This document shows positions 1 through 64,000 of a stretch of DNA of 64,000 nucleotides, piece after piece; the stretch's first letter is position 1; each line of letters starts with the position of its first letter. A program made the position numbers and the translations under genes. Source of the stretch: Pseudobdellovibrionaceae bacterium (lineage in GTDB: Bacteria > Bdellovibrionota > Bdellovibrionia > Bdellovibrionales > Bdellovibrionaceae); the NCBI GenBank assembly GCA_039810425.1, contig JBDHWW010000001.1, positions 32,001-96,000 of the forward strand, written 5' to 3'. Below the pieces are notes generated by a model, which was not told the DNA's origin, did not search any database, and saw nothing but the letters and a program-made list of their open reading frames with translations.

Positions 1-237
1 TTTAGCTCGATTGAGTTTTCCAAAAAAATCGAAGGCGTTCTTTCCAGCTCGAAGAAGCGTGCGGTATTTATTATTGGTGGCGCTTATGGTGTCTCTGATG
101 AGGTTCGAAGCCGCGCTCAGCTTGTTGTGACACTTTCGCCGATGGTGATGAATCACTTGCTAGCACAAACTGTGGCGCTAGAACAAATCTATCGGGCATT
201 TACCATTCTTAAAAACCTTCCCTATCATAACTCCTAG
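1..237 (+). CDS. rlmH: 23S rRNA (pseudouridine1915-N3)-methyltransferase, 3' part (runs off window)
   Basis: Frame 1 translates to ...FIIGGAYGVS...TLSPMVMNHLLAQTVALEQIYRAFTILKNLPYHNS*, the RlmH C-terminal signature; not in ORF track. Confidence 0.93.
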   Translation, partial: FSSIEFSKKIEGVLSSSKKRAVFIIGGAYGVSDEVRSRAQLVVTLSPMVMNHLLAQTVALEQIYRAFTILKNLPYHNS

Positions 238-268
238 GATAGGACCTTTTTTTGCTTCAGACAGAAGC

Positions 269-958
269 ATGGTTCTTAGTGATAAACTCCTTTGGTTTGG
301 CCTGCGTGGTTGTCTGTATTGCGGATCTCTAGATCGTGGACCGGACGGGCTTTGTGCATTTTGCTCAGAGGACCTCTGGAGTTGGCAACAGCGCGACGGC
401 AGGCTTTTTCACCAACGCATTCACAAACTTCCGGTCGAAGCCCTATTCAAATGGATACCTGGCAGGCAAGAGGTGCTTTCGAAGCTTATCCGTGCAATGA
501 AAGGGGAGGGCGGGGAAAAACTTTGGCAGCACTATGCGGAGGAATTTCTTCGCAGGCATTGGGGCGACAACGCGTCTCAAAAGCAGTGCCTGTTAATTCC
601 TGCGCCGTCACGGAGGGGCTCTGAAGATCACGCTTTTTACTTCGCTCAAGCGTTTGAGGCAGCGGGGGTTAGTTTCGAATTCTACAATTGTTTATCGAGA
701 ACAGAGGTCGCCGGGTCCCAGAAAAAGCGCACGCGCTTGCAGCGTGAACGGACCACGATAGCGTGGGCTGAAAATTTTACACAGGCGGACTTCAACGCCA
801 AATGTGCGGGAAAGCACGTTATATTCGTGGATGATGTCGTGACGACCGGATCGACGGTGCGGGCCGCGTGGCGTACGCTCGGGAGGCCTAGAGATTTTGC
901 AGCCTGGGCCCTAGCACAGAGGGCCCTCTCTTGCGGAGCGTCCAAGGATTTGATATAA
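269..958 (+). CDS. comF: ComF family amidophosphoribosyltransferase-like protein
   Basis: N-terminal CxxC..CxxC zinc ribbon and PRTase motif VDDVVTTGST. Confidence 0.85.
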   Translation: MVLSDKLLWFGLRGCLYCGSLDRGPDGLCAFCSEDLWSWQQRDGRLFHQRIHKLPVEALFKWIPGRQEVLSKLIRAMKGEGGEKLWQHYAEEFLRRHWGDNASQKQCLLIPAPSRRGSEDHAFYFAQAFEAAGVSFEFYNCLSRTEVAGSQKKRTRLQRERTTIAWAENFTQADFNAKCAGKHVIFVDDVVTTGSTVRAAWRTLGRPRDFAAWALAQRALSCGASKDLI

Positions 959-965
959 GAACCAA

Positions 966-1649
966 ATGTCTAAACTCCCCATTTTACTCTCTGTTTTGGT
1001 GTCGCTTGGTATGGGCCCGTCTTATGCGGCCGTAGCAAAGAGCAAAGAGAAGAAGCCCGCCTCTGCGGTGTCCGTTCTCAAAGAAGTCAGCAAAAAATAT
1101 CGTAACAGCAAGCTTGTGAAAATCGAAGCAGACAAAAAAGTAACGTCGGAGCTTTTAGGCAAGACAACGAACTACGAAGGCGAGATCTATTTGTCGCAAG
1201 GAAAGTTCCGTTGGGAGAACGAAACTCCAGAGCAGACCCTGTTACTATTTGATGGCGAGACAATCTGGAACGTCCAGTATCCACCGAAGGATCTCGGTGG
1301 CCCGGTTCAAGTTGCAAAAGCTAAGCTGGATAAGAATACGAAGTCGCAAATCCTGATTGTAACTTTGATTGGTAAAGAGCCGATCGATAAAAACTTTAAG
1401 GTAATTAGCGAAAAATCTGACAAAGAAATTTTGAATGTTGAGCTACTGCCGTTGTCAGGCGATCTCCGCGTGAAGGGCCTGGTCCTGGATGTGGATCTGA
1501 AAACCAAACAGATCAAAAAGATCTCGTACAAGGATGATGTGGACAACACGACGGAAATCAGACTTAAGAAAACAGAATTCATTTCCAAAGAAAATAAAGA
1601 TCTCTTCAAATACAAAATTCCAAAAGACGCTCAGGTGACAAATCTATGA
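966..1649 (+). CDS. lolA: Outer-membrane lipoprotein carrier protein LolA family
   Basis: Signal peptide; GKFRWE..PE Q.LLFDGETIW motif; C-terminal F.YKIPKDAQV. Confidence 0.85.
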   Translation: MSKLPILLSVLVSLGMGPSYAAVAKSKEKKPASAVSVLKEVSKKYRNSKLVKIEADKKVTSELLGKTTNYEGEIYLSQGKFRWENETPEQTLLLFDGETIWNVQYPPKDLGGPVQVAKAKLDKNTKSQILIVTLIGKEPIDKNFKVISEKSDKEILNVELLPLSGDLRVKGLVLDVDLKTKQIKKISYKDDVDNTTEIRLKKTEFISKENKDLFKYKIPKDAQVTNL

Positions 1650-3019
1650 AGCAGGAAACTACAAATGGCACAAAAAAAGTTCACTTTATCAGTCTCGGTT
1701 GCCCGAAGAACCTCGTAGACTCTGAAATCATGGCCGGCACGCTTTTGAAGGATGGCTATGAAGTTGTGGGAGACCACGGCGACGCTGATACGGTTATCGT
1801 AAACACATGCGGTTTCATCGAAGACTCAAAAAAAGAATCCATCCAAAAGATTTTGGAAATGGGTGATCTCAAGAAGGCCGGTCAGTTAAAAAAGGTCGTT
1901 GTCGCTGGGTGCCTTACTCAGCGCTACAAAGATGACTTGGTTGAAGGTCTGCCGGAAGCCGATCTTTTTGTCGGTTCTGGTGAGTTTCAGAACATCGCAA
2001 AGATCTTGCGTAATAACGATGCGGGCGAAAAAAAGAAGACTTTCTTCAATCTTCCGACGTACTTGCAGGAGGAGAACACTCCACGCGTCAACTCTCAGCC
2101 GGGCCATCGCGCTTATTTGAAAATCTCTGAAGGTTGCATGAAGCGTTGTGCATTCTGCGCGATTCCTTTAATCCGCGGCAACTTACAATCTCGCACATTG
2201 GCGAACATAATGAATGAGGCGAAGCTGCTGGCGGCGGGTGGCGTTAAAGAGTTGATCATCATCAGTCACGACTTCACGGATTATGGTTGGGATCTTCGTC
2301 GTAAAAATCCGGAAGCAAAAGAAAGCCCTGTGGAGCTTTTGCGCGCCTTGACTGAGGTTGAAGGTGTCGAGTGGATTCGTCTTTTGTACCTCTACCCGGA
2401 TGGCATCACTCCTGAGATGATCGATCTCATCAAGAACAACAAGAAACTTGTGAAGTATTTCGATATGCCTTTGCAGCACGTGAACGACGAAGTTCTTAAG
2501 AAAATGAACCGTAAGATGACTCGTAAAGAAATCGAAGAAGCATTAAGAATTATCCGCACGGAAATTCCCGATGCCGTGATCCGCACGCAGTTCATCGTTG
2601 GTTTCCCTGGTGAAACGGAAGAACAATTCGAAGAGCTTCTGGAGTTCATCGCAGAACAACAGTTTGATCGCGTTGGTTGCTTCCAGTACTCTCCGGAAGA
2701 AAACACTCCCGGCGGAAAGATGGCGGACCAAGTTGACGATGAAACAAAACAAAAGCGCTTTGAGGCGGTGATGGAAGTTCAGCAGAACATCTCTCGCGAA
2801 AAGCATCGCGCGTTTATCGGTAAGACGGTGGAGGTTCTGGTAGAAGGTTTTTCTGAAGAGACTGATTTGCTCTTGCAAGGCCGTACTTCCCAGCAAGCTC
2901 CAGACATCGACGGCGTGGTTTTGATTAACGACGGTGAAGCGAAAGTCGGCGACTTGGTAAAGGTCCTCGTCACCGACAGCATGGAATACGACCTCATCGG
3001 CGAGATCGTACCTCAGTAA
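1646..3019 (+). CDS. rimO: Ribosomal protein S12 methylthiotransferase
   Basis: SLGCPKNLVDSE, NTCGFI, AYLKISEGC..C..C, C-terminal TRAM with APDIDG. Confidence 0.97.
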   Translation: MKQETTNGTKKVHFISLGCPKNLVDSEIMAGTLLKDGYEVVGDHGDADTVIVNTCGFIEDSKKESIQKILEMGDLKKAGQLKKVVVAGCLTQRYKDDLVEGLPEADLFVGSGEFQNIAKILRNNDAGEKKKTFFNLPTYLQEENTPRVNSQPGHRAYLKISEGCMKRCAFCAIPLIRGNLQSRTLANIMNEAKLLAAGGVKELIIISHDFTDYGWDLRRKNPEAKESPVELLRALTEVEGVEWIRLLYLYPDGITPEMIDLIKNNKKLVKYFDMPLQHVNDEVLKKMNRKMTRKEIEEALRIIRTEIPDAVIRTQFIVGFPGETEEQFEELLEFIAEQQFDRVGCFQYSPEENTPGGKMADQVDDETKQKRFEAVMEVQQNISREKHRAFIGKTVEVLVEGFSEETDLLLQGRTSQQAPDIDGVVLINDGEAKVGDLVKVLVTDSMEYDLIGEIVPQ

Positions 3020-4069
3020 TTAGTAGCCCGAACAGGCCTCGGAAGCGGTCTCGAACTGCTTCGTCCAGGAGGCCTCTTTGGTGTTTCTTAGGGCTGTGGT
3101 GGCTTTTCTAAAATGCACCGCAGTCTTATTGTCCAGCTTGCAAGCTTTTTTAAAAGCATCCAAAGCCAGATCATATTTGTGAATTTCAAATGCAGACTTT
3201 GCATAGCCTAACCAGCAGCGCGAAGATTTTGCATCAGCGATAGTGCAAGCACGATAGTACTTGCTGGCTTCGAGATAGTTCTTCTGTGTCTCGATTAGAT
3301 TTGCGTATGTGTATTGGGCGAGCTCGGACTTGGAGTGGGCATCTGCCGCCGATCTAAGGGTCTTCTTAGCCACGTCGGTGTCGCCGGCATTGAGCTGAGT
3401 CAAACCTAAATTAACGAGGTTGTCGGCGATTTTAGGGTCCTTCTGAATTGCCTCCTTACAGTCGGATAGTGCTTGGTCTTCTTGGTTGTCTTTGGTGTTT
3501 ATGTCGCAGAGCTTTGTAAGAAATTCTGCCTTACGGCCGATGTTCAAGAGCATGTCTTGATACAAAATGCGAAGCTCGTAACTGTTCTTCTTTTTCTCAT
3601 ACATTTCCGCCAACTTTTCATAGGCAGGCTGATACTTTGGATTGATCTCGAGAGAGGTTTTCAAAGCCTCTAGCGCGTCGCTATCTTTCTTATTCATCAT
3701 GAGGTAAGCGCTGCCAGAGAGGTAGAGGGCCTCGTAGTCTTTTGGATTTTTGCCGATCAAAATGTTTGTGACCTTCAGAAGACTATTAGGCTCTTTCTTT
3801 TTCTCGTGAGCCACGGCTAGAAGCAGGAGCCCTTTTCTCTCGAGCCTTTCAATATTTTTCCATAATAAATCGGTCACCTTGTCGTACTCGCCCTTCTTAA
3901 AAGCCGCTTCGGCCGTCGCCAACAATTGCGCGTCTGAAAGCGCTGCCGGAGTCTCCGCCCGGCCTGGGCTTTTGGCGGGATCCTCAGCCTGCGCTGTGAT
4001 TTGAATTGAGACGACGACCGCAACAAAGGCTAGCCTTATCAAGCTTTTGTAAACTAGAGGTGTGTTCAT
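3020..4069 (-). CDS. Secreted tetratricopeptide-repeat protein
   Basis: Signal-like N-terminus, repeated helical TPR patterns (ALYLSG, INPKYQPAYEKLAE, KDPKIADNLVNLG); exact start uncertain. Confidence 0.8.
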   Translation of the reverse strand: MNTPLVYKSLIRLAFVAVVVSIQITAQAEDPAKSPGRAETPAALSDAQLLATAEAAFKKGEYDKVTDLLWKNIERLERKGLLLLAVAHEKKKEPNSLLKVTNILIGKNPKDYEALYLSGSAYLMMNKKDSDALEALKTSLEINPKYQPAYEKLAEMYEKKKNSYELRILYQDMLLNIGRKAEFLTKLCDINTKDNQEDQALSDCKEAIQKDPKIADNLVNLGLTQLNAGDTDVAKKTLRSAADAHSKSELAQYTYANLIETQKNYLEASKYYRACTIADAKSSRCWLGYAKSAFEIHKYDLALDAFKKACKLDNKTAVHFRKATTALRNTKEASWTKQFETASEACSGY

Positions 4070-4088
4070 ATGATATATTATTACCTAA

Positions 4089-4955
4089 ATGGCCCTTTCA
4101 GACATAGTGCAGAAATTTAAAAAGCGGTCCAGATTATTCCATAGCCGAGGGCAGGCTCTGGTGGAATATGTTCTTATTCTCGTGGTCACGGTCTCGATTC
4201 TCTTGGCGCTCATTTATCAGGTCTTTCGCCCCTTTCAGAGCTTCGTTAAAGGCTATATGGGCGATTATGTTGCATGCTTGTTGGAGACCGGGGAGCTGCC
4301 AAGTTTAGGCAACTCAGATTCGGAAGCGCTTTTGTCCGACGAAGGTTGCGATTCCAAATTCGATGCGGCCACTTTGGCGGGCGGAAGGCCCTCTAAGTCC
4401 GACTCCGAAGGCACGAGCGCGGCTACAAAGTCTGACCCCAGCAGTCAGGATGGATCCAGCAGCGACGGCGGAAATGGAGGCGGCGGCGCTTCACCTTCTT
4501 CTGCAACAAACTCACGGAATAATCTCTTGATTGCATCGATGAAAAAGAAAACAGCTACCGAATCCGGTAGCGGTGCAAATAGTAAAGTGACCGATATTCC
4601 AATTGATAACGGAAGTAAGTTTTATAATCGTCAGGATTCCTATTCCCAAGGTGGTGTTTTAAAAGATGGGAAACACACGTCTGTGCCGATCACTGGACTT
4701 TCTGATGAAGAGAAAAAGAAAAAAGCACGCCAAGAAGGCGCTCAGAGAACGGTTGCGAGCGGTGATAATCTCAGTGGACCCGCCAAGAAAACTTCTGTGA
4801 AACCGCCACCCCCGAAAGTGATGCAGGAAGCGGAAGATGAGCCAATGACCTTTGGTAATTTCTTCAGATTTTTATTAATCGCAGCGATTGTAATCGCCAT
4901 CGTCGTTGTGCTTGGATCACAGGCACTTCGAATCGCAAAGAGTCAGGAAAAATAG
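4089..4955 (+). CDS. TadE/Flp pilin-like N-terminus protein with low-complexity linker and C-terminal membrane anchor
   Basis: RG|QALVEYVLILVV prepilin motif; S/G-rich middle; hydrophobic C-terminal helix. Confidence 0.65.
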   Translation: MALSDIVQKFKKRSRLFHSRGQALVEYVLILVVTVSILLALIYQVFRPFQSFVKGYMGDYVACLLETGELPSLGNSDSEALLSDEGCDSKFDAATLAGGRPSKSDSEGTSAATKSDPSSQDGSSSDGGNGGGGASPSSATNSRNNLLIASMKKKTATESGSGANSKVTDIPIDNGSKFYNRQDSYSQGGVLKDGKHTSVPITGLSDEEKKKKARQEGAQRTVASGDNLSGPAKKTSVKPPPPKVMQEAEDEPMTFGNFFRFLLIAAIVIAIVVVLGSQALRIAKSQEK

Positions 4956-5107
4956 GCTCAACACACTGCAAGCATAATTGTTTTCCGGTGCTTCGGAAAT
5001 TTCTTCACGCGACATCTGAACTTGTCTGTAATTTTCGATATTGATTGCATGGTAAAACTGTTTGTTACATATCACTAGTTCTGCAAGACAATCCGGGGGG
5101 AAAATCG

Positions 5108-5515
5108 GTGGAGAATGTGATTGAGATCAATCGCAAAAAAGTATTTACGCATCATGAGGTGTCGCAACTTCTCCCGCTGGTTTACCGCTTAACCGAAGAA
5201 GCACAACAAGAAGTCCGCAAGATCATCAATTTTATTGACGCTCGCACAGATAAAAAATGCCGTGAGGTCCATGAGCTTGAAGCACGACTCAACGAAATTG
5301 TCACTCGTTGGCAAATTAAGATCGAAAAACTAGGTGGGGAGCCAAAAGGCCTCTGGCTTGCTGACTTTGACAGCGGAGATGGGTACTTTTGCTGGAAGTT
5401 CCCGGAAACTGAAATTAATTATTGGCATGGCTACCAAGATGGATTCACCGGGCGTATACTGATCAAAGAGAAAAGCAGGCCCGAACAATATGAGAATAGC
5501 AATAGCTCAAATTAA
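5108..5515 (+). CDS. DUF2203 family protein
   Basis: FT..E...LLP, KGLWLADF, YFCWKFPE..I.YWH...GF.GR motifs; GTG start after G-rich RBS. Confidence 0.8.
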   Translation: MENVIEINRKKVFTHHEVSQLLPLVYRLTEEAQQEVRKIINFIDARTDKKCREVHELEARLNEIVTRWQIKIEKLGGEPKGLWLADFDSGDGYFCWKFPETEINYWHGYQDGFTGRILIKEKSRPEQYENSNSSN

Positions 5516-7112
5516 TCCGACTCTTGGTGATTTCGCTTACAACTACGAAAAGATCATAGAATTTATCAAACGCGCGGAAGAGAAAGATTGCGAAATGGTC
5601 GTCTTTCCGGAGTGCGCGCTTTTTGGTTACCACCCCTATGACCTCCTAGAGCGTACAAAAGTAGTTCTAGAACAGGAAAAATTTCTTCAGAGAATTCACA
5701 AGCAAATCCCAAAAGGAATGGGAGTTTTTGTCGGCGGCTTTACCCGCAATCCGGTGAAACTCGGGCGCCCTTACTTTAATTCTGCGGCCTTTATGGTGAA
5801 GGGTGAAAAGATCAAGGTCTTCAATAAGCATCTGCTACCGACCGGTGATGTTTTTGACGAGGCACGCTTCATCCAGCCGGGCTCGATGAAGAACAACTAT
5901 CTGACATTTAAGGGCAAACGCTTCTTCGTGACGATTTGCGAAGATATCTGGGCTTGGCCGAACGCTAAAGGCCATTCACCGTATGTTAAAAACCCAATCA
6001 AAGAAGTACCGAAGAAAAAAGTCGATATGGTGATCAACTTGAGCGCTTCTCCATTCTTTCCGGGAAAGCTCAAACAGCGTGAGTATGTGGCACTCAAGAC
6101 GGCGCAGCACTTTAAGGCTCCGATCTTATATGCAAACCTTGTGGGCGCACAGGATGAGGTTATCTATGATGGAGCTAGTTTCGTATTGAGCCCCCAAGGC
6201 AAAGCGCTGATGCGCTGCCTTGAATTCGAAGAAGATCTCAATGTGATGAATCTCGAGACTTTGCAGGCATGGTCGCATTCCGAAATGATCAAAGGGCCCG
6301 AGATTCTTCGTAAGGCCTTGGTTTTGGGCATGCGTGATTTCTGCCGCAAGATTGGCATTCAGAAAATCCATATGGGTTTGAGCGGCGGCATTGATTCCGC
6401 CGTGGCGGCGTGCTTAGCGGTTGAAGCCCTGGGTCCGGGAAATGTTTCTGCCGTCGCAATGCCGGGACCGTTCAGTGCGGCGAAGAGCTTGAAGCTTGCC
6501 GAAAAGCTTGCGAAGAATCTGATGATTCAGCTGACGACGGTTTCTATTAACGACGCTTATCAGACCATCGTGAAGGATCTCGAGAAGTCTTGGAACTTGA
6601 AAGAGTTCGGCGTGACTCAGGAAAACATTCAGGCGCGTTTGCGAGGGATGATACTGATGGCATTTTCGAACAAAGAAAACTCGCTTCTTATTACAACAAG
6701 CAACAAGAGCGAGTATGCAGCTGGTTATTCGACGATGTACGGTGATATGTGCGGTGGTTTGGCTCCGTTGGGCGATTTGACAAAAAGACAAGTTTATCAA
6801 TTAGCCGCTCTTTACAATGCGCAAGCTGAGGTCATTCCACAAGAAATCATTGACCGCGCACCCAGCGCAGAACTTCGCCCAAATCAAAAGGATCAAGATA
6901 CGTTGCCACCCTATGACGAATTGGATGCGGCCGTAGTTAACCTCGTAGAGCGCTCAGCAACGGCTAAAACAAAAGCTGAAAAGTGGTTGTTACCGGTGAT
7001 TATGCGTACGGAGTTTAAACGTTGGCAGGCCCCGCCGATTTTGAAAGTCTCTGAGCACTCCTTCGGTCGCGGCCGTCGCTGGCCAATTGCGCATAGGGCG
7101 AAAGAGGCATAA
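5490..7112 (+). CDS. nadE: Glutamine-dependent NAD+ synthetase
   Basis: Nitrilase domain (FPE, K, ICEDIW) fused to synthetase domain (GLSGGIDS, ENIQARLRG, NKSE, YGDM, PSAELRPNQKD). Confidence 0.96.
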   Translation: MRIAIAQINPTLGDFAYNYEKIIEFIKRAEEKDCEMVVFPECALFGYHPYDLLERTKVVLEQEKFLQRIHKQIPKGMGVFVGGFTRNPVKLGRPYFNSAAFMVKGEKIKVFNKHLLPTGDVFDEARFIQPGSMKNNYLTFKGKRFFVTICEDIWAWPNAKGHSPYVKNPIKEVPKKKVDMVINLSASPFFPGKLKQREYVALKTAQHFKAPILYANLVGAQDEVIYDGASFVLSPQGKALMRCLEFEEDLNVMNLETLQAWSHSEMIKGPEILRKALVLGMRDFCRKIGIQKIHMGLSGGIDSAVAACLAVEALGPGNVSAVAMPGPFSAAKSLKLAEKLAKNLMIQLTTVSINDAYQTIVKDLEKSWNLKEFGVTQENIQARLRGMILMAFSNKENSLLITTSNKSEYAAGYSTMYGDMCGGLAPLGDLTKRQVYQLAALYNAQAEVIPQEIIDRAPSAELRPNQKDQDTLPPYDELDAAVVNLVERSATAKTKAEKWLLPVIMRTEFKRWQAPPILKVSEHSFGRGRRWPIAHRAKEA

Positions 7113-7113
7113 A

Positions 7114-7138
7114 AAAAGGCACCGAACGGGTGCCTTTT
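7114..7138. terminator. Bidirectional intrinsic terminator between convergent nadE and dnaQ-like gene
   Basis: AAAAGGCACC-gaacg-GGTGCCTTTT perfect inverted repeat with A/T tails. Confidence 0.85.
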
Positions 7139-7175
7139 CAATTTAGTGCGATTTTAATTTTTTTTGTCAACAGAG

Positions 7176-7796
7176 TTAAAGTAAACCGCCGAAAAGGTCC
7201 ATTTGCTTTGGTTGTCTGACGATTTGCGGAAAGCGGAGTTCCGGCTTGCCAGTCAACGCCACTAAGTTTGCGACTTGAGGAGCTTGGCCGGCCACGGAAA
7301 TCCTCTTAACCATATGGAAGAAAAGCTGACCACAATACGAAGCGTCCTCTTCCGCTCTATGGAATTCCGTGTTTGGGATTTTTAAGTACTGTACCAAGGT
7401 TCCTAACTTGTAGTTCGGAAGACCTGGGAAGACTTTTCTTGCGATGGGTAGAGTATCCAAGATCACACCCTTCGGTGCGAGGGCTTCATGCTTCTTAATA
7501 TCTGCTGTCAAGAACTGAGAATCGAAAGGAGCATTGTGTGCCACCAGCATGTCATCACCGCAGAACTCCGCAAATGATGGCAGTACGGACTCAATCAACG
7601 GTTTTCCGTTAACCATATCGTCAAAGATACCATTGACCTTTGAAGCTCCCGCAGGAATGGGACGGCGGGGATCCACGAGGGTTGCAAATATGGCCTCAGG
7701 CGCACCATTCACGAAGCGCACGGCTCCGATCTCAACGATTTGATCAACACCAGGAACTGTACCAGTAGTTTCTAAGTCAAAAGCTATGAATCTCAT
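7176..7796 (-). CDS. DEDDh 3'-5' exonuclease (DnaQ/PolC-exo family)
   Basis: FDLETTG, AHNAPFD, HRAEEDA motifs; start placed at MRFIAF (7796). Confidence 0.92.
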   Translation of the reverse strand: MRFIAFDLETTGTVPGVDQIVEIGAVRFVNGAPEAIFATLVDPRRPIPAGASKVNGIFDDMVNGKPLIESVLPSFAEFCGDDMLVAHNAPFDSQFLTADIKKHEALAPKGVILDTLPIARKVFPGLPNYKLGTLVQYLKIPNTEFHRAEEDASYCGQLFFHMVKRISVAGQAPQVANLVALTGKPELRFPQIVRQPKQMDLFGGLL

Positions 7797-7819
7797 GAAA
7801 TCATTGATACATATTTGGG

Positions 7820-8122
7820 ATGCCGATTTCAATAAAGTTTCTGCCAGAAAATAGGCTTGTCGATGCGAGTCAAGATGAGAGTATTCTTGAAGCGGCTCTG
7901 CGTGTAGGCCTAGAAATTTCACATAGTTGCGGGGGCAACGGTACCTGCGGAACCTGCCGGGTTTGGGTTCGTGAGGGCTTAGGCGCCATGCCAGCGCGCA
8001 ATGAAGTAGAGCAGGAGATGGCAGATGAACGCGGTTTTAAGCCCCAGGAACGCCTCTGTTGCCAAAATCTGCCCATTCCGGGGCTTGTGTTAGAAATTCC
8101 GCTCAATAATTTCGAAGAGTAG
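7820..8122 (+). CDS. 2Fe-2S ferredoxin
   Basis: HSCGGNGTCGTC...ERLCCQ. Confidence 0.93.
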   Translation: MPISIKFLPENRLVDASQDESILEAALRVGLEISHSCGGNGTCGTCRVWVREGLGAMPARNEVEQEMADERGFKPQERLCCQNLPIPGLVLEIPLNNFEE

Positions 8123-8140
8123 AAAGTGTATCTAAATAAA

Positions 8141-9352
8141 CTAGGGCGTTATATAGAAAGGATTCGCGTAAATCCAGCTGATCCAGCGGTTGGCATCTGG
8201 CAATGGCATTGAAACGGCGATCCGTACCTGCACGCGATACACGCCAGGCTCAGTGATCAGCATGCTGACTTCAGGGTCGTTGAATGTTTTGAAGCGCTCC
8301 CCATTTTTATAGATCACGATTTCAAAGAAATTTTTTGGTGGTCCTGGAATATGAACGTTGAGGCTCATGCCCTTGCCGAGTTTAACTTGAGAACCCATCA
8401 AGTAAGAGCGCCCGCGGTCTTCAATCGTTGCAACAAAACCTTTTGGTTCACCGAGGGCATCGAAGGCTAAATAGAATTGACCCTTCTTAAGGGCGGTGAA
8501 GATTTTTTGGCGATCACTATTCAAATTGCCTGTAAGCTCTGAGGACAACAGTACGTGATTTGTGGCGATTTCAAAGTTGCGCTGGTAGCTAGGGAATCTG
8601 ATCAGATAATTCGCTAAGGGAATCGCGCGTGCAGAAGCTTCGGCCCCGGCAAAGCCATAGATCTTTTGATGCAGAGACGTTTTATCAAATAGCGAGATCT
8701 CCTCACTGGGCTCTAAAAAAAGCCGGGCCAGGGCAAACTCTGGATTAAACGGATAAATCAAGAAACTCCAAATGACCGAAGCCTTCGAAGCCTGCCACGC
8801 TTGAACGGAAAGACTTTTTACGTTGATGACTTCCAGGCCATCAAGACCCGGCGGTAAATCTCCATTCCAGGTAAAGCCTAAGTGATAAGGATGTGCCAAA
8901 ATTGTGAGAGAATCCTTATTGCCGCCCTCTCTTTGCGTGAGCATGTCGGCGAAGCGAATTTGCGCTTCCCCCAGATTTTTCCCGACAACGTCCTTCACGG
9001 GCGAATAGAATATCAAACGAGAGTCCAGATAGCTGTACTTTCCTCCGTTGAGAAACAAGACATTTTGCGAGTAGCTGTCGTTGTGAACATTTTCCTTAAA
9101 AGTGTTGAGGTCCGTGAGAATGACGAAATCAATTCCGGCCTGCTTGGCCGCAGTTGCAATCTGTTGGGGAGACGAAGAGCCGATACTGATATCAGAATGA
9201 ACGTTGATCACTCCACGATAGTCAAAATATGCCGTCGGCGTATCTCGTTTTAATTTTTGCGGGATAACGCTGATGTCATATGTCGAGATGTAAAACCCAT
9301 ACACGAAGTACGAGATCAGCAAAAACGTGATGCCGATAATAAACTTGATCAT
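8141..9352 (-). CDS. PHP-domain (CehA/McbA-like) protein with degenerate metal ligands
   Basis: GVINVHS, LTDLN, AHPY, GLEVIN, C-terminal WIYANP; N-terminal TM. Confidence 0.7.
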   Translation of the reverse strand: MIKFIIGITFLLISYFVYGFYISTYDISVIPQKLKRDTPTAYFDYRGVINVHSDISIGSSSPQQIATAAKQAGIDFVILTDLNTFKENVHNDSYSQNVLFLNGGKYSYLDSRLIFYSPVKDVVGKNLGEAQIRFADMLTQREGGNKDSLTILAHPYHLGFTWNGDLPPGLDGLEVINVKSLSVQAWQASKASVIWSFLIYPFNPEFALARLFLEPSEEISLFDKTSLHQKIYGFAGAEASARAIPLANYLIRFPSYQRNFEIATNHVLLSSELTGNLNSDRQKIFTALKKGQFYLAFDALGEPKGFVATIEDRGRSYLMGSQVKLGKGMSLNVHIPGPPKNFFEIVIYKNGERFKTFNDPEVSMLITEPGVYRVQVRIAVSMPLPDANRWISWIYANPFYITP

Positions 9353-10665
9353 CTAGAAACCTTCACGACTAAGAAAAAGGGCTCAATTTCCTTTACCACA
9401 GATGTTTTATACCCCGCTTTTTCAACCCAGTCAGGTATCTCGCTCCAATTTTCTTGGACGAGATAGAAACTGTCTTCCTGCGGCAAAGATTGCGAAAGAG
9501 AGTCATAGAAGTCGTGGCGGCTCATGCCGCGAAGTTTGTAGATAGGCATCTTGTTTTCGTACCAAATGGTTGAAGCGATTTGATAAGTACCAGCGTATAA
9601 AGGTTGATACTCTTGTTGCAGGTTTGCGAGTGGACGGAAGCGGAATTGGTCACGAAAAGGTTTGGCCACCGGATTGTTCTTCGGCAGAAAAATTGCGGAT
9701 GAGAATCCAAATACATAAAACACGAGCCAGAATCCAGAAGTCCACAACGCGATCTTCTTGGCGTTGGGCGAAAAAAGAACCAAGGCAAAAATCACCGGGA
9801 ACGCCGTGTTTGGCCAATTGAGCTCTACAGTTCCACGGAAGGATGAAAGAAAGAAAAATAAAAGTGGACCCCAGCCTAGATACTGCAAGAATTTGAAATC
9901 CCGCGGCGGCTTTGCACGAAGCGCGGCATAAATCACCAGCGGAAAAAGAAGCATGACTTCAGCAGCGACGTATCCAAGAGTCCAATCCGGTGCCCAGTTA
10001 GTTTTACCAAGGCCGTGATCAATCTGAAATCGAAATGAAGCAAAATCGTTTTGAATATTCCATAGAATCACAGGAAGCGAGCAGACCAAGCCGCCCGTAA
10101 TAGTCAGCAGAATTTTTTTCAGGGAAACTTCTCGCAGGCGCTTTTCAAAGAACAAGTAAGCTAAAATAAAAGGAACGAAAAGAACAATGTGATACTTGCT
10201 ACAGAAACCTAAACCAAGCGAGGCACCGAGCAGAAAATAATCACGGGCCTTTTGGTGATTCAAACATTGCTGAAAGAAATAAATCGCCAACGACCAAAAA
10301 AGTAAAAGTGGGACATCCGGCGTTCCTACCATTGAGCCAAATCCTACAAGTGGCGAGAAGAAGGCCAGTGCGTACCAATGCTTGTAGGTATCCCAGGAAA
10401 ACCGTGGTTTTAAAATGTAATACCAGACAAGAAAGATAAGATGGCCGAAAAGAACCGTCGGTAGCCGTAACAGTTGACCGTAAGGTTCTAGCCAATGTCC
10501 CAAATAAAATAACCAGGCAACGAACGGGGGGTGGTCGAAGTAACTGAGCTGCATGTGGTGTGACCACATCCAATAGTAGGCTTCATCAGGACTCAACGGA
10601 AGTAGGGCCGCGAGTCCGATTTTTAAGAGCAGGCTAAGGATCCAAACTTGTAAAAACTGTCGCAC
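9349..10665 (-). CDS. ArnT/PMT (GT-C) family glycosyltransferase
   Basis: DEAYYW.W, SYFDHPP, TPD.PL, SKY motifs; polytopic membrane protein. Confidence 0.9.
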   Translation of the reverse strand: MRQFLQVWILSLLLKIGLAALLPLSPDEAYYWMWSHHMQLSYFDHPPFVAWLFYLGHWLEPYGQLLRLPTVLFGHLIFLVWYYILKPRFSWDTYKHWYALAFFSPLVGFGSMVGTPDVPLLLFWSLAIYFFQQCLNHQKARDYFLLGASLGLGFCSKYHIVLFVPFILAYLFFEKRLREVSLKKILLTITGGLVCSLPVILWNIQNDFASFRFQIDHGLGKTNWAPDWTLGYVAAEVMLLFPLVIYAALRAKPPRDFKFLQYLGWGPLLFFFLSSFRGTVELNWPNTAFPVIFALVLFSPNAKKIALWTSGFWLVFYVFGFSSAIFLPKNNPVAKPFRDQFRFRPLANLQQEYQPLYAGTYQIASTIWYENKMPIYKLRGMSRHDFYDSLSQSLPQEDSFYLVQENWSEIPDWVEKAGYKTSVVKEIEPFFLVVKVSR

Positions 10666-10666
10666 T

Positions 10667-11743
10667 TTAGAAATTTAGTTTTACTGGTTTACCGAGGTTT
10701 CCCGGAATGCCAAGATCTTTTCCGTTAACGATGACGTTAACAGCACCACCATTGCTGATATTGAGTTTAAGGCCTGTTTTGCTCTTGAAGGTATGTACTT
10801 GTTCAGCGCTCAAAGTGATTTTCTCGATCTTTCCATCTTTTGTTGAAACCTCCACCTCAACGTTATCCAGGGCTTCTAGGATAACTTCAACCGGTTTGTT
10901 TGCCGGAGTTGGGGAAACTGTTGGTGACACACTTGGTGAAGGACTTGGCGTTGGGGTCGGAGTCGGAGTCGCCGTTGCCGACGGGCTTGGCTTAGGCGTC
11001 GGGGTTGGGGTCGGGGTTACAGAGTGAGCTGGTGTCGGCGTTGGCGTCAGTTTTGGTGAGGACGTTGTTGCCGGAGTTTCTGTCGTCACCGGAGTTTGTG
11101 AAGGGGTTGGCGTGCTGAGTGGTGTGCTCATCACAGTCGCCGCAGGAGATGGAGATGGTTGGGTTAAGCCAATAGTTGCTTCTGTGGAGGGTGTATTTGA
11201 CTCCGGCGTCGCCTCAGAGGGCGGCAAAGGAGTCGTCACTTCGACCTCCGAGATGGCACCTTCTTTTTGATACTTATCAATCATCTTCTTTGTGAAAACA
11301 ATCAAACCAACCAGAACTAAGCCGAGCACCGTAAATGTGGCCGTCTTGGAGTTATTATTTTTAGTGGCGAGAGTGCTGTAGGTTTTTTCTTGGGCTGGCG
11401 CGGTACTGCGCGGGGGGTGTTGTGCGGGCTCCAAACCTTTTTTTTCTTGTTGCATGGATTCGAGCGTCGAATCTTGCTCGGGCATTTGAATCAAGGGGCT
11501 GGGCTTTGTTGTTCCCATTTCATCTTGGAAAATGCGCAAGACCTCGTTGACGTCTAGGCGCAGGTAGTGCGCATAACTTTGCACGAATCCGCGAAGAAAT
11601 GTCTTTGCGGGAAGTTGATTGGTATCACCGTCCTCAATCGCTTTTAAAACCTTGCTGCTAATCTTCAATGATAGGGCGATTTCATTGATTGAAAGTCCCT
11701 TTTGCTCCCTGGCTTTCTTAAGGATATCACCGGTGCGTTTCAT
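10667..11743 (-). CDS. rodZ: RodZ family helix-turn-helix membrane protein
   Basis: G..LK.ARE..GLS HTH, F.RGFV.SYA..L, TM, Pro/Thr-rich linker, C-terminal N.GAV.V.VNGK domain. Confidence 0.88.
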   Translation of the reverse strand: MKRTGDILKKAREQKGLSINEIALSLKISSKVLKAIEDGDTNQLPAKTFLRGFVQSYAHYLRLDVNEVLRIFQDEMGTTKPSPLIQMPEQDSTLESMQQEKKGLEPAQHPPRSTAPAQEKTYSTLATKNNNSKTATFTVLGLVLVGLIVFTKKMIDKYQKEGAISEVEVTTPLPPSEATPESNTPSTEATIGLTQPSPSPAATVMSTPLSTPTPSQTPVTTETPATTSSPKLTPTPTPAHSVTPTPTPTPKPSPSATATPTPTPTPSPSPSVSPTVSPTPANKPVEVILEALDNVEVEVSTKDGKIEKITLSAEQVHTFKSKTGLKLNISNGGAVNVIVNGKDLGIPGNLGKPVKLNF

Positions 11744-12498
11744 TTTTCTGCCTTCCTTAACATATCGAGCATCGCCTTAGATTTCTCTCGGTATTTACCT
11801 TCCGGATACAGCTTCACAATTTCAGAAAAACGCGCAATCGACTTATCTTTATCGCCTAAGCGGTAGTAAGTCAGCGCACTGTAGTAGTGAGGTTCATCAT
11901 AAAGAGCGCGTTGGCAGAACCCGATGGCAGTATCGAGCGCTGGCGCCGCTTTATCATATTCTTTCATTTCAAAAAAAGAGCGCCCGTAATAAGTGTTTGC
12001 AATACAATTGTCGCGGGAGGCATTGATAGCATGCAAGAAATTTTCTTTCGCATCTTTATAGTTCTTTTGATTGAACTTCGCGAGTCCCATATTCACGTAG
12101 GCCTTGTCAATAGACGGATAGGTCAAATCATCGATTACGATTTGCACTTCTTTTTCCGCTTCAGAAAACCGCCCTTCCTCAATCAATACGCGGCCTAAGT
12201 TGTTGCGCGCGTCGCTGTATTTTGGGCTCAGACTAATGGCTTTACGTATATGCTTTTCAGCTAGATCGTTTCGCTGGCGCATGAGGTACACGAGTCCAAG
12301 ACTGTTTTGAATGGCAGGATTCTTCGAATCGAGTTCCTCGGCCTTTAGCAGAGCACTGAGTGCCGCCGGATAATTGCCATTGCCAAATTGTGTACTACCC
12401 ATCTGCAAGAAGAGTTCCGCTTTTTCTGAGTCTGTTGCGCTGGTAGTTGCACAAGCAGCTAAGATAAATAGTGAGAAAGTCAGGATTATTTTGGCCAT
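11740..12498 (-). CDS. PilF/PilW-like TPR lipoprotein (type IV pilus secretin pilotin)
   Basis: Lipobox LAAC; TPRs (ARNNLG, DLTYPSIDKAYVNMG); upstream of rodZ as in other bacteria. Confidence 0.8.
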   Translation of the reverse strand: MAKIILTFSLFILAACATTSATDSEKAELFLQMGSTQFGNGNYPAALSALLKAEELDSKNPAIQNSLGLVYLMRQRNDLAEKHIRKAISLSPKYSDARNNLGRVLIEEGRFSEAEKEVQIVIDDLTYPSIDKAYVNMGLAKFNQKNYKDAKENFLHAINASRDNCIANTYYGRSFFEMKEYDKAAPALDTAIGFCQRALYDEPHYYSALTYYRLGDKDKSIARFSEIVKLYPEGKYREKSKAMLDMLRKAEK

Positions 12499-12519
12499 GT
12501 AATCAAGTTAAGCACTCAC

Positions 12520-13695
12520 TCACGGAGTGTCAACGGCTAGCTCTGCTATGGTCTCGACGTGGTCGGTTTGAGGAAACATTTCGAAGCACTGTACTCGGCG
12601 TAGTTTGAGCGTGCGTGAGCTGGACGTTTGTTCTTGGGCCTCAAAAAAATACTTTAAATCACGCGCTAGAGAAGCGGGATGACAACTAATATAGATAATT
12701 CGTTCTACACCGGCATGTGCGAGAGCTTTCATAGTTGCTTCATCCGCTCCAGCACGAGGAGGGTCGAGTAAAACCAGGTCCTTTGGCTGGAACTTTGTTT
12801 TTCTCATGAAGGAATCCACGTCAGACAAATAGAACCGCACTCGTTTGTTGAGAGAGTCGTCCTTCTGAATTCTCTCGGTCGCCCGTTGAACAAGCTTAGA
12901 GTCCAGTTCTGCCGCGATGATCGGAAGATTGGAATACTGAGCGGCAAATGGGAAAGTAAAGTTTCCGCCGCCCGCATAGAGATCAAAAATACGTTCATAT
13001 TGAGGACCGCGACTCCACTCGAGCGCAGTTCGCAAAAGGTCCTCGTTTTGAAAACGGTTTACCTGCGAGAAGCCAACACCTTCCTTTTCTTCGCCCATCA
13101 AAAGCCACTGAGGTTTTTCATGTTGATCAAGATAGATCTCTAGGCGCTGAATATCTTTGGAGTTCGCGTATGTCTTATCCATCTCAGATTTAATATGGGC
13201 AAATTCGTTCGTGATCGTCTCTTCGGTGATGGGGCAATCGGCCGCCTCAACGATGGCATGGCTTCGCCGTGCGAAGAAACCGAATTTACCACGGTGATAT
13301 TTCGGCTGGATGCGATTGCGATATCGGAGCGAAGGACTTGTTTGAATCGGAAGAAATTCGAAATCGTGGACTGGCAAAAATTTTTTTAAAATTTCTTGGA
13401 CCATGGTTTGTTTTTGCCGACGCTGCTCGAACTCGACAACGTGCTGCCAGTTACAGCCACCACAGCGATCGGCAATTGGACAAGGAGGAGTTCTGCGTGA
13501 CGGGCCGGATTTCAAAATGTTAACGATTTGAGCTTCCGCGAAGTTTTTTTTCTTCGTGGTGATTTCCACGAGGAGCTCGTCACCGGGGGCGGCATCGGGC
13601 ACAAAAACAACAAAGCCATCGTGGCGGGCAATGCCCGAACCGCCGATGGCCAGTTTTTCAATCGTTACAGTGAGTTGTTGTCTCTGTGACGACAT
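12520..13695 (-). CDS. TRAM-domain RNA (uracil-C5)-methyltransferase, RlmD/TrmA family
   Basis: TRAM, CPIADRCGGC.WQH 4Fe-4S motif, DLYAGGG, LDPPRAG, YISC.PASLARD, MFPQTDHVE. Confidence 0.92.
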   Translation of the reverse strand: MSSQRQQLTVTIEKLAIGGSGIARHDGFVVFVPDAAPGDELLVEITTKKKNFAEAQIVNILKSGPSRRTPPCPIADRCGGCNWQHVVEFEQRRQKQTMVQEILKKFLPVHDFEFLPIQTSPSLRYRNRIQPKYHRGKFGFFARRSHAIVEAADCPITEETITNEFAHIKSEMDKTYANSKDIQRLEIYLDQHEKPQWLLMGEEKEGVGFSQVNRFQNEDLLRTALEWSRGPQYERIFDLYAGGGNFTFPFAAQYSNLPIIAAELDSKLVQRATERIQKDDSLNKRVRFYLSDVDSFMRKTKFQPKDLVLLDPPRAGADEATMKALAHAGVERIIYISCHPASLARDLKYFFEAQEQTSSSRTLKLRRVQCFEMFPQTDHVETIAELAVDTP

Positions 13696-13706
13696 CTATT
13701 CCGCGA

Positions 13707-14132
13707 CTAAAAGTTGCAGATTTCTTGTTTTTCAAAGAACAAAGCAAGCTCGCGGGCTGCGGACTCAGCAGAGTCAGAACCGTGAACAGCGTTTTCACCA
13801 ACGTTGTCACCGAACTTAGCGCGGACCGTGCCAGCGTTAGCTTTTTTAGGATCTGTTGCACCCATGATTTCACGGTTTTTCAAAACCGCGCCTTCGCCTT
13901 GCAAGCACATCAACATCACAGGACCAGAAGTCATGAAGCTCACCAATTCGCCGAAGAAAGGGCGAGCTTTATGTTCTGCGTAGAACTCTTCAGCTTTAGA
14001 TTTAGACAAGATTTGGATTTTCGCAGCAGCGATTTTCAAACCGTTTGCTTCGAACATGCTCATAATGTCGCCGATAGCGTTTTTCTTCATTGCGTTTGGT
14101 TTAATGATTGAGAATGTTTGCTCAACAGCCAT
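13707..14132 (-). CDS. ndk: Nucleoside diphosphate kinase
   Basis: [26 protein letters not shown]. Confidence 0.98.
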
Positions 14133-14222
14133 TAGTTGACTCCTTGTGTTAAATTTAACGTAAGACCATTGGGTTTTAACTAAATATGGCCAGCCTGTCC
14201 ATGGAATTTCATGGATATTTCT

Positions 14223-15443
14223 TTACCAAGCCCAGTAAGGACCCGTGCCGAGCGGCGAAGACTTTCCATCAATACCGTGGAAAATGGTTCGGCCGAAATA
14301 GAATGGTAGACCCCAGTCAAATGCATCCGTGAAAGCGCCGCCAATATTATTGAACATAAAGTTGGGACTGGTTGTAATGGCGTAAGCTCCGTTTTGAATT
14401 TCAAATGAAACAGCTACTTGCGATGTGGCTCCGGTTCCGGATTGGTTTGCCAAAAAAGTCATCTTCGAAGTGGGGCAATAGAATCCACTTGTGCTACTTC
14501 CGGATGCACACGCTGGCAAACTCACAGGTCCCGGGAAGAACAACCCATTAGAGCCGCTATCAATGAATGATTTAGAATAAATTGTGCCATTAAACTGCGT
14601 GCGGAAATTTCCGTTGCCGTCGGCCTGAAAAAAGTTCGCACTGCTTGGAGTATTATTAGTTCTGGTCCCGATACCTAAGATCACATAGCCTGAGGCTGTG
14701 GTCGAGCCGGCTGAAGGAATCGATGGCAGTTGGAAAACCACGCCATTGTTATCGCTGGGCAAGAAGGAGATCGGATTAGAAACTTGTTGTGCAACAGGAA
14801 CCGTTGTCGATGTGCATGAAGATCCGCTACAGGCGAAATAGATGCGATTATTGGCGGTGGTGGCGCAGCCGATGCCACAGTCTTCAGTAAAGACACCTAC
14901 ACCGAGGATTCCGTTGTAGCCAGCGGCTGCTGGGGTAGAGTCAGGGTTTGTACAATCCGTCGGGATTGTTGCATAGCTGGAATCAATGACTTGAATAGGA
15001 ATACTTGAGGCCCTGAGAGATCCTAATACGACATCGGCGGTTTTGACCGGACCCCAGTTGGAGCTGCTATCTGCGTAGGACACGCATTCGGCAAGATTGT
15101 TTCCATTGATTGTTCTTTGTGTCAGGTTCACGGAAACGAGGCTTGAGAAAACGCGAAGCCCAAAACTGCCAGTATCAATCAGAATCTTATCGATCGTCTG
15201 ACAATTTAAAGTGCCTGGTTCACAGATCGTCACGCTTACACAAGGCTGATTGATGTAGTTGCAACTGATCGTAAGCTTCATGACGTTGGCCTCATTGCCA
15301 ACGATCGGAAGGGGGTCACTCGGGCTGCCCGCAATCGTAACCAAAGACTCGCTGATTTCGAAGCCCTTATTAGAACAGTTGTTATATGCAAAGATCGACA
15401 CTACGCTCAGTGCCGTTAGCATAAATGCTCGCCACGTACTCAT
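14223..15443 (-). CDS. DUF3443 family lipoprotein with pepsin-like aspartic protease motifs
   Basis: NQPCVSVTICEPG, IDTGSFGLR, NGILGVG, FIDSGSNG, FDWGLPFYFGR, GPYWAW; lipobox AYNNC; ATG overlaps upstream TGA. Confidence 0.85.
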   Translation of the reverse strand: MSTWRAFMLTALSVVSIFAYNNCSNKGFEISESLVTIAGSPSDPLPIVGNEANVMKLTISCNYINQPCVSVTICEPGTLNCQTIDKILIDTGSFGLRVFSSLVSVNLTQRTINGNNLAECVSYADSSSNWGPVKTADVVLGSLRASSIPIQVIDSSYATIPTDCTNPDSTPAAAGYNGILGVGVFTEDCGIGCATTANNRIYFACSGSSCTSTTVPVAQQVSNPISFLPSDNNGVVFQLPSIPSAGSTTASGYVILGIGTRTNNTPSSANFFQADGNGNFRTQFNGTIYSKSFIDSGSNGLFFPGPVSLPACASGSSTSGFYCPTSKMTFLANQSGTGATSQVAVSFEIQNGAYAITTSPNFMFNNIGGAFTDAFDWGLPFYFGRTIFHGIDGKSSPLGTGPYWAW

Positions 15444-15895
15444 TGCAGATCCTCGGCACTCACTCCCGCTGGAATCAGAGAAGGAACGCAAGCAAAGCCA
15501 CGCTGATCACGCATGCGGCCGCCGCGGCGTATGACCATTTTAGCTGTTTTCATCGAGAGGTTTTTAGCCCCGTACTGTTTAGGAATTGTCTTCAAGCTAT
15601 CGAGATACTCATTGTAGTACGAGCCGAAGAGAGTTTGTAGATCGGGCTTGGAGATTCCATTCCATCCGACTGCGAAGACAACGCCGGATGTATCGGCGTA
15701 TTCCCGAACTGTGTTGCCGTTTTCTTCGTACTCGCGAACCGAGTACTTTTCCGTAGAAAGCTTTGCAGAAACCGCGACTTTTAAAGAAGAAAGATTTTTG
15801 GCAGAGGAGCTGACCTGCTCGCCGAGTGTCGCCGGACAAAAGCCGGGTAACAATGAAACAAAAAGTCCTGTACATACAGCGGCGAGTGTTTTCAT
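15440..15895 (-). CDS. DUF2844 family secreted protein
   Basis: Signal peptide; TVREY...GVVFAV.W.G...PDL..LFG.Y, GG.MR...G.A..P..IP.GV motifs; adjacent to DUF3443. Confidence 0.85.
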   Translation of the reverse strand: MKTLAAVCTGLFVSLLPGFCPATLGEQVSSSAKNLSSLKVAVSAKLSTEKYSVREYEENGNTVREYADTSGVVFAVGWNGISKPDLQTLFGSYYNEYLDSLKTIPKQYGAKNLSMKTAKMVIRRGGRMRDQRGFACVPSLIPAGVSAEDLQ

Positions 15896-16057
15896 AGTCC
15901 CCTTTGATAACTTATCGGCTCTTCTAAAGAGTTTAACAAGGTCACGAGGTGCCCGCAATTGGGGGCGATAGGAATCTTTATCAAAGACGTCTTATTTTGA
16001 GACAAATCCAAAACTATTTACAACTCAAAGCCTTGGTGCAAATAATCCGAACCTCTA

Positions 16058-16088
16058 AAAAAACCCACGCCTTTTAAGCGCGGGTTTA
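16058..16088 (-). terminator. Intrinsic terminator after sucD
   Basis: Minus strand AAACCCGCGC-ttaaaag-GCGTGGGTTT followed by T run. Confidence 0.75.
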
Positions 16089-16112
16089 ATTTTTTAAACT
16101 AAAGTGTCGCTA

Positions 16113-16982
16113 CTATTTCAACATGGATTTCAAAGTTGTTCCCATATCAGCCGGGCTGCGAGAGATCTTCGCTCCTGCCGACAAGAGGGCTTCGAACTTG
16201 GCTTCCGCCGTGCCCTTGCCACCGCTAATGATAGCGCCCGCATGACCCATGCGCTTACCCGCCGGAGCGGCGGCACCTGCGATGAAAGCCGTTACTGGTT
16301 TTTTGAATTCGCGTTTGATGTACTCTGCAGCTTCTTCTTCGGCAGAACCACCGATTTCACCGATCATGATCACGGCGTCGGTGTCTTTGTCTTTATTGTA
16401 CATTTCGAGAACGTCGATGAAGTTTGTGCCATTCACGGGATCACCACCAATACCGACGCATGTAGACTGACCAAGGCCCAAACGAGTCAATTGACCAACA
16501 GCTTCGTAAGTCAGAGTGCCTGAACGAGACAACACGCCGATACGGCCTGGCATATGAATATGACCCGGCATGATACCGATTTTGCATTGTCCGGGTGTGA
16601 TCACCCCAGGGCAGTTAGGACCCACCAAGCGAGTCTTTTTACCCTTCATGTATTGCTTCACCTTCACCATGTCCATCACTGGGATACCTTCAGTGATACA
16701 GATCACAAGGTCTAACTCGGCTTCTACAGCTTCAAGGATAGAATCGGCAGCAAATGGAGGGGGAACGAAGATCATAGATACATTGCAACCAGTTTTCTCT
16801 TTAGCTTCATGAACTGTGTTGAAAACGGGAAGACCGATGTGAGTTGTGCCACCTTTACCAGGAGTCGTACCGCCCACCATTTGAGTTCCATAAGCTTTGC
16901 ATTGCTCAGAGTGGAAAGTCCCTTGGGCGCCGGTGAAACCTTGGCAAATAACTTTGGTATTTTTATCAATCAAAATAGACAT
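16113..16982 (-). CDS. sucD: Succinyl-CoA synthetase alpha subunit
   Basis: [31 protein letters not shown]. Confidence 0.98.
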
Positions 16983-16984
16983 GA

Positions 16985-18151
16985 CTATTGGCCTTTCACA
17001 GCAGCAACGATTTTCTTAGCTGCATCGGTAAGATCATCCGCCGGAGTGATATTTAAACCACTTTCTTTGAGCATTTTTTTACCAAGTTCAACGTTAGTGC
17101 CTTCAAGACGGCAAACCAATGGCACCTTCAAGCCGAGCTCTTTTGAAGCGGCGATCACGCCTTCCGCGATGATGTCACACTTCATGATGCCACCGAAGAT
17201 ATTTACCAAGATCCCTTTTACGTTTGGGTCTTTGAGAATGATTTTGAAAGCCGCGGTTACTTTTTCTTTGTTTGCGCCGCCACCAACATCCAAGAAGTTC
17301 GCCGGTTCCGCACCGTGCAGTTTAATGATGTCCAAAGTAGCCATCGCAAGGCCGGCTCCGTTCACCAAGCATCCGATGTTGCCATCAAGCTTGATAAAAG
17401 CGAGGTCGTACTTAGAAGCTTCGATTTCAGAAGGCTCTTCTTCGTTCAAGTCGCGCATCTCAACGATGTCTTTATGGCGGAAAAGCGAGTTGTCGTCGAA
17501 ATTCATTTTAGCATCGAGGCAAATGACATCGCCTTCTTTTGTCAAAACGAGTGGATTGATTTCTGCAATTGAGCAATCAGTGTCTACAAAGGCCTGGTAA
17601 AGGCCCTGAAAGAATTTTACCGCTTTATTTACATTCTCCGCCGGAATACCGATTTTGAACGCCAACTCACGAGCTTGGAAAGCAGCCAAACCGATGGTGG
17701 GATCGATATCAGCCTTGATAATTTTCTCAGGATGCTTTTCAGCAACCTCCTCGATATCCATACCGCCTTCGGAAGACGCCATCATTGCCGCCCTGCCGGT
17801 TGCGCGGTCGATTAAGCAAGCAACGTAGTACTCTTTTGCGATGTTGCAACCTTGCTCGATGAACACCTTTTGAACCACTTTCCCTTCAGGACCTGTTTGG
17901 TGAGTGACCAAAGTCATCCCGATCATTTTTTTAGTAAGGGTCGAAACTTCGTCCAAAGACTTTGCGATCTTTACACCGCCACCTTTACCGCGGCCGCCGG
18001 CATGGATTTGAGACTTCACAACCCACAATGCGCCACCAATTTCTTTCGCTGCCGCCACGGCCTCCTCAGGAGAGTGCGCCAATTGACCTTTCAATGTGGC
18101 AACACCATATTTTCTGAGAATGGATTTGGCCTGATACTCATGAATATTCAT
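16985..18151 (-). CDS. sucC: Succinyl-CoA synthetase beta subunit
   Basis: [41 protein letters not shown]. Confidence 0.98.
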
Positions 18152-18172
18152 GTTTAAGAGCCTTTCAAATAG

Positions 18173-19117
18173 TTACTGAACGTTTTTCAAACCAGCTACA
18201 AGTGCACGAACAGCATCAACAGATTTAGCGAATTCCGCCTTTTCGTCCGCGTTCATTTTGATATCCACGATACCCTCCATGCCCTTGCCGCCAATCTTAG
18301 CCAAGACACCAACCATCATTTTGTCAGAGACACCGAACTCACCGGTGAGCTCAACGGCAACAGGAAGAATACGTTTTTGATCTTTCAAGATTGCTTCTGC
18401 CATTTCAACCGCGCCCCGTGAAGGAGCGTAGTAAGCAGAACCCGTTTTCAGGTGGCCCCCGATTTCAGCGCCGGCTTGTTTTGTACGAGCAACGATGGCT
18501 GCAATTTTATCTGCAGGCATCAAGTCCATCAAGGGGACGCCGCTGACGGAAGCCATACGAACCATTGGCACCATCGCATCACCGTGGTTACCAAGAACAA
18601 CACCCGTCACATCTTTAACAGAGACATTCAACTCTTCAGCGATGAATGCACGGAAGCGAGCCGAATCCAAGCAACCACCCATACCGAGAACGCGTTCACG
18701 AGGAAAGCCCAAGATTTGTTTTGCGTAAACAGCCATGACGTCCATTGGGTTACAAACTACAATCACGAAAGAGTTTGGAGCATGCTTTTTAACGCCCTCA
18801 CAAACGTCTTTTACGATTTTAGCGTTGATACCGATGAGTTCATCGCGGCTCATGCCGGGCTTGCGTGGCATACCCGCTGTGATGATCACCACGTCTGCAT
18901 CAGCGATATCTTCGTACTTACTGGTTCCTTTGATTTTTGAATCGAACATTTCGATCGGTGCGGCTTGTGCCAAGTCGAGGGATTTCCCAATGGCTGTGCC
19001 TTCGTTGACGTCAAGAACGACAATGTCGCCTAACTCTTTCTGAGCTGCCCAGTGAGCAGTTGTTGAGCCTACGAAACCCGCGCCAATAACGGCGATTTTA
19101 TTTCTTTTGTGAGCCAT
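18173..19117 (-). CDS. mdh: Malate dehydrogenase (LDH-like)
   Basis: IGAGFVG, TAGMPRKPGMSRDEL, LDSARF, HGD, GSAYYAP; upstream of sucCD. Confidence 0.96.
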   Translation of the reverse strand: MAHKRNKIAVIGAGFVGSTTAHWAAQKELGDIVVLDVNEGTAIGKSLDLAQAAPIEMFDSKIKGTSKYEDIADADVVIITAGMPRKPGMSRDELIGINAKIVKDVCEGVKKHAPNSFVIVVCNPMDVMAVYAKQILGFPRERVLGMGGCLDSARFRAFIAEELNVSVKDVTGVVLGNHGDAMVPMVRMASVSGVPLMDLMPADKIAAIVARTKQAGAEIGGHLKTGSAYYAPSRGAVEMAEAILKDQKRILPVAVELTGEFGVSDKMMVGVLAKIGGKGMEGIVDIKMNADEKAEFAKSVDAVRALVAGLKNVQ

Positions 19118-19233
19118 GATGTCCCCTTAGATTGTGAGTGAGATCTGATTAAAAAATTAGATTGCTTTCAAGAGCGTATTCAATCTTAAATCGAGTATTG
19201 AGACAAGTCCGAGTGAGGTGAGTCATCGTAAAT

Positions 19234-19998
19234 ATGTCTTTGCAACTCCAAGGGATCGAAGTCGCATTCGATGCACAAGTTGTTTTAAAAAACATAAACG
19301 TGGAAATTCCACGTGGCGAAGTCCTTGTCTTAATGGGCCCTAGTGGCCAGGGAAAGACGACACTTTTGAAAACCATGGCCGGATTGATAACTCCGCGAAA
19401 TGGCAAAGTTTTTATTAACAATCAGGACTGGTCAACGCTTAGCGGCAACGAACGTTTTGAGACCCTCAAAAAGCTCGGGATGCTCTTCCAAAAAAACGCG
19501 CTCTTTGATTCGCTCACATGCGGAGAAAACATTGCGTTCCCGTTGCGAGAAACCACAGGCCTCAGCGAAGAAGAAATCCAAACGAAAGTCGATGTCTTCC
19601 TTGAGGCTGTCGGGATCACCCACGCCAAGTTTCTTTACCCTGATGAAATCAGTGGTGGGATGCAAAAGCGTCTCGGTATTGCTAGAGCATTAGCTCTTAA
19701 TCCTGACGTCATTTTCTATGATGATCCGACAGCAGGATTGGATCCAATCACTTCTCGAAAAATCATCGAATTGATTCTCGATCTGCAGAAAAAAAACAAC
19801 TCGACAGTTGTTGCAATCACGAATGATGTGAATCGCGCATATCAGCTCGCGAACAGAATGGCGTTGGTTGTGGACCAGGAGCTTGTCATCACAGGAACCC
19901 CTGAGCAGACGAAGAAGCATCCTGATCCACGAGTCCAGCAGTTTATCCACGGCGCTCTTCATGGCCCATTGACTGAAAACCTTGGCCCGCAAGGCTAA
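19234..19998 (+). CDS. mlaF: MlaF/Mkl-type ABC ATPase (copy 1)
   Basis: GPSGQGKT, GMLFQ..ALFDSL, ISGGMQKR, YDDPTAGLDP. Confidence 0.85.
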   Translation: MSLQLQGIEVAFDAQVVLKNINVEIPRGEVLVLMGPSGQGKTTLLKTMAGLITPRNGKVFINNQDWSTLSGNERFETLKKLGMLFQKNALFDSLTCGENIAFPLRETTGLSEEEIQTKVDVFLEAVGITHAKFLYPDEISGGMQKRLGIARALALNPDVIFYDDPTAGLDPITSRKIIELILDLQKKNNSTVVAITNDVNRAYQLANRMALVVDQELVITGTPEQTKKHPDPRVQQFIHGALHGPLTENLGPQG

Positions 19999-20015
19999 AA
20001 CGCTGGTTCTGCAAA

Positions 20016-21071
20016 CTAGCGATCGATAATAGTTTTGAGTGAAGTAGGCGTTACATGGCTCTCGCCAGGGTATAAGAACGGGCTTTGTAAGAAGGCCGTG
20101 ACATACGCGCGTTTACTGATGAGTAGATCCGAAGCAAAGTGGCCCGTGAGATCAAAAGCAGTTCCGTGTGTTTCAACGTAGAGCTGAAAACCGCGGGCTA
20201 GAATCATTATATAATAGGCAAAAGTCTCAGCCCAATCGTCGGCCATGTTGGAAGCGGCATAAGTACTAGCGAAGTTAGAACCAACGAGGCCATTAAACAT
20301 CGCGGTGGAATCTGTCGCAGATAAGTAGCGGCCGTTGCAGAAATAAAAACAAGTGTCTTTGCGGAATGGATAATCATTCGCTGGTGTTGGCGTGCCAGGC
20401 CCTTGCCAGCTCAAAGCGGACCATGAGCCCGCCATAGGTGTGCACGATCCTACAAGATGTTCCCCTTTATCATCCTCTTCCCAGCGGCAGTCAGCGAGTT
20501 GATTGAGGGTGTTGGTGAAATCAAAAAGATGACCAAACTCGTGTGCGATTACAAAATCCAAAAATAATTCGTGAGTGTTGATATTCGACTGATAGTGAAT
20601 CAAATCCAAACTTGGGCCCGTCACAGTTGGGCTGCCACCGAAAGTGGTTTCTTCTTTCCACGAAAGCCATTGGGGATAAGTTAGTGGATTATCTAAGACC
20701 TCTTTACGAATACCGATCACACCACCAGTCAATTTTCCGTTGGCATCAGTAATCTGAGAAGCATAGGCCGTTCCTTGAAACCCAACCTCAACGAAAATCT
20801 TTTCAAGATGACAATACATGTTTTTAATCACATCCGGCGAGCGATCAAAGTGGCGTTCGAAAAAGCTTTGATAGTTTTCGCTTCCAGGTTTGCAAGGTCT
20901 TTTAAGATATCCGGCCTCAGGAGTGGAAGGATCTGCGGGATCGACAAGGCAAACAATCTGAGCAATATGGCTTCTGCAATCACCTGGCTGTGGATATTTC
21001 TGCGCCATTGCTGGAAGTGTTAAAAGTAAAGAAAAGCTTAAGACGAATAGCTTTGTCATCGAGAACCCCAT
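20016..21071 (-). CDS. Secreted zincin-like metallopeptidase
   Basis: Signal peptide, HEFGH, downstream DDWAETF third-ligand motif, paired Cys. Confidence 0.65.
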   Translation of the reverse strand: MGFSMTKLFVLSFSLLLTLPAMAQKYPQPGDCRSHIAQIVCLVDPADPSTPEAGYLKRPCKPGSENYQSFFERHFDRSPDVIKNMYCHLEKIFVEVGFQGTAYASQITDANGKLTGGVIGIRKEVLDNPLTYPQWLSWKEETTFGGSPTVTGPSLDLIHYQSNINTHELFLDFVIAHEFGHLFDFTNTLNQLADCRWEEDDKGEHLVGSCTPMAGSWSALSWQGPGTPTPANDYPFRKDTCFYFCNGRYLSATDSTAMFNGLVGSNFASTYAASNMADDWAETFAYYIMILARGFQLYVETHGTAFDLTGHFASDLLISKRAYVTAFLQSPFLYPGESHVTPTSLKTIIDR

Positions 21072-21152
21072 AGTTGCTCAAGCATATCGAGACCGATTTT
21101 CGAAATGCAACGAAAACTATATGCTACGAGAACGATTTGATGTGCTCCCGCC

Positions 21153-21182
21153 TTGCAATCTTGCAAAAAATCTATCTATGAT
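21153..21182 (+). promoter_or_regulatory. Sigma70-like promoter for mlaF copy 2 (probably leaderless)
   Basis: TTGCAA-18nt-TATGAT, 6 nt before ATG 21189. Confidence 0.55.
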
Positions 21183-21188
21183 AACGGA

Positions 21189-21917
21189 ATGATTAGTTTT
21201 AAGAATCTCATTAAACGCTTCGGCGAACGGACCATCCTTAAAGGACTGAGTCTGGATATCCGTGAAGGTGAGATTCTTTTTATTTTGGGCACCTCCGGAA
21301 CCGGCAAATCTGTTCTGTTGAAAAACCTCGTGGGCCTGCTTCGCCCCGATGAAGGCGAGATCTGGATTGAGGGACAAGAGGTCAGTCGCCTTACCGAAGA
21401 AGAATATCTGCCGATTCGTAAGAAATGCGGCATGGTTTTTCAGCACCCGGCTTTATTCGATTCACTCACAATCTATGAGAATGTCGCTTTTGGTTTGCGC
21501 CGCCATTTCCTTCTTGAAGAAGATGAAATCCGCCGCCGAGTCTTGAAAGCTCTGGGTCTTGTCCACTTGAGTGGAATTGAAAATAAAAAGCCAGCTGAAA
21601 TCTCTTACGGCATGCAAAAGCGCGTGAGCCTCGCAAGAACCGTTGCTTTGGAGCCAAAGATCTTGCTTTTTGATGAGCCCACAACGGGCCTTGATCCGGT
21701 TACTACCAATGCCGTGAATCAGTTGATTAAAGACCTTTCGCGTACACTCAAGACGACATCACTCGTGGTTAGTCACGATATGCAATGTGCTTTAAGCATT
21801 GCAGACAGAATCGTTGTTTTAGATCAGGGAAACATTGTTGCTTTGGGAACGCCTGAGGAAATGAAGCATTCTAAAGTTCCACTGGTTCGAGACTTCATGG
21901 CCGAGGTGCTCGCATGA
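21189..21917 (+). CDS. mlaF: MlaF/Mkl-type ABC ATPase (copy 2)
   Basis: GTSGTGKS, GMVFQ.PALFDSL, ISYGMQKR, FDEPTTGLDP, SHD. Confidence 0.88.
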   Translation: MISFKNLIKRFGERTILKGLSLDIREGEILFILGTSGTGKSVLLKNLVGLLRPDEGEIWIEGQEVSRLTEEEYLPIRKKCGMVFQHPALFDSLTIYENVAFGLRRHFLLEEDEIRRRVLKALGLVHLSGIENKKPAEISYGMQKRVSLARTVALEPKILLFDEPTTGLDPVTTNAVNQLIKDLSRTLKTTSLVVSHDMQCALSIADRIVVLDQGNIVALGTPEEMKHSKVPLVRDFMAEVLA

Positions 21918-22699
21918 CAGTTGCGATCCGAGGCTTGATTAAAATTGCCGACGAAATCGGCCAAAGTATTTTGTTCTTCATGGAGATTATCACTACGATG
22001 ATCTTCCGCCCGAGCCGCGTGCGTCTGATTCTTGAGCAGATTTGGCATGTAACAATCGAAAGCTTTCCTACTACGGCGATGGCGGGATTCTTCGTCGGCG
22101 CGATTATGACGGTGCAATTTACTTTGCAAATGAAAGAGTTCGGCGCCCTCGGATTCCTCGGTGGTCTTGCGACGAGTGCCACCTTCCGTGAAGTGGGCCC
22201 CCTTTTGATTGCTTTTATGTTGAGCGGAAAAATCGGCGCATTTACTTCGGCAGAGCTCGGAACGATGCGCGTGACCGAGCAAATCGATGCGATTCGCTGC
22301 TTAGGAGCAAACCCAATGCAAGAAATCATCGTCCCGAGATTCCTCGGCATCGTGATTTCGAGTTTTTTCCTGCTGTTTTTGGGCCTTTTCATGTCGATTT
22401 TGGGTGGAATGTTCCTGGGATTCTTCTTCGCGGGAGTAAATCCCGAAGAATACATGCGCCACGTGCCGACAATTATCTCAATTCCCTCTATTATTAGTGG
22501 TCTGACAAAGTGTTTTGTCTTCGGAACGGTACTAGCGACTGTTTGTACGCAAAAAGGCTACTTCACCACAGGCGGAGCAAAAGGTGTCGGCCGCTCGGTG
22601 GTTTCCACAGCGGTGATCACAATGATTGCGATCGTTGTGACGGATTGGCTGACCAGCTTCGTGGGCGAAATTATTCTTCATATCGCGAGAGGCTATTAG
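21914..22699 (+). CDS. mlaE: MlaE family ABC permease (copy 1)
   Basis: REVGP, AELGTMRVTEQIDA, VPR, GAKGVG. Confidence 0.92.
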   Translation: MTVAIRGLIKIADEIGQSILFFMEIITTMIFRPSRVRLILEQIWHVTIESFPTTAMAGFFVGAIMTVQFTLQMKEFGALGFLGGLATSATFREVGPLLIAFMLSGKIGAFTSAELGTMRVTEQIDAIRCLGANPMQEIIVPRFLGIVISSFFLLFLGLFMSILGGMFLGFFFAGVNPEEYMRHVPTIISIPSIISGLTKCFVFGTVLATVCTQKGYFTTGGAKGVGRSVVSTAVITMIAIVVTDWLTSFVGEIILHIARGY

Positions 22700-23392
22700 A
22701 TGGCGGCCAAAGCACAGCAATTCCGCTGGAAAGAAACCTTGGAGCAGCTTTATTTCGTCGGCAACGGCAGCTTGATTATCATTGTTTTCTGTGTCTGCTT
22801 TGCCGCAATGGTGACGATTCTTGAGTCTTCTTTCCACATGAAACTTGTCATTCAAAACGATTCGATGGTCCCCGGATTTGCAGCCATGCTGATTTTGCGT
22901 GAACTTGCAGCTGTCGTGACAGCGTTGTTGCTGACCTCTCGAGTTGGCGCGGGGATAGCGGCCGAAGTTGGGACCATGCAAGTGACCGAGCAAGTCGATG
23001 CTCTCAAAATGCTTGGTATTAGCCCGGCAAATTACGTAGTCATGCCAAGGCTTGTTGCGTGCATCCTCGGCGCTGTTTTGTTAACTATAGTTGCAAATAT
23101 GACGTGTATTTTCAGTGCGATGGCGGTGAGCAGTTCGTATCTTGATTACACTCCGGCGTTGTTCATTTCTGGCATGAAACGTTTCGTGCAATTCAAAGAT
23201 CTGATTTTTGCGGTCATCAAAGCGGCGTGCTTTGGTGCGGTTATTCCGCTTATCAGTTGCTACTTTGGTTTTCGTTGCAAGTCCGGAGCGGAAGGAGTCG
23301 GACGAGCAACGACCAACAGTGTGGTTGTGGGTTCGATGGCGGTGATTGTGATTGATTTTCTTTTGTCTTATGCCTTCAGTTATCTATACTAA
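22700..23392 (+). CDS. mlaE: MlaE family ABC permease (copy 2, short N-terminus)
   Basis: RELAA, AEVGTMQVTEQVDAL, GAEGVGRATTNSVV. Confidence 0.9.
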   Translation: MAAKAQQFRWKETLEQLYFVGNGSLIIIVFCVCFAAMVTILESSFHMKLVIQNDSMVPGFAAMLILRELAAVVTALLLTSRVGAGIAAEVGTMQVTEQVDALKMLGISPANYVVMPRLVACILGAVLLTIVANMTCIFSAMAVSSSYLDYTPALFISGMKRFVQFKDLIFAVIKAACFGAVIPLISCYFGFRCKSGAEGVGRATTNSVVVGSMAVIVIDFLLSYAFSYLY

Positions 23393-23434
23393 TGGAGATT
23401 TAAGCCGGATGCTTGAATATTATGGAGACTTGCT

Positions 23435-24211
23435 ATGAAGATTGAAACCAAGGTTGGTTTGCTGGCACTGGCGGCGATTATTCTTATTGTCATTTTTGCC
23501 TACATGATGGGATTGATTTCACCGTTTTCGAACACTTACGACCTCAATGTCATGTACAACTATGCTGGCGGTATTGAAGAGGGTTCTCCTGTACGCGTGA
23601 TGGGCATTAAAGTCGGCAAAGTAAAGAAAGTTAGCTTTGAACCTGGATATAAAAGCCCCCAAGGCGAAGAAGTGAAGCTGCGTCTCGAAATCACAATTGA
23701 TAAGAAAGCATGGCCAACAATCCGCAAAGACTCCAAATACTTCATCAATCTTGCGGGTGTAATCGGGGAAAAGTTTCTCGAAATTTCGCCAGGCAGCACA
23801 GAGTCAGCCGAACTTTCTAACGGCGACTATGTCCGTGGCGAAGACCCCCCTCGCATTGATCAATTGATTTCACAAAGCTATGGTTTAGCTGGCAAAATTA
23901 TTGAACTTGTTGAAAAAAATGAAGGCTCCGTCAGCAATGTGATCTCTCAGATAGACCGTCTGATGACCAATTTTAACAAAACTTTGGCGCTCCTAGACAA
24001 AACGTCGAAGAACAAAGACATGGGAAGACTGCTTGATAATGCCATCAAGATAAGCGATGACATGGCTTACTTAACGGGTGAGCTGCGCACGAAAAAGTCC
24101 CAAGATACTTTCAACTTGGTTCATAAGCTTCTCTTCCGTTTGGAACCCTTGGACGGACCGGCACTTAAAAAGTTTTTCCAAGAAGAGGGCGTGAGAGCTC
24201 GTGTTTTATAG
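23435..24211 (+). CDS. mlaD: MlaD/MCE domain protein
   Basis: ETKVG TM anchor, GIEEGSPVRVMGIKVGKV, GVIGEKFLEISPG, helical tail. Confidence 0.92.
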   Translation: MKIETKVGLLALAAIILIVIFAYMMGLISPFSNTYDLNVMYNYAGGIEEGSPVRVMGIKVGKVKKVSFEPGYKSPQGEEVKLRLEITIDKKAWPTIRKDSKYFINLAGVIGEKFLEISPGSTESAELSNGDYVRGEDPPRIDQLISQSYGLAGKIIELVEKNEGSVSNVISQIDRLMTNFNKTLALLDKTSKNKDMGRLLDNAIKISDDMAYLTGELRTKKSQDTFNLVHKLLFRLEPLDGPALKKFFQEEGVRARVL

Positions 24212-24219
24212 GGGGTTAA

Positions 24220-24834
24220 ATGCGTTATTTTCATAGTTTTATCATAGTTGCTGCTTTTTTGACCGTGCCTTTGTCTTATGCCAGCACTCAAGATCTGGAT
24301 GAAACAGATTTCAGCTCAACAGCTGCCAGTGTCTTTAAAGTAGACGAAAACAACAACTATGCCGACAACTTGGCTCTTCGTGAAGCCCGCAAGATTGGTT
24401 TAGGTCTGGGTTTCGGCGGATCTTTGGGCCTCTATGGCGTCAATATCGAAATCAATTTCGAAGATGCTGATGGTGCTATGGCGGGAGCTGGTGGCGGCGA
24501 TGGTTACAGCTCTTTCAACGTTTTGTGGAAACATGCCTTTTTGGGCGATACGGTCGCTCCCTACACAACATTGGGCTACTCGCGCTGGTATAATGCCAGC
24601 GGCAGTGGAAATTACAAAAATTCAGCCGTTTTGGATCGGGTTTTGACAGATCAGGAAAAAGCGGAGGGTAAATTCGCCACGGACTTCCTATCTGGCTCGG
24701 TTGGTTTGCAGTACACTACTTTACGCGGCGAGCTTGCCGGCACCTCTTTGTTCGCGGAAATTGTTCTGCTCGGTGATGTTCATCATGGCAACATTGTTCC
24801 GACGGGAACCGTGGGCGCGGGTTACTACTTCTAG
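24220..24834 (+). CDS. Probable small outer-membrane beta-barrel protein
   Basis: Signal peptide, alternating Gly/aromatic strands, C-terminal GYYF BAM-type signal; co-oriented after mlaD. Confidence 0.6.
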   Translation: MRYFHSFIIVAAFLTVPLSYASTQDLDETDFSSTAASVFKVDENNNYADNLALREARKIGLGLGFGGSLGLYGVNIEINFEDADGAMAGAGGGDGYSSFNVLWKHAFLGDTVAPYTTLGYSRWYNASGSGNYKNSAVLDRVLTDQEKAEGKFATDFLSGSVGLQYTTLRGELAGTSLFAEIVLLGDVHHGNIVPTGTVGAGYYF

Positions 24835-24976
24835 GCCCTTCCCACCGGCTGTCAGGGTAAAGAACCCAATACAAGTACAAGCGCCAGTCACTAATAACGA
24901 AGCCGTCCATCTGCCACTCGGACAAGAGTCCAGCTTTCAGAGCGAAAATACAGAGAGAGAGAAGCGAGGACGGCAT

Positions 24977-25007
24977 AAAAAAACCCCCGGTTTTCACCAA
25001 GGGTTTT
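24977..25007 (-). terminator. Intrinsic terminator downstream of the Lys-rich microprotein
   Basis: Minus strand AAAACCCTTGG-tgaaaa-CCGGGGGTTTT (2 G-U) with T7 tail. Confidence 0.8.
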
Positions 25008-25033
25008 AAAGTACTGTATCAGTACCAAAAAAA

Positions 25034-25126
25034 CTATTTCTTAGAAGCTTTTTTAGTAGCTTTCTTTTTAGTAGCTTTTTTTGTAGTTTTTTTAGCTGCT
25101 TTTTTAGTAGCTTTCTTTTTTGCCAT
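25034..25126 (-). CDS. 30-aa Lys/Ala/Thr-rich histone-H1/protamine-like microprotein
   Basis: MAKKKATKKAAKKTTKKATKKKATKKASKK*; AGGAGGAG RBS upstream; own promoter and terminator; below ORF-track cutoff. Confidence 0.85.
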   Translation of the reverse strand: MAKKKATKKAAKKTTKKATKKKATKKASKK

Positions 25127-25187
25127 TTGCTCCTCCTAGGATGCAATCGTTGTTGTTGTTAACTGCTTCAATAAACTTCTTACCCTA

Positions 25188-25216
25188 AGTCTTCACAATT
25201 CGACTTGCGCCGTCAA
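25188..25216 (-). promoter_or_regulatory. Sigma70-like promoter for the microprotein
   Basis: Minus strand TTGACG-17nt-AAGACT with AT-rich UP-like tract upstream. Confidence 0.5.
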
Positions 25217-25272
25217 TAAAAAAATTCATAGGCACCTTTTTTGCGAGAACTCTTGGCATGGAGGTCACGCTC

Positions 25273-26010
25273 ATGAATGTTTCTATCCTACTTACGAGTC
25301 TCGGATTCGTGTTCGCGCATCGGATTCTGCGCTTATCTCTGCAAAAAATCGGTCTTTCGAATCTTCACCCGCGCATTTTCCTGGTTTTAGCGGTTTTGAT
25401 GATCGTTTTCTTCATCATGTTGGCCCCGCACCCGAGTCTTCTATGGATTTTCTTCGGCACGCTTTTTATTTTGCTAAAGCTTTTGCCTCAACTTTTTTCT
25501 CGTTATCAGGAAAAACTGATCCAATCGCACACGTTGCGGATGCTAGATCATTTGATATTAAGCGTTCAATCCGGCCATTCTTTACGTGCATCTTTGATGA
25601 TGTTGTCTCGGCAAGAACCAAGCCTACTACGGGTTTCATGGGAAAACCTTGTTCACGCCATTGCGGTGGAAAACTCCCCCGCGAGTTTGAAATCCCCCTC
25701 TTTGAAAAAACTTTTTGATGAACTCAGCCGCATCGAGAAGTCTCAAGCAAAAAGCGTCGACCAGCTGCGCTCGTTGCGCCGAAACCTGAAAACATTGGAG
25801 GATTTTCGACGTAGGTCTGGACAAGTGAGTTTGCAAATTCGCATGCAAGCAGCCATTTCGATGCTTCTTTTTGCCGGATTATTGCTTTTTATGATCACTC
25901 AATTCGGTTTTTATCAGCATCAGACACTTATTTTGGTGTCAGGAACTTTGTTTTTTATCGGGGTGGTGACAGTTTTTGTCATCGGCAGGAGACTTCAATG
26001 GACCACATAG
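25273..26010 (+). CDS. TadB/T2SSF-like inner-membrane protein
   Basis: N-terminal TMs, LILSVQSGHSLRASL, R..SGQV..QIRMQA then two TMs; GGAGG RBS before ATG 25273. Confidence 0.6.
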   Translation: MNVSILLTSLGFVFAHRILRLSLQKIGLSNLHPRIFLVLAVLMIVFFIMLAPHPSLLWIFFGTLFILLKLLPQLFSRYQEKLIQSHTLRMLDHLILSVQSGHSLRASLMMLSRQEPSLLRVSWENLVHAIAVENSPASLKSPSLKKLFDELSRIEKSQAKSVDQLRSLRRNLKTLEDFRRRSGQVSLQIRMQAAISMLLFAGLLLFMITQFGFYQHQTLILVSGTLFFIGVVTVFVIGRRLQWTT

Positions 26011-26435
26011 CGCCACCGCTGCAACTCATCGCACATGTGAAGCGGTCGATCGAAACAGGTCATTCTACCCGCGCCGGCGTGCTTAGTTACGTGAGGTCAG
26101 AGCGCTCAAACTTTGCAAAGGACGTTTCAAAGTGGCTCGGCCATTTGGATCAGGGGTTGCCGGTCGGGTATCTTTTGGTACTTCAACACTCACAGTACCG
26201 CCGTAGTCTCCTCGAACTGTTGGAGCGCGGGATGCGGGGTGAAAGTATTTATGTTTATCTGTGTCAGCTAGAGCAAGAGACCATCGAGGCCTGCCAAGAT
26301 GAAATCAATCGCAAACTGACGAAGCTACCCTTTCTGCTGCTTGCTCCGCTGCTTTTGCTGCAGTTTCCAGCGTTTTTGATGCTTCTTTTTGGCCCTCTCC
26401 TTGATAATTTTTTTCACTCTTTTGGGGGCGGGTGA
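25998..26435 (+). CDS. TadC/T2SSF-like protein (short)
   Basis: GESI...L..L, KLPFLLLAPLLLLQFPAFLMLLFGP resembles TadC C-terminus; overlaps TadB-like gene. Confidence 0.55.
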   Translation: MDHIAPPLQLIAHVKRSIETGHSTRAGVLSYVRSERSNFAKDVSKWLGHLDQGLPVGYLLVLQHSQYRRSLLELLERGMRGESIYVYLCQLEQETIEACQDEINRKLTKLPFLLLAPLLLLQFPAFLMLLFGPLLDNFFHSFGGG

Positions 26436-26461
26436 TACAGTAGGGGTGTTGGAGGATAGCA

Positions 26462-26671
26462 ATGACAAGAGTCTGCACGAAGCAACAAGATCTTGAGATG
26501 TTGGTTGATGAATTAATGAAGGATCAACCCAACAAAAACACGGTTAAGAAGCTTTCGACAAAGCTTGGCATGAACTATTCTGTCGATCCATTGACTCAAA
26601 TGAATACGGTTCTTCAGTCCATGAACACCGTTTATTTGCGCCAGCATACAAAAAAAGAACTCGAAAACTAG
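26462..26671 (+). CDS. Small hypothetical protein
   Basis: GGAGGA RBS, ATG start, fills gap before CBS gene. Confidence 0.65.
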   Translation: MTRVCTKQQDLEMLVDELMKDQPNKNTVKKLSTKLGMNYSVDPLTQMNTVLQSMNTVYLRQHTKKELEN

Positions 26672-26689
26672 AGAAAGTCCAAACCTCCC

Positions 26690-27739
26690 ATGTCTTATAA
26701 TAAAAGCATCCTCGAAACCGTCGGGCACACGCCCATTGTTCAACTCAAGAAAATCTTCCCGCACTCGAAACATAATTTTTTCGCAAAAGTGGAATACCTC
26801 AATCCAGGGGGCAGTATTAAGGATCGCGTGGCGATTGCAATGGTTGAGGAAGCTGAAAAGCGCGGTGATTTGAAGCATGGTGGCACAATTATCGAGGCAA
26901 CTTCTGGAAATACGGGCGTTGGATTGGCGCTTGTGGGTGCGGTGAAGGGCTATAAATGCATTTTCACCATGCCTGAGAAGATGAGCGAAGAGAAGAGAGC
27001 GATCCTTCGTGCCTACGGAGCGCGCGTGATTATTACTCCGACGAGTGCCGCTCCGGAAGATCCAATGTCACACTATTCCGTGGCTCAGAAGCTTGCAGAT
27101 ACGATTCCAGGCGCGTTCTTGGTGAATCAATTCCACAACCCGGACAATCCAAAACGTCACTATGAGACCACAGGACCCGAAATCTGGGAGCAGATGGAAG
27201 GCAAAGTCGATATGTTGGTTGGTGGGGCTGGAACTGGGGGGACACTTTCGGGTTGCGCAAAGTATTTGAAAGAGAAAAACCCGCAAGCAAAAGTGATCTG
27301 CGCGGACCCCATCGGCAGCATCCTTTACGATTTGTACTATCACAAGAGAATCGTGGACCCTCCAGGCTCTTATAAGGTTGAAGGCGTCGGCGAAGACATG
27401 TTGCCGGGAAATGTGCATTTGAAGTTGTACGACGGCTTTATTAAGGTGTCTGACCAAGAGGCTTTTGATATCACCCGGGAATTGGTGGCGAAAGAAGGTC
27501 TGCTGGTGGGTCCATCCAGCGGTTTAGCATTGGTTGGGGCGGCAAAAGCCGCTGAAAAACTGGAAAAACCATCTAATATTGTAGTGATTTTTCCAGACAG
27601 TGGTCGAGCTTACCTCAGCAAGGCGTTTAACGATCAATGGATGGTTGAAAACGGCCTGATGAAGGCAGTGGATCTGCAAAACACCTTCAACCGAGTGATC
27701 TCAGCAAAAGAAGCTCTCGAAGAGCTCTCAAAAAAATAA
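26690..27739 (+). CDS. PLP-dependent cystathionine beta-synthase / cysteine synthase family
   Basis: NPGGSIKDR, EATSGNTG, GAGTGGT, YKVEGVG, FPDSGRAYLSK. Confidence 0.92.
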   Translation: MSYNKSILETVGHTPIVQLKKIFPHSKHNFFAKVEYLNPGGSIKDRVAIAMVEEAEKRGDLKHGGTIIEATSGNTGVGLALVGAVKGYKCIFTMPEKMSEEKRAILRAYGARVIITPTSAAPEDPMSHYSVAQKLADTIPGAFLVNQFHNPDNPKRHYETTGPEIWEQMEGKVDMLVGGAGTGGTLSGCAKYLKEKNPQAKVICADPIGSILYDLYYHKRIVDPPGSYKVEGVGEDMLPGNVHLKLYDGFIKVSDQEAFDITRELVAKEGLLVGPSSGLALVGAAKAAEKLEKPSNIVVIFPDSGRAYLSKAFNDQWMVENGLMKAVDLQNTFNRVISAKEALEELSKK

Positions 27740-27748
27740 GGATTCGCC

Positions 27749-28918
27749 ATGAAAAATGATATGAACAAACTTGGCTTTGCAACTCGTGCTATCCACGCAG
27801 GACAGCAGCCTGATCCTACAACGGGAGCAATCATGACTCCGGTGTATTTAACCTCTACATATGTACAAGAATCTCCGGGTGTGCATAAAGGTTGGGAATA
27901 CAGCCGCACGCACAACCCAACACGCAGAGCTTACGAAGACTGCTTAGCGAATCTTGAAGGCGGTAAATATGGTTTTGCCTTTGCCTCTGGTTGCGCAGCA
28001 ACGACAACGATTCTTCACTTCCTGCAGCAGGGCGATCATGTGATTGCCGGTGACGATATGTATGGCGGAACGTTCCGTTTGTTCAATCGCGTTCTTAAGA
28101 ACAACGGCCTTGAGTTCTCTTATGTAGATCTAACGAACCCAGAGAATTTCGCGAAGACTTTAAAGCCAAATACAAAGATGGTGTGGCTGGAAACTCCGAC
28201 GAATCCGACTTTGAAGTTGGTTGATATTAAAAAAATAGCCAAAGTCGCGGCCGAAAATGGAGTGATCACGGTTGTTGATAACACTTTCATGAGCCCTTAC
28301 TTTCAAAGACCTCTTTCTTTGGGTGCTGATGTGGTTGTCCACTCAGCGACGAAGTACATCGGCGGGCATAGTGACGTTGTTGGCGGTATTGCCGTGACCA
28401 ACCGTCAGGATTTGGCAGAAAAGCTCGCGTTCTTGAGCAACTCTATGGGGGGAGTTCAAGGGGCGTTCGATTCTTTCATGTGCCTACGAAGTCTAAAAAC
28501 CCTGCCATTGAGAATGAAAGCTCATGCGAGCAACGCCCAGGCTGTGGCGGAATTTCTTGAAGCCCATCCAAAGGTTCAAAAAGTTCTCTATCCAGGTCTC
28601 AAATCCCATCCACAGCATACTCTGGCGAAAGAACAGATGTTGGGAATGGGCGGAATGATTACGTTCTATATCAAAGGAGGCCTCGCTCAAGCTCGCACCT
28701 TCCTTGAAAATGTCCGCGTTTTTGCACTGGCGGAGAGTTTGGGGGGAGTCGAATCCCTGATAGAACATCCGGCAATTATGACGCATGCGTCCGTGCCGCC
28801 GGAGAATCGCAAAGCACTAGGAATTGACGATACGTTGATTCGCCTTTCGGTGGGAATCGAGGATCTCGAGGACCTTTTGGCCGACCTAAAATCTGCTTTT
28901 GATAAGGTGAATGGTTGA
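27749..28918 (+). CDS. Cystathionine gamma-lyase/synthase family
   Basis: YSRTHNPTR, ETPTNP, VDNTF, HSATKYIGGHSD, LAESLGGVESL; paired with CBS (reverse transsulfuration-type operon). Confidence 0.94.
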   Translation: MKNDMNKLGFATRAIHAGQQPDPTTGAIMTPVYLTSTYVQESPGVHKGWEYSRTHNPTRRAYEDCLANLEGGKYGFAFASGCAATTTILHFLQQGDHVIAGDDMYGGTFRLFNRVLKNNGLEFSYVDLTNPENFAKTLKPNTKMVWLETPTNPTLKLVDIKKIAKVAAENGVITVVDNTFMSPYFQRPLSLGADVVVHSATKYIGGHSDVVGGIAVTNRQDLAEKLAFLSNSMGGVQGAFDSFMCLRSLKTLPLRMKAHASNAQAVAEFLEAHPKVQKVLYPGLKSHPQHTLAKEQMLGMGGMITFYIKGGLAQARTFLENVRVFALAESLGGVESLIEHPAIMTHASVPPENRKALGIDDTLIRLSVGIEDLEDLLADLKSAFDKVNG

Positions 28919-28966
28919 CACTAAGCCCATCAGGAAGGTAACTAATGGACCTTCCTGATTTCGAAT

Positions 28967-29042
28967 GGCTCGGTAGCTCAGTCGGTAGAGCAGAGGATTG
29001 AAAATCCTTGTGTCGGCGGTTCAATTCCGTCCCGAGCCACCA
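28967..29042 (+). tRNA. tRNA-Phe (GAA)
   Basis: 76 nt, GGCTCGG/CCGAGCC acceptor stem, TAGCTCAGTCGGTAGAGC D arm, TT-GAA-AA anticodon loop, GGTTCAATTCC T arm, encoded CCA. Confidence 0.98.
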
Positions 29043-29072
29043 TTTAGAATACCGGCCAAAATACAAAAATTA

Positions 29073-30281
29073 TTATTCTACATCGAGATACGCTTGCAGA
29101 TACTTATTCGGCAGACGGGCTTTGAGTTCCGCATTTTCGGCCTGATCGCGAGCGATGTCGTGGCGGAAGCGGATAAAGATGTTTGGGAGTCCATCCAACA
29201 TCTTTGCAAAGTCAGATTTAAAGAAGATGAACTTCTCCGACATGGGTGCGCTTGAGAAAATCAACCAGGCCACATCGCTTTGCTTTTTCACATGCTGGTG
29301 TTCCGGCGAAAGTTTACTAATTAAAGGCATGTCTCTTTGAAAAGGTACAAATTGTGTCGCTTGATAAACGCCCTCAGGCAAATCCCCATAAAATGCCGCG
29401 ACAAGAATATCTTTAAAAGATTCCGTTACCGCCTGGCGAGGCAGCGCAAGAGTTGGATCCGAATCTGTCGCGCGGAGATTAAGATGTCCATCACCGCGGG
29501 TCAGCCAAACATCGCCGCGGGAGTTTTGCACGCGAAGGCCTTCTTCTTTACGGGTGCGGAGGTTTAAGCTCTCTGTATTATGTAAAAACATCGAAAGTAA
29601 ATCACCGCGAGAAGACCGAAGAGTCCCCGGCAACTCTTCTTTTGCCCACTCTTTGAGTTGAATACGTGGAACGCGAATATGGCCGGAAGCAAATGCGTCC
29701 GTCAGATAGTGATCGGCATAAGCGTTAAAGATCAGAGCTTTATTCAAATAAGCACGGCTTTGCTGAGAATCTGAAGATTTCAAATCATATGAGCTTTTTG
29801 CAAATTGCAGAGCCTTACCGTGATATTCAACGTAGGCAATCATATTATTCCAACCGAAGTGATTGTAATTTTGCGATACGACTTCGAGATAGCCGGGAAT
29901 GCCAAAAACACCGGTTGAATCGCAGCTCGGGTATTCGATGTCTTCAGTGCGTTGCCTTGGCTGGACATTTTTTTGTTTGTAAGCGCACTTTAAAATTTTA
30001 GCGATGGCCGACTTTTTATCTTGGGCAAATTCTATGGGACTATTGTAATAGTCTGCCGAAGTGACGATTTCGCCGTATTGAAAAGTGTACTTACGATCAT
30101 CTCGATAGATGCGTTGATTCGGGCATTTCTCTTGTGAAATGCCCAGCGCCTTGCAGGCTATGGTCGAGCCGTCAATACCAAGTTCAAGATGCTCACCCTC
30201 TGACCATTTGACGTCCACTTGCTGTGCCGACGATAGCGAACCGATGAAGAATACTAAGAATAAAAAGCCAAACTGAATCAT
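29073..30281 (-). CDS. Secreted zinc phospholipase C-like protein (Legionella PlcA/B, Pseudomonas PC-PLC type)
   Basis: Signal peptide; GEH..LG, YGEI, N.NHF, AYADHYLTDAFASGHIRVP, GL.V.N.RGD.W...GD. Confidence 0.72.
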   Translation of the reverse strand: MIQFGFLFLVFFIGSLSSAQQVDVKWSEGEHLELGIDGSTIACKALGISQEKCPNQRIYRDDRKYTFQYGEIVTSADYYNSPIEFAQDKKSAIAKILKCAYKQKNVQPRQRTEDIEYPSCDSTGVFGIPGYLEVVSQNYNHFGWNNMIAYVEYHGKALQFAKSSYDLKSSDSQQSRAYLNKALIFNAYADHYLTDAFASGHIRVPRIQLKEWAKEELPGTLRSSRGDLLSMFLHNTESLNLRTRKEEGLRVQNSRGDVWLTRGDGHLNLRATDSDPTLALPRQAVTESFKDILVAAFYGDLPEGVYQATQFVPFQRDMPLISKLSPEHQHVKKQSDVAWLIFSSAPMSEKFIFFKSDFAKMLDGLPNIFIRFRHDIARDQAENAELKARLPNKYLQAYLDVE

Positions 30282-30348
30282 GCCCCGTTCAGATCGGGAA
30301 TTTTAGAGGCGGACTTAACGGAGATTGTTTATTTGTCGAGTTTCTAGA

Positions 30349-30930
30349 TTAAGGCCGTGAGACCCAAAAGCTATCTTTAAGGTAAAAACGGAGCGGCCAA
30401 GCCGCTGCCGCACCCGCATAGTCCACGCCGATTCGTGGAGCGCTCACGATTTGCTTGGTTTTTACCTTGAAACCATCATCTTCAACCCAAAGTCCTGAGC
30501 GCCTTTTCCAAAGCTTCAGGCCGTCTTGCTTTTTAGTGATACCAAAATGCTTGCAGAGCTTACCTGGACCATTGGTAAGTAGATTCTTCCTCAGGGGCCT
30601 TTCGCCCGGGAGATAAACGGGTTCTAATGCGCGAATCAACACCGCCTCGGGAGCACTTTTACGAGTTACAAAATTCAAGCAGTAGTACATTCCGTAGATG
30701 AGATACACGTAGGAGTGACCGCCATCAAGATACATGGTTTGAGTGCGCTCGGTACGCCGGTTGCCAAATGTATGAGCGGCCGGGTCTTTGATTCCAGTAT
30801 AGGCTTCTGTTTCAACAATGCGACCCGAAAAAAGTTTTTTATCTTCATTTTTAAAATAGAGAATTTTGCCTAAGAGCTTCTTAGCCACATCCTCAGTTTT
30901 CTGAAAATAAAAATCCTGTTCAAGAATCAT
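30349..30930 (-). CDS. DNA-3-methyladenine glycosylase (MPG/AAG family)
   Basis: GRIVETEAY, YVYLIYGMY.CLN, AVLIRALEP, NGPGKLC, PRIGV. Confidence 0.95.
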   Translation of the reverse strand: MILEQDFYFQKTEDVAKKLLGKILYFKNEDKKLFSGRIVETEAYTGIKDPAAHTFGNRRTERTQTMYLDGGHSYVYLIYGMYYCLNFVTRKSAPEAVLIRALEPVYLPGERPLRKNLLTNGPGKLCKHFGITKKQDGLKLWKRRSGLWVEDDGFKVKTKQIVSAPRIGVDYAGAAAAWPLRFYLKDSFWVSRP

Positions 30931-31020
30931 GTGGATAACTTAGCGGAATGTGGGGATAGAGTCACCCCCGGATTGGCAAGGCCGCACCAGGGGATCGAAT
31001 ATAGACCGAAAAGCAAGGGT

Positions 31021-32460
31021 CTAAAAATTAATAGATGAAATAACTGGGGTCAGGTTCACGCGCTGAACTCGTGGCAAGTTGTACTTTCCCTGAATGACGT
31101 CGTTAGTTGGATTGTACATGCTCATCATAATATAGAAGTTTCCCCGAGGAACTGGCAGCCAATTTTGGGTGAACCCGCGAGGCTCATTCGCAGAAACATA
31201 AATATCCAAAGAGCCATCAGGATTATAGTTGAGTCCTTTAGAGTAACTGCCAACCGCATATCGGTGCAGGTTATTGGCAATCAGATTTTTCTGCGCGACA
31301 TTATACGGCGTCACCGACCACATAGCCCCGACCGGTGGCAAGTTGCCTTTGGAAAAACGGAGAATATAAGTCGAATTTCCATTTAAGCGGGCGTTATAGT
31401 TATCGACATAAGAAACCGGATGCAAGGATTCGAGAGGGGTGGACTGGCCAAAATAAACTTTGCTCATCGCCGCCCGTAGGGTGGGGTTGGCTTGTGTTTC
31501 CGGGGTTGTGATAACGTAGTTCCACCCCGCGCGATTGGTGACGAGCTTTGTCTTAACCGCATGGTCGATATCAAGCTCCGCCGAAGCAATAGCTCGAATG
31601 TAAGAATCACGAGTTTCGCGATTGGTTGCGAAGTTTGTTGTTTTTATTCCGGCTCCGATATTTGCGGAGCGGAATCTTTCCATCAGAGGTGTGTCCAGAG
31701 TGACCGGCTCGTTTTCTCGGAGAGCCGTGCCGAGCTCATCAAAAAATCCAACGCCCGCGTCAGCAAGCGCCCGAGGGTCTGCCACCGCCGTGTTTTTTGC
31801 ATTCAGTACGGGGGGTTTTTCTACGCGCTGTTTACCAAGATAGACATTGTAAGGCTTTAAGTCATAATTACTGATCAAACGCCGAGAACTGCGGACCGCT
31901 GATGTTGTTTCAGCTTGAATACGCCCATTAATCCAAGCGAAGTTTGTCGGAACGCGGATGTGCTCAAATCCGATGGGAGTTGCGCCAATGTATCTAGGAC
32001 CGGTAATAAAAAATTTTCCAGCAGCTTCACCACGCGTTCTTGAAGAGATGGTTGAGATATTATTATTGAAAGCGTCGAAAACCTGCAGACTGTAATAACG
32101 ATCTTTAATTCTGGGAGTCTGCAGAACCAGGGGTTGCTCACGCAGATCTAAGAATGCCGATGAGTAGAGACTGTCGGGAATTGGATTGGCCACCGAGCGG
32201 TCCCCGGGGCTCGGCAACCGGCTGGCGTGAAAGAAATAATTGATGGGCGCATGACCGTAGCCTGGAGTGGTTGTCATCAATTTCTTGGTGCGCTCGAACC
32301 GCACGAGGGGATAGCCCCACAGATAGGCATCTTTGGCGATGTTCTCGGTGATGACCGCTTTCTTCACACTAGCAATGGGCAAAGACCGCGAATCTTTCTG
32401 AGCGAATGACAAGCACGGAAGAACACAAACAAAAGCCGAAAGCAGTATCATTTGTTTCAT
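31021..32460 (-). CDS. DUF1254/DUF1214 domain exported protein
   Basis: AYLWGYPLV, P.PDSLYS.AFLDL...P, RYYSLQ.FD, LPPVGAMWSVT.Y, DGSLDIY, NWLP.P.G. Confidence 0.9.
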   Translation of the reverse strand: MKQMILLSAFVCVLPCLSFAQKDSRSLPIASVKKAVITENIAKDAYLWGYPLVRFERTKKLMTTTPGYGHAPINYFFHASRLPSPGDRSVANPIPDSLYSSAFLDLREQPLVLQTPRIKDRYYSLQVFDAFNNNISTISSRTRGEAAGKFFITGPRYIGATPIGFEHIRVPTNFAWINGRIQAETTSAVRSSRRLISNYDLKPYNVYLGKQRVEKPPVLNAKNTAVADPRALADAGVGFFDELGTALRENEPVTLDTPLMERFRSANIGAGIKTTNFATNRETRDSYIRAIASAELDIDHAVKTKLVTNRAGWNYVITTPETQANPTLRAAMSKVYFGQSTPLESLHPVSYVDNYNARLNGNSTYILRFSKGNLPPVGAMWSVTPYNVAQKNLIANNLHRYAVGSYSKGLNYNPDGSLDIYVSANEPRGFTQNWLPVPRGNFYIMMSMYNPTNDVIQGKYNLPRVQRVNLTPVISSINF

Positions 32461-32570
32461 GCAAGCCTCCAAGCACCTTTAGAGGATCTCTTCAGGAGTT
32501 TTGCCAGGAATGCTAGCATGTGGAGGACTTCAATACTTGGTTAAACTCTGGAAGAATTCACGAAACCTAT

Positions 32571-33353
32571 TTAGCCGCAGGAGTTCATACTCTTAGAATG
32601 ACAGCGTAGAGCCTCTTGGAACGCAGGCTGCGAAAGAAAAATCTGCTCGATGCGGTTTTGAAAATTGGGATGAGTCTGTGCCCAATCAGGCTTCTTATGT
32701 TGTTGACTGCACGCGAGACTCAAGAACAGCAGTTGTGATTCAAAAGCCTGTTTGCCGGCAGCTCTTGGATCGCGCTCAAGCGCGATTTTGTCTGAAAGCA
32801 CCTTGGATGCAACCCAATCCGCAAAGATTTCATCCACTTGTTTTTTAGGAAAATCCTTAAAACACGGAATATGACTTTGCAGCTTCTGAATCACATGACC
32901 CAACTCGTGTGCAAGTATTTGCTTAAGCGTTCCCTGCGGATAGCTCAGTAAGTTTGGGCAGACGTAGACCTTGTGCATGCCAGGGATATAGATGGCATTG
33001 GGACGGCTGCAAGCACCGGGAAGGACTTTTCTAATTTTTGGATCTTCGAAATTGCCCAAGGTGACAGTGGAAATGGCTTTCACCAAAGAATCAAATGTCC
33101 TCTGCGGGAGCGAGGACTTTTTTTGCGCAAGCAATTCGAGAATGGCCACTTGATTCTCAGCAAAGAGATTTTCCACGCCTTCAAAGGACCGGTCGCTGTT
33201 CGTGTTTTCCGGAATGTCGAAATTCAGCACCGAGTTGGTACTTTTCATTTGGTCACATAGCAAGCGCATTGAGCACGCTGGGCGTGACGTATCCGCGAAA
33301 AGCGTTGTGCTGAAAAAAAGAACTGACAACAGACTTGCGACAAATAACTTCAT
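32571..33353 (-). CDS. Secreted M48/M13-like zinc metallopeptidase
   Basis: Signal peptide; NA.Y, LAHELGH, E..AD, THP....RI. Confidence 0.75.
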   Translation of the reverse strand: MKLFVASLLSVLFFSTTLFADTSRPACSMRLLCDQMKSTNSVLNFDIPENTNSDRSFEGVENLFAENQVAILELLAQKKSSLPQRTFDSLVKAISTVTLGNFEDPKIRKVLPGACSRPNAIYIPGMHKVYVCPNLLSYPQGTLKQILAHELGHVIQKLQSHIPCFKDFPKKQVDEIFADWVASKVLSDKIALERDPRAAGKQAFESQLLFLSLACSQQHKKPDWAQTHPNFQNRIEQIFLSQPAFQEALRCHSKSMNSCG

Positions 33354-33412
33354 TATTAAATGATAGAGGTCATTTAATTTCGAGATACAGTGATTTCTGC
33401 AAGGTCATGGGT

Positions 33413-34108
33413 CTAGTTTTTGCAAATAAAACTGATTTGACGGCCGGACTTTTCTTTATCGCGACGATAAGAGTGAAAACGGGGATCAATAAACGTATCG
33501 ATGTGGAGATTGTAGAGGTTATCAAATGCCACTCCACAGTTTTGCAATTGCGTGCGCAATACTTGATTGAGGTCGACCAGAGCCTTTTCTGCGTTGATGT
33601 TTTTGTGATAAATGCTGTCCTTGTGAACAGCGCCAAAATCAATGCTGGAGAGGATTTCATCACGCACATTGTAATCTACTTCAAAACTGTTCATTTGAAT
33701 GTGGGGCCCTACGATGACGTGGATATTTTCAGGAAGGCATCCTGCGGTGTGCAACCGCTCAAAAGTTTTCGGTATGATTTGATTTGCAACTCCACGCCAG
33801 CCCGCGTGAATTCCGGCGACGATTTCTGTTTTAGAATCGTAAATAAAAACTGGAATGCAATCGGCCGTCGATATGCACATTGCGGTTTTTGGAATCTCGG
33901 TGAAGTGGGCATCGGCTTCGACTTTATAGTCAAGCGCCATATCTTTTGAGTGAACGACGGTATCACCGTGAGTTTGCTTAATGCGCAGAAACTGGAAGTT
34001 GGGAAATGACGCTTGTAGATTCACGACTTGGGCTTTTAAACCACCGAGTAAAACCGTGATCTTCGAAGTTTCAATCAAATATCCGAGGTTTGTTTCGCTG
34101 ACTTTCAT
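33413..34108 (-). CDS. pgeF: PgeF/YfiH purine nucleoside phosphorylase (laccase-like)
   Basis: QTHG, TADC.P, HAGWRG, GPHI...FEV, SYRR....GRQ; ATGA overlap with rluD. Confidence 0.93.
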   Translation of the reverse strand: MKVSETNLGYLIETSKITVLLGGLKAQVVNLQASFPNFQFLRIKQTHGDTVVHSKDMALDYKVEADAHFTEIPKTAMCISTADCIPVFIYDSKTEIVAGIHAGWRGVANQIIPKTFERLHTAGCLPENIHVIVGPHIQMNSFEVDYNVRDEILSSIDFGAVHKDSIYHKNINAEKALVDLNQVLRTQLQNCGVAFDNLYNLHIDTFIDPRFHSYRRDKEKSGRQISFICKN

Positions 34109-35094
34109 TCCAGCCCCCATTCTTGAATCAATGTTTTAATATCCGGGGGCCAGTCTTTCGCAAAGAAAAGTTCTTTACCAGACGTGGGGTGAGTAAATCC
34201 CAGTTCCGCCGCATGAAGGAGAAAGCGGTTGAGATGCTTTAAATCCGTTTGTGTCTTCTTCGAAGTGATGTTTTTAGCTTTCCTATCCGCACCATACATA
34301 TTGTCGCCGGCAATAGGTGTGCCTTTTTCTGAAAGGTGCACGCGGATTTGGTGAGTGCGGCCCGTTTCTAGCTTCAATTTACAGTAACTGAGGCCGCCGT
34401 GTGTTTTCATCACTTCGTAGTGAGTCACGGCCCATTTTCCAACAGGCGGTTCCGGCGACTTCGCCGTCTGGATTTTTCGGTCTTCGCCAAGTACGGAGGC
34501 ATAGCGTTTGCGGTCTACCGGATGGCGAGCCAGATATGAATGACTAGTGCCCATAGGAGGTTTGGGCACGCCAATGCAAACGGCATAGTAAATACGGTGA
34601 ATACTTCGGGCTTTGAACTGCTTTGTCAGCATTTCGTGAGCCTTGTCGTTCTTTGCAATGACAAGCACACCGCTGGTTTCTTTGTCCAAGCGGTGGACTA
34701 CCCCAGGACGTTGCTCGCCGAATTTCATCGAGAGATCTTTCGCATGATGAATGAGTGCATTGACTAAAGTGTCTTGCGCATGACCGGCCGCTGGATGGAC
34801 TACTAGCCCGGAAGGTTTATTGAGCACAATCAAATGCTCATCTTCAAAAAGGATGTCCAGTGGGATGTCGTATGCCACAAGATCCACTGGCGCAGGCTCT
34901 GGCAGTTGAATTGAGATTTCATCACCGGCTTTTAAAGAGAGGGATGATTTAGCCGGGCGACCATTCACGGTGACGCGACCTTCATCAATGAGATGTGAGG
35001 CGCGCGACCGAGTTTCGACCTCTGGCCGCAAGGCCAAGGCTTTGTCGAGCCTGAGTCCCAGCATTTCTTCATTACAGGTAAATGATAGAATCAT
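34105..35094 (-). CDS. rluD: 23S rRNA pseudouridine synthase RluD (RluA family)
   Basis: S4 domain, NKPSGLVVHP, HRLDKETSG, LETGRTHQIRVH; upstream of pgeF. Confidence 0.93.
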   Translation of the reverse strand: MILSFTCNEEMLGLRLDKALALRPEVETRSRASHLIDEGRVTVNGRPAKSSLSLKAGDEISIQLPEPAPVDLVAYDIPLDILFEDEHLIVLNKPSGLVVHPAAGHAQDTLVNALIHHAKDLSMKFGEQRPGVVHRLDKETSGVLVIAKNDKAHEMLTKQFKARSIHRIYYAVCIGVPKPPMGTSHSYLARHPVDRKRYASVLGEDRKIQTAKSPEPPVGKWAVTHYEVMKTHGGLSYCKLKLETGRTHQIRVHLSEKGTPIAGDNMYGADRKAKNITSKKTQTDLKHLNRFLLHAAELGFTHPTSGKELFFAKDWPPDIKTLIQEWGLE

Positions 35095-35720
35095 TTTATC
35101 GAAGTGCTTGCCTTCAACACTTTCATGTAAGAGTCGGCGACCCTTTTATCGTCAAGGCCGAGCATTTTTGACATCTGAACGACATATCCACGGATGAAAA
35201 CAGGAGCCGGCAAGCTTCGCGGGTCCATTTTCTCAATTGCAGTGATGTAGTACGAATTGATCTTGGTCTTTTCACTCATTTTTTGAACAGTAATCTTTTT
35301 GTACTCACGCACGCGGGTTAGAAAGTCGCCACCCCACTCTTCGCGGTCTGCGATTTCTTTTTCGAAAGCTTCGTCTTTTTTGTACTCTGCTTTTCGCTCT
35401 TCTTGTTTTGGTTCAGAGAACATCTGTTTGCTGGCATTTACGATCGCATCATATGACAGGTCTTCCAAATGGAAACGACCACTCAGCAAACGTTGATCAT
35501 AAACACTGCGAAGATTTTTATTACCAAGAACCGAGTAGGCCTCTTCGATCAAAACCAGTAATTCGCGGGCCTCTTGCTCTGAGAAAATAGTATAGATTGC
35601 TGGATTATCGCCAGAGTAAGTGGCCTTGGCTCTTTCGTAGGCCTTAGTCACTTCGTGTTGGGCTGAATTCGCATTCAACTCCAAGATATCATAATAATTG
35701 TTTCTCGATCCTACATTCAC
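35091..35720 (-). CDS. J-like domain plus XRE/RodZ-type HTH protein
   Basis: NYYDILEL...EV.KAY...EAYSVL....R..YD (no HPD) and G.FL..VRE...TKI...AIE...P.VFIRGYV. Confidence 0.8.
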   Translation of the reverse strand: MNVGSRNNYYDILELNANSAQHEVTKAYERAKATYSGDNPAIYTIFSEQEARELLVLIEEAYSVLGNKNLRSVYDQRLLSGRFHLEDLSYDAIVNASKQMFSEPKQEERKAEYKKDEAFEKEIADREEWGGDFLTRVREYKKITVQKMSEKTKINSYYITAIEKMDPRSLPAPVFIRGYVVQMSKMLGLDDKRVADSYMKVLKASTSIK

Positions 35721-35728
35721 CGTAACTA

Positions 35729-36700
35729 CTATATTACGGCGCGAAGCTCCTTAGGATCAATAAGATGTTTGCATGTTGCTAAAAATTGACCCGCAAGCGG
35801 AGTGAATGGCTGAGCCATCAAAACAGGTTCACGATTGCGAATCGACTGCCACACCGCATTGTCATAATCAATGGCGCCGAGGAAATCGACTTTAAAATCG
35901 TAGTATTTGTAGCAAACACTCTTCATTGAGTAGCCAAGTTCTGAATTAGCTTGGCTACGGCATGAATTCACGATGAGTCTCAACGGCTTCGACATAAGGC
36001 TTTCAAAGTGGTCCGGCTGAATGCCAGAGTTTTGTTTTAGGTAAGTTCTAAAAGAGAAATGCTTTTCACCTAGACCATGACGATTCTCGCGCAGAGTTTT
36101 GATCATCTGGTCGTAAGCTTCAGGAATACTGTGCTCCCGCAGAGAATAACAAACAAAGGATTCGATAAAGCGATACGTTTTTTCGATGCTCGTAGGTTCA
36201 GGTGAGGACACGAGGATCTTTTCATCAGCAAGTTTCAGCATTTCAAGATGGCTCGCCAGGGCTCCGGCGCCAAAATCAACAAGAACGATATCCGCTTTAA
36301 GTTTTCTGATTTCGGGAGCCAAGTGCTGAATTTGTTCCACTGAGATATCGGTCGGAGTCCAGGCGTCCCAAAAGCCCTGAATGTAAGAAACTCGGGGAAT
36401 CGAAGTGGGAATCACAAGGTCTTGCAAAGTTTTAGATCCTTCGAAAAAGTGACGGATGCTGTCTGAAGAAGGTGCAAGTCCAAATGTTGTATGAACATTG
36501 GCACCGCTTAAATCAAGATCCACGATGACAACGGTATGGCCCATTTTGCTGAGGCAAATTGCCAAGCTGGAAGTGACGAAAGTTTTTCCTACGCCGCCTT
36601 TGCCTGATGCCACGGCCCAAATTTTTGCTGGGACACTATCTGAAGCGGAAGGCCTCAGCTTGATCACATCTTGCGATTCATTATCCACGTCACGTTCCAT
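35729..36700 (-). CDS. MinD/FlhG(FleN) family ATPase
   Basis: SGKGGVGKT, DLDLSGAN, VDFGAG, PEPTSI. Confidence 0.88.
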   Translation of the reverse strand: MERDVDNESQDVIKLRPSASDSVPAKIWAVASGKGGVGKTFVTSSLAICLSKMGHTVVIVDLDLSGANVHTTFGLAPSSDSIRHFFEGSKTLQDLVIPTSIPRVSYIQGFWDAWTPTDISVEQIQHLAPEIRKLKADIVLVDFGAGALASHLEMLKLADEKILVSSPEPTSIEKTYRFIESFVCYSLREHSIPEAYDQMIKTLRENRHGLGEKHFSFRTYLKQNSGIQPDHFESLMSKPLRLIVNSCRSQANSELGYSMKSVCYKYYDFKVDFLGAIDYDNAVWQSIRNREPVLMAQPFTPLAGQFLATCKHLIDPKELRAVI

Positions 36701-36716
36701 GGGACCTACTCCAAAT

Positions 36717-37421
36717 TTACTTGAGCGGGGAAATCACGATCCCCTTTCTTTGCTCTTCGGCTTCGGATGCGCGGATATAAAGGGGCACAAATGAATTCCA
36801 TTCAATAGTCTTGTTAAGTTTTGCGCGCTTCTCAGCAAGCAAACCCAAGGTTTCTGAAAGAGGTTGATCGCTGAATTGTACATCCCTGTGAAGTTTTTGT
36901 TTTAAATCTTCAGGCAAGTACTCTTGATAGGTTTCATAACCATCGCCGACTACAAGAACATCTTGTGTGATAAGGTCTTTTAGTTTTTGTACGGGAACCG
37001 CGCCCGGGCCCACAATGTAAGTAGGCTCTGGACTTTTGTTTAGGTCGAAGAGTCCCAGGTACACCATGTTCTTGTAAGCATTGATGATTGATAGAACTGG
37101 TAGATGACTCTTGACGGCAGCCGCAAGCAAAACCAATGAGTCGATGGTGACGAGCGGCCGGTTATAAATGTAAGAGAAGCTCTTGCCCGCATTCGCGGCC
37201 ACACGAATACCTGTGAAACTGCCGGGACCTTGGCCGACGGCAAAGATGTCGACCTCTTCCAGCTTAATGTGAGCCTTATCAAGGCAGTTCTGTACGAAAC
37301 GGTTGAGAACCTCGCTATGGGACTTCTGACGGAGGGAGGATTCCATTGCTAGAACCTGTCCGTCTTTTATCACCGCAACCCCACCGAGTTGGGTGCTGGT
37401 TTCCATAGCGAGAACGATCAT
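36717..37421 (-). CDS. tsaB: tRNA threonylcarbamoyladenosine biosynthesis protein
   Basis: LAMETS, HSE.L, GPGSFTGIR, PLYIR.SEAE. Confidence 0.95.
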   Translation of the reverse strand: MIVLAMETSTQLGGVAVIKDGQVLAMESSLRQKSHSEVLNRFVQNCLDKAHIKLEEVDIFAVGQGPGSFTGIRVAANAGKSFSYIYNRPLVTIDSLVLLAAAVKSHLPVLSIINAYKNMVYLGLFDLNKSPEPTYIVGPGAVPVQKLKDLITQDVLVVGDGYETYQEYLPEDLKQKLHRDVQFSDQPLSETLGLLAEKRAKLNKTIEWNSFVPLYIRASEAEEQRKGIVISPLK

Positions 37422-37424
37422 GAA

Positions 37425-39092
37425 CTAGTTTCCAAACAAACGAGTAAAGTCATTAAACAGCGCAAAGACCATTAAACTCATCAACAGAACCAGGCCTACT
37501 TGTTGGGCGATTTCCATTTTCTTCATACTGATAGGAGCGCCCTTCAGGCCTTCAATGGTATAGAACAAAAGATGTCCCCCATCAAGAACTGGGATTGGCA
37601 ACAAATTCAAGATAAAGAGATTTACTGAAATCAAACCCATCATTCTCAAGAAGGGGCTGATACCGATTTTAAAGGTCTCACTTGCGGCTTGACCGATTGA
37701 GATTACGCCCCCGATGTTCTTAGGCGAAACTTTGCCTTCAAACAAGCGAACGAAACTCATAACTGTCATGACAGAAACGTCCCAAGTACGTTGAACGCCG
37801 ATTTTGGCCGCCTCAATGGGGTTGCTCGTGCTGATTTTCACGAGTTCTGGTATTGCAAAGTTGATGTAAGGAGCTACACCAATAGTATAGCGCTTATCTT
37901 CAACTCCACCTGGAGTCATTTGTGAAATCATTTGTGGAACGATCGTCATTTTCAAAAGCTCTGGACCCCGCATCACTTGGAGTTTCAAGCCTTCTTTGTT
38001 GCCGTCGTAGGCCGTTACAGAAGAAATCACGTTATCCCATTTTTCGATCTTGGTGTCGTTGATTTGCATGATACGGTCGCCCGGCAAAAGCCCCGCAGTT
38101 TTTGCAGGCGTTCCATCGAGGATTGTACCAAGATACAAGTCCGAACTTTCCAGTTTCAAAGTTTGGAAGTTGTATTTCGGAAGAGCGATCGGCGCCAAAG
38201 TAATACTCATCGTTTCTGTACTTTTATTGTCGGCGTTCGGCCCGCGCTCTACATCGATCTGCAAGGTCTGTTTTGGGTCCTGTTTTTCCAAAGTGGTTTC
38301 AAGATCTCGCCAGTAAGCAACCGCCTGACCGTTGATCGCGGTCACACGGTCACCGGTTTTAAGGCCCAAGGCCGCTAAAGGAGAATCCTTTTGCACGCCG
38401 ATCAAGGCCGCTTTTGACATAGGTGAAAGGCCTTCGATTTCGCCAACCGTAGGATCCGTACTGAGAACGTTGGGATTTGGCTTGCCTGAGATATCCACTT
38501 TTAACGAGGTCTTCTCAGCGCCGCGCTGGATATCCACCATGGCCTGAGTGTCGTGGATATCAGAAAGCTTACTTTCAAACTCTTCCCAGGTATTTACGTT
38601 CGTACCATTGACAGAAAGGATTTTATCTCCGGATCTGAAACCAGCGGCGTAAGCCTTGGAAGTTGTTTCCAAATCGCCCACTTTTGGTGCGCGATAGTCC
38701 TCACCGATAAACGCCACGACGAAGAAAATAAAAATCGCAAAAAAGAAGTTCATTAACGGGCCGGCGAGGACCACAGAAATTCTCTGCCATACGTTTTTAT
38801 GTGTGAAAGAATAGGGCTTATCCGTCTCGGCAATTTCAGCGCCGGGCTGGTCGCCGAACATCTTCACATAACCACCCAAGGGGATGATTGAAATGCAGTA
38901 CGTCGTATCTCCGCGCTTGTATTGGAAGATTTTCTTGCCAAATCCCAAACTGAAAACTTCGACGCGGACACCGCACAAACGAGCCACAATGAAGTGACCG
39001 AATTCGTGAATGAAAATCAAAATTCCAAGGAGGATTACGAAGGGAACTGCTGAATTAAGGACACCTTTAAGTAAGCCGATGATAATTTCCAT
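37425..39092 (-). CDS. rseP: RIP metalloprotease with multiple PDZ domains
   Basis: HEFGH, GGYVKM, AGPLMN, NLLPIPVLDGGH. Confidence 0.96.
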   Translation of the reverse strand: MEIIIGLLKGVLNSAVPFVILLGILIFIHEFGHFIVARLCGVRVEVFSLGFGKKIFQYKRGDTTYCISIIPLGGYVKMFGDQPGAEIAETDKPYSFTHKNVWQRISVVLAGPLMNFFFAIFIFFVVAFIGEDYRAPKVGDLETTSKAYAAGFRSGDKILSVNGTNVNTWEEFESKLSDIHDTQAMVDIQRGAEKTSLKVDISGKPNPNVLSTDPTVGEIEGLSPMSKAALIGVQKDSPLAALGLKTGDRVTAINGQAVAYWRDLETTLEKQDPKQTLQIDVERGPNADNKSTETMSITLAPIALPKYNFQTLKLESSDLYLGTILDGTPAKTAGLLPGDRIMQINDTKIEKWDNVISSVTAYDGNKEGLKLQVMRGPELLKMTIVPQMISQMTPGGVEDKRYTIGVAPYINFAIPELVKISTSNPIEAAKIGVQRTWDVSVMTVMSFVRLFEGKVSPKNIGGVISIGQAASETFKIGISPFLRMMGLISVNLFILNLLPIPVLDGGHLLFYTIEGLKGAPISMKKMEIAQQVGLVLLMSLMVFALFNDFTRLFGN

Positions 39093-39190
39093 ATATCCCC
39101 ATTTTACTAATAGAGGCGCTGTATCAGCTAGGAAATTTGTGGATTGGTGTGGTGAATTACGGGTACCTAGACGTTCTACCTGATGCTTTT

Positions 39191-40012
39191 TTAATACTGT
39201 GACTCAAAAAGAGAAGCGACAAGCATCAAAATAGGGCTAGCAAACAACACCCCGTCGATTCTATCTAAGATTCCGCCATGGCCTGGCATCAGATTTCCAG
39301 AGTCCTTTACGTCTGCAACACGCTTAATCAATGACTCAAAAAAGTCACCAAACTGGGCGACAAAGCCGGCACATACAGAGGTGACGAGAATCGCATTTAG
39401 TTGAATATCCGGAAGAAAACGAGAACAAACATAGCCAGCGACCAACGAGCCAACCAGGCCGCCGACAGAGCCTTCCCAGGTCTTCTTCGGTGACAAACGC
39501 GGGTTTATTTTGTGTCTTCCCACAAGGATTCCCACTAAGTAAGCACCCGTGTCACCGGCAAAAACAACGGCCAGTAAAGTCGCAAACCAAACAAGGCCAT
39601 GAGTTAAATCCAAGAGACGGTAAGCATACGACGGCAGAAGGCCCAAATAAACGAAGCCCATCATAGCTTTGGCCTGGTAATGAACGAGTCTGTCCAGCTC
39701 AGGAAATCCTTGATGGGTCAAGACACTCAACACCCAGAAGATCACCGTGAGTACTGAAAACGCCACCACTGCAAAAGATGGATAGTTCGCCGCCACATGG
39801 AAGATCATCAGTAAAATAACGTAGAAGAGACTTTTATGAAATTTGCCAGTGCCTTTAGGAAGTAAGATTTGAGTGAGCTCATAGCCGCCGATCAGAACCG
39901 CCGCATAACAAATAAGACGAAGGCCCGTAAATTCCAAGAAATAGTAAATCGCAAAGAGAACGCCAAGAGCGACAATCGCAGAAATTGATCTAGTGAGAAA
40001 GGTTTTTGCCAT
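39191..40012 (-). CDS. cdsA: Phosphatidate cytidylyltransferase
   Basis: DTGAY, SPKKTWEG, GDFFES.IKR..VKDSG..MPGHGGILDRID. Confidence 0.96.
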   Translation of the reverse strand: MAKTFLTRSISAIVALGVLFAIYYFLEFTGLRLICYAAVLIGGYELTQILLPKGTGKFHKSLFYVILLMIFHVAANYPSFAVVAFSVLTVIFWVLSVLTHQGFPELDRLVHYQAKAMMGFVYLGLLPSYAYRLLDLTHGLVWFATLLAVVFAGDTGAYLVGILVGRHKINPRLSPKKTWEGSVGGLVGSLVAGYVCSRFLPDIQLNAILVTSVCAGFVAQFGDFFESLIKRVADVKDSGNLMPGHGGILDRIDGVLFASPILMLVASLFESQY

Positions 40013-40715
40013 TTTGTGCAACAGCTCCGAATCTTCTTTGACGGCTTTGATAGTCCTGCAGGGCTTTATCTAGGCTCGCTTCAGTAAAATCCGGCCATAA
40101 CGTCGAAGTAAAGTAAAATTCACTATAAGCCGCTTGCCACATGAGGAAGTTCGAAAGGCGCAGCTCACCACTGGTGCGAATAATCAAATCTGGATCGGGA
40201 GTAGGATAGGTGCTCAGAGCCTCATGGATCGTCGACTCAGTAATTTCTCCGGCCTTGATTTCACCCGTAGCCACTTTCGCAACGATGGTCCGGACCGCTT
40301 CCGTGATTTCTTGGCGAGAACCATAACTGAGCGCAAACACCAACTGCAGTCCTGTGCATTTAGCGGTGGCCTGCATAGATTTAGTAATGGCATCGCGTAC
40401 GTCAGCGGGGACTTTAGAAACATCACCAATGATGGAGAAACGGATGTTCTCTTTCACCAGGTTTTCAGTTTCTTTTTTGAGGTAACGGCGAAGAATGTTC
40501 ATCAAGGACGAAACTTCGGCTTCAGGACGCAGCCAGTTCTCGGTGCTGAAAGCATATAGGGTTAAATGCTTGATCCCTTTTCTAGAGCAGGCTGTGATGA
40601 TGTCCTTAGCGACACGAGTCCCTTTGACGTGACCAAACACCCGTGGCTTACGGCGGAGCTGGGCCCAACGCCCATTCCCGTCCATAATGATTGCAATGTG
40701 TTTTAGTAAAGCCAT
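39990..40715 (-). CDS. uppS: Undecaprenyl diphosphate synthase
   Basis: HIAIIMDGNGRWA, YAFSTENW.RP, DLIIRTSGE.RLSNF. Confidence 0.97.
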   Translation of the reverse strand: MALLKHIAIIMDGNGRWAQLRRKPRVFGHVKGTRVAKDIITACSRKGIKHLTLYAFSTENWLRPEAEVSSLMNILRRYLKKETENLVKENIRFSIIGDVSKVPADVRDAITKSMQATAKCTGLQLVFALSYGSRQEITEAVRTIVAKVATGEIKAGEITESTIHEALSTYPTPDPDLIIRTSGELRLSNFLMWQAAYSEFYFTSTLWPDFTEASLDKALQDYQSRQRRFGAVAQNGKNLSH

Positions 40716-40748
40716 GTGCTAGGACTCCGGAAAACGCGCTGTTATCGA

Positions 40749-41306
40749 TTAAATGGTCATGATGCTTTTTTCTTTTTCGTCCGCGATGTGATCGATTTTT
40801 TTGATGAAATCGTCAGTCATCTTTTGGATTTCAGTTTCAGATTTTTTTGATTCGTCTTCGCTGATGGTTTTATCTTTTAACGCCTTTTTAACAGCTTCGT
40901 TGGCATCACGGCGAATCATACGAATCGCTACGCGCGAATCTTCAGCAACTTTCTTAACTTGCTTTGCAAGGTCTTTGCGGCGCTCTTCAGTGAGGTCTGG
41001 AACTTTCAAACGAATCACCTTACCGTCATTCATCGGCGCCATACCGAGATTGCTTTTAATGATTGCGCTTTCGATTTCTTTCAAGATGGAAGTCTCCCAA
41101 GGTGCAATCAAAAAAGATTTAGCATCTGGGCAAGACACAGACGCTACCTGGGACAAAGGTGAAAGGCTTCCGTAGTAATTGACTTTAACACCGTCAAGCA
41201 TAGACACCTGGGCTTTGCCAGTGCGGATTTTGTTCAGCTCTTCAACGAGAGCTTTTGATGATTTATCCATTTTGTCTTGAGCGGACTTTTTAACATCTGC
41301 AAGCAT
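40749..41306 (-). CDS. frr: Ribosome recycling factor
   Basis: IRTGKA, P.NDG..IR..P.LTEERRK, IR..RRDAN. Confidence 0.97.
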   Translation of the reverse strand: MLADVKKSAQDKMDKSSKALVEELNKIRTGKAQVSMLDGVKVNYYGSLSPLSQVASVSCPDAKSFLIAPWETSILKEIESAIIKSNLGMAPMNDGKVIRLKVPDLTEERRKDLAKQVKKVAEDSRVAIRMIRRDANEAVKKALKDKTISEDESKKSETEIQKMTDDFIKKIDHIADEKEKSIMTI

Positions 41307-41320
41307 GTCTATCTCCTCTT

Positions 41321-42965
<1,645 letters not shown>

Positions 42966-43028
42966 AAGGAAATCTCCTTCAATTCAATGTATGAAATTAA
43001 ACAGGTATAAAAATTAGGTCATAGAACA

Positions 43029-43059
43029 AGGCAGCCGCTCTTGAAAAGCTCGGCCGCCT
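43029..43059 (-). terminator. Hairpin between rpsB and tsf (attenuator/processing-type)
   Basis: AGGCGGCCG-13nt-CGGCTGCCT stem, weak U tail. Confidence 0.5.
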
Positions 43060-43078
43060 CATTGTAAACGAGCGCTGA

Positions 43079-44041
43079 TTACTCAGCAGAGTCGTCAGCC
43101 GCAGCTTCCGTGTTGTTGTTCTCAAGCTCAGCTTGGATTTCAACATCTTCAGCAGTACCAGCAGCAACAAGCTTACGAGCTTTCGTTGCTTTAACAACTG
43201 TCGGGCCAGCAGATTTCGCAGCCCCCTTAGGGGCCGCAGGGCCACCCGCAGCGCCTGGACGAGGCGCGCGTCGCTTAGGAGCTTCCTCTTTCACTTCGCC
43301 TTTTTCCTCTTTATCCAAGTCAGATTGTTTATCAGTCATAGTGCGAAGTTTTTGTTCCCAAGTTTTAGCACCCTCAAGGTAAGCATCAGCCACCATGTTA
43401 GCGAACAACTTGATAGAACGAATAGCATCGTCATTGCCTGGGATTGGGTATTGGATTAATTCTGGATCAGAGTTTGTATCAGCGATACCAACGACCGGGA
43501 TGCCCAAGCGAGTCGCTTCAGCAACTGCAATGTGTTCTTTCGGAAGATCTACGACGAACATCGCCGCCGGCATCTCTTTCATTTCACGGATACCGTTCAA
43601 GAACTCAGATAAACGGAGGTATTCTTTATCCAAACCAGCACGTTCTTTTTTCGTGAGGTACTTATCTTCGCCCTTTTCTTTCATTTGGTCGATTTTGCGC
43701 AAACGAGCTACAGAAGATTTAATAGTCTCGAAGTTTGTCATCATGCCGCCCAACCAACGCTTAGTAACGTAGTATTGACCACATTTTTGAGCAGCTTCTT
43801 GAACAGGCTCGATAGCTTGCTTCTTGGTTCCTACGAAGATCAGGCGACCGCCGTTAGCAGCGATTTCTTTTACGAATTCAGCAGCTTTTTGAGCGCGTAC
43901 AACAGTCTTTTGAAGGTCAATGATATGAATGCCTCCACGAGCCGTGTATACGTAGTTTTTCATTTTTGGGTTCCAACGCTGTGTTTGGTGTCCGAAGTGA
44001 ACGCCTGCGTCGAGCATCTCTTTCATGGTTACTTGAGCCAT
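43079..44041 (-). CDS. rpsB: 30S ribosomal protein S2 with long low-complexity C-terminal extension
   Basis: [36 protein letters not shown] before ATG 44041. Confidence 0.98.
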
Positions 44042-44316
44042 GGTCTCTCCTTTTATCTGGTTAGCCACCCTTTCGACAGAGCCTGCATCTCGTGAGAGGA
44101 GCTACAGGTATTTCCCATGTATTTAGCTTTTTAGCTGCGGGACCAGTACTTATCGAAAAGTGAGTTATAGTTGGCCATAGGGGATATCACGCTGTCCCAT
44201 CCGTGGGCAAGCAATATTCGTGAGCAAATCTAGGGCAGTTGCAGGATGCTTGAGCGCCAAAATTAGAATGAAAATATCAGCGCTAAAAATAGTTATTTTG
44301 AAGCGATATCAGCTAT

Positions 44317-46194
44317 TTAGGAAATGGCATTTTCAAGCAAAATTAGGACGATGCCGATGATAGAACCGCCGGCAATCACTCCTGCTGCCAAGGTCTCCTG
44401 ATTCTCGACGAAGGCGCGGTAGCCAACTGTCTTTTCGTCTTTGAATTTCTTGCGAGCCAGCCAGAACAGCAATGTGCCCAAAGCCATCGACCAAGAATCC
44501 GTGAAACGAAGTACAAAACCCAAACCAAGGCCCACGCCCGAAAGTGGGAAGCGGCCGCGAGTTTTCTTGTTCAAGAACTCAATCACGATTCCAAGTATGC
44601 CCCCGATCACAGCCGCAGCTTGAGCTGAGGGGTGGAGGTTGCCAAGTCCCTTGGTCAAAGCTTCTGCGACGCCTTTCCAGATGGCCGCACCTGGAAGGGG
44701 CAGCGAATCTGAGGTGAACAAAGAAATATCGCCGTGGAAAAGCGAGTAGAAAACCGGAACAGCCACAAAGGCACCGGCGAAAATCCCCAAAACATGGCCG
44801 ATGGCTTGATGGCGTGGTTTTCCGCCTAACATGTAAGCGGGCTTAATATCCATCAGCAAGTTGCTGGCATTCAGGGAAACTTCGGAGGTAATACCGGCGG
44901 TCATCAAGTTCGTTGTGACATTGCCCGGAGCAAGCACTCCATAGGTGATCTGCGTGAGTTTGCCCAGAGCACTGCCAGGAGTGATTGCCGTTAAACCCGT
45001 GGCTGTCACCGCAATCAAAGTGAATACGAAAACCAGCGGAATTGCCAACAACCCCAACCAGTAGTGAATGCCAAACCACACATGCCCGAGGTATACAACG
45101 ACGGCGCCAACGAGGGGAATGCCGACGGCAAAGATCCACATCGGCAATTCGATTTTAGCCAAGACATCATGCTGCTTGTGCTTTTCGCGTTTACCAAGGC
45201 TCTTGGTGAAGGCCTCAAGGATCATCTTTGGTTTTGCAAAGAATGAAAAAAGCGAAGAGGTCGTCATGATCGAGGCTCCACCCCAAAGGGCCCACATGGC
45301 GATTGCTTTGAACTTTGCCTCGGGAATCACACCGGCTTGAATCAGCAGAGGCGCACATAAGAAATAATTTATCAACCCGCCGATCAAAATCGACATCGAT
45401 GTTTTCATGCTCATAAGCCCGCCGGTTCCGAGCATAACAATTGAGGTGTCCCACTGAACAGTGAGATCCTTGAGGGGAGTGTTGAACACTCGTGGGGTCA
45501 CAAACTTGTAAATGAACTCATCCCAGTACTGAGGCAGTGCCAGGGCCTTCAACTTCAGGGCCGTCAAAATCGGCTCCGCTCTTAGCAATTCGATAAGGGC
45601 GGACAGTCCCGCGCCCGCGACCAGGAGTTTTGCTTTGAACACGCCCGAAGCCCCATCATCCGAATGCAAACTGTCTAGAACGACGCCGGACGCATATCCC
45701 TCAGGGAAGGGCATCTGTTCGTCGTTGATGAAGCGCTTTTTTAGAGGAAAGGCAAAGAGCACGCCCAAAATTGCAAGTGCAATGATCCACCAAATGGTTT
45801 GATACATCGGAATAATTTCACCGGTCACCATCATATAGGCTGGGATCGATGCCATCATGGGGGCTGTCATATAACCTGCGCTGGTTGCGATGGATTGCAT
45901 GGCGTTGTTTTCAAGAATCGTCATGTGCCTTCCGAGTTTGAGCTTGTCCAAAGCTTTAAAAAACGCGAACGACAAAATCACAGAAGAAATCCCCACGCCG
46001 AGGGTCCAACCGGTTTTGATTCCGATGTAAAGATTTGTCAGGCTGAGAATCCCGCCCAAAAGCACGCCGGTTAGAGCAGAGCGTAAAGTCAGTTGTGGCA
46101 TGTCGCCTTTGTAGACGTTGTTTAACCACCACGCATCTTTTTCTTCCAAAGACATTGTGTGGATTTGCTCTTCATTGAGTTCGTGAATAGACAC
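44317..46194 (-). CDS. OPT family oligopeptide transporter
   Basis: QLT.RS, NLYIG.KTG, ENN..Q..A, FPEG.A, GK.TQ, LAAG.IAG. Confidence 0.92.
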   Translation of the reverse strand: MSIHELNEEQIHTMSLEEKDAWWLNNVYKGDMPQLTLRSALTGVLLGGILSLTNLYIGIKTGWTLGVGISSVILSFAFFKALDKLKLGRHMTILENNAMQSIATSAGYMTAPMMASIPAYMMVTGEIIPMYQTIWWIIALAILGVLFAFPLKKRFINDEQMPFPEGYASGVVLDSLHSDDGASGVFKAKLLVAGAGLSALIELLRAEPILTALKLKALALPQYWDEFIYKFVTPRVFNTPLKDLTVQWDTSIVMLGTGGLMSMKTSMSILIGGLINYFLCAPLLIQAGVIPEAKFKAIAMWALWGGASIMTTSSLFSFFAKPKMILEAFTKSLGKREKHKQHDVLAKIELPMWIFAVGIPLVGAVVVYLGHVWFGIHYWLGLLAIPLVFVFTLIAVTATGLTAITPGSALGKLTQITYGVLAPGNVTTNLMTAGITSEVSLNASNLLMDIKPAYMLGGKPRHQAIGHVLGIFAGAFVAVPVFYSLFHGDISLFTSDSLPLPGAAIWKGVAEALTKGLGNLHPSAQAAAVIGGILGIVIEFLNKKTRGRFPLSGVGLGLGFVLRFTDSWSMALGTLLFWLARKKFKDEKTVGYRAFVENQETLAAGVIAGGSIIGIVLILLENAIS

Positions 46195-46299
46195 TAGGGA
46201 CTCCTCAGCTCAGGCACTTTCATTTCAGAGCTATGCATCTAAGGTTTCAATTTCCAACTTTGGCGTTTGAAAAATGCATTTTATCAGGTTAAATGAGCC

Positions 46300-47268
46300 A
46301 TGCAATCTGTCTTACCAAGTTATTCGAGTCTTGAACACAGCAATCCGGCCCATGGGGAGTATGTCGTCATTAATTGGTGTCTAGGCAACACGTGCAATTA
46401 CGCGTGTTCGTATTGCCCCGAGGGATTACACAACGCATCTACCAAGTGGCCTTCAAGCGAAACAGTCATTCAGTTTATTGACCGCGCATTAGCTCATTAC
46501 AAAGGCAAAAAACTTTACTTTGAATTTACCGGCGGAGAAGTCACCTTGTGGAAGGACCTTGTCCCCGTGGCGACTTATCTGCGCTCAGTGGGTTGTAAGA
46601 TTGGGATCATTTCCAATGGATCTCGCTCGCTAGACTTTTTTGCGAGGATTGTAGAGAGCATTGATCATATTTGTCTCAGCTTTCACCCGGAAAGTGCTGA
46701 TAAAGAGCACTTTCATTCTGTCGTGGAGTATTGTGCCGAACGCGTCCGCACACACGTAAATTTCATGATGGAAATCACGCATTTTGATTCGACCATTGAG
46801 TTTTCAAAAAGAGTTAAAGATATTCCAAATATAAGTGTTGCCGTACAGCCTCTGGTGAAGGACTTGGTAGGTGAGATCTATCCATACTCAGATGCGCAGC
46901 TGCAAATGATGAACACTCAGCACGAATATTTAGTAAAGCATATTAAATATACCAGGTCCCTTGAATACTATCGGGGCGCGATGGCCATGGTTGATGATGG
47001 CGGTCGCAAAACAGTGATGGCACCACATCGGTTTATTTCCAGTGACAACAATAGTTGGCAGGGTTGGGAGTGTTATGTGGGCCTTGAGCAGATTGTCATA
47101 GATATGAAGGGCGTTGTTTATCGAGGTTGGTGCAAGGTCGGTGGAACAATAGGGCGGATTGATGATGTGAACTTAGCACTTCCGTCAAAGCCGATTCTTT
47201 GCAATAAGGAAAGATGCCACTGTAACTTAGACATTATGACAACAAAGAAAAAGAGATTGCATGTCTGA
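46300..47268 (+). CDS. Radical SAM protein with C-terminal Cys-rich SPASM/twitch-like domain
   Basis: CNYACSYC, TGGEVT, SNG; C-terminal GWECYVG...WCKVGG...CNKERCHC. Confidence 0.92.
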   Translation: MQSVLPSYSSLEHSNPAHGEYVVINWCLGNTCNYACSYCPEGLHNASTKWPSSETVIQFIDRALAHYKGKKLYFEFTGGEVTLWKDLVPVATYLRSVGCKIGIISNGSRSLDFFARIVESIDHICLSFHPESADKEHFHSVVEYCAERVRTHVNFMMEITHFDSTIEFSKRVKDIPNISVAVQPLVKDLVGEIYPYSDAQLQMMNTQHEYLVKHIKYTRSLEYYRGAMAMVDDGGRKTVMAPHRFISSDNNSWQGWECYVGLEQIVIDMKGVVYRGWCKVGGTIGRIDDVNLALPSKPILCNKERCHCNLDIMTTKKKRLHV

Positions 47269-48289
47269 TATCAGCCCGGGGCGACCTCTCAGAGTTTACA
47301 ATCGTAGCGGAAATTTTTCCGATTTCAGCACCGATGAAATTGTCGGACGCAAAATGAATTTTTTTGAAGGCTGGAGCTGTGGCGTTGGATCTACAAACCT
47401 TTTTGTAGACATGGACGGAAATATTCATGGGGCCAGTTGCCGTGTAGGTGGAAAGCTGGGGAATATCTATGAAGATTTCGAAGTGCCAGAAAAGTGGCTT
47501 ATCTGTGAAAAGAAAACCTGTTCTTGCGGAGCCGATTTGTTTATTCCTAAAACAAAGACTCTGGAGGATCAGAGCCTTTTAGTTAAAACTAATTTTCAAA
47601 TTCCTGATCTGTCAAAACGGGTCGAAATTGATATCCCCGAAATGGTGGCGATGGAAAGGACACATGCTTCGGACCGTAAACAGGTTTATTGGGAGATTGG
47701 CCGTCGTTGTAATTATGATTGTTCATACTGCTGGCCGTTTATTCATAATAAAACAGACCGTCATAAAACTCTCACCGAATTAAAAAACGCCACGGACAAG
47801 GTCCTTTTAAAATTTGCTAAAGGGTCCAAAGTAAACTTTATAATTTCAGGTGGTGAGCCAACTTTGAATCCCGACTTTATGGAATGGGTGCGCTATATTG
47901 CTTCTCAGGGACATCATTTGAGTACGCATTCGAACGGAACACGGTTGCCTGATTACTATCGTGAATTGGTGCACTACGGAGATTTGAATCTGAGTGCCCA
48001 CTTTGAGTCTCTCGTGATGGACAAGTTCGTTCGCGTTGTAGCGGCCGTGACCGAAGAAAAAGTTAAAGTTCATAACCTAAATGTGGGTCATCTTGAGGTG
48101 AAGTTGATGATGGCCCCAGGAAAACGGGAAATGGCCCTGGAATTAGAAAGAAGGCTTCTCGCGATTCCGAACTTTAAGGAGTACTGTACTTGGGCATTTG
48201 TGCCTATTCGCAATGGTAAATTAGGCGATCAAGTCATGGAAGGTTACACCGAGGAAGATTTTAAGCTTTTCGGCGAGGGCGTCGTCTAA
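47261..48289 (+). CDS. Radical SAM protein with N-terminal SPASM/twitch-like domain (permuted order)
   Basis: N-terminal GWSCGVG...SCRVGG...CEKKTCSC, then CNYDCSYC, SGGEPT, SNG. Confidence 0.9.
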   Translation: MSDISPGRPLRVYNRSGNFSDFSTDEIVGRKMNFFEGWSCGVGSTNLFVDMDGNIHGASCRVGGKLGNIYEDFEVPEKWLICEKKTCSCGADLFIPKTKTLEDQSLLVKTNFQIPDLSKRVEIDIPEMVAMERTHASDRKQVYWEIGRRCNYDCSYCWPFIHNKTDRHKTLTELKNATDKVLLKFAKGSKVNFIISGGEPTLNPDFMEWVRYIASQGHHLSTHSNGTRLPDYYRELVHYGDLNLSAHFESLVMDKFVRVVAAVTEEKVKVHNLNVGHLEVKLMMAPGKREMALELERRLLAIPNFKEYCTWAFVPIRNGKLGDQVMEGYTEEDFKLFGEGVV

Positions 48290-48306
48290 TCAGGGAATGG
48301 CAGGGA

Positions 48307-48341
48307 AGCTCTTTCATAAGAAAGAGTTGTTCTGTTTTTTT
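48307..48341 (+). terminator. Probable terminator after radical SAM pair
   Basis: CTCTTTC-ataa-GAAAGAG hairpin then T-rich tail between convergent genes. Confidence 0.5.
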
Positions 48342-48350
48342 GTACAGCAA

Positions 48351-49700
48351 CTATTTAGCAGGCTGTTTTTTTAGATCTAAAGCTATCGAAATGAGCTCGT
48401 CGGAACCGAATCTTTTTATGATTTCCGCAGTTGCCGAAGCGGTCCCCTTTGGAAGTTTAAAGTCTTTGTAAGTTTCACGAATGGCTTGCATGAGCAAAGC
48501 CATTTCCTTTGATTTTTCAGCATAGATGGAAAGTTGCTTTATGTCAGAGGTGTACTTTGTGACGACAGCCGTTGGCCAGACCTCTGTAGGGCCTTTCAGC
48601 GTAAAGCAGGTAGAAAGCGTCATGAGATAAGAGTAAGGGTTGCTCATTTTCTCTTTCCCTAACAAATCAGTGCAGGCTTTAAAAGCCTCTTTTCTTTGAC
48701 CAAACCCGATTTGAAAACGGAGTTCTGACTTTAGCTTCGCATCAAGATGCTTTTGAAAATATGTTTCCAACGCCGGAGGCATCTTTTTCGTATAGAGCGC
48801 AGTCACTTGTTGCTTTTTTTTGTCGGCAACATAGCACTTTTGCAAAGCGACTTTTATTTTAAAATAGTACCTTTGGTAAAACTTGCTGTCTGCTGCGGTA
48901 TTAAGCAAAGGTGCTAGTTCATTTTCACAAAGCGCAAACTGACCCTTGAGGTAGTCTAGACGGGATTTGTGAACAATTATCCGATCATCACCTTTTTTTG
49001 CGATAGATTGCATCTTTTTAAAATTGGACTCATAGAGAGTGATATCATATGTACCATTCGGAAGATTGGCGATTTGATTCAGAGCTTCAAATTGATATGC
49101 GTTGCTGGGGTGTTTAGAAGCCGCCCAATCTAGTGAGGTTTTTAGCGCTTTTGAAAGTAGTCCCTGACTAATTTGAGAGTTGATGATTCCGCGCCACACC
49201 GTCCGCGCCGCCTTGCCATTTTCCATAAGCGGACTAACAAGACTGTAATAGGTCCAGTGAATTTCGGCAATATGAGGATCTTTCCGTTTACTTAAGTATT
49301 TTTTTACTTTTTTAAGCAGTGCTGATGCGCTCTTCTCGCTCAACTTAGGTTTTTTTGCTAAAAAATATTTACTCAGCTCGGGCAATTGTTTTATTGACGA
49401 AATTTCTGGAGGACTTTTGCCGATATACTGAGTGAAATCCAATTCTGTCTTATACGCGACAAGTTCAATGAGGTCACTGAGTCTTTTTTTTGTTGGCTGC
49501 TTGTCAGTATCTAAGGAGTTAACTTCTTTTTGAATCACTTGATTCAGCTCTGCTTTGTCGACAGGTTTGTTTGCGATGAGGCTCGCTTCGACACGTTCGC
49601 TAAACGTACTGGTGGTCGGTGTGGTACTCGGCTTTATAATTTGAGCGAATACCGTAGAAGCGCATATAGAAAAAACAAATAGTATGGTTAACTTTCTCAT
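48351..49700 (-). CDS. Secreted Lys-rich alpha-helical hypothetical protein
   Basis: Long ORF; Sec signal MRKLTILFVFSICASTVFA; no recognisable motif. Confidence 0.7.
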   Translation of the reverse strand: MRKLTILFVFSICASTVFAQIIKPSTTPTTSTFSERVEASLIANKPVDKAELNQVIQKEVNSLDTDKQPTKKRLSDLIELVAYKTELDFTQYIGKSPPEISSIKQLPELSKYFLAKKPKLSEKSASALLKKVKKYLSKRKDPHIAEIHWTYYSLVSPLMENGKAARTVWRGIINSQISQGLLSKALKTSLDWAASKHPSNAYQFEALNQIANLPNGTYDITLYESNFKKMQSIAKKGDDRIIVHKSRLDYLKGQFALCENELAPLLNTAADSKFYQRYYFKIKVALQKCYVADKKKQQVTALYTKKMPPALETYFQKHLDAKLKSELRFQIGFGQRKEAFKACTDLLGKEKMSNPYSYLMTLSTCFTLKGPTEVWPTAVVTKYTSDIKQLSIYAEKSKEMALLMQAIRETYKDFKLPKGTASATAEIIKRFGSDELISIALDLKKQPAK

Positions 49701-50071
49701 ATAGTCATTGGACCATAGATCCTTTTTGAAGCGCAATGGTTGGTTTCTAAAAGGGGCATATTGTGCGAAATACGAACAGAAGGCCGGTTGTGGACGTCTT
49801 TACATTACGAGCAAATTTCTCAATTAGGCGTATTGAGAAATTTAATCCGCTTTTCTTAGACTGCTGGATACTAGATAGGCGTGCCCTTATTTATTTGCTT
49901 CAAGTTCAGGACCTGTCCTTGCGGCGCACCGTTTGCATGTTGTCGGAAAATTTTTTATCACTATCCTATTGATTACATTTATTTTTTGGAAAAGTAGACC
50001 CCTGACCTTCGATTCTATCTTCTGACAGTCGCAATACGGTGACGGAGAGCGGACGGTTACTATTTTATAGG

Positions 50072-53056
50072 CTAGTTACTAAACTTAGTCCGCGCTGAAA
50101 GATCGCCAAGTATCTTTCTTGCGGGCAGGCAATATTGGCTTCCTTTACTGCATAGCCAGGCAGCTATTTTTTTTGTTGCCAAGAGAACCTCTTTTTTTTG
50201 TATATCTTCAACGGGTCTCGTAAAAGAGTTCTTTACTAAAGAGCTTTTTCTTAGATTGAGAAGTTGGTTGGTTTCGAAATTCGGAACCTCCAATGCGTCA
50301 ACTCGTCGAAGTACAAAATTAAAAAAACCAATGTCGAGAGAGCTCGAATCGACAAGTATTTTCATGGTCATAAACAAAGATTCTTCTGAAGAGCCTTCTA
50401 AAAATGCTTTTAAACCTTCAAATCTCAGGCCGGCCATTTCATCGATAAAATTGTAACTGCGTTCGACTTTAAAATACTCGTCGATCTTTTTATACGCCTC
50501 GAGCGGGCTGGTGGCATATTTTTGCGAGATCCCCATTACTTCGCTAAGTTTGGTCTTTACTTGTGGCTTGGGAGTAGAATCCTTGTTAGGCGGTTCCTTT
50601 TCTGCTGTTAAAATATCATTGAGCTTATTTGCCTCTTCGTTTCTTCCTAGGGCGCGTAGACATTTCATTGCATTAGATCGATGCCTATGTGGCATCTCAT
50701 TGAGGTTTTTGTCTGAAATATAGCTTTTTAAAAACTCAGGTAGATTGTCGTTTTCGAAAATATTCGTATACGCGCACAGCAAGAGAGAATATGACATAAT
50801 ATATTTTTTAAGTAAGATGGAAGAGTCAGGGGCCTCCATTAATTTGTCAAAAATAGAAATCACATATCCATAGTCGTGAAAGGCATGAAGACATTCTAAA
50901 CCTTGGAAAAGGTACTGCCACTGAAAGTCTTTAATTTGATTTAAATCAAGGACTGGCGGGGAAAGTTCGGAAAACTTAGAGCAAGCCCCCACTTTTAACA
51001 GCCCGGCGTTAACATCTTTTTGTAAAGCCTCAGACATCTTTTTCCGCAAGAACTGATAGGTTTGATTTTCGGTTGTTTTGAGGTTTGTTATGCATTCCCG
51101 ATCACTCTCGACATTGCATAGAAATTCCTCCAGACCTGAATTTGCGGGATATATCGTGTAGCGAAAATTCTTGTAGTAAATGGCGCGCTGTTTTTGTTGA
51201 AGGATGGAAGGAAGAAATTTCGAATCCACGTAGATTCGTTTAGCGACCGGGCTAAATTGATAAACTCCGGCCATGCCGTTAAGAGGAGTTGTTATATACT
51301 GGCCGGCAAAGTTTCTGAATGGCCAAATCCCAGTCTCGACATAATAGCCACGGTCGTCACTACTTTGATGGAGATCTTCATCAAGAATATTCTGACCTTC
51401 CGAAGGGGTGCCTGGAAGGTCAGCTAGTTTTAGAATGGTGGGTATAATATCAATAGTTCCGATATTTTTGTCGTAATTTCTTTTCTTCAATTGGGGAGAC
51501 CCAATGCGGAAGTATGCGAGTTCTGCAGATCCGCCAAATATTAAGCTTCCGCCGTGCTCAACAAATTTCCTCTTGGGGAATTTTGCCCCTAAATCCCAAA
51601 GGTTTTCTCCGTGATCAGAAAGCAAAACAACAATGGCATTTTCGTTGAGTTTGCTTTTTTCTAATTGCTCCATAACCGGATTCAGAAATTTTTTTACAGT
51701 CATATTTACAGCTGAATTATAAATGGACCTATTAAAGCGCGCCTGTATTTTCCATTGATCCACTGTCAGATTTGGTATCAATGTACCATGTTTTTCCTTA
51801 TATGAAAAAGGCACCTTGGCATGTTCTGGAAAAGACTGTTGGGGATAGTAAGGATACGGAAGAATCCCTGGCCAGTGCATGGAACACGTGTGTATAAAGA
51901 GGATCTCCGGCGTGTCGGACTCAGCAACTCTGTTTAGTTCAGTTAAGACTCGACTCGTAAATTCTGGTAGGCTGTAAGAGAAAAAAAAAGCTGAGTTGCG
52001 CGCGAGTTCCGGAACAAAAAATCTTCCCATTGGATTATTAAATAGTCCAAAAACAATTCTGTTTTTGAAAAACGTGGAAAGAACCACATTGGCTGCGGCG
52101 TAGTCTGGAGCCTCGACCTCATCGAAAATTTTTCCGGCAGAGACATTGGCATATTCCATGGTATCAGCCATAAACTTAATTCTGTAACCGTTATGTTTAA
52201 AAACGCTGAGGGGGCTGTTCGCTAGCAATGCATCAGTATCAATTGCTTCTTGCGAAAGGTTTGACCTTACGCCACTGGTGACTGGATTAAGACTTGAAAA
52301 AATTGCGGAGATTGCCGCGTGAGTTTGGGGAAGAGGAGATATAACCCTTTTAAAGCGGGTGCTGTTAGAAAGATATTTGCGCAGCGATTTTGAAGCAGCG
52401 ATGTTCAGCTCAAGTTTAGAATCCCCTCTGAGCGAATCAACGGTTATAAAGATAATTTTAGGTTTTTTAGTAGATCTAGCTATGGAAGGATTCTTTATCA
52501 CTTTTGTCTCGGGATCTAACTCTTGCCAGTAAGCAAAGTAGCAAATGATCAGAATTATGGAAACCACCGAGGTGATGCACTGTTTTGGTGTCTTTTGAGA
52601 TTTTTTTAAAAAGCTGAGCAAATATATTGCCATCAATGCAAACGCAGGAAGCCAACGGATCCAAGGATAATCGAAAAAACACAAGTTTTTGAGGGCGAGG
52701 CTTACCCAGGGCATTTCATCGTAAACTTGAGGGTACTTGATGGCAATGAACAGGCAACCATAGGTCAGCCATAAAAAGTACTGGGTCTTCCGGTGCTTGA
52801 CGAAAAAAATCACTTCGAAGGTCCGGAGCAGGCATCCAAAACTAACATGGATCAAGAAGACTCTAAAAAAGAAAAACGCAACTGGGTAAATTATTTCAAT
52901 ATTGTTTGAGCTGGTTAAGCTGCCGACTCTCGTTGTAGTTAAAACTGAAAAACAAATATATGCGGAAAAAATCATTTCTACAATGAAGGTGATGGCGGAA
53001 AACTTAAACGCGCTTTCGAAACTCCCATCAGCTTTTAAGAAAAAACGTCTCATCAT
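50072..53056 (-). CDS. Membrane-anchored sulfatase-fold (alkaline phosphatase superfamily) hydrolase/transferase with C-terminal extension
   Basis: About 5 N-terminal TMs, IFITVDSLR, SPLPQTH, HWP, LSDHGE, EHG, DIIPTIL. Confidence 0.82.
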   Translation of the reverse strand: MMRRFFLKADGSFESAFKFSAITFIVEMIFSAYICFSVLTTTRVGSLTSSNNIEIIYPVAFFFFRVFLIHVSFGCLLRTFEVIFFVKHRKTQYFLWLTYGCLFIAIKYPQVYDEMPWVSLALKNLCFFDYPWIRWLPAFALMAIYLLSFLKKSQKTPKQCITSVVSIILIICYFAYWQELDPETKVIKNPSIARSTKKPKIIFITVDSLRGDSKLELNIAASKSLRKYLSNSTRFKRVISPLPQTHAAISAIFSSLNPVTSGVRSNLSQEAIDTDALLANSPLSVFKHNGYRIKFMADTMEYANVSAGKIFDEVEAPDYAAANVVLSTFFKNRIVFGLFNNPMGRFFVPELARNSAFFFSYSLPEFTSRVLTELNRVAESDTPEILFIHTCSMHWPGILPYPYYPQQSFPEHAKVPFSYKEKHGTLIPNLTVDQWKIQARFNRSIYNSAVNMTVKKFLNPVMEQLEKSKLNENAIVVLLSDHGENLWDLGAKFPKRKFVEHGGSLIFGGSAELAYFRIGSPQLKKRNYDKNIGTIDIIPTILKLADLPGTPSEGQNILDEDLHQSSDDRGYYVETGIWPFRNFAGQYITTPLNGMAGVYQFSPVAKRIYVDSKFLPSILQQKQRAIYYKNFRYTIYPANSGLEEFLCNVESDRECITNLKTTENQTYQFLRKKMSEALQKDVNAGLLKVGACSKFSELSPPVLDLNQIKDFQWQYLFQGLECLHAFHDYGYVISIFDKLMEAPDSSILLKKYIMSYSLLLCAYTNIFENDNLPEFLKSYISDKNLNEMPHRHRSNAMKCLRALGRNEEANKLNDILTAEKEPPNKDSTPKPQVKTKLSEVMGISQKYATSPLEAYKKIDEYFKVERSYNFIDEMAGLRFEGLKAFLEGSSEESLFMTMKILVDSSSLDIGFFNFVLRRVDALEVPNFETNQLLNLRKSSLVKNSFTRPVEDIQKKEVLLATKKIAAWLCSKGSQYCLPARKILGDLSARTKFSN

Positions 53057-53076
53057 ACTTCCGTTGAAATAATTTT

Positions 53077-53823
53077 TCAGAGGTGTTCAGTCGCATTTTC
53101 GGGTGAGATTAAATGCTCGATATCTGCTGGTCCCTTGACGCTCACCATGAAAGTATATCTATCTGTTTTAGAGAGATTAATGACTGCATGTCTATAGCCG
53201 GTATTGAGAAAGTAGGCAATTCCCGGGCGCAAGTAGAAAGAATGAATTTCTTTTTTAACCCAAAATATATTCAAGCATTCTGGAGTGGAAATTATCGGTA
53301 GGATGATTCGGACTGCGTACGACGGGTCATAGTCAATATGTGGGGCAATACTCGCACCCGCGGGCAAGCGAACAAGTCTGATCCGAGTTGCTTCACCCTT
53401 TAACGGAGCAAGAATTTTGTCGAAAAGGAAACGGTGTTGCTCGTAAATCAGCGACTTCTTCGAGTAAGTTGCTTCATTGAACGGAGAGTTTGATTGAGCC
53501 GACAATTGCTTTCTCGTGCGAACGCCCTTTGAAACCCCCTCGGCTCTCAGTGTGTCATGGGCTTCCTTGCAACTGCTAAGGCTTACATTGTTTTGTTCGA
53601 TTTCCGACTCAGTTAAGGCCACTTGAAAAAAGTTTTCGTAAAAGACATCTTCAGTAAGTTGATGATTGATGCCACAAAGGCTTTTGTTGGCTTCAATGAC
53701 GGAAGTAAATTGATTTTGCAATTGATGAACGCAGTTTTTAAGCTCGGCTAGAGTCTCTTCCCCAAGGCAGAGATGATTAAGAACTTCACATGGTGGAAGA
53801 AGATGCTTAAGGCGCTTTTCCAT
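53077..53823 (-). CDS. AspH-like 2OG-Fe(II) dioxygenase
   Basis: RIRLVRL..GASIAPHID...RIILPI...NTG.RHAVIN....DR. Confidence 0.82.
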   Translation of the reverse strand: MEKRLKHLLPPCEVLNHLCLGEETLAELKNCVHQLQNQFTSVIEANKSLCGINHQLTEDVFYENFFQVALTESEIEQNNVSLSSCKEAHDTLRAEGVSKGVRTRKQLSAQSNSPFNEATYSKKSLIYEQHRFLFDKILAPLKGEATRIRLVRLPAGASIAPHIDYDPSYAVRIILPIISTPECLNIFWVKKEIHSFYLRPGIAYFLNTGYRHAVINLSKTDRYTFMVSVKGPADIEHLISPENATEHL

Positions 53824-53825
53824 AC

Positions 53826-54530
53826 TCAGCGGACTTTAATAAGATTGTATAGATACTGACCCCAGTCACTCCAGTGTCTGAAGGAGCTATTGCTGGGCTG
53901 TTGATGATGGTACTGATGCCAACCCTCGCCGGCCATCAGGAATCCGAGGAGAGGTTTGTTCACCGGACCTTGGTCATTGTGGCAAAGAACGTTCGTGGTA
54001 CTGCCGGCGAACCACATTAGAAAAGCTGGTACGATCAGAAGCCCCCAATACCATACCGCAGGCAACAATAAAAATCCTGCTGCGTGTAGCACTAAGAGAA
54101 ATTGGAAATAATTTTTATGCTGTAGAATATAGCGGCGCTGTCGTAACAGGTCCGGCACATAACGAACAATGTCTTCATCTCCGCTCGAGTACCAGTAAGT
54201 TTTAAGCCAGCCGGTGTGCTGTGGAGAATGGGGGTCTTGAGCTGTATCGCTAAAACGATGGTGTTTTCGATGCGTCCCCGCCCAGGCGATGGCCGACCCC
54301 GAAACACCTATCCAGGAAAAGAAAAGCAATATTCGATCGAACGCTGGGTAAATCGGGTGTCGGTGGGCAAGGACCCTATGAAAATAGACGGTTCCGCAAA
54401 ACCCCACGTACACAACCTGTGAAACAACAATCGTTAATAGGGCGGTAGTAAAGGGTACAAAAATCAGACCAATAAAAAATCCGAGGTGAATGTAAACTTG
54501 AGATAATAAAAGTGTTTTCTTAAAATTCAT
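53826..54530 (-). CDS. Membrane fatty acid (delta-9-like) desaturase
   Basis: Three His boxes HRVLAH, HRKHH, HQYHH plus DPHSP and GEGW. Confidence 0.92.
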   Translation of the reverse strand: MNFKKTLLLSQVYIHLGFFIGLIFVPFTTALLTIVVSQVVYVGFCGTVYFHRVLAHRHPIYPAFDRILLFFSWIGVSGSAIAWAGTHRKHHRFSDTAQDPHSPQHTGWLKTYWYSSGDEDIVRYVPDLLRQRRYILQHKNYFQFLLVLHAAGFLLLPAVWYWGLLIVPAFLMWFAGSTTNVLCHNDQGPVNKPLLGFLMAGEGWHQYHHQQPSNSSFRHWSDWGQYLYNLIKVR

Positions 54531-54700
54531 TCTTAAAAACTAGATCACGAGGGATGGAATATTTAAAACGATAACTCGTCGCACACTGTCTTTTAATGAG
54601 ACAGTTGGATTGAAAGTCGTTGGTATGGAAAGCTAGCCTGAAAACAAACGATTTGGAGTTTTGTCTTGATTGATGATGTCTTAACTGTTAAAAATAAGCA

Positions 54701-55189
54701 GTGGGGATATTAACTCAAAATTCACGACGTCAATTTTTATTTCAAGGTTTTGCCACTTTGACATTATTGTCCATGTGGAAGGGCTTCGGCTCCTTTGCAT
54801 CAAAATCATCAGCATTTTCTGTGTGCTATGGAATAGATGTTTCTAACATTCCAGATTTGAACTTAAAAAACCCAGAGTCAGCCTATGTAGAGGTTTTTCA
54901 ACGCTTTTGTGCCCCTCGACTTTCGCCGGAGTGGATCGCGCGTGAAGATCAGGTGAAGCATCAGGCCCTTCAGGCGGGGCGTCTGCTCAGTGCAGAAATT
55001 GTTTTTGAACCTTCCAACGGCCATATTAAGATTCTAACGTCTTGGCGAGATAAAGAGTCATTTCACGCTTACTATTCCAAAGCACAGCTATACAAACTTG
55101 ACGAAGCCTTTCAGTTGGGCGGACTCCATCCGCGCGTTTTTAACGCGGAGAATATCTTCCCTCAATTGACGGGGGCGGAGCGGGGTTAG
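54701..55189 (+). CDS. Twin-arginine signal protein, possibly ABM/dimeric alpha-beta barrel-like
   Basis: SRRQFL + hydrophobic stretch; C-terminal TSWRDKESFHAY pattern. Confidence 0.55.
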   Translation: MGILTQNSRRQFLFQGFATLTLLSMWKGFGSFASKSSAFSVCYGIDVSNIPDLNLKNPESAYVEVFQRFCAPRLSPEWIAREDQVKHQALQAGRLLSAEIVFEPSNGHIKILTSWRDKESFHAYYSKAQLYKLDEAFQLGGLHPRVFNAENIFPQLTGAERG

Positions 55190-55203
55190 TAGCTTAGTTT
55201 CAA

Positions 55204-56919
55204 ATGTGTGGGATTGTTGGCGGGTTTGATCCAGACTACAGAATTGAGAAAATCAACTGTGCGTTGAGAGCCATCCATGGCAGAGGTCCGGATCGTTCTC
55301 AGACCTATAAAATCGACTCATCCCGTTTTTTGGCTTTTAATCTTCTAGGGATTCACTCAAAAAATTCAAACAAGCTTGTGCAACCATTTCACAACGAAGG
55401 GACCACCCTCAGTGTCTGTGTGAACGGGGAAATTTATAATTATAGAGCCCTCCGTTCTGATCTTGAAAAAAAAGGATGTGTCTTTAAGTCAGAATCCGAT
55501 TGTGAAGTGGTTCTGCACGGCCTTGACTACTATGGAACGGATTTTTTCTCGTATTTGAATGGCGAATATGCCGTGGTCGCCTATTTTCACCGAACCAGGA
55601 AGTGGATTTGCGCCGTGGATCATGTCGGCACCAAACCACTTAAGTACTACTTAGACCGGGAAAGGTTCCTGATAGCCTCATCGGCAGAAGCGCTAGGATG
55701 TTTGGGGATTTCTTTGACGCTCGATGAGGGGGCGTGTCTATTTTCTTTCCATACTGCTTGCCTGCCCCGGGGAAAGACGTTGTTTTCAAGTATTTGGACG
55801 ATTCCCCCGGGACATTACTTAGAGGTGGATGAGCATTTGAATCAACGTATTCAGCCGTATACCACTGATTATTTGGGAGATGATATTGCACAAACCCTGG
55901 AAGAAGCCATTGAAAGTTCTGTGCGAGTTCGTGTCCCAAGTCACTTTAAACTGGCGCTTTCTCTGAGTGGGGGGTTGGACTCAAGCCTCTTGGCTCTTTT
56001 TTTGCGGAAGCTTGATGTCGACTTTGAATGTTTTAGCGTTGATTTTGAGGGAAGTCCGTTTTCGGAGCGTGAAGACATTCAAGCATTTTGCCGAACTCAT
56101 GGATTAAGCACGGAGTATGTTCCCATTTTTCAACAAGATCTGATTCGTGAGTTCCCGAGATCTGTTAAGAACGCAGAGAATCTTGTGATTAACGCCCACT
56201 CCGCCGGTAAGCTTATTCTGAATCAAAAAATTTCTGAGGCGGGGTATAGAGTTTGCCTTACCGGCGATGGGGCCGATGAGTTTTTCTGGGGATATTCGCA
56301 TTTTCACCAAAGTGATGGGTATCAGTTTGTACGTGATAGTACTCAGATCGGCTCGCGTTACACGCAGATTTTGGATTCCCGTTGGCATTCAATGCTTTTG
56401 AGTTCGAGCCTGTTCGAGGACTATCGAAAGACTCATATAAACCCCACGGAACAAGAGCTCTATAATAATTATTGGTTCAATGAATACGGTTTGAAAATCC
56501 TTGGCGACGCGCAGGCAGCCACACAAAGTCTCGAGTATCGGTATCCTTTTATCGATCGAAGGATTATTCAGAACGCTCGTGTGTTGCAAATGACTCGGCA
56601 AGACAACGCGCCATCAAAGCGCATACTAAGAAAAATATGTGAGACTTACGATGTCCACAGGGCTCAAACGCCAAAACGTCCTTTTACCGCGCCGCTATTC
56701 ACAAAAGAATGGCTGCCACTTTTTGAGGAATTTGTTTTTGTAGACAGCTTTAGAAATCTGGGGTTATTTCAATCTGATAGGCTGAAAGAGTATATTTTGC
56801 GGCTTCGGTTTCATCATTTGGAGGACATGCCCAAGGCGAGTTCCGTTCTTTTGACTCAAATCCTTTCCCTGGGTATTTTGAATCATGAATTCTGTATTGC
56901 ACGAGAAGCGAAATTATAA
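55204..56919 (+). CDS. Asparagine synthetase B-like glutamine amidotransferase
   Basis: MCGIVG, RGPD, NGEIYN, SGGLDS, TGDGADE..WGY, LEYRYPF.D. Confidence 0.92.
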   Translation: MCGIVGGFDPDYRIEKINCALRAIHGRGPDRSQTYKIDSSRFLAFNLLGIHSKNSNKLVQPFHNEGTTLSVCVNGEIYNYRALRSDLEKKGCVFKSESDCEVVLHGLDYYGTDFFSYLNGEYAVVAYFHRTRKWICAVDHVGTKPLKYYLDRERFLIASSAEALGCLGISLTLDEGACLFSFHTACLPRGKTLFSSIWTIPPGHYLEVDEHLNQRIQPYTTDYLGDDIAQTLEEAIESSVRVRVPSHFKLALSLSGGLDSSLLALFLRKLDVDFECFSVDFEGSPFSEREDIQAFCRTHGLSTEYVPIFQQDLIREFPRSVKNAENLVINAHSAGKLILNQKISEAGYRVCLTGDGADEFFWGYSHFHQSDGYQFVRDSTQIGSRYTQILDSRWHSMLLSSSLFEDYRKTHINPTEQELYNNYWFNEYGLKILGDAQAATQSLEYRYPFIDRRIIQNARVLQMTRQDNAPSKRILRKICETYDVHRAQTPKRPFTAPLFTKEWLPLFEEFVFVDSFRNLGLFQSDRLKEYILRLRFHHLEDMPKASSVLLTQILSLGILNHEFCIAREAKL

Positions 56920-57472
56920 GCTGCTGACCTTAAGCAAAGACAATAAAGCGGAGATCTTGTCACTTCTAAGGCAAGAGCTTTACAAGAAATTTGAAGTTCA
57001 AAGAGATGAAGACCTTCCAGAGAACTACTCGAATGTAAAGCCATGGTCTCTTCTGAGAATGATTGAAGACGATGCGATGGATATTTATCAGCTTGTCTAT
57101 GTTAGTGGCAAATTTTGGGCGAGTTGCGGTGGTATCATTCGGAACTTACCAAATGGGGAAAAGATTTACCAAGGGGCTTTTAGAACCCTCAGTCGCTCTC
57201 ATTGCAATATATATAAAGGATTCGGAACAAAACCTTACATTGCGGGTCTGTGCTTGCCGATCCAAATTGAAAGAGCGAAAAAATTAGGTTGTGATAAGTT
57301 TGTTTTGTCTTTTAATTTAAGCAATACAAGGTTGTATAATATTGTAACCAAATATTTTAGTAAAAGAACTTTTTTGGGTGTGGATCAGATTTTAAAAAAC
57401 TTTACGGCGACGTCAACGCCGATGACTTTCAATGGAGTGGAACAGTGGTTACTGGAAATGAAATTGAAATAA
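56885..57472 (+). CDS. Hypothetical protein, possibly GNAT-fold
   Basis: Overlaps asnB-like stop; QIERAKKLGC..FVLSFN..N.RL resembles GNAT C-terminal motif. Confidence 0.5.
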   Translation: MNSVLHEKRNYKLLTLSKDNKAEILSLLRQELYKKFEVQRDEDLPENYSNVKPWSLLRMIEDDAMDIYQLVYVSGKFWASCGGIIRNLPNGEKIYQGAFRTLSRSHCNIYKGFGTKPYIAGLCLPIQIERAKKLGCDKFVLSFNLSNTRLYNIVTKYFSKRTFLGVDQILKNFTATSTPMTFNGVEQWLLEMKLK

Positions 57473-57996
57473 CGGCGGCCACTCGTGGCGCTTTAGCAGA
57501 AATATTTTCGCAGCAATATTCAGCTTTAGAAAACAACTCGCAGAAATTATTTTGCTTCAGCGAGGGTGATTATGCTCTCGTTCAAGAGTACTATAACAAG
57601 ATTTCATACGAACATCTCAATATCGTTTATAACCATCAAGGGCAGCCCATCATGTCGGTCTTTACCTTTTCCGGGAAAAGGTTTTTACGAATGGAGCGGC
57701 TACTCGGACAAAAGGATCTTAAGGTCATTGGCATAAGAATTTTTAAGAACTCCATCGTCCCTATGCATGTAGATCCAAACTATGGGTCCACCGGCAGAGA
57801 AAACCCAGTTTTGTCCTTAGTTGTGGCAGGGAGTGAGAACGGCCGAGTCTATTTTTCAAATAGAAAAGATGGTTCAAAAAAAGTGATGATTCCCGGTCTT
57901 TCACAGTTTGTGATGTGTCCTACGGAAGTTGAGCATGGCGCTAATTCCGCGGATCAAGATATGGACATCATTCAAATTATGGTTGACCCAATTTAA
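57445..57996 (+). CDS. 2OG-Fe(II)/cupin-fold dioxygenase-like protein
   Basis: IRIF....VPMHVD...LSLVV...EHGAN...IQI (HxD...H). Confidence 0.6.
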   Translation: MVTGNEIEITAATRGALAEIFSQQYSALENNSQKLFCFSEGDYALVQEYYNKISYEHLNIVYNHQGQPIMSVFTFSGKRFLRMERLLGQKDLKVIGIRIFKNSIVPMHVDPNYGSTGRENPVLSLVVAGSENGRVYFSNRKDGSKKVMIPGLSQFVMCPTEVEHGANSADQDMDIIQIMVDPI

Positions 57997-58081
57997 TGTA
58001 GGGAAGTGAGACAGCCCAAGCACAGATCGGCGGAAAATTGGGGAAGCGTGAACTGCTTTACTATTTAGTTATAGGTTATCA

Positions 58082-58879
58082 ATGAAAAAACACGATTTTT
58101 TAAAAAAATACTTGGATTCCGATGGTGTCGTTAACCCCGACATCTTGGATGTAGACGACGAGCTCTTAGATATTGGCTGGTTGCCGATTTCCAACACAGT
58201 GATTGAACCGGACAACTGGGACCTGTTTTGGCGTCTTTGGAATCAGGAAAAAATCACGTTACGTCCGAAAAACTATGAAACAATCACCTGGCAGACCCTG
58301 TGTATCTGGAAGGCTTCATACCTCTCTGAAGAAGATGTGCAAAAGATTTACCCGCAGAAGGTTGTTGATTGGGAAAAGCATTTTCCCAAAATGTTGTCTC
58401 AAATTAGAGCGCTTATGCCTTTTGAAGAGATTTGGAAAATCACTTTAGCGGAAAGCATGAACCGGGTGCCTGCCCATGTGGATCTTCCCCTAGATCCACA
58501 ATATCAAATGCTCTATCCCTGGCCGAATTCTGTTCGTGTATTACTTTATGATGAAAACAAAGCCCCGACATTTTATTTAACCCAATGGCCACCGTATCTT
58601 TTAGAAGAAGGGAAAATAAAAAATTCTTTTAGTATGAAAGAATGGGGTTTCCTAGAGGATCCAAAGGCTGAAGATAAATGCTATGTGGCTTTACCGAACC
58701 ACTCGAATGCGTTTGTATATGCCAACGGGCCCCTCCTGCATGGCTCCGACTATCATGGGAGATCTAAAATTTTAGTTATGATATGGGGAAGGCCAAGCCC
58801 AGAAAAGTGGAAACAGAAGCTGAAAAATCTTAAAGAAGAGTTTCCCCAATACCGTGATCTTGGCTGCCTTTCTTATTGA
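58082..58879 (+). CDS. 2OG-Fe(II)/AspH-like dioxygenase-like protein
   Basis: VPAHVD...VRVLL...NAFVY.N...LHGSD....KILVMI (HxD...H...K). Confidence 0.62.
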   Translation: MKKHDFLKKYLDSDGVVNPDILDVDDELLDIGWLPISNTVIEPDNWDLFWRLWNQEKITLRPKNYETITWQTLCIWKASYLSEEDVQKIYPQKVVDWEKHFPKMLSQIRALMPFEEIWKITLAESMNRVPAHVDLPLDPQYQMLYPWPNSVRVLLYDENKAPTFYLTQWPPYLLEEGKIKNSFSMKEWGFLEDPKAEDKCYVALPNHSNAFVYANGPLLHGSDYHGRSKILVMIWGRPSPEKWKQKLKNLKEEFPQYRDLGCLSY

Positions 58880-58957
58880 TAGGTCAGTCCGTGAAAGGAT
58901 CTCATTTAGCACATGGGTTGACTTTACGGTCTTTTGTGTAAAAATCTATTCGTCAAT

Positions 58958-61323
58958 ATGAGGCTTTTCAAACATTTTACTTCGAATCAAAATATCAATT
59001 CTGCCCTATTTCCAGCAGTGTCCTTTATTGCTTTCTCGACGTTGCTATATGAAGTTTTACTATCTCGAATCTTAGCAGTAACAGTTTGGTATCACTTTGG
59101 TTTTGCAATTGTTTCCTTGGCTATGCTGGGTGTTTCCCTGGGCGCGATACTTTGCCCACGATTTAAAAACAAAATGTCTGTCATGGCGGGTCTTTTTGCC
59201 ATATTTGCGCTTGTTTCTATTGTGGTTCACCTTCAAATACAGCTTCCACCGGCAACAAATCAGATCTATTTGGGGTCGGCAATTTTAGGCCAGCTTTTTA
59301 TTTTTTTTTAACGTTTATATTTTCAGGAATTTGTCTCGGCGCAGTTTTTGTTCGATTCACCCAAGACCTTCATAAAATTTATTTTTTTGACATGGTCGGC
59401 GCGTCCTTAGGGTGTCTTTGCCTGATTCCACTGCTTTATATGTTTGATGGGCCGTCTCTTATTTTCTTGGTCTTTTCTTTCGCGTGCCTGGCGGCATCGG
59501 GATTTGCGATTGTGGAGAAGAGAAAGCGTGCGCCTTTTATGTGGCTGGCCATGATGGTTGTGGGAGTTTGCTTATTCTACGTTGATCAGCAAAAGGAGCT
59601 TTTGAGCATCACGAAAATTAAGTCGTATATGTTAGGAGAGTTTCAGACAGCCGAGGAACCGAAGGTTTTCGAAAAGTGGAGTCCCGTGTCGCGCGTCGCC
59701 GTCTTTGGACCTGTTTTCGGAGGTCGAGATTTAGTATTGACGTCAGATGGCGGAGCTCCGACTCTTCTTAGAAAGTTTGATGGAAACTACTCTAAGATTG
59801 CTGAAAGAAAGACGGACTGTCGTCAAATAGGACAGCGGCTCTCGTCGGGGGGAAATGTTCTTGTGATTGGATCCGCCGGAGGCACGGACGTTCTTATGTC
59901 CTTGGCGCTTGGGAAAGAAAAAATCACCGCAGTGGATATCAACCCGGTCACTGCGGATCTCGTCAAGGGGCGATACTCCAACTATATTGGAAATATCTTT
60001 CATGATCCAAGGGTCACCTTGCATGTTCAAGATGGCCGGAATTTCGTTGCATCAACTAAAGAAAATTATGATCTTATCCATCTTACAATGGTGGATAGCT
60101 GGACGGGGGCATCTGCAGGAGCCTTTGTTTTTAATGAAAATACTCTTTATACAAAAGAAGCTATTAAGGAGTTCACCCAGCACTTGAATCCAAATGGAAT
60201 ACTGTCAATCACCCGCTACTCGTATTGGAGCGAGGGGTTGCGTTTAGTGAATACATTGGTCGAGTCCTTGGAGGAATCCGGCATTAAAAATTATTCCCAA
60301 AGGCTCTTGGTGGTTTTGGAAAAGGATAAAGACTTTCCGCGGGTTACTATTTTATTAAAAAATGGCGTCTACTCAGCCACTGAACTAAAGAGCTTTTCCA
60401 ATTTAACCCAAGATTGCGGAGGTGCGGTGGTTTTCGCTTCAAATGTGATCACAAATCTTGATGATCTAAATTGGGCCTCCCAAAACATCAGACGCTTTTT
60501 AGCTATCGCTGAGAATGCACAGGCAAGAAGCGAGTTCGTCGGATCTTATGATAAGAATATTGAGGCGTGCACAGACGATAAACCTTTTTTCTTTTTTACA
60601 ACGAAGTTCTCCAATCTTGTAGGAGATCCCCAAGAACATGCCGCCAGAAGGTATTCCATTCTAAGCCTTTTTATTCTTTTAGGAGTCGCACTTTGTTATT
60701 CAGTAGTGATGGCTTTTATCACGGCGAAAAATTTAAAAAAACAAGACAGCGCACCGACAAAAAAATTTAGTATTTGGTATTTCGCCTTGGTGGGCGCGGG
60801 TTTTATGATAATCGAAATTTCTTTTACTCAAAAATTGACGGCGCTTTTGGGGCACCCGGCCTGGTCTTTTTTAGCGGCATTGACGAGCTTTTTGTTCTCT
60901 TCCGCTTGCGGCTCTTACTTCTCAAAAAATGCAAAATCTCTTCAGAAGATTTTAGCCACAGTCGTCTTGATAATTTTCATATACCAAGGATTTCTATACG
61001 ACCAGATGAACTCGTGGATGGCGCTTTCGTTGTGGATGAAATTTGTTTTGGCCATTGTGTTTATCTTTCCACTCGGGTTCTTCATGGGCATGTGCTTTCC
61101 GATGGGAATTCGTTTGCTGGTGCGAAACCGGCCTGAAGGGACCGCCGCAGCCTGGGCCCTCAATGGCGCGTTTTCAGTCGTGGGATCTGTAACGGCTATT
61201 GCAGTCGCCATTTTTTTAGGATTTAAGGCCACCTTGGTTGTAGGTGGTACGCTATATTTAGTGGCGATTGCGATGGTTTGGAATTCCCGCTTAGATTCAA
61301 GCGGGAAGTTATTCGTAAAGTGA
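58958..61323 (+). pseudogene. Membrane spermidine-synthase-like/class I SAM-dependent transferase split by a frameshift at T9 (59301-59309)
   Basis: First part LLYEVLLSRI..V..WYHF.F..VSLAMLG; the -1 frame continues F.G..L......IYFFDMVGASLG, VLVIGSAGGTD, VDINP, DGRNFV, TDDKPFF, AWALNG. Confidence 0.8.
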
Positions 61324-61872
61324 AAACACGAGATGAATGCGATCCTCATTTAATGAGGCGTTCATTGCGGTGTGAAAGACTCCAGTGTCAACTTTATAAA
61401 GCCGTCCAACTTCAGGGAGCTGTTCTAATCCTCCTTCGGAGGTGACATAAAAAGCAGAGCTATTGGTCAAAATTGGAATATGCAGCCGGCATGGAAAATC
61501 GTCTTGATGCCACGAGTAGCATGTTTTAGGTGCGAGCCTTAAGATGCGCACCCTTCCGATATTACCATAATTTAATTGTTTTACCGTCTCTAAAACAGAT
61601 CCTAAATAAGTTCCCTCAATCAGGGGACTATTGTGAACGAACTGGGATTCATGAGCCCACCATCGATTGGTTTTATAGTCGTATAAGCTGCCAACTCCAT
61701 CGGTCAGTAGTTCGTGTGGGTCCACTGGAAGGTGATGTTCTCGGTGCCTTAGGGATATTTGATTTGTTTGCGAAAAAGAGGGGCATTTCTTTGCAAGATT
61801 CTGAATGCACTCATAGAGGTTTGTTGCGTCGAAAATATGCTCTAAAGGGCTTACGGCTGAAAATTTCACCAT
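61309..61872 (-). CDS. AspH-like 2OG-Fe(II) dioxygenase
   Basis: GRVRILRL.PKTCYSWHQD...RLHIPI.TN...DTG..HTAMN....DRIHLV. Confidence 0.85.
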   Translation of the reverse strand: MVKFSAVSPLEHIFDATNLYECIQNLAKKCPSFSQTNQISLRHREHHLPVDPHELLTDGVGSLYDYKTNRWWAHESQFVHNSPLIEGTYLGSVLETVKQLNYGNIGRVRILRLAPKTCYSWHQDDFPCRLHIPILTNSSAFYVTSEGGLEQLPEVGRLYKVDTGVFHTAMNASLNEDRIHLVFSLYE

Positions 61873-62042
61873 TGGGTGAATTTCATGCTAATCTGGAAAC
61901 GAGGCAAGCTTAAAATACCAAGCACTTTATTTGTACTTTTCATGATGAGATATTCGCTTGCGATGTATCCTGGGTGACGGACGGATTTTAAAACATAAGA
62001 ACAACGCTGCACGCCAGATATGGCCTGACATAAAAAATCATT

Positions 62043-63056
62043 CTACCTAAGTAAAGGACCGATAAATTTTCTGCTAGTGGGATCTCTCATTTTATAAAGC
62101 ACACCCTCGAGGTAATAGTGGCCATAGGCAAATAAAAACATGACCGCATTCATAATTTTATATGCGAGAAGATCTGGAGCCTTTCCTCTTAGAAAGAATG
62201 CGGCGATTCCCGCATGTGCGTTCAGTATAAAGGACAATATTAGAAATACGGCGATGCTTGTCGTCAGGACCGACATCGGTAAAGGCCCGGCCGCCGATGT
62301 ATTTTTTCTGATTTTTTGCGCCACCATGTAGTAGTCAAAACCATGAGAGCCGGCGATGGCCATACCAGCTATAGAGGAGTAAAAAGTGAGTGGGAATAGT
62401 AAAGCTCTAGTCATGAATAAACACTTATACTTATTTCGAAAATTAGATCCTATCAAATAGAGACCTATCAGTAAGTGCGGGACAAAAACTCCGAGTCTTA
62501 TCATGCGGGTGGTATTTGAATCGTCAAAGTACCTATTGTTCATTGCCAAGAGGCAGACTTGAATAAATAGAAACACCTCGAAAATACGAAAAAGCCGCTT
62601 TTCAAAGACAATATGTCTGGCGGAAGTGGGGGAAGCCATATCATACATGGTAGCAATCCCGACGACTTGCCTCCAGGCATGAAATACCGGTATGAATATC
62701 CAGGCAAACTTTAGAAGAACCCAAATATCTTTGGAAATCTTTTCGGGGGTAATAAACTTCAAAATAAAAACAAGTGACGCAAGGCAAACCAAAACAAAAG
62801 ACAGAAATGCTAAAAAAAGACGGTCTTTAAGTTTCTCGCTCAGCCAGGACTTCATTTCGGGAAGTGTAAAAAGAAAATAATACGAAATCACAACGTGAAT
62901 GGAATTACCCAAAACAAGCTCGACAATAATTTTAAATTGTCTAGCAGAGTCTACGCTCAAAAAATTTGGCTGATTAACTTGAGTTAGGGCCCCTACTAGG
63001 CACAGAATAACAAGCAAAAATGACCAGAATTCCAACCGTCGCTCAAAAAGTTGCAT
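62043..63056 (-). CDS. Polytopic membrane protein with four helix-embedded His motifs
   Basis: About 9-10 TMs; GNSIHV, FHAWRQ..G, SHGFDY, GHYYLEG. Confidence 0.7.
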   Translation of the reverse strand: MQLFERRLEFWSFLLVILCLVGALTQVNQPNFLSVDSARQFKIIVELVLGNSIHVVISYYFLFTLPEMKSWLSEKLKDRLFLAFLSFVLVCLASLVFILKFITPEKISKDIWVLLKFAWIFIPVFHAWRQVVGIATMYDMASPTSARHIVFEKRLFRIFEVFLFIQVCLLAMNNRYFDDSNTTRMIRLGVFVPHLLIGLYLIGSNFRNKYKCLFMTRALLFPLTFYSSIAGMAIAGSHGFDYYMVAQKIRKNTSAAGPLPMSVLTTSIAVFLILSFILNAHAGIAAFFLRGKAPDLLAYKIMNAVMFLFAYGHYYLEGVLYKMRDPTSRKFIGPLLR

Positions 63057-63081
63057 GCGGTTTAATTTTTAAGGTAATGTG

Positions 63082-63981
63082 ATGCATATGCAAACAAAAA
63101 AATTGTTCGTCATCGCTATACTGTTGATGAGCTCCTCTTCCTCAAACTCGTATTATGAGAAGGCGTCTAAGTCCGGTCCCGGGGTCATGAACGGCATCAA
63201 ATTCGATGACTATAAGGATTTCGATAAAAAATGGAAACTTGTGACAGTGCGCTACCGTCAAGACAGCCATGAGATGAGATTCACATATGCAAATGATATC
63301 GCGTGGAAAGAGATGCAGTCTTTGAAACCCAACTACAACGACGGGGCAATCTTTGCTAAAATAGGATTTATAACGGAGCAGGATCCTGCTTTTCCGAGTT
63401 CCGAGGTTCCATCTGGAACAAAAAGGTATCAGTTTATGGTCAAGGATAAGAACAAGTATAAATCGACAGAAGGGTGGGGCTATGCCCTATTTACGGACGA
63501 GGGAGGTCTTTTTAAGGAGGATTTAGCGGCGAAAACCGTTGCCTGTGCTGCCTGTCATGCATTAGTGCCAGAAAGAAACTTCGTTTTTTCAAGGCCAATG
63601 AGACTTCAATTTGAGAGCGTCTTATCTCAATTGAATAGCAAGAAAATTCTGGATGAAAATTTACCATTTATTGAGAAGCCAGCGAAAGAATTTTCAAAGG
63701 GCTTTCAAGACCATTTAAGCGTAGGTGCAACTCTGGTGAACTCTTTGGACGGTCCACTCAAGAAAAACGCGTTCTCAGGAACACTTGATGAAATTATACC
63801 CGTACTGTTAGAAAAGGCGAAAGCGTCGGGAAGGTCCGCCACACTTTATTTGAATGATAAAAATTATTCCCTGGTAAGCCCACACTTAAAAACTGCAGAT
63901 TGTGAAGATGAAAAGACCCAATTTTCCATCGTAGTCATGTTTAATCAAAAATTAGTTAGGAAAACATCAATTTGCAAGTAG
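63082..63981 (+). CDS. Cytochrome P460 family protein with C-terminal extension
   Basis: Signal peptide; YAN, GAIFAK, FMVKD, GWGYALF, CAACH, FVF. Confidence 0.82.
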   Translation: MHMQTKKLFVIAILLMSSSSSNSYYEKASKSGPGVMNGIKFDDYKDFDKKWKLVTVRYRQDSHEMRFTYANDIAWKEMQSLKPNYNDGAIFAKIGFITEQDPAFPSSEVPSGTKRYQFMVKDKNKYKSTEGWGYALFTDEGGLFKEDLAAKTVACAACHALVPERNFVFSRPMRLQFESVLSQLNSKKILDENLPFIEKPAKEFSKGFQDHLSVGATLVNSLDGPLKKNAFSGTLDEIIPVLLEKAKASGRSATLYLNDKNYSLVSPHLKTADCEDEKTQFSIVVMFNQKLVRKTSICK

Positions 63982-64000
63982 CCGCGAATACTTTGAAATA

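Follow-up and report, generated by a model that had tools for sequence, protein, structure and literature searches.

The 64,000-nt stretch of Pseudobdellovibrionaceae DNA analyzed here (the window) ends inside a single insertion, of which it holds the first, variable tailoring half. Together with the glycosyltransferase (GT), GT-C and pilin genes that follow, these tailoring genes likely build a chemically edited surface glycan, probably attached to the co-encoded pilins, a reading that we favor tentatively on the basis of sequence.

Boundaries and composition of the insertion

Congener alignment places a 32,468-bp insertion at G000:C1:78194-110661 (G000 is the genome analyzed), with an OPT gene on one side and an FAD-oxidoreductase gene on the other, and positions 46300 to 63981 of the window (17.7 kb) are the first stretch of this single ~32.5-kb insertion. 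The flanks in congener G005 match C1:73264-78193 and C1:110662-114588 and bracket a single 647-aa gene. In the four congeners whose two flanks share a contig, the site spans 3 to 10 kb, versus ~35 kb in G000, and the 32.5-kb insertion was not found at the matching site; the marker glycosyltransferase GT516 (see below) was found in 0 of 5 congeners. The insertion site is a hotspot, so passenger genes are possible.

The first-pass annotation had described this DNA as AT-richer and arranged in short alternating transcription units, and both descriptions hold: the GC content is 0.424 for 46300-63981 versus 0.472 and 0.483 for the flanks, and the in-window orientation runs ++, ----, +++++++, --, +. 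In the rest of the genome, 0.3% of 958 windows of this size have a GC content as low, and that of the whole insertion is 0.428. A prophage remnant was considered and rejected: 19 proteins yielded no phage structural or integrase genes and PHROG matches only for the radical SAMs, the desaturase and AsnB, and rSAM1 is not nested among phage sequences.

Tailoring genes within the window

The in-window features are as follows (window coordinates, strand).

46194-64000, strand., in-window part of the insertion, which extends a further 14.7 kb beyond the window
46300-47268, +, rSAM1, radical SAM core with a Cys-rich auxiliary domain on its C-terminal side (PF04055)
47261-48289, +, rSAM2, paralog of rSAM1 with the auxiliary domain before the core (twitch-type order; PF04055)
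48351-49736, -, 461-aa protein, hydrophobic segment at the N terminus (signal bearing), no family match above the cutoff
50072-53056, -, membrane-anchored sulfatase-fold protein (PF00884, four hydrophobic segments, motif PQTHAAISAIFS)
53077-53823, -, AspH-type Fe/2-oxoglutarate dioxygenase 1 (PF05118, 26.0 bits, cutoff 22.6)
53826-54530, -, membrane fatty-acid-desaturase-family protein (PF00487, His boxes)
54701-55189, +, small protein, Tat-like RRxF signal plus predicted ABM-like domain (Atlas 0.95)
55204-56919, +, AsnB-type glutamine amidotransferase (PF00733, PF13537, TIGR01536)
56885-57472, +, putative acyltransferase (GNAT-like), no family match
57445-57996, +, HxD...H cupin-like protein, motif only, with a 67% paralog on G000:C7
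58082-58879, +, HxD...H cupin-like protein, motif only; 2 of 20 desaturase loci have a weak homolog
58934-61323, +, membrane spermidine-synthase-like/SAM-binding gene (PF01564)
61309-61872, -, AspH-type dioxygenase 2 (AspH2; PF05118, 21.4 bits, just under the cutoff)
62043-63056, -, 4-His multipass membrane protein (Atlas 0.93 to 0.94)
63079-63981, +, cytochrome P460-family protein (PF16694, CxxCH)

Family profiles and motifs recover the desaturase, AsnB, sulfatase-fold, membrane spermidine-synthase-like and cytochrome P460 proteins that had been named from the letters, and both radical SAMs match PF04055 with CxxxCxxC. The four HxD...H dioxygenases stand in part: 2 match PF05118, one of them just below the cutoff, and only the motif marks those at 57445-57996 and 58082-58879. 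The genes for the GNAT-like and 4-His membrane proteins are present, the former with no Pfam, NCBIfam or PHROG match and the latter with no family match. Absent from the earlier gene list are the Tat-signal ABM-like protein (54701-55189), the 461-aa protein (48351-49736) and a frameshift near 59301-59309. This frameshift, at a T9 run, breaks the spermidine-synthase-like gene, and the letters of the run are identical in the contig of run X1, possibly the source of the same DNA.

The sulfatase-fold protein has a Thr at the nucleophile position, where sulfatases carry the Cys of CxPxR. A formylglycine sulfatase was rejected, since (C/S)xPxR is absent and PQTHAAISAIFS stands at the matching place in an alignment by eye; the protein is likely a phospho-substituent transferase. 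AsnB scores 266.9 bits with TIGR01536 (cutoff 267.1). The putative acyltransferase has 59% identity to a syntenic gene of genome G188 and, in a profile comparison, weakly matches a phage family (probability, 26%), and a 23% homolog of the 461-aa protein in the same genome adjoins 4-His, arylsulfotransferase-like (ASST-like) and methyltransferase-like genes. The Tat-signal protein resembles ABM clusters with an Atlas score of 0.95 (153/256 features), and similar small Tat-signal proteins occur in 10 of 20 desaturase loci. The Atlas neighbors of the 4-His protein are unnamed and beta-carotene-monooxygenase-like clusters (0.93 to 0.94).

A glycosylation core beyond the window

It had been claimed that the island lacks any glycosyltransferase, which is true only to position 64000: the next 14.7 kb hold five GT2s, a GT-C protein and three pilin-like genes. 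What had looked like a tailoring set without a core thus continues, in the same insertion, into a glycosylation core of GT2s, a putative lipid-phosphate sugar synthase and GT-C (L001:1 is window position 62001).

L001:1972-3132, +, ASST-like gene (PF14269), starting in the window at 63972-64000
L001:3144-4175, +, second 4-His protein, 343 aa, of one family with that at 62043-63056
L001:4334-5164, +, pilin-like protein, 276 aa, no Glu5
L001:5174-5824, +, pilin-like protein, 216 aa, no Glu5
L001:5839-7389, +, GT516 (GT2; PF00535)
L001:7320-8288, -, GT322 (GT2; PF00535)
L001:8248-9510, -, 420-aa protein of no assigned family
L001:9405-10811, -, pilin-like protein, 468 aa (PF07963, TIGR02532)
L001:10828-12327, -, GT-C (GT-C fold matches of the model)
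L001:12282-13259, -, UDP-glucuronate decarboxylase (E value of 4.6e-76 to PDB 4gll)
L001:13256-13903, -, MT215, putative methyltransferase
L001:13877-14770, +, GT297 (GT2; PF00535)
L001:14770-15666, +, GT298 (GT2; PF00535)
L001:15518-16684, -, GT388 (GT2; PF00535)

PF00535 is matched five times in this half. The GT-C model (pLDDT 82) has GT-C fold matches, its top 20 VIA-align rows being GT-C enzymes or GPI-transamidase subunits, and PF13231 is found in 3 of 19 homologs. Foldseek ranks ArnT first; the top five of the fold search lie within 1.3 Z, a spread in which protein and lipid/glycan acceptors are indistinguishable. GT297 is structurally related to Dol-P-Man synthase and ArnC, and its best profiles are AglJ/Dol-P hexose transferase models, below the cutoff; it fits a polyprenyl-phosphate sugar synthase at the family level only. 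MT215 has no Pfam or PDB match and is labeled a putative methyltransferase from a motif. An N-terminal CxxxCxxC is present in 8 of 49 GT516 homologs (profile probability, 69%). No MATE/Wzx flippase was matched among 33 scanned proteins, and no GtrA-type flippase lies in the island, the sole PF04138 match being on G000:C94. An O-antigen or capsule cluster was rejected, as the scanned island proteins include no Wzx/Wzy, ABC exporter or initiating phosphoglycosyl transferase. Among the proteins scanned, none matches a Wzy_C/PilO or TfpW profile in Pfam or NCBIfam. In the direction of transcription, GT-C immediately precedes the 468-aa pilin gene, and three of the eight pilin-motif genes of G000 lie in the island.

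Conservation of the two halves

The glycosyl block recurs across the order, where its marker, GT516, is found in 65 of 200 genomes, among them the single-contig genome G061. At 40 loci from 36 of these 65 genomes, the neighbors of GT516 include GT322 (32), GT388 (21), GT298 (18), GT-C (17), GT297 (15), MT215 (12) and radical SAMs (17). Within the order, GT516-positive genomes hold 25 of 25 AspH2, 28 of 28 desaturase and 24 of 25 4-His matches, against family-stratified expectations of 16, 19 and 14, in counts that include kin and are not independent; the co-occurrence spans four families. The sulfatase-fold gene follows GT516 less well (7/10), all three tailoring markers are missing in 18 of the 65 GT516-positive genomes, and outside the order the desaturase link is weaker, with GT516 in 3 of 23 desaturase-positive genomes. 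The desaturase cassette is far from the GT block in many genomes; physical linkage of the two halves is seen in G129, G207, G094 and G074 and, outside the order, in G352, G367 and G424.

Pilin-motif genes occur at 10 of 17 GT-C loci, compared with 2 of 23 other GT516 loci and 4 of 121 20-kb windows of G000. The motif was not seen in the stretch read at the remaining 7 GT-C loci, nor in the 20 kb read at 8 GT516 loci outside the order. Radical SAMs are found at 2 of 17 GT-C loci versus 15 of 23 others, indicating that the two locus types are mostly separate.

The radical SAM pair

Cysteines C258, C278, C301, C306 and C308 of rSAM1 are invariant among 103 homologs, and rSAM1 residues 251-320 correspond to rSAM2 residues 33-101. 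The rSAM1-rSAM2 pair lies 4 kb from the glycosyl block in G034 and adjoins GT516 in loci L037, L045 and L046. The top fold match of the rSAM1 model (pLDDT 94) is BlsE, a cytosylglucuronate decarboxylase (PDB 7vob; Z 17.9, rmsd 3.9, 270 aligned), whose substrate is described as a sugar acid (PMC3715490). However, BlsE shares only 16% identity with rSAM1 and is tied with SkfB (17.5) and viperin (17.0), so it assigns no substrate to rSAM1. Both radical SAMs match two known families weakly, far under their cutoffs, and neither assignment was kept: viperin NF038283 (54.8 and 48.4 bits, cutoff 180) and twitch-domain radical SAM NF033640 (17.3 and 31.6 bits, cutoff 170). Since the closest solved structures share just 16 to 19% identity with this family, its chemistry is likely new whichever acceptor holds.

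Proposed pathway and alternatives

The first-pass annotation had proposed decoration of an envelope molecule, or of a protein that the predatory bacterium exports, and our analysis supports this. From the observed gene content, folds, single insertion and co-occurrence, we infer each reaction and the acceptor. The UDP-glucuronate decarboxylase and GT2s would make and join sugars in the cytoplasm, rSAM1, rSAM2 and MT215 would edit a sugar or nucleotide-sugar, and the desaturase, oxygenases, amidotransferase and putative acyltransferase may supply acyl or amide substituents. GT297 would place a sugar on polyprenyl phosphate, a flippase encoded elsewhere in the genome would turn the lipid-linked sugar over, GT-C would transfer it in the periplasm, and the sulfatase-fold and ASST-like proteins may add charged groups on the outside. 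The co-encoded minor pilins are the likeliest acceptor.

The hotspot might instead house two systems: the GT/pilin block would glycosylate some target, and an independent route through the desaturase, AspH oxygenases, AsnB, Tat protein and putative acyltransferase would lead to a small molecule or a modified acyl-amide lipid. G188 keeps the window order from the desaturase and Tat protein through AsnB to the acyltransferase-like and cupin genes (33 to 62% identity), the cassette and the GT block often lie apart, G379 carries the cassette but yields no GT516 match, and just 7 of 80 phage loci contain it. We nevertheless consider this somewhat unlikely: within the order the cassette is almost confined to GT516-positive genomes, in four families, it is joined to GT genes in at least 7 other genomes, and no carrier protein or acyl ligase is matched in the island. 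Slightly less likely still is that the same glycan chemistry serves lipid A, LPS or another envelope glycolipid through GT-C, with the pilin genes as mere neighbors. Lipids can be substrates of desaturases and of AspH-family enzymes (LpxO/OlsC), the likeness to ArnT and of GT297 to ArnC and Dol-P-Man synthase fits, and so do the 7 of 17 GT-C loci without a pilin motif in the stretch read and the wide spread of three-component systems (PMC11127046). Against it, Pmt4 and AglB score as high as ArnT against the GT-C model, and pilin genes are strongly enriched beside GT-C.

Direct, RiPP-like modification of a protein or peptide, be it the Tat-exported small protein or an unseen precursor, seems improbable. 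AspH enzymes can hydroxylate proteins, SkfB, EpeE, SuiB and PqqE score close to BlsE against rSAM1, and the small Tat protein is recurrent as well as divergent; yet the rSAM1 model has no leader-binding domain, with only about 20 residues before the core, the short open reading frames of the intergenic gaps include none that looks precursor-like by eye, no peptidase or ABC exporter is matched in the island, and the constant neighbors are GT genes. Horizontally acquired genes brought together by chance, sharing no function, would suit the low GC content, mixed orientation, one frameshifted gene and hotspot site. This is the least probable reading and is already largely refuted by synteny: the genes do co-occur in the same gene order in other genomes, and their order and co-occurrence are conserved across families and in phages.

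Relation to known systems and to phage loci

The edited-glycan reading has a close counterpart, by gene context, in TfpW, which glycosylates pilins in Pseudomonas aeruginosa (10.1101/2020.04.19.049825), as both pair a membrane transferase of lipid-linked sugar with type IV pilins. The TfpW target is described as the major pilin and its sugar as plain D-arabinofuranose, whereas the island has minor-pilin-like genes, five GT2s, radical SAMs and oxygenases. Like three-component systems (polyprenyl-P sugar synthase, flippase and GT-C), it has GT297 and a GT-C-fold protein, with a nucleotide-sugar enzyme adjoining; unlike them, it has no flippase in the locus, a predicted acceptor only and many added tailoring enzymes. 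Pilin glycosylation is reported to protect P. aeruginosa from pilus phages (10.1101/2020.04.19.049825, 10.1101/150227), and Bdellovibrio predation to need type IV pili at the prey-contacting pole in a role described as unclear (PMC12428579). A variable glycosylation island by minor-pilin genes in about one-third of the genomes sampled from the order would offer a testable entry point to the study of prey range and of how phages are avoided.

A link to large tailed phages had been suggested in the first reading, and radical SAM homologs do occur in phage loci: ~50%-identical relatives of the pair stand behind tail-like genes of large phages, and direct homologs of rSAM1, rSAM2, MT215 and the desaturase are found in phage loci of similar layout. 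In contrast to the island, the 80 phage loci analyzed have no GT516, GT-C or pilin homologs, and glycosyltransferase identity could not be shown for the families neighboring them. The host recognition cluster of pelagimyophages and cyanomyophages is described as a variable island with glycosyltransferases and exchangeable radical SAM cassettes by tail-fiber genes (PMC7029224), and jumbo phages have sugar/2OG-oxygenase clusters (PMC7824862); host-surface modification is proposed in both sources, whose accounts of these clusters mention no Bdellovibrio counterpart. It is possible, though doubtful, that a single old, modular fiber-decorating system is common to giant aquatic phages and predatory Bdellovibrionota, in which radical SAMs, some of them fused to glycosyltransferases, and an interchangeable cassette of oxygenase, desaturase and amidotransferase would place strain-specific edited glycans on minor pilins of the predator pilus tip and on phage tail fibers, tuning prey range or shielding the fiber. 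With GT-C and pilins co-encoded, the island would put the radical SAM islands that uncultured giant phages carry into a bacterial context. rSAM1 itself clusters with bacterial sequences, separate from 39 viral ones.

Extent of the island and its insertion site

Every ORF named in the first-pass annotation is present in the window (contig C1:32001-96000), and the low GC content that it reported for 46300-63981 was confirmed: the value is 0.424, the flanks have 0.472 and 0.483, and only 0.3% of 958 same-size windows elsewhere in the genome are equally low. Low GC persists as far as about position 110,700 of contig C1. The 14.7 kb past the window end encodes five GT2 glycosyltransferases (named below by number, GT516 among them) and three pilin-like proteins. 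It also has genes for an ASST-like protein, another 4-His protein, a membrane protein of 499 aa, a homolog of UDP-glucuronate decarboxylase (E 4.6e-76) and a putative methyltransferase (MT215). Four of the five congeners carry both genes flanking this region on a single contig, separated by 3-10 kb; the flanks in one congener (G005) align up to C1:78193 and resume at C1:110662, a single unrelated gene lying between them, and GT516 is found in none of the five. Since the flanks lie close together in these congeners and all five lack GT516, the annotated stretch and the glycosyl/pilin block constitute one 32,468-bp insertion. The earlier description of the stretch as having no glycosyltransferase was an artefact of the window edge, and the stretch is not scaffold-less. 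The locus is a genuine variant of a glycosylation island, and it is conserved.

The insertion site is variable. Gene content in the gap between the FAD-oxidoreductase and OPT/rpsB genes differs across the congeners (L207-L211: G005, G001, G006, G004 and G002), marking a hotspot. No repeats were found at the island ends in the source genome (G000), nor a tRNA at the end inside the window; the tRNA-Phe(GAA) at 28967-29042 has no relation to the island. The named close homologs belong to Bdellovibrionales genomes, so the source host is taken to be a Bdellovibrio-type predator.

Family scans recovered two radical SAM enzymes (rSAM1 and rSAM2), a desaturase, AsnB, the sulfatase-fold protein, a spermidine-synthase-like membrane protein and cytochrome P460. 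Among the four proposed HxD...H dioxygenases, two were identified as AspH-type. The other two gave no family match, nor did the "GNAT" or the membrane protein with four His; these four are named from motifs or the Atlas.

Recurrence of the window genes

Of 60 relatives, 3 have strong rSAM1 orthologs, with rSAM2 coming next in every case; among 13 loci read (15 before two duplicates were left out), rSAM1 precedes rSAM2 in 10. One genome (G188) repeats part of the window's gene order at 33-62% identity, from the desaturase through the Tat protein and AsnB to the acyltransferase-like and cupin genes. Of the loci around 20 desaturase matches, at least 19 have AspH-type genes, at least 10 Tat-signal small genes, at least 8 4-His genes and at least 3 AsnB-type genes. 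Matches to AspH2, the desaturase and the 4-His protein fall in GT516-positive genomes in 25 of 25, 28 of 28 and 24 of 25 cases, against 16.1, 19.3 and 13.8 expected (family-stratified, 200 genomes), counts whose p-values overstate the association because kin are not independent and for which the sulfatase-fold gene, with 7 of 10 matches in such genomes, is only a partial control. AspH2, the desaturase and the 4-His gene are all missing from 18 of the 65 GT516-positive genomes. The window and glycosyl halves are physically joined in G129, G207, G094 and G074.

In 300 genomes of the phylum outside the order, GT516 occurs in 8 and the desaturase, mostly as weak matches, in 23, with just 3 in common. 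The strongest of these desaturase matches (G352) lies 17 kb from GT516 inside a full cassette; in G367 and G424 too, GT516 stands together with radical SAMs, MT215 and a small protein with a Tat signal, and G379, which has no GT516 match, carries the cassette. Pilins are found in 0 of these 8 GT516 loci (20 kb read each).

Homologs of cytochrome P460 (40-52% identity) are found again close to 4-His genes at L196:6664-14440 (G163), L195:7759-11365 (G074) and L198:3124-10494 (G129). G163 has no GT516 match, and two 4-His genes there flank a gene pair that we take to resemble an MBOAT/SGNH pair.

Relatives in large tailed phages

The suspected link to large tailed phages was supported. A single-protein scan of viral contigs matched nothing, and an alignment scan with rSAM1 matched 263 viral stretches; no match was obtained by tblastn of rSAM1 against 50,697 cultured-phage records. 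The best 80 of the 263 show 44-51% identity, on contigs of up to 525 kb, and their loci contain rSAM2 (61), MT215 (23), AspH (9), the desaturase (7) and AsnB-type synthetase domains (7), with no homologs of GT516, GT-C (the 499-aa transferase) or pilin and none detected by the Tat protein profile. In about half of these 80 loci, tail-like genes and four neighboring families (F4, F5, F3 and F2) precede rSAM1 in a fixed succession; several of the system's bacterial loci contain F2 homologs at 40-43%. F6-F8 are presumably tail-like from their sequence style, with one Peptidase_G2 match as their sole family support. Glycosyltransferase identity was not supported for F2, F3 and F5 (no Pfam or PDB match, profile probability <5% to the island GT2s); they are not counted as such because just DxD-like motifs are kept.

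A quick tree, for which thinning left 39 of 72 viral rows, drawn from the best 80 of 263, places bacterial and viral rSAM1 on opposite sides of one branch (SH-aLRT 92), with G000 among the bacterial sequences. Given this separation, rSAM1 seems to belong to an old family common to both, not to a recently arrived prophage fragment; the tree is unrooted and without a clade test, so no transfer donor is claimed. One viral record (L088), with a name in the style of giant-virus MAGs, has its genes ordered just as in the tailed-phage-like loci and may be a phage contig that was misbinned.

Two studies describe phage islands with variable sets of glycosyltransferases (PMC7029224, PMC7824862), the former placing them next to tail fibres and reporting radical SAM cassettes that are exchangeable, and passages of two others treat phage glycosyltransferases without this system (PMC12619734, PMC12801897). 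Full-text searches covering the main text of openly available papers listed no description of the Bdellovibrionales locus; supplements of PMC7029224 and PMC7824862 may hold these gene families.

Glycosyl block and radical SAM enzymes

Of 200 genomes sampled from the order, 65 have a GT516 ortholog. We read 40 loci from 36 of these 65, picked for long contigs, and found GT322 in 32, GT388 in 21, GT298 in 18, GT-C in 17, GT297 in 15, MT215 in 12 and radical SAMs in 17. Loci with GT-C have pilin-motif genes in 10 of 17 and radical SAMs in 2 of 17; loci without it have radical SAMs in 15 of 23 and pilins in 2 of 23 (pilin-motif background in G000, 4 of 121 windows). Both arrangements are combined in G000, G034 and L040.

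The model of the 499-aa protein (pLDDT 82) has a GT-C glycosyltransferase fold, with ALG12, Pmt4, ALG9, AglB and ArnT as best matches (Z 16.4-17.7); neither GT-C nor MT215 has a PDB sequence match. GT297 is assigned from its sequence to the polyprenyl-phosphate sugar synthase type. CxxxCxxC is kept in the N-terminal domain of 8 of 49 GT516-like proteins; a profile of seven of them matched the rSAM1 family at 69% probability and the full-set profile did not, so that GT516 is likely, if not firmly, a degenerate radical SAM-GT2 fusion. No flippase is encoded in the island, and one GtrA-family gene sits on another contig.

rSAM2 is a paralog of rSAM1 with the auxiliary domain moved to the front (core-aux versus aux-core; window 46300-48289), and the two may form a heterodimer. 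The tandem is kept in bacteria and many phages. The rSAM1 model (pLDDT 94) has BlsE, SkfB and viperin as nearest folds, tied within 1 Z, and its fold therefore assigns no substrate. The substrate of BlsE is a sugar acid; this would fit the island's UDP-glucuronate decarboxylase but proves nothing.

A candidate pathway and its alternatives

What might such an island make? Our leading proposal, held tentatively, is a surface-glycan pathway in which a glycan would be built and radically or oxidatively edited in the cytoplasm and loaded on polyprenyl phosphate; GT-C would then move it in the periplasm, with the minor-pilin-like proteins encoded alongside as the likeliest acceptors. Published work reports pilins glycosylated by a lipid-linked-sugar transferase, TfpW, in Pseudomonas (10.1101/2020.04.19.049825), three-component GT-C systems (PMC11127046) and pili as essential for predation (PMC12428579).

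A rather unlikely alternative is that the desaturase/AsnB cassette yields a separate acyl-amide product. Somewhat less probable still is a lipid or LPS acceptor. Direct modification of a peptide seems improbable. Least credible is the mosaic of genes that the first-pass annotation had allowed for, as the window genes recur together, in order, in other genomes.

Minor observations

At L192:8590-13825 in G132, a genome on one contig and without a GT516 match, the best homolog of the sulfatase-fold protein adjoins two pilin-like genes and is possibly a pilin phospho-substituent transferase. The spermidine-synthase-like gene (window 58934-61323), with weak homologs in just 2 of 200 genomes, is split by a frameshift at a T9 run near 59301-59309, which could reflect a pseudogene or slippage-based phase variation. 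A contig from run X1, which may be where this DNA comes from, has identical letters there; scattered short contigs in runs X2, X3 and X5, 99% alike, were not taken as evidence of expression. Lower-GC genes elsewhere in G000 include paralogs of the 183-aa cupin (C7:639-1187, 67%), of the sulfatase-fold protein (C87:3559-6258, 26%) and of the 4-His protein (C6:87098-88099, 26%), the last of them near a GT2-like gene and membrane proteins.
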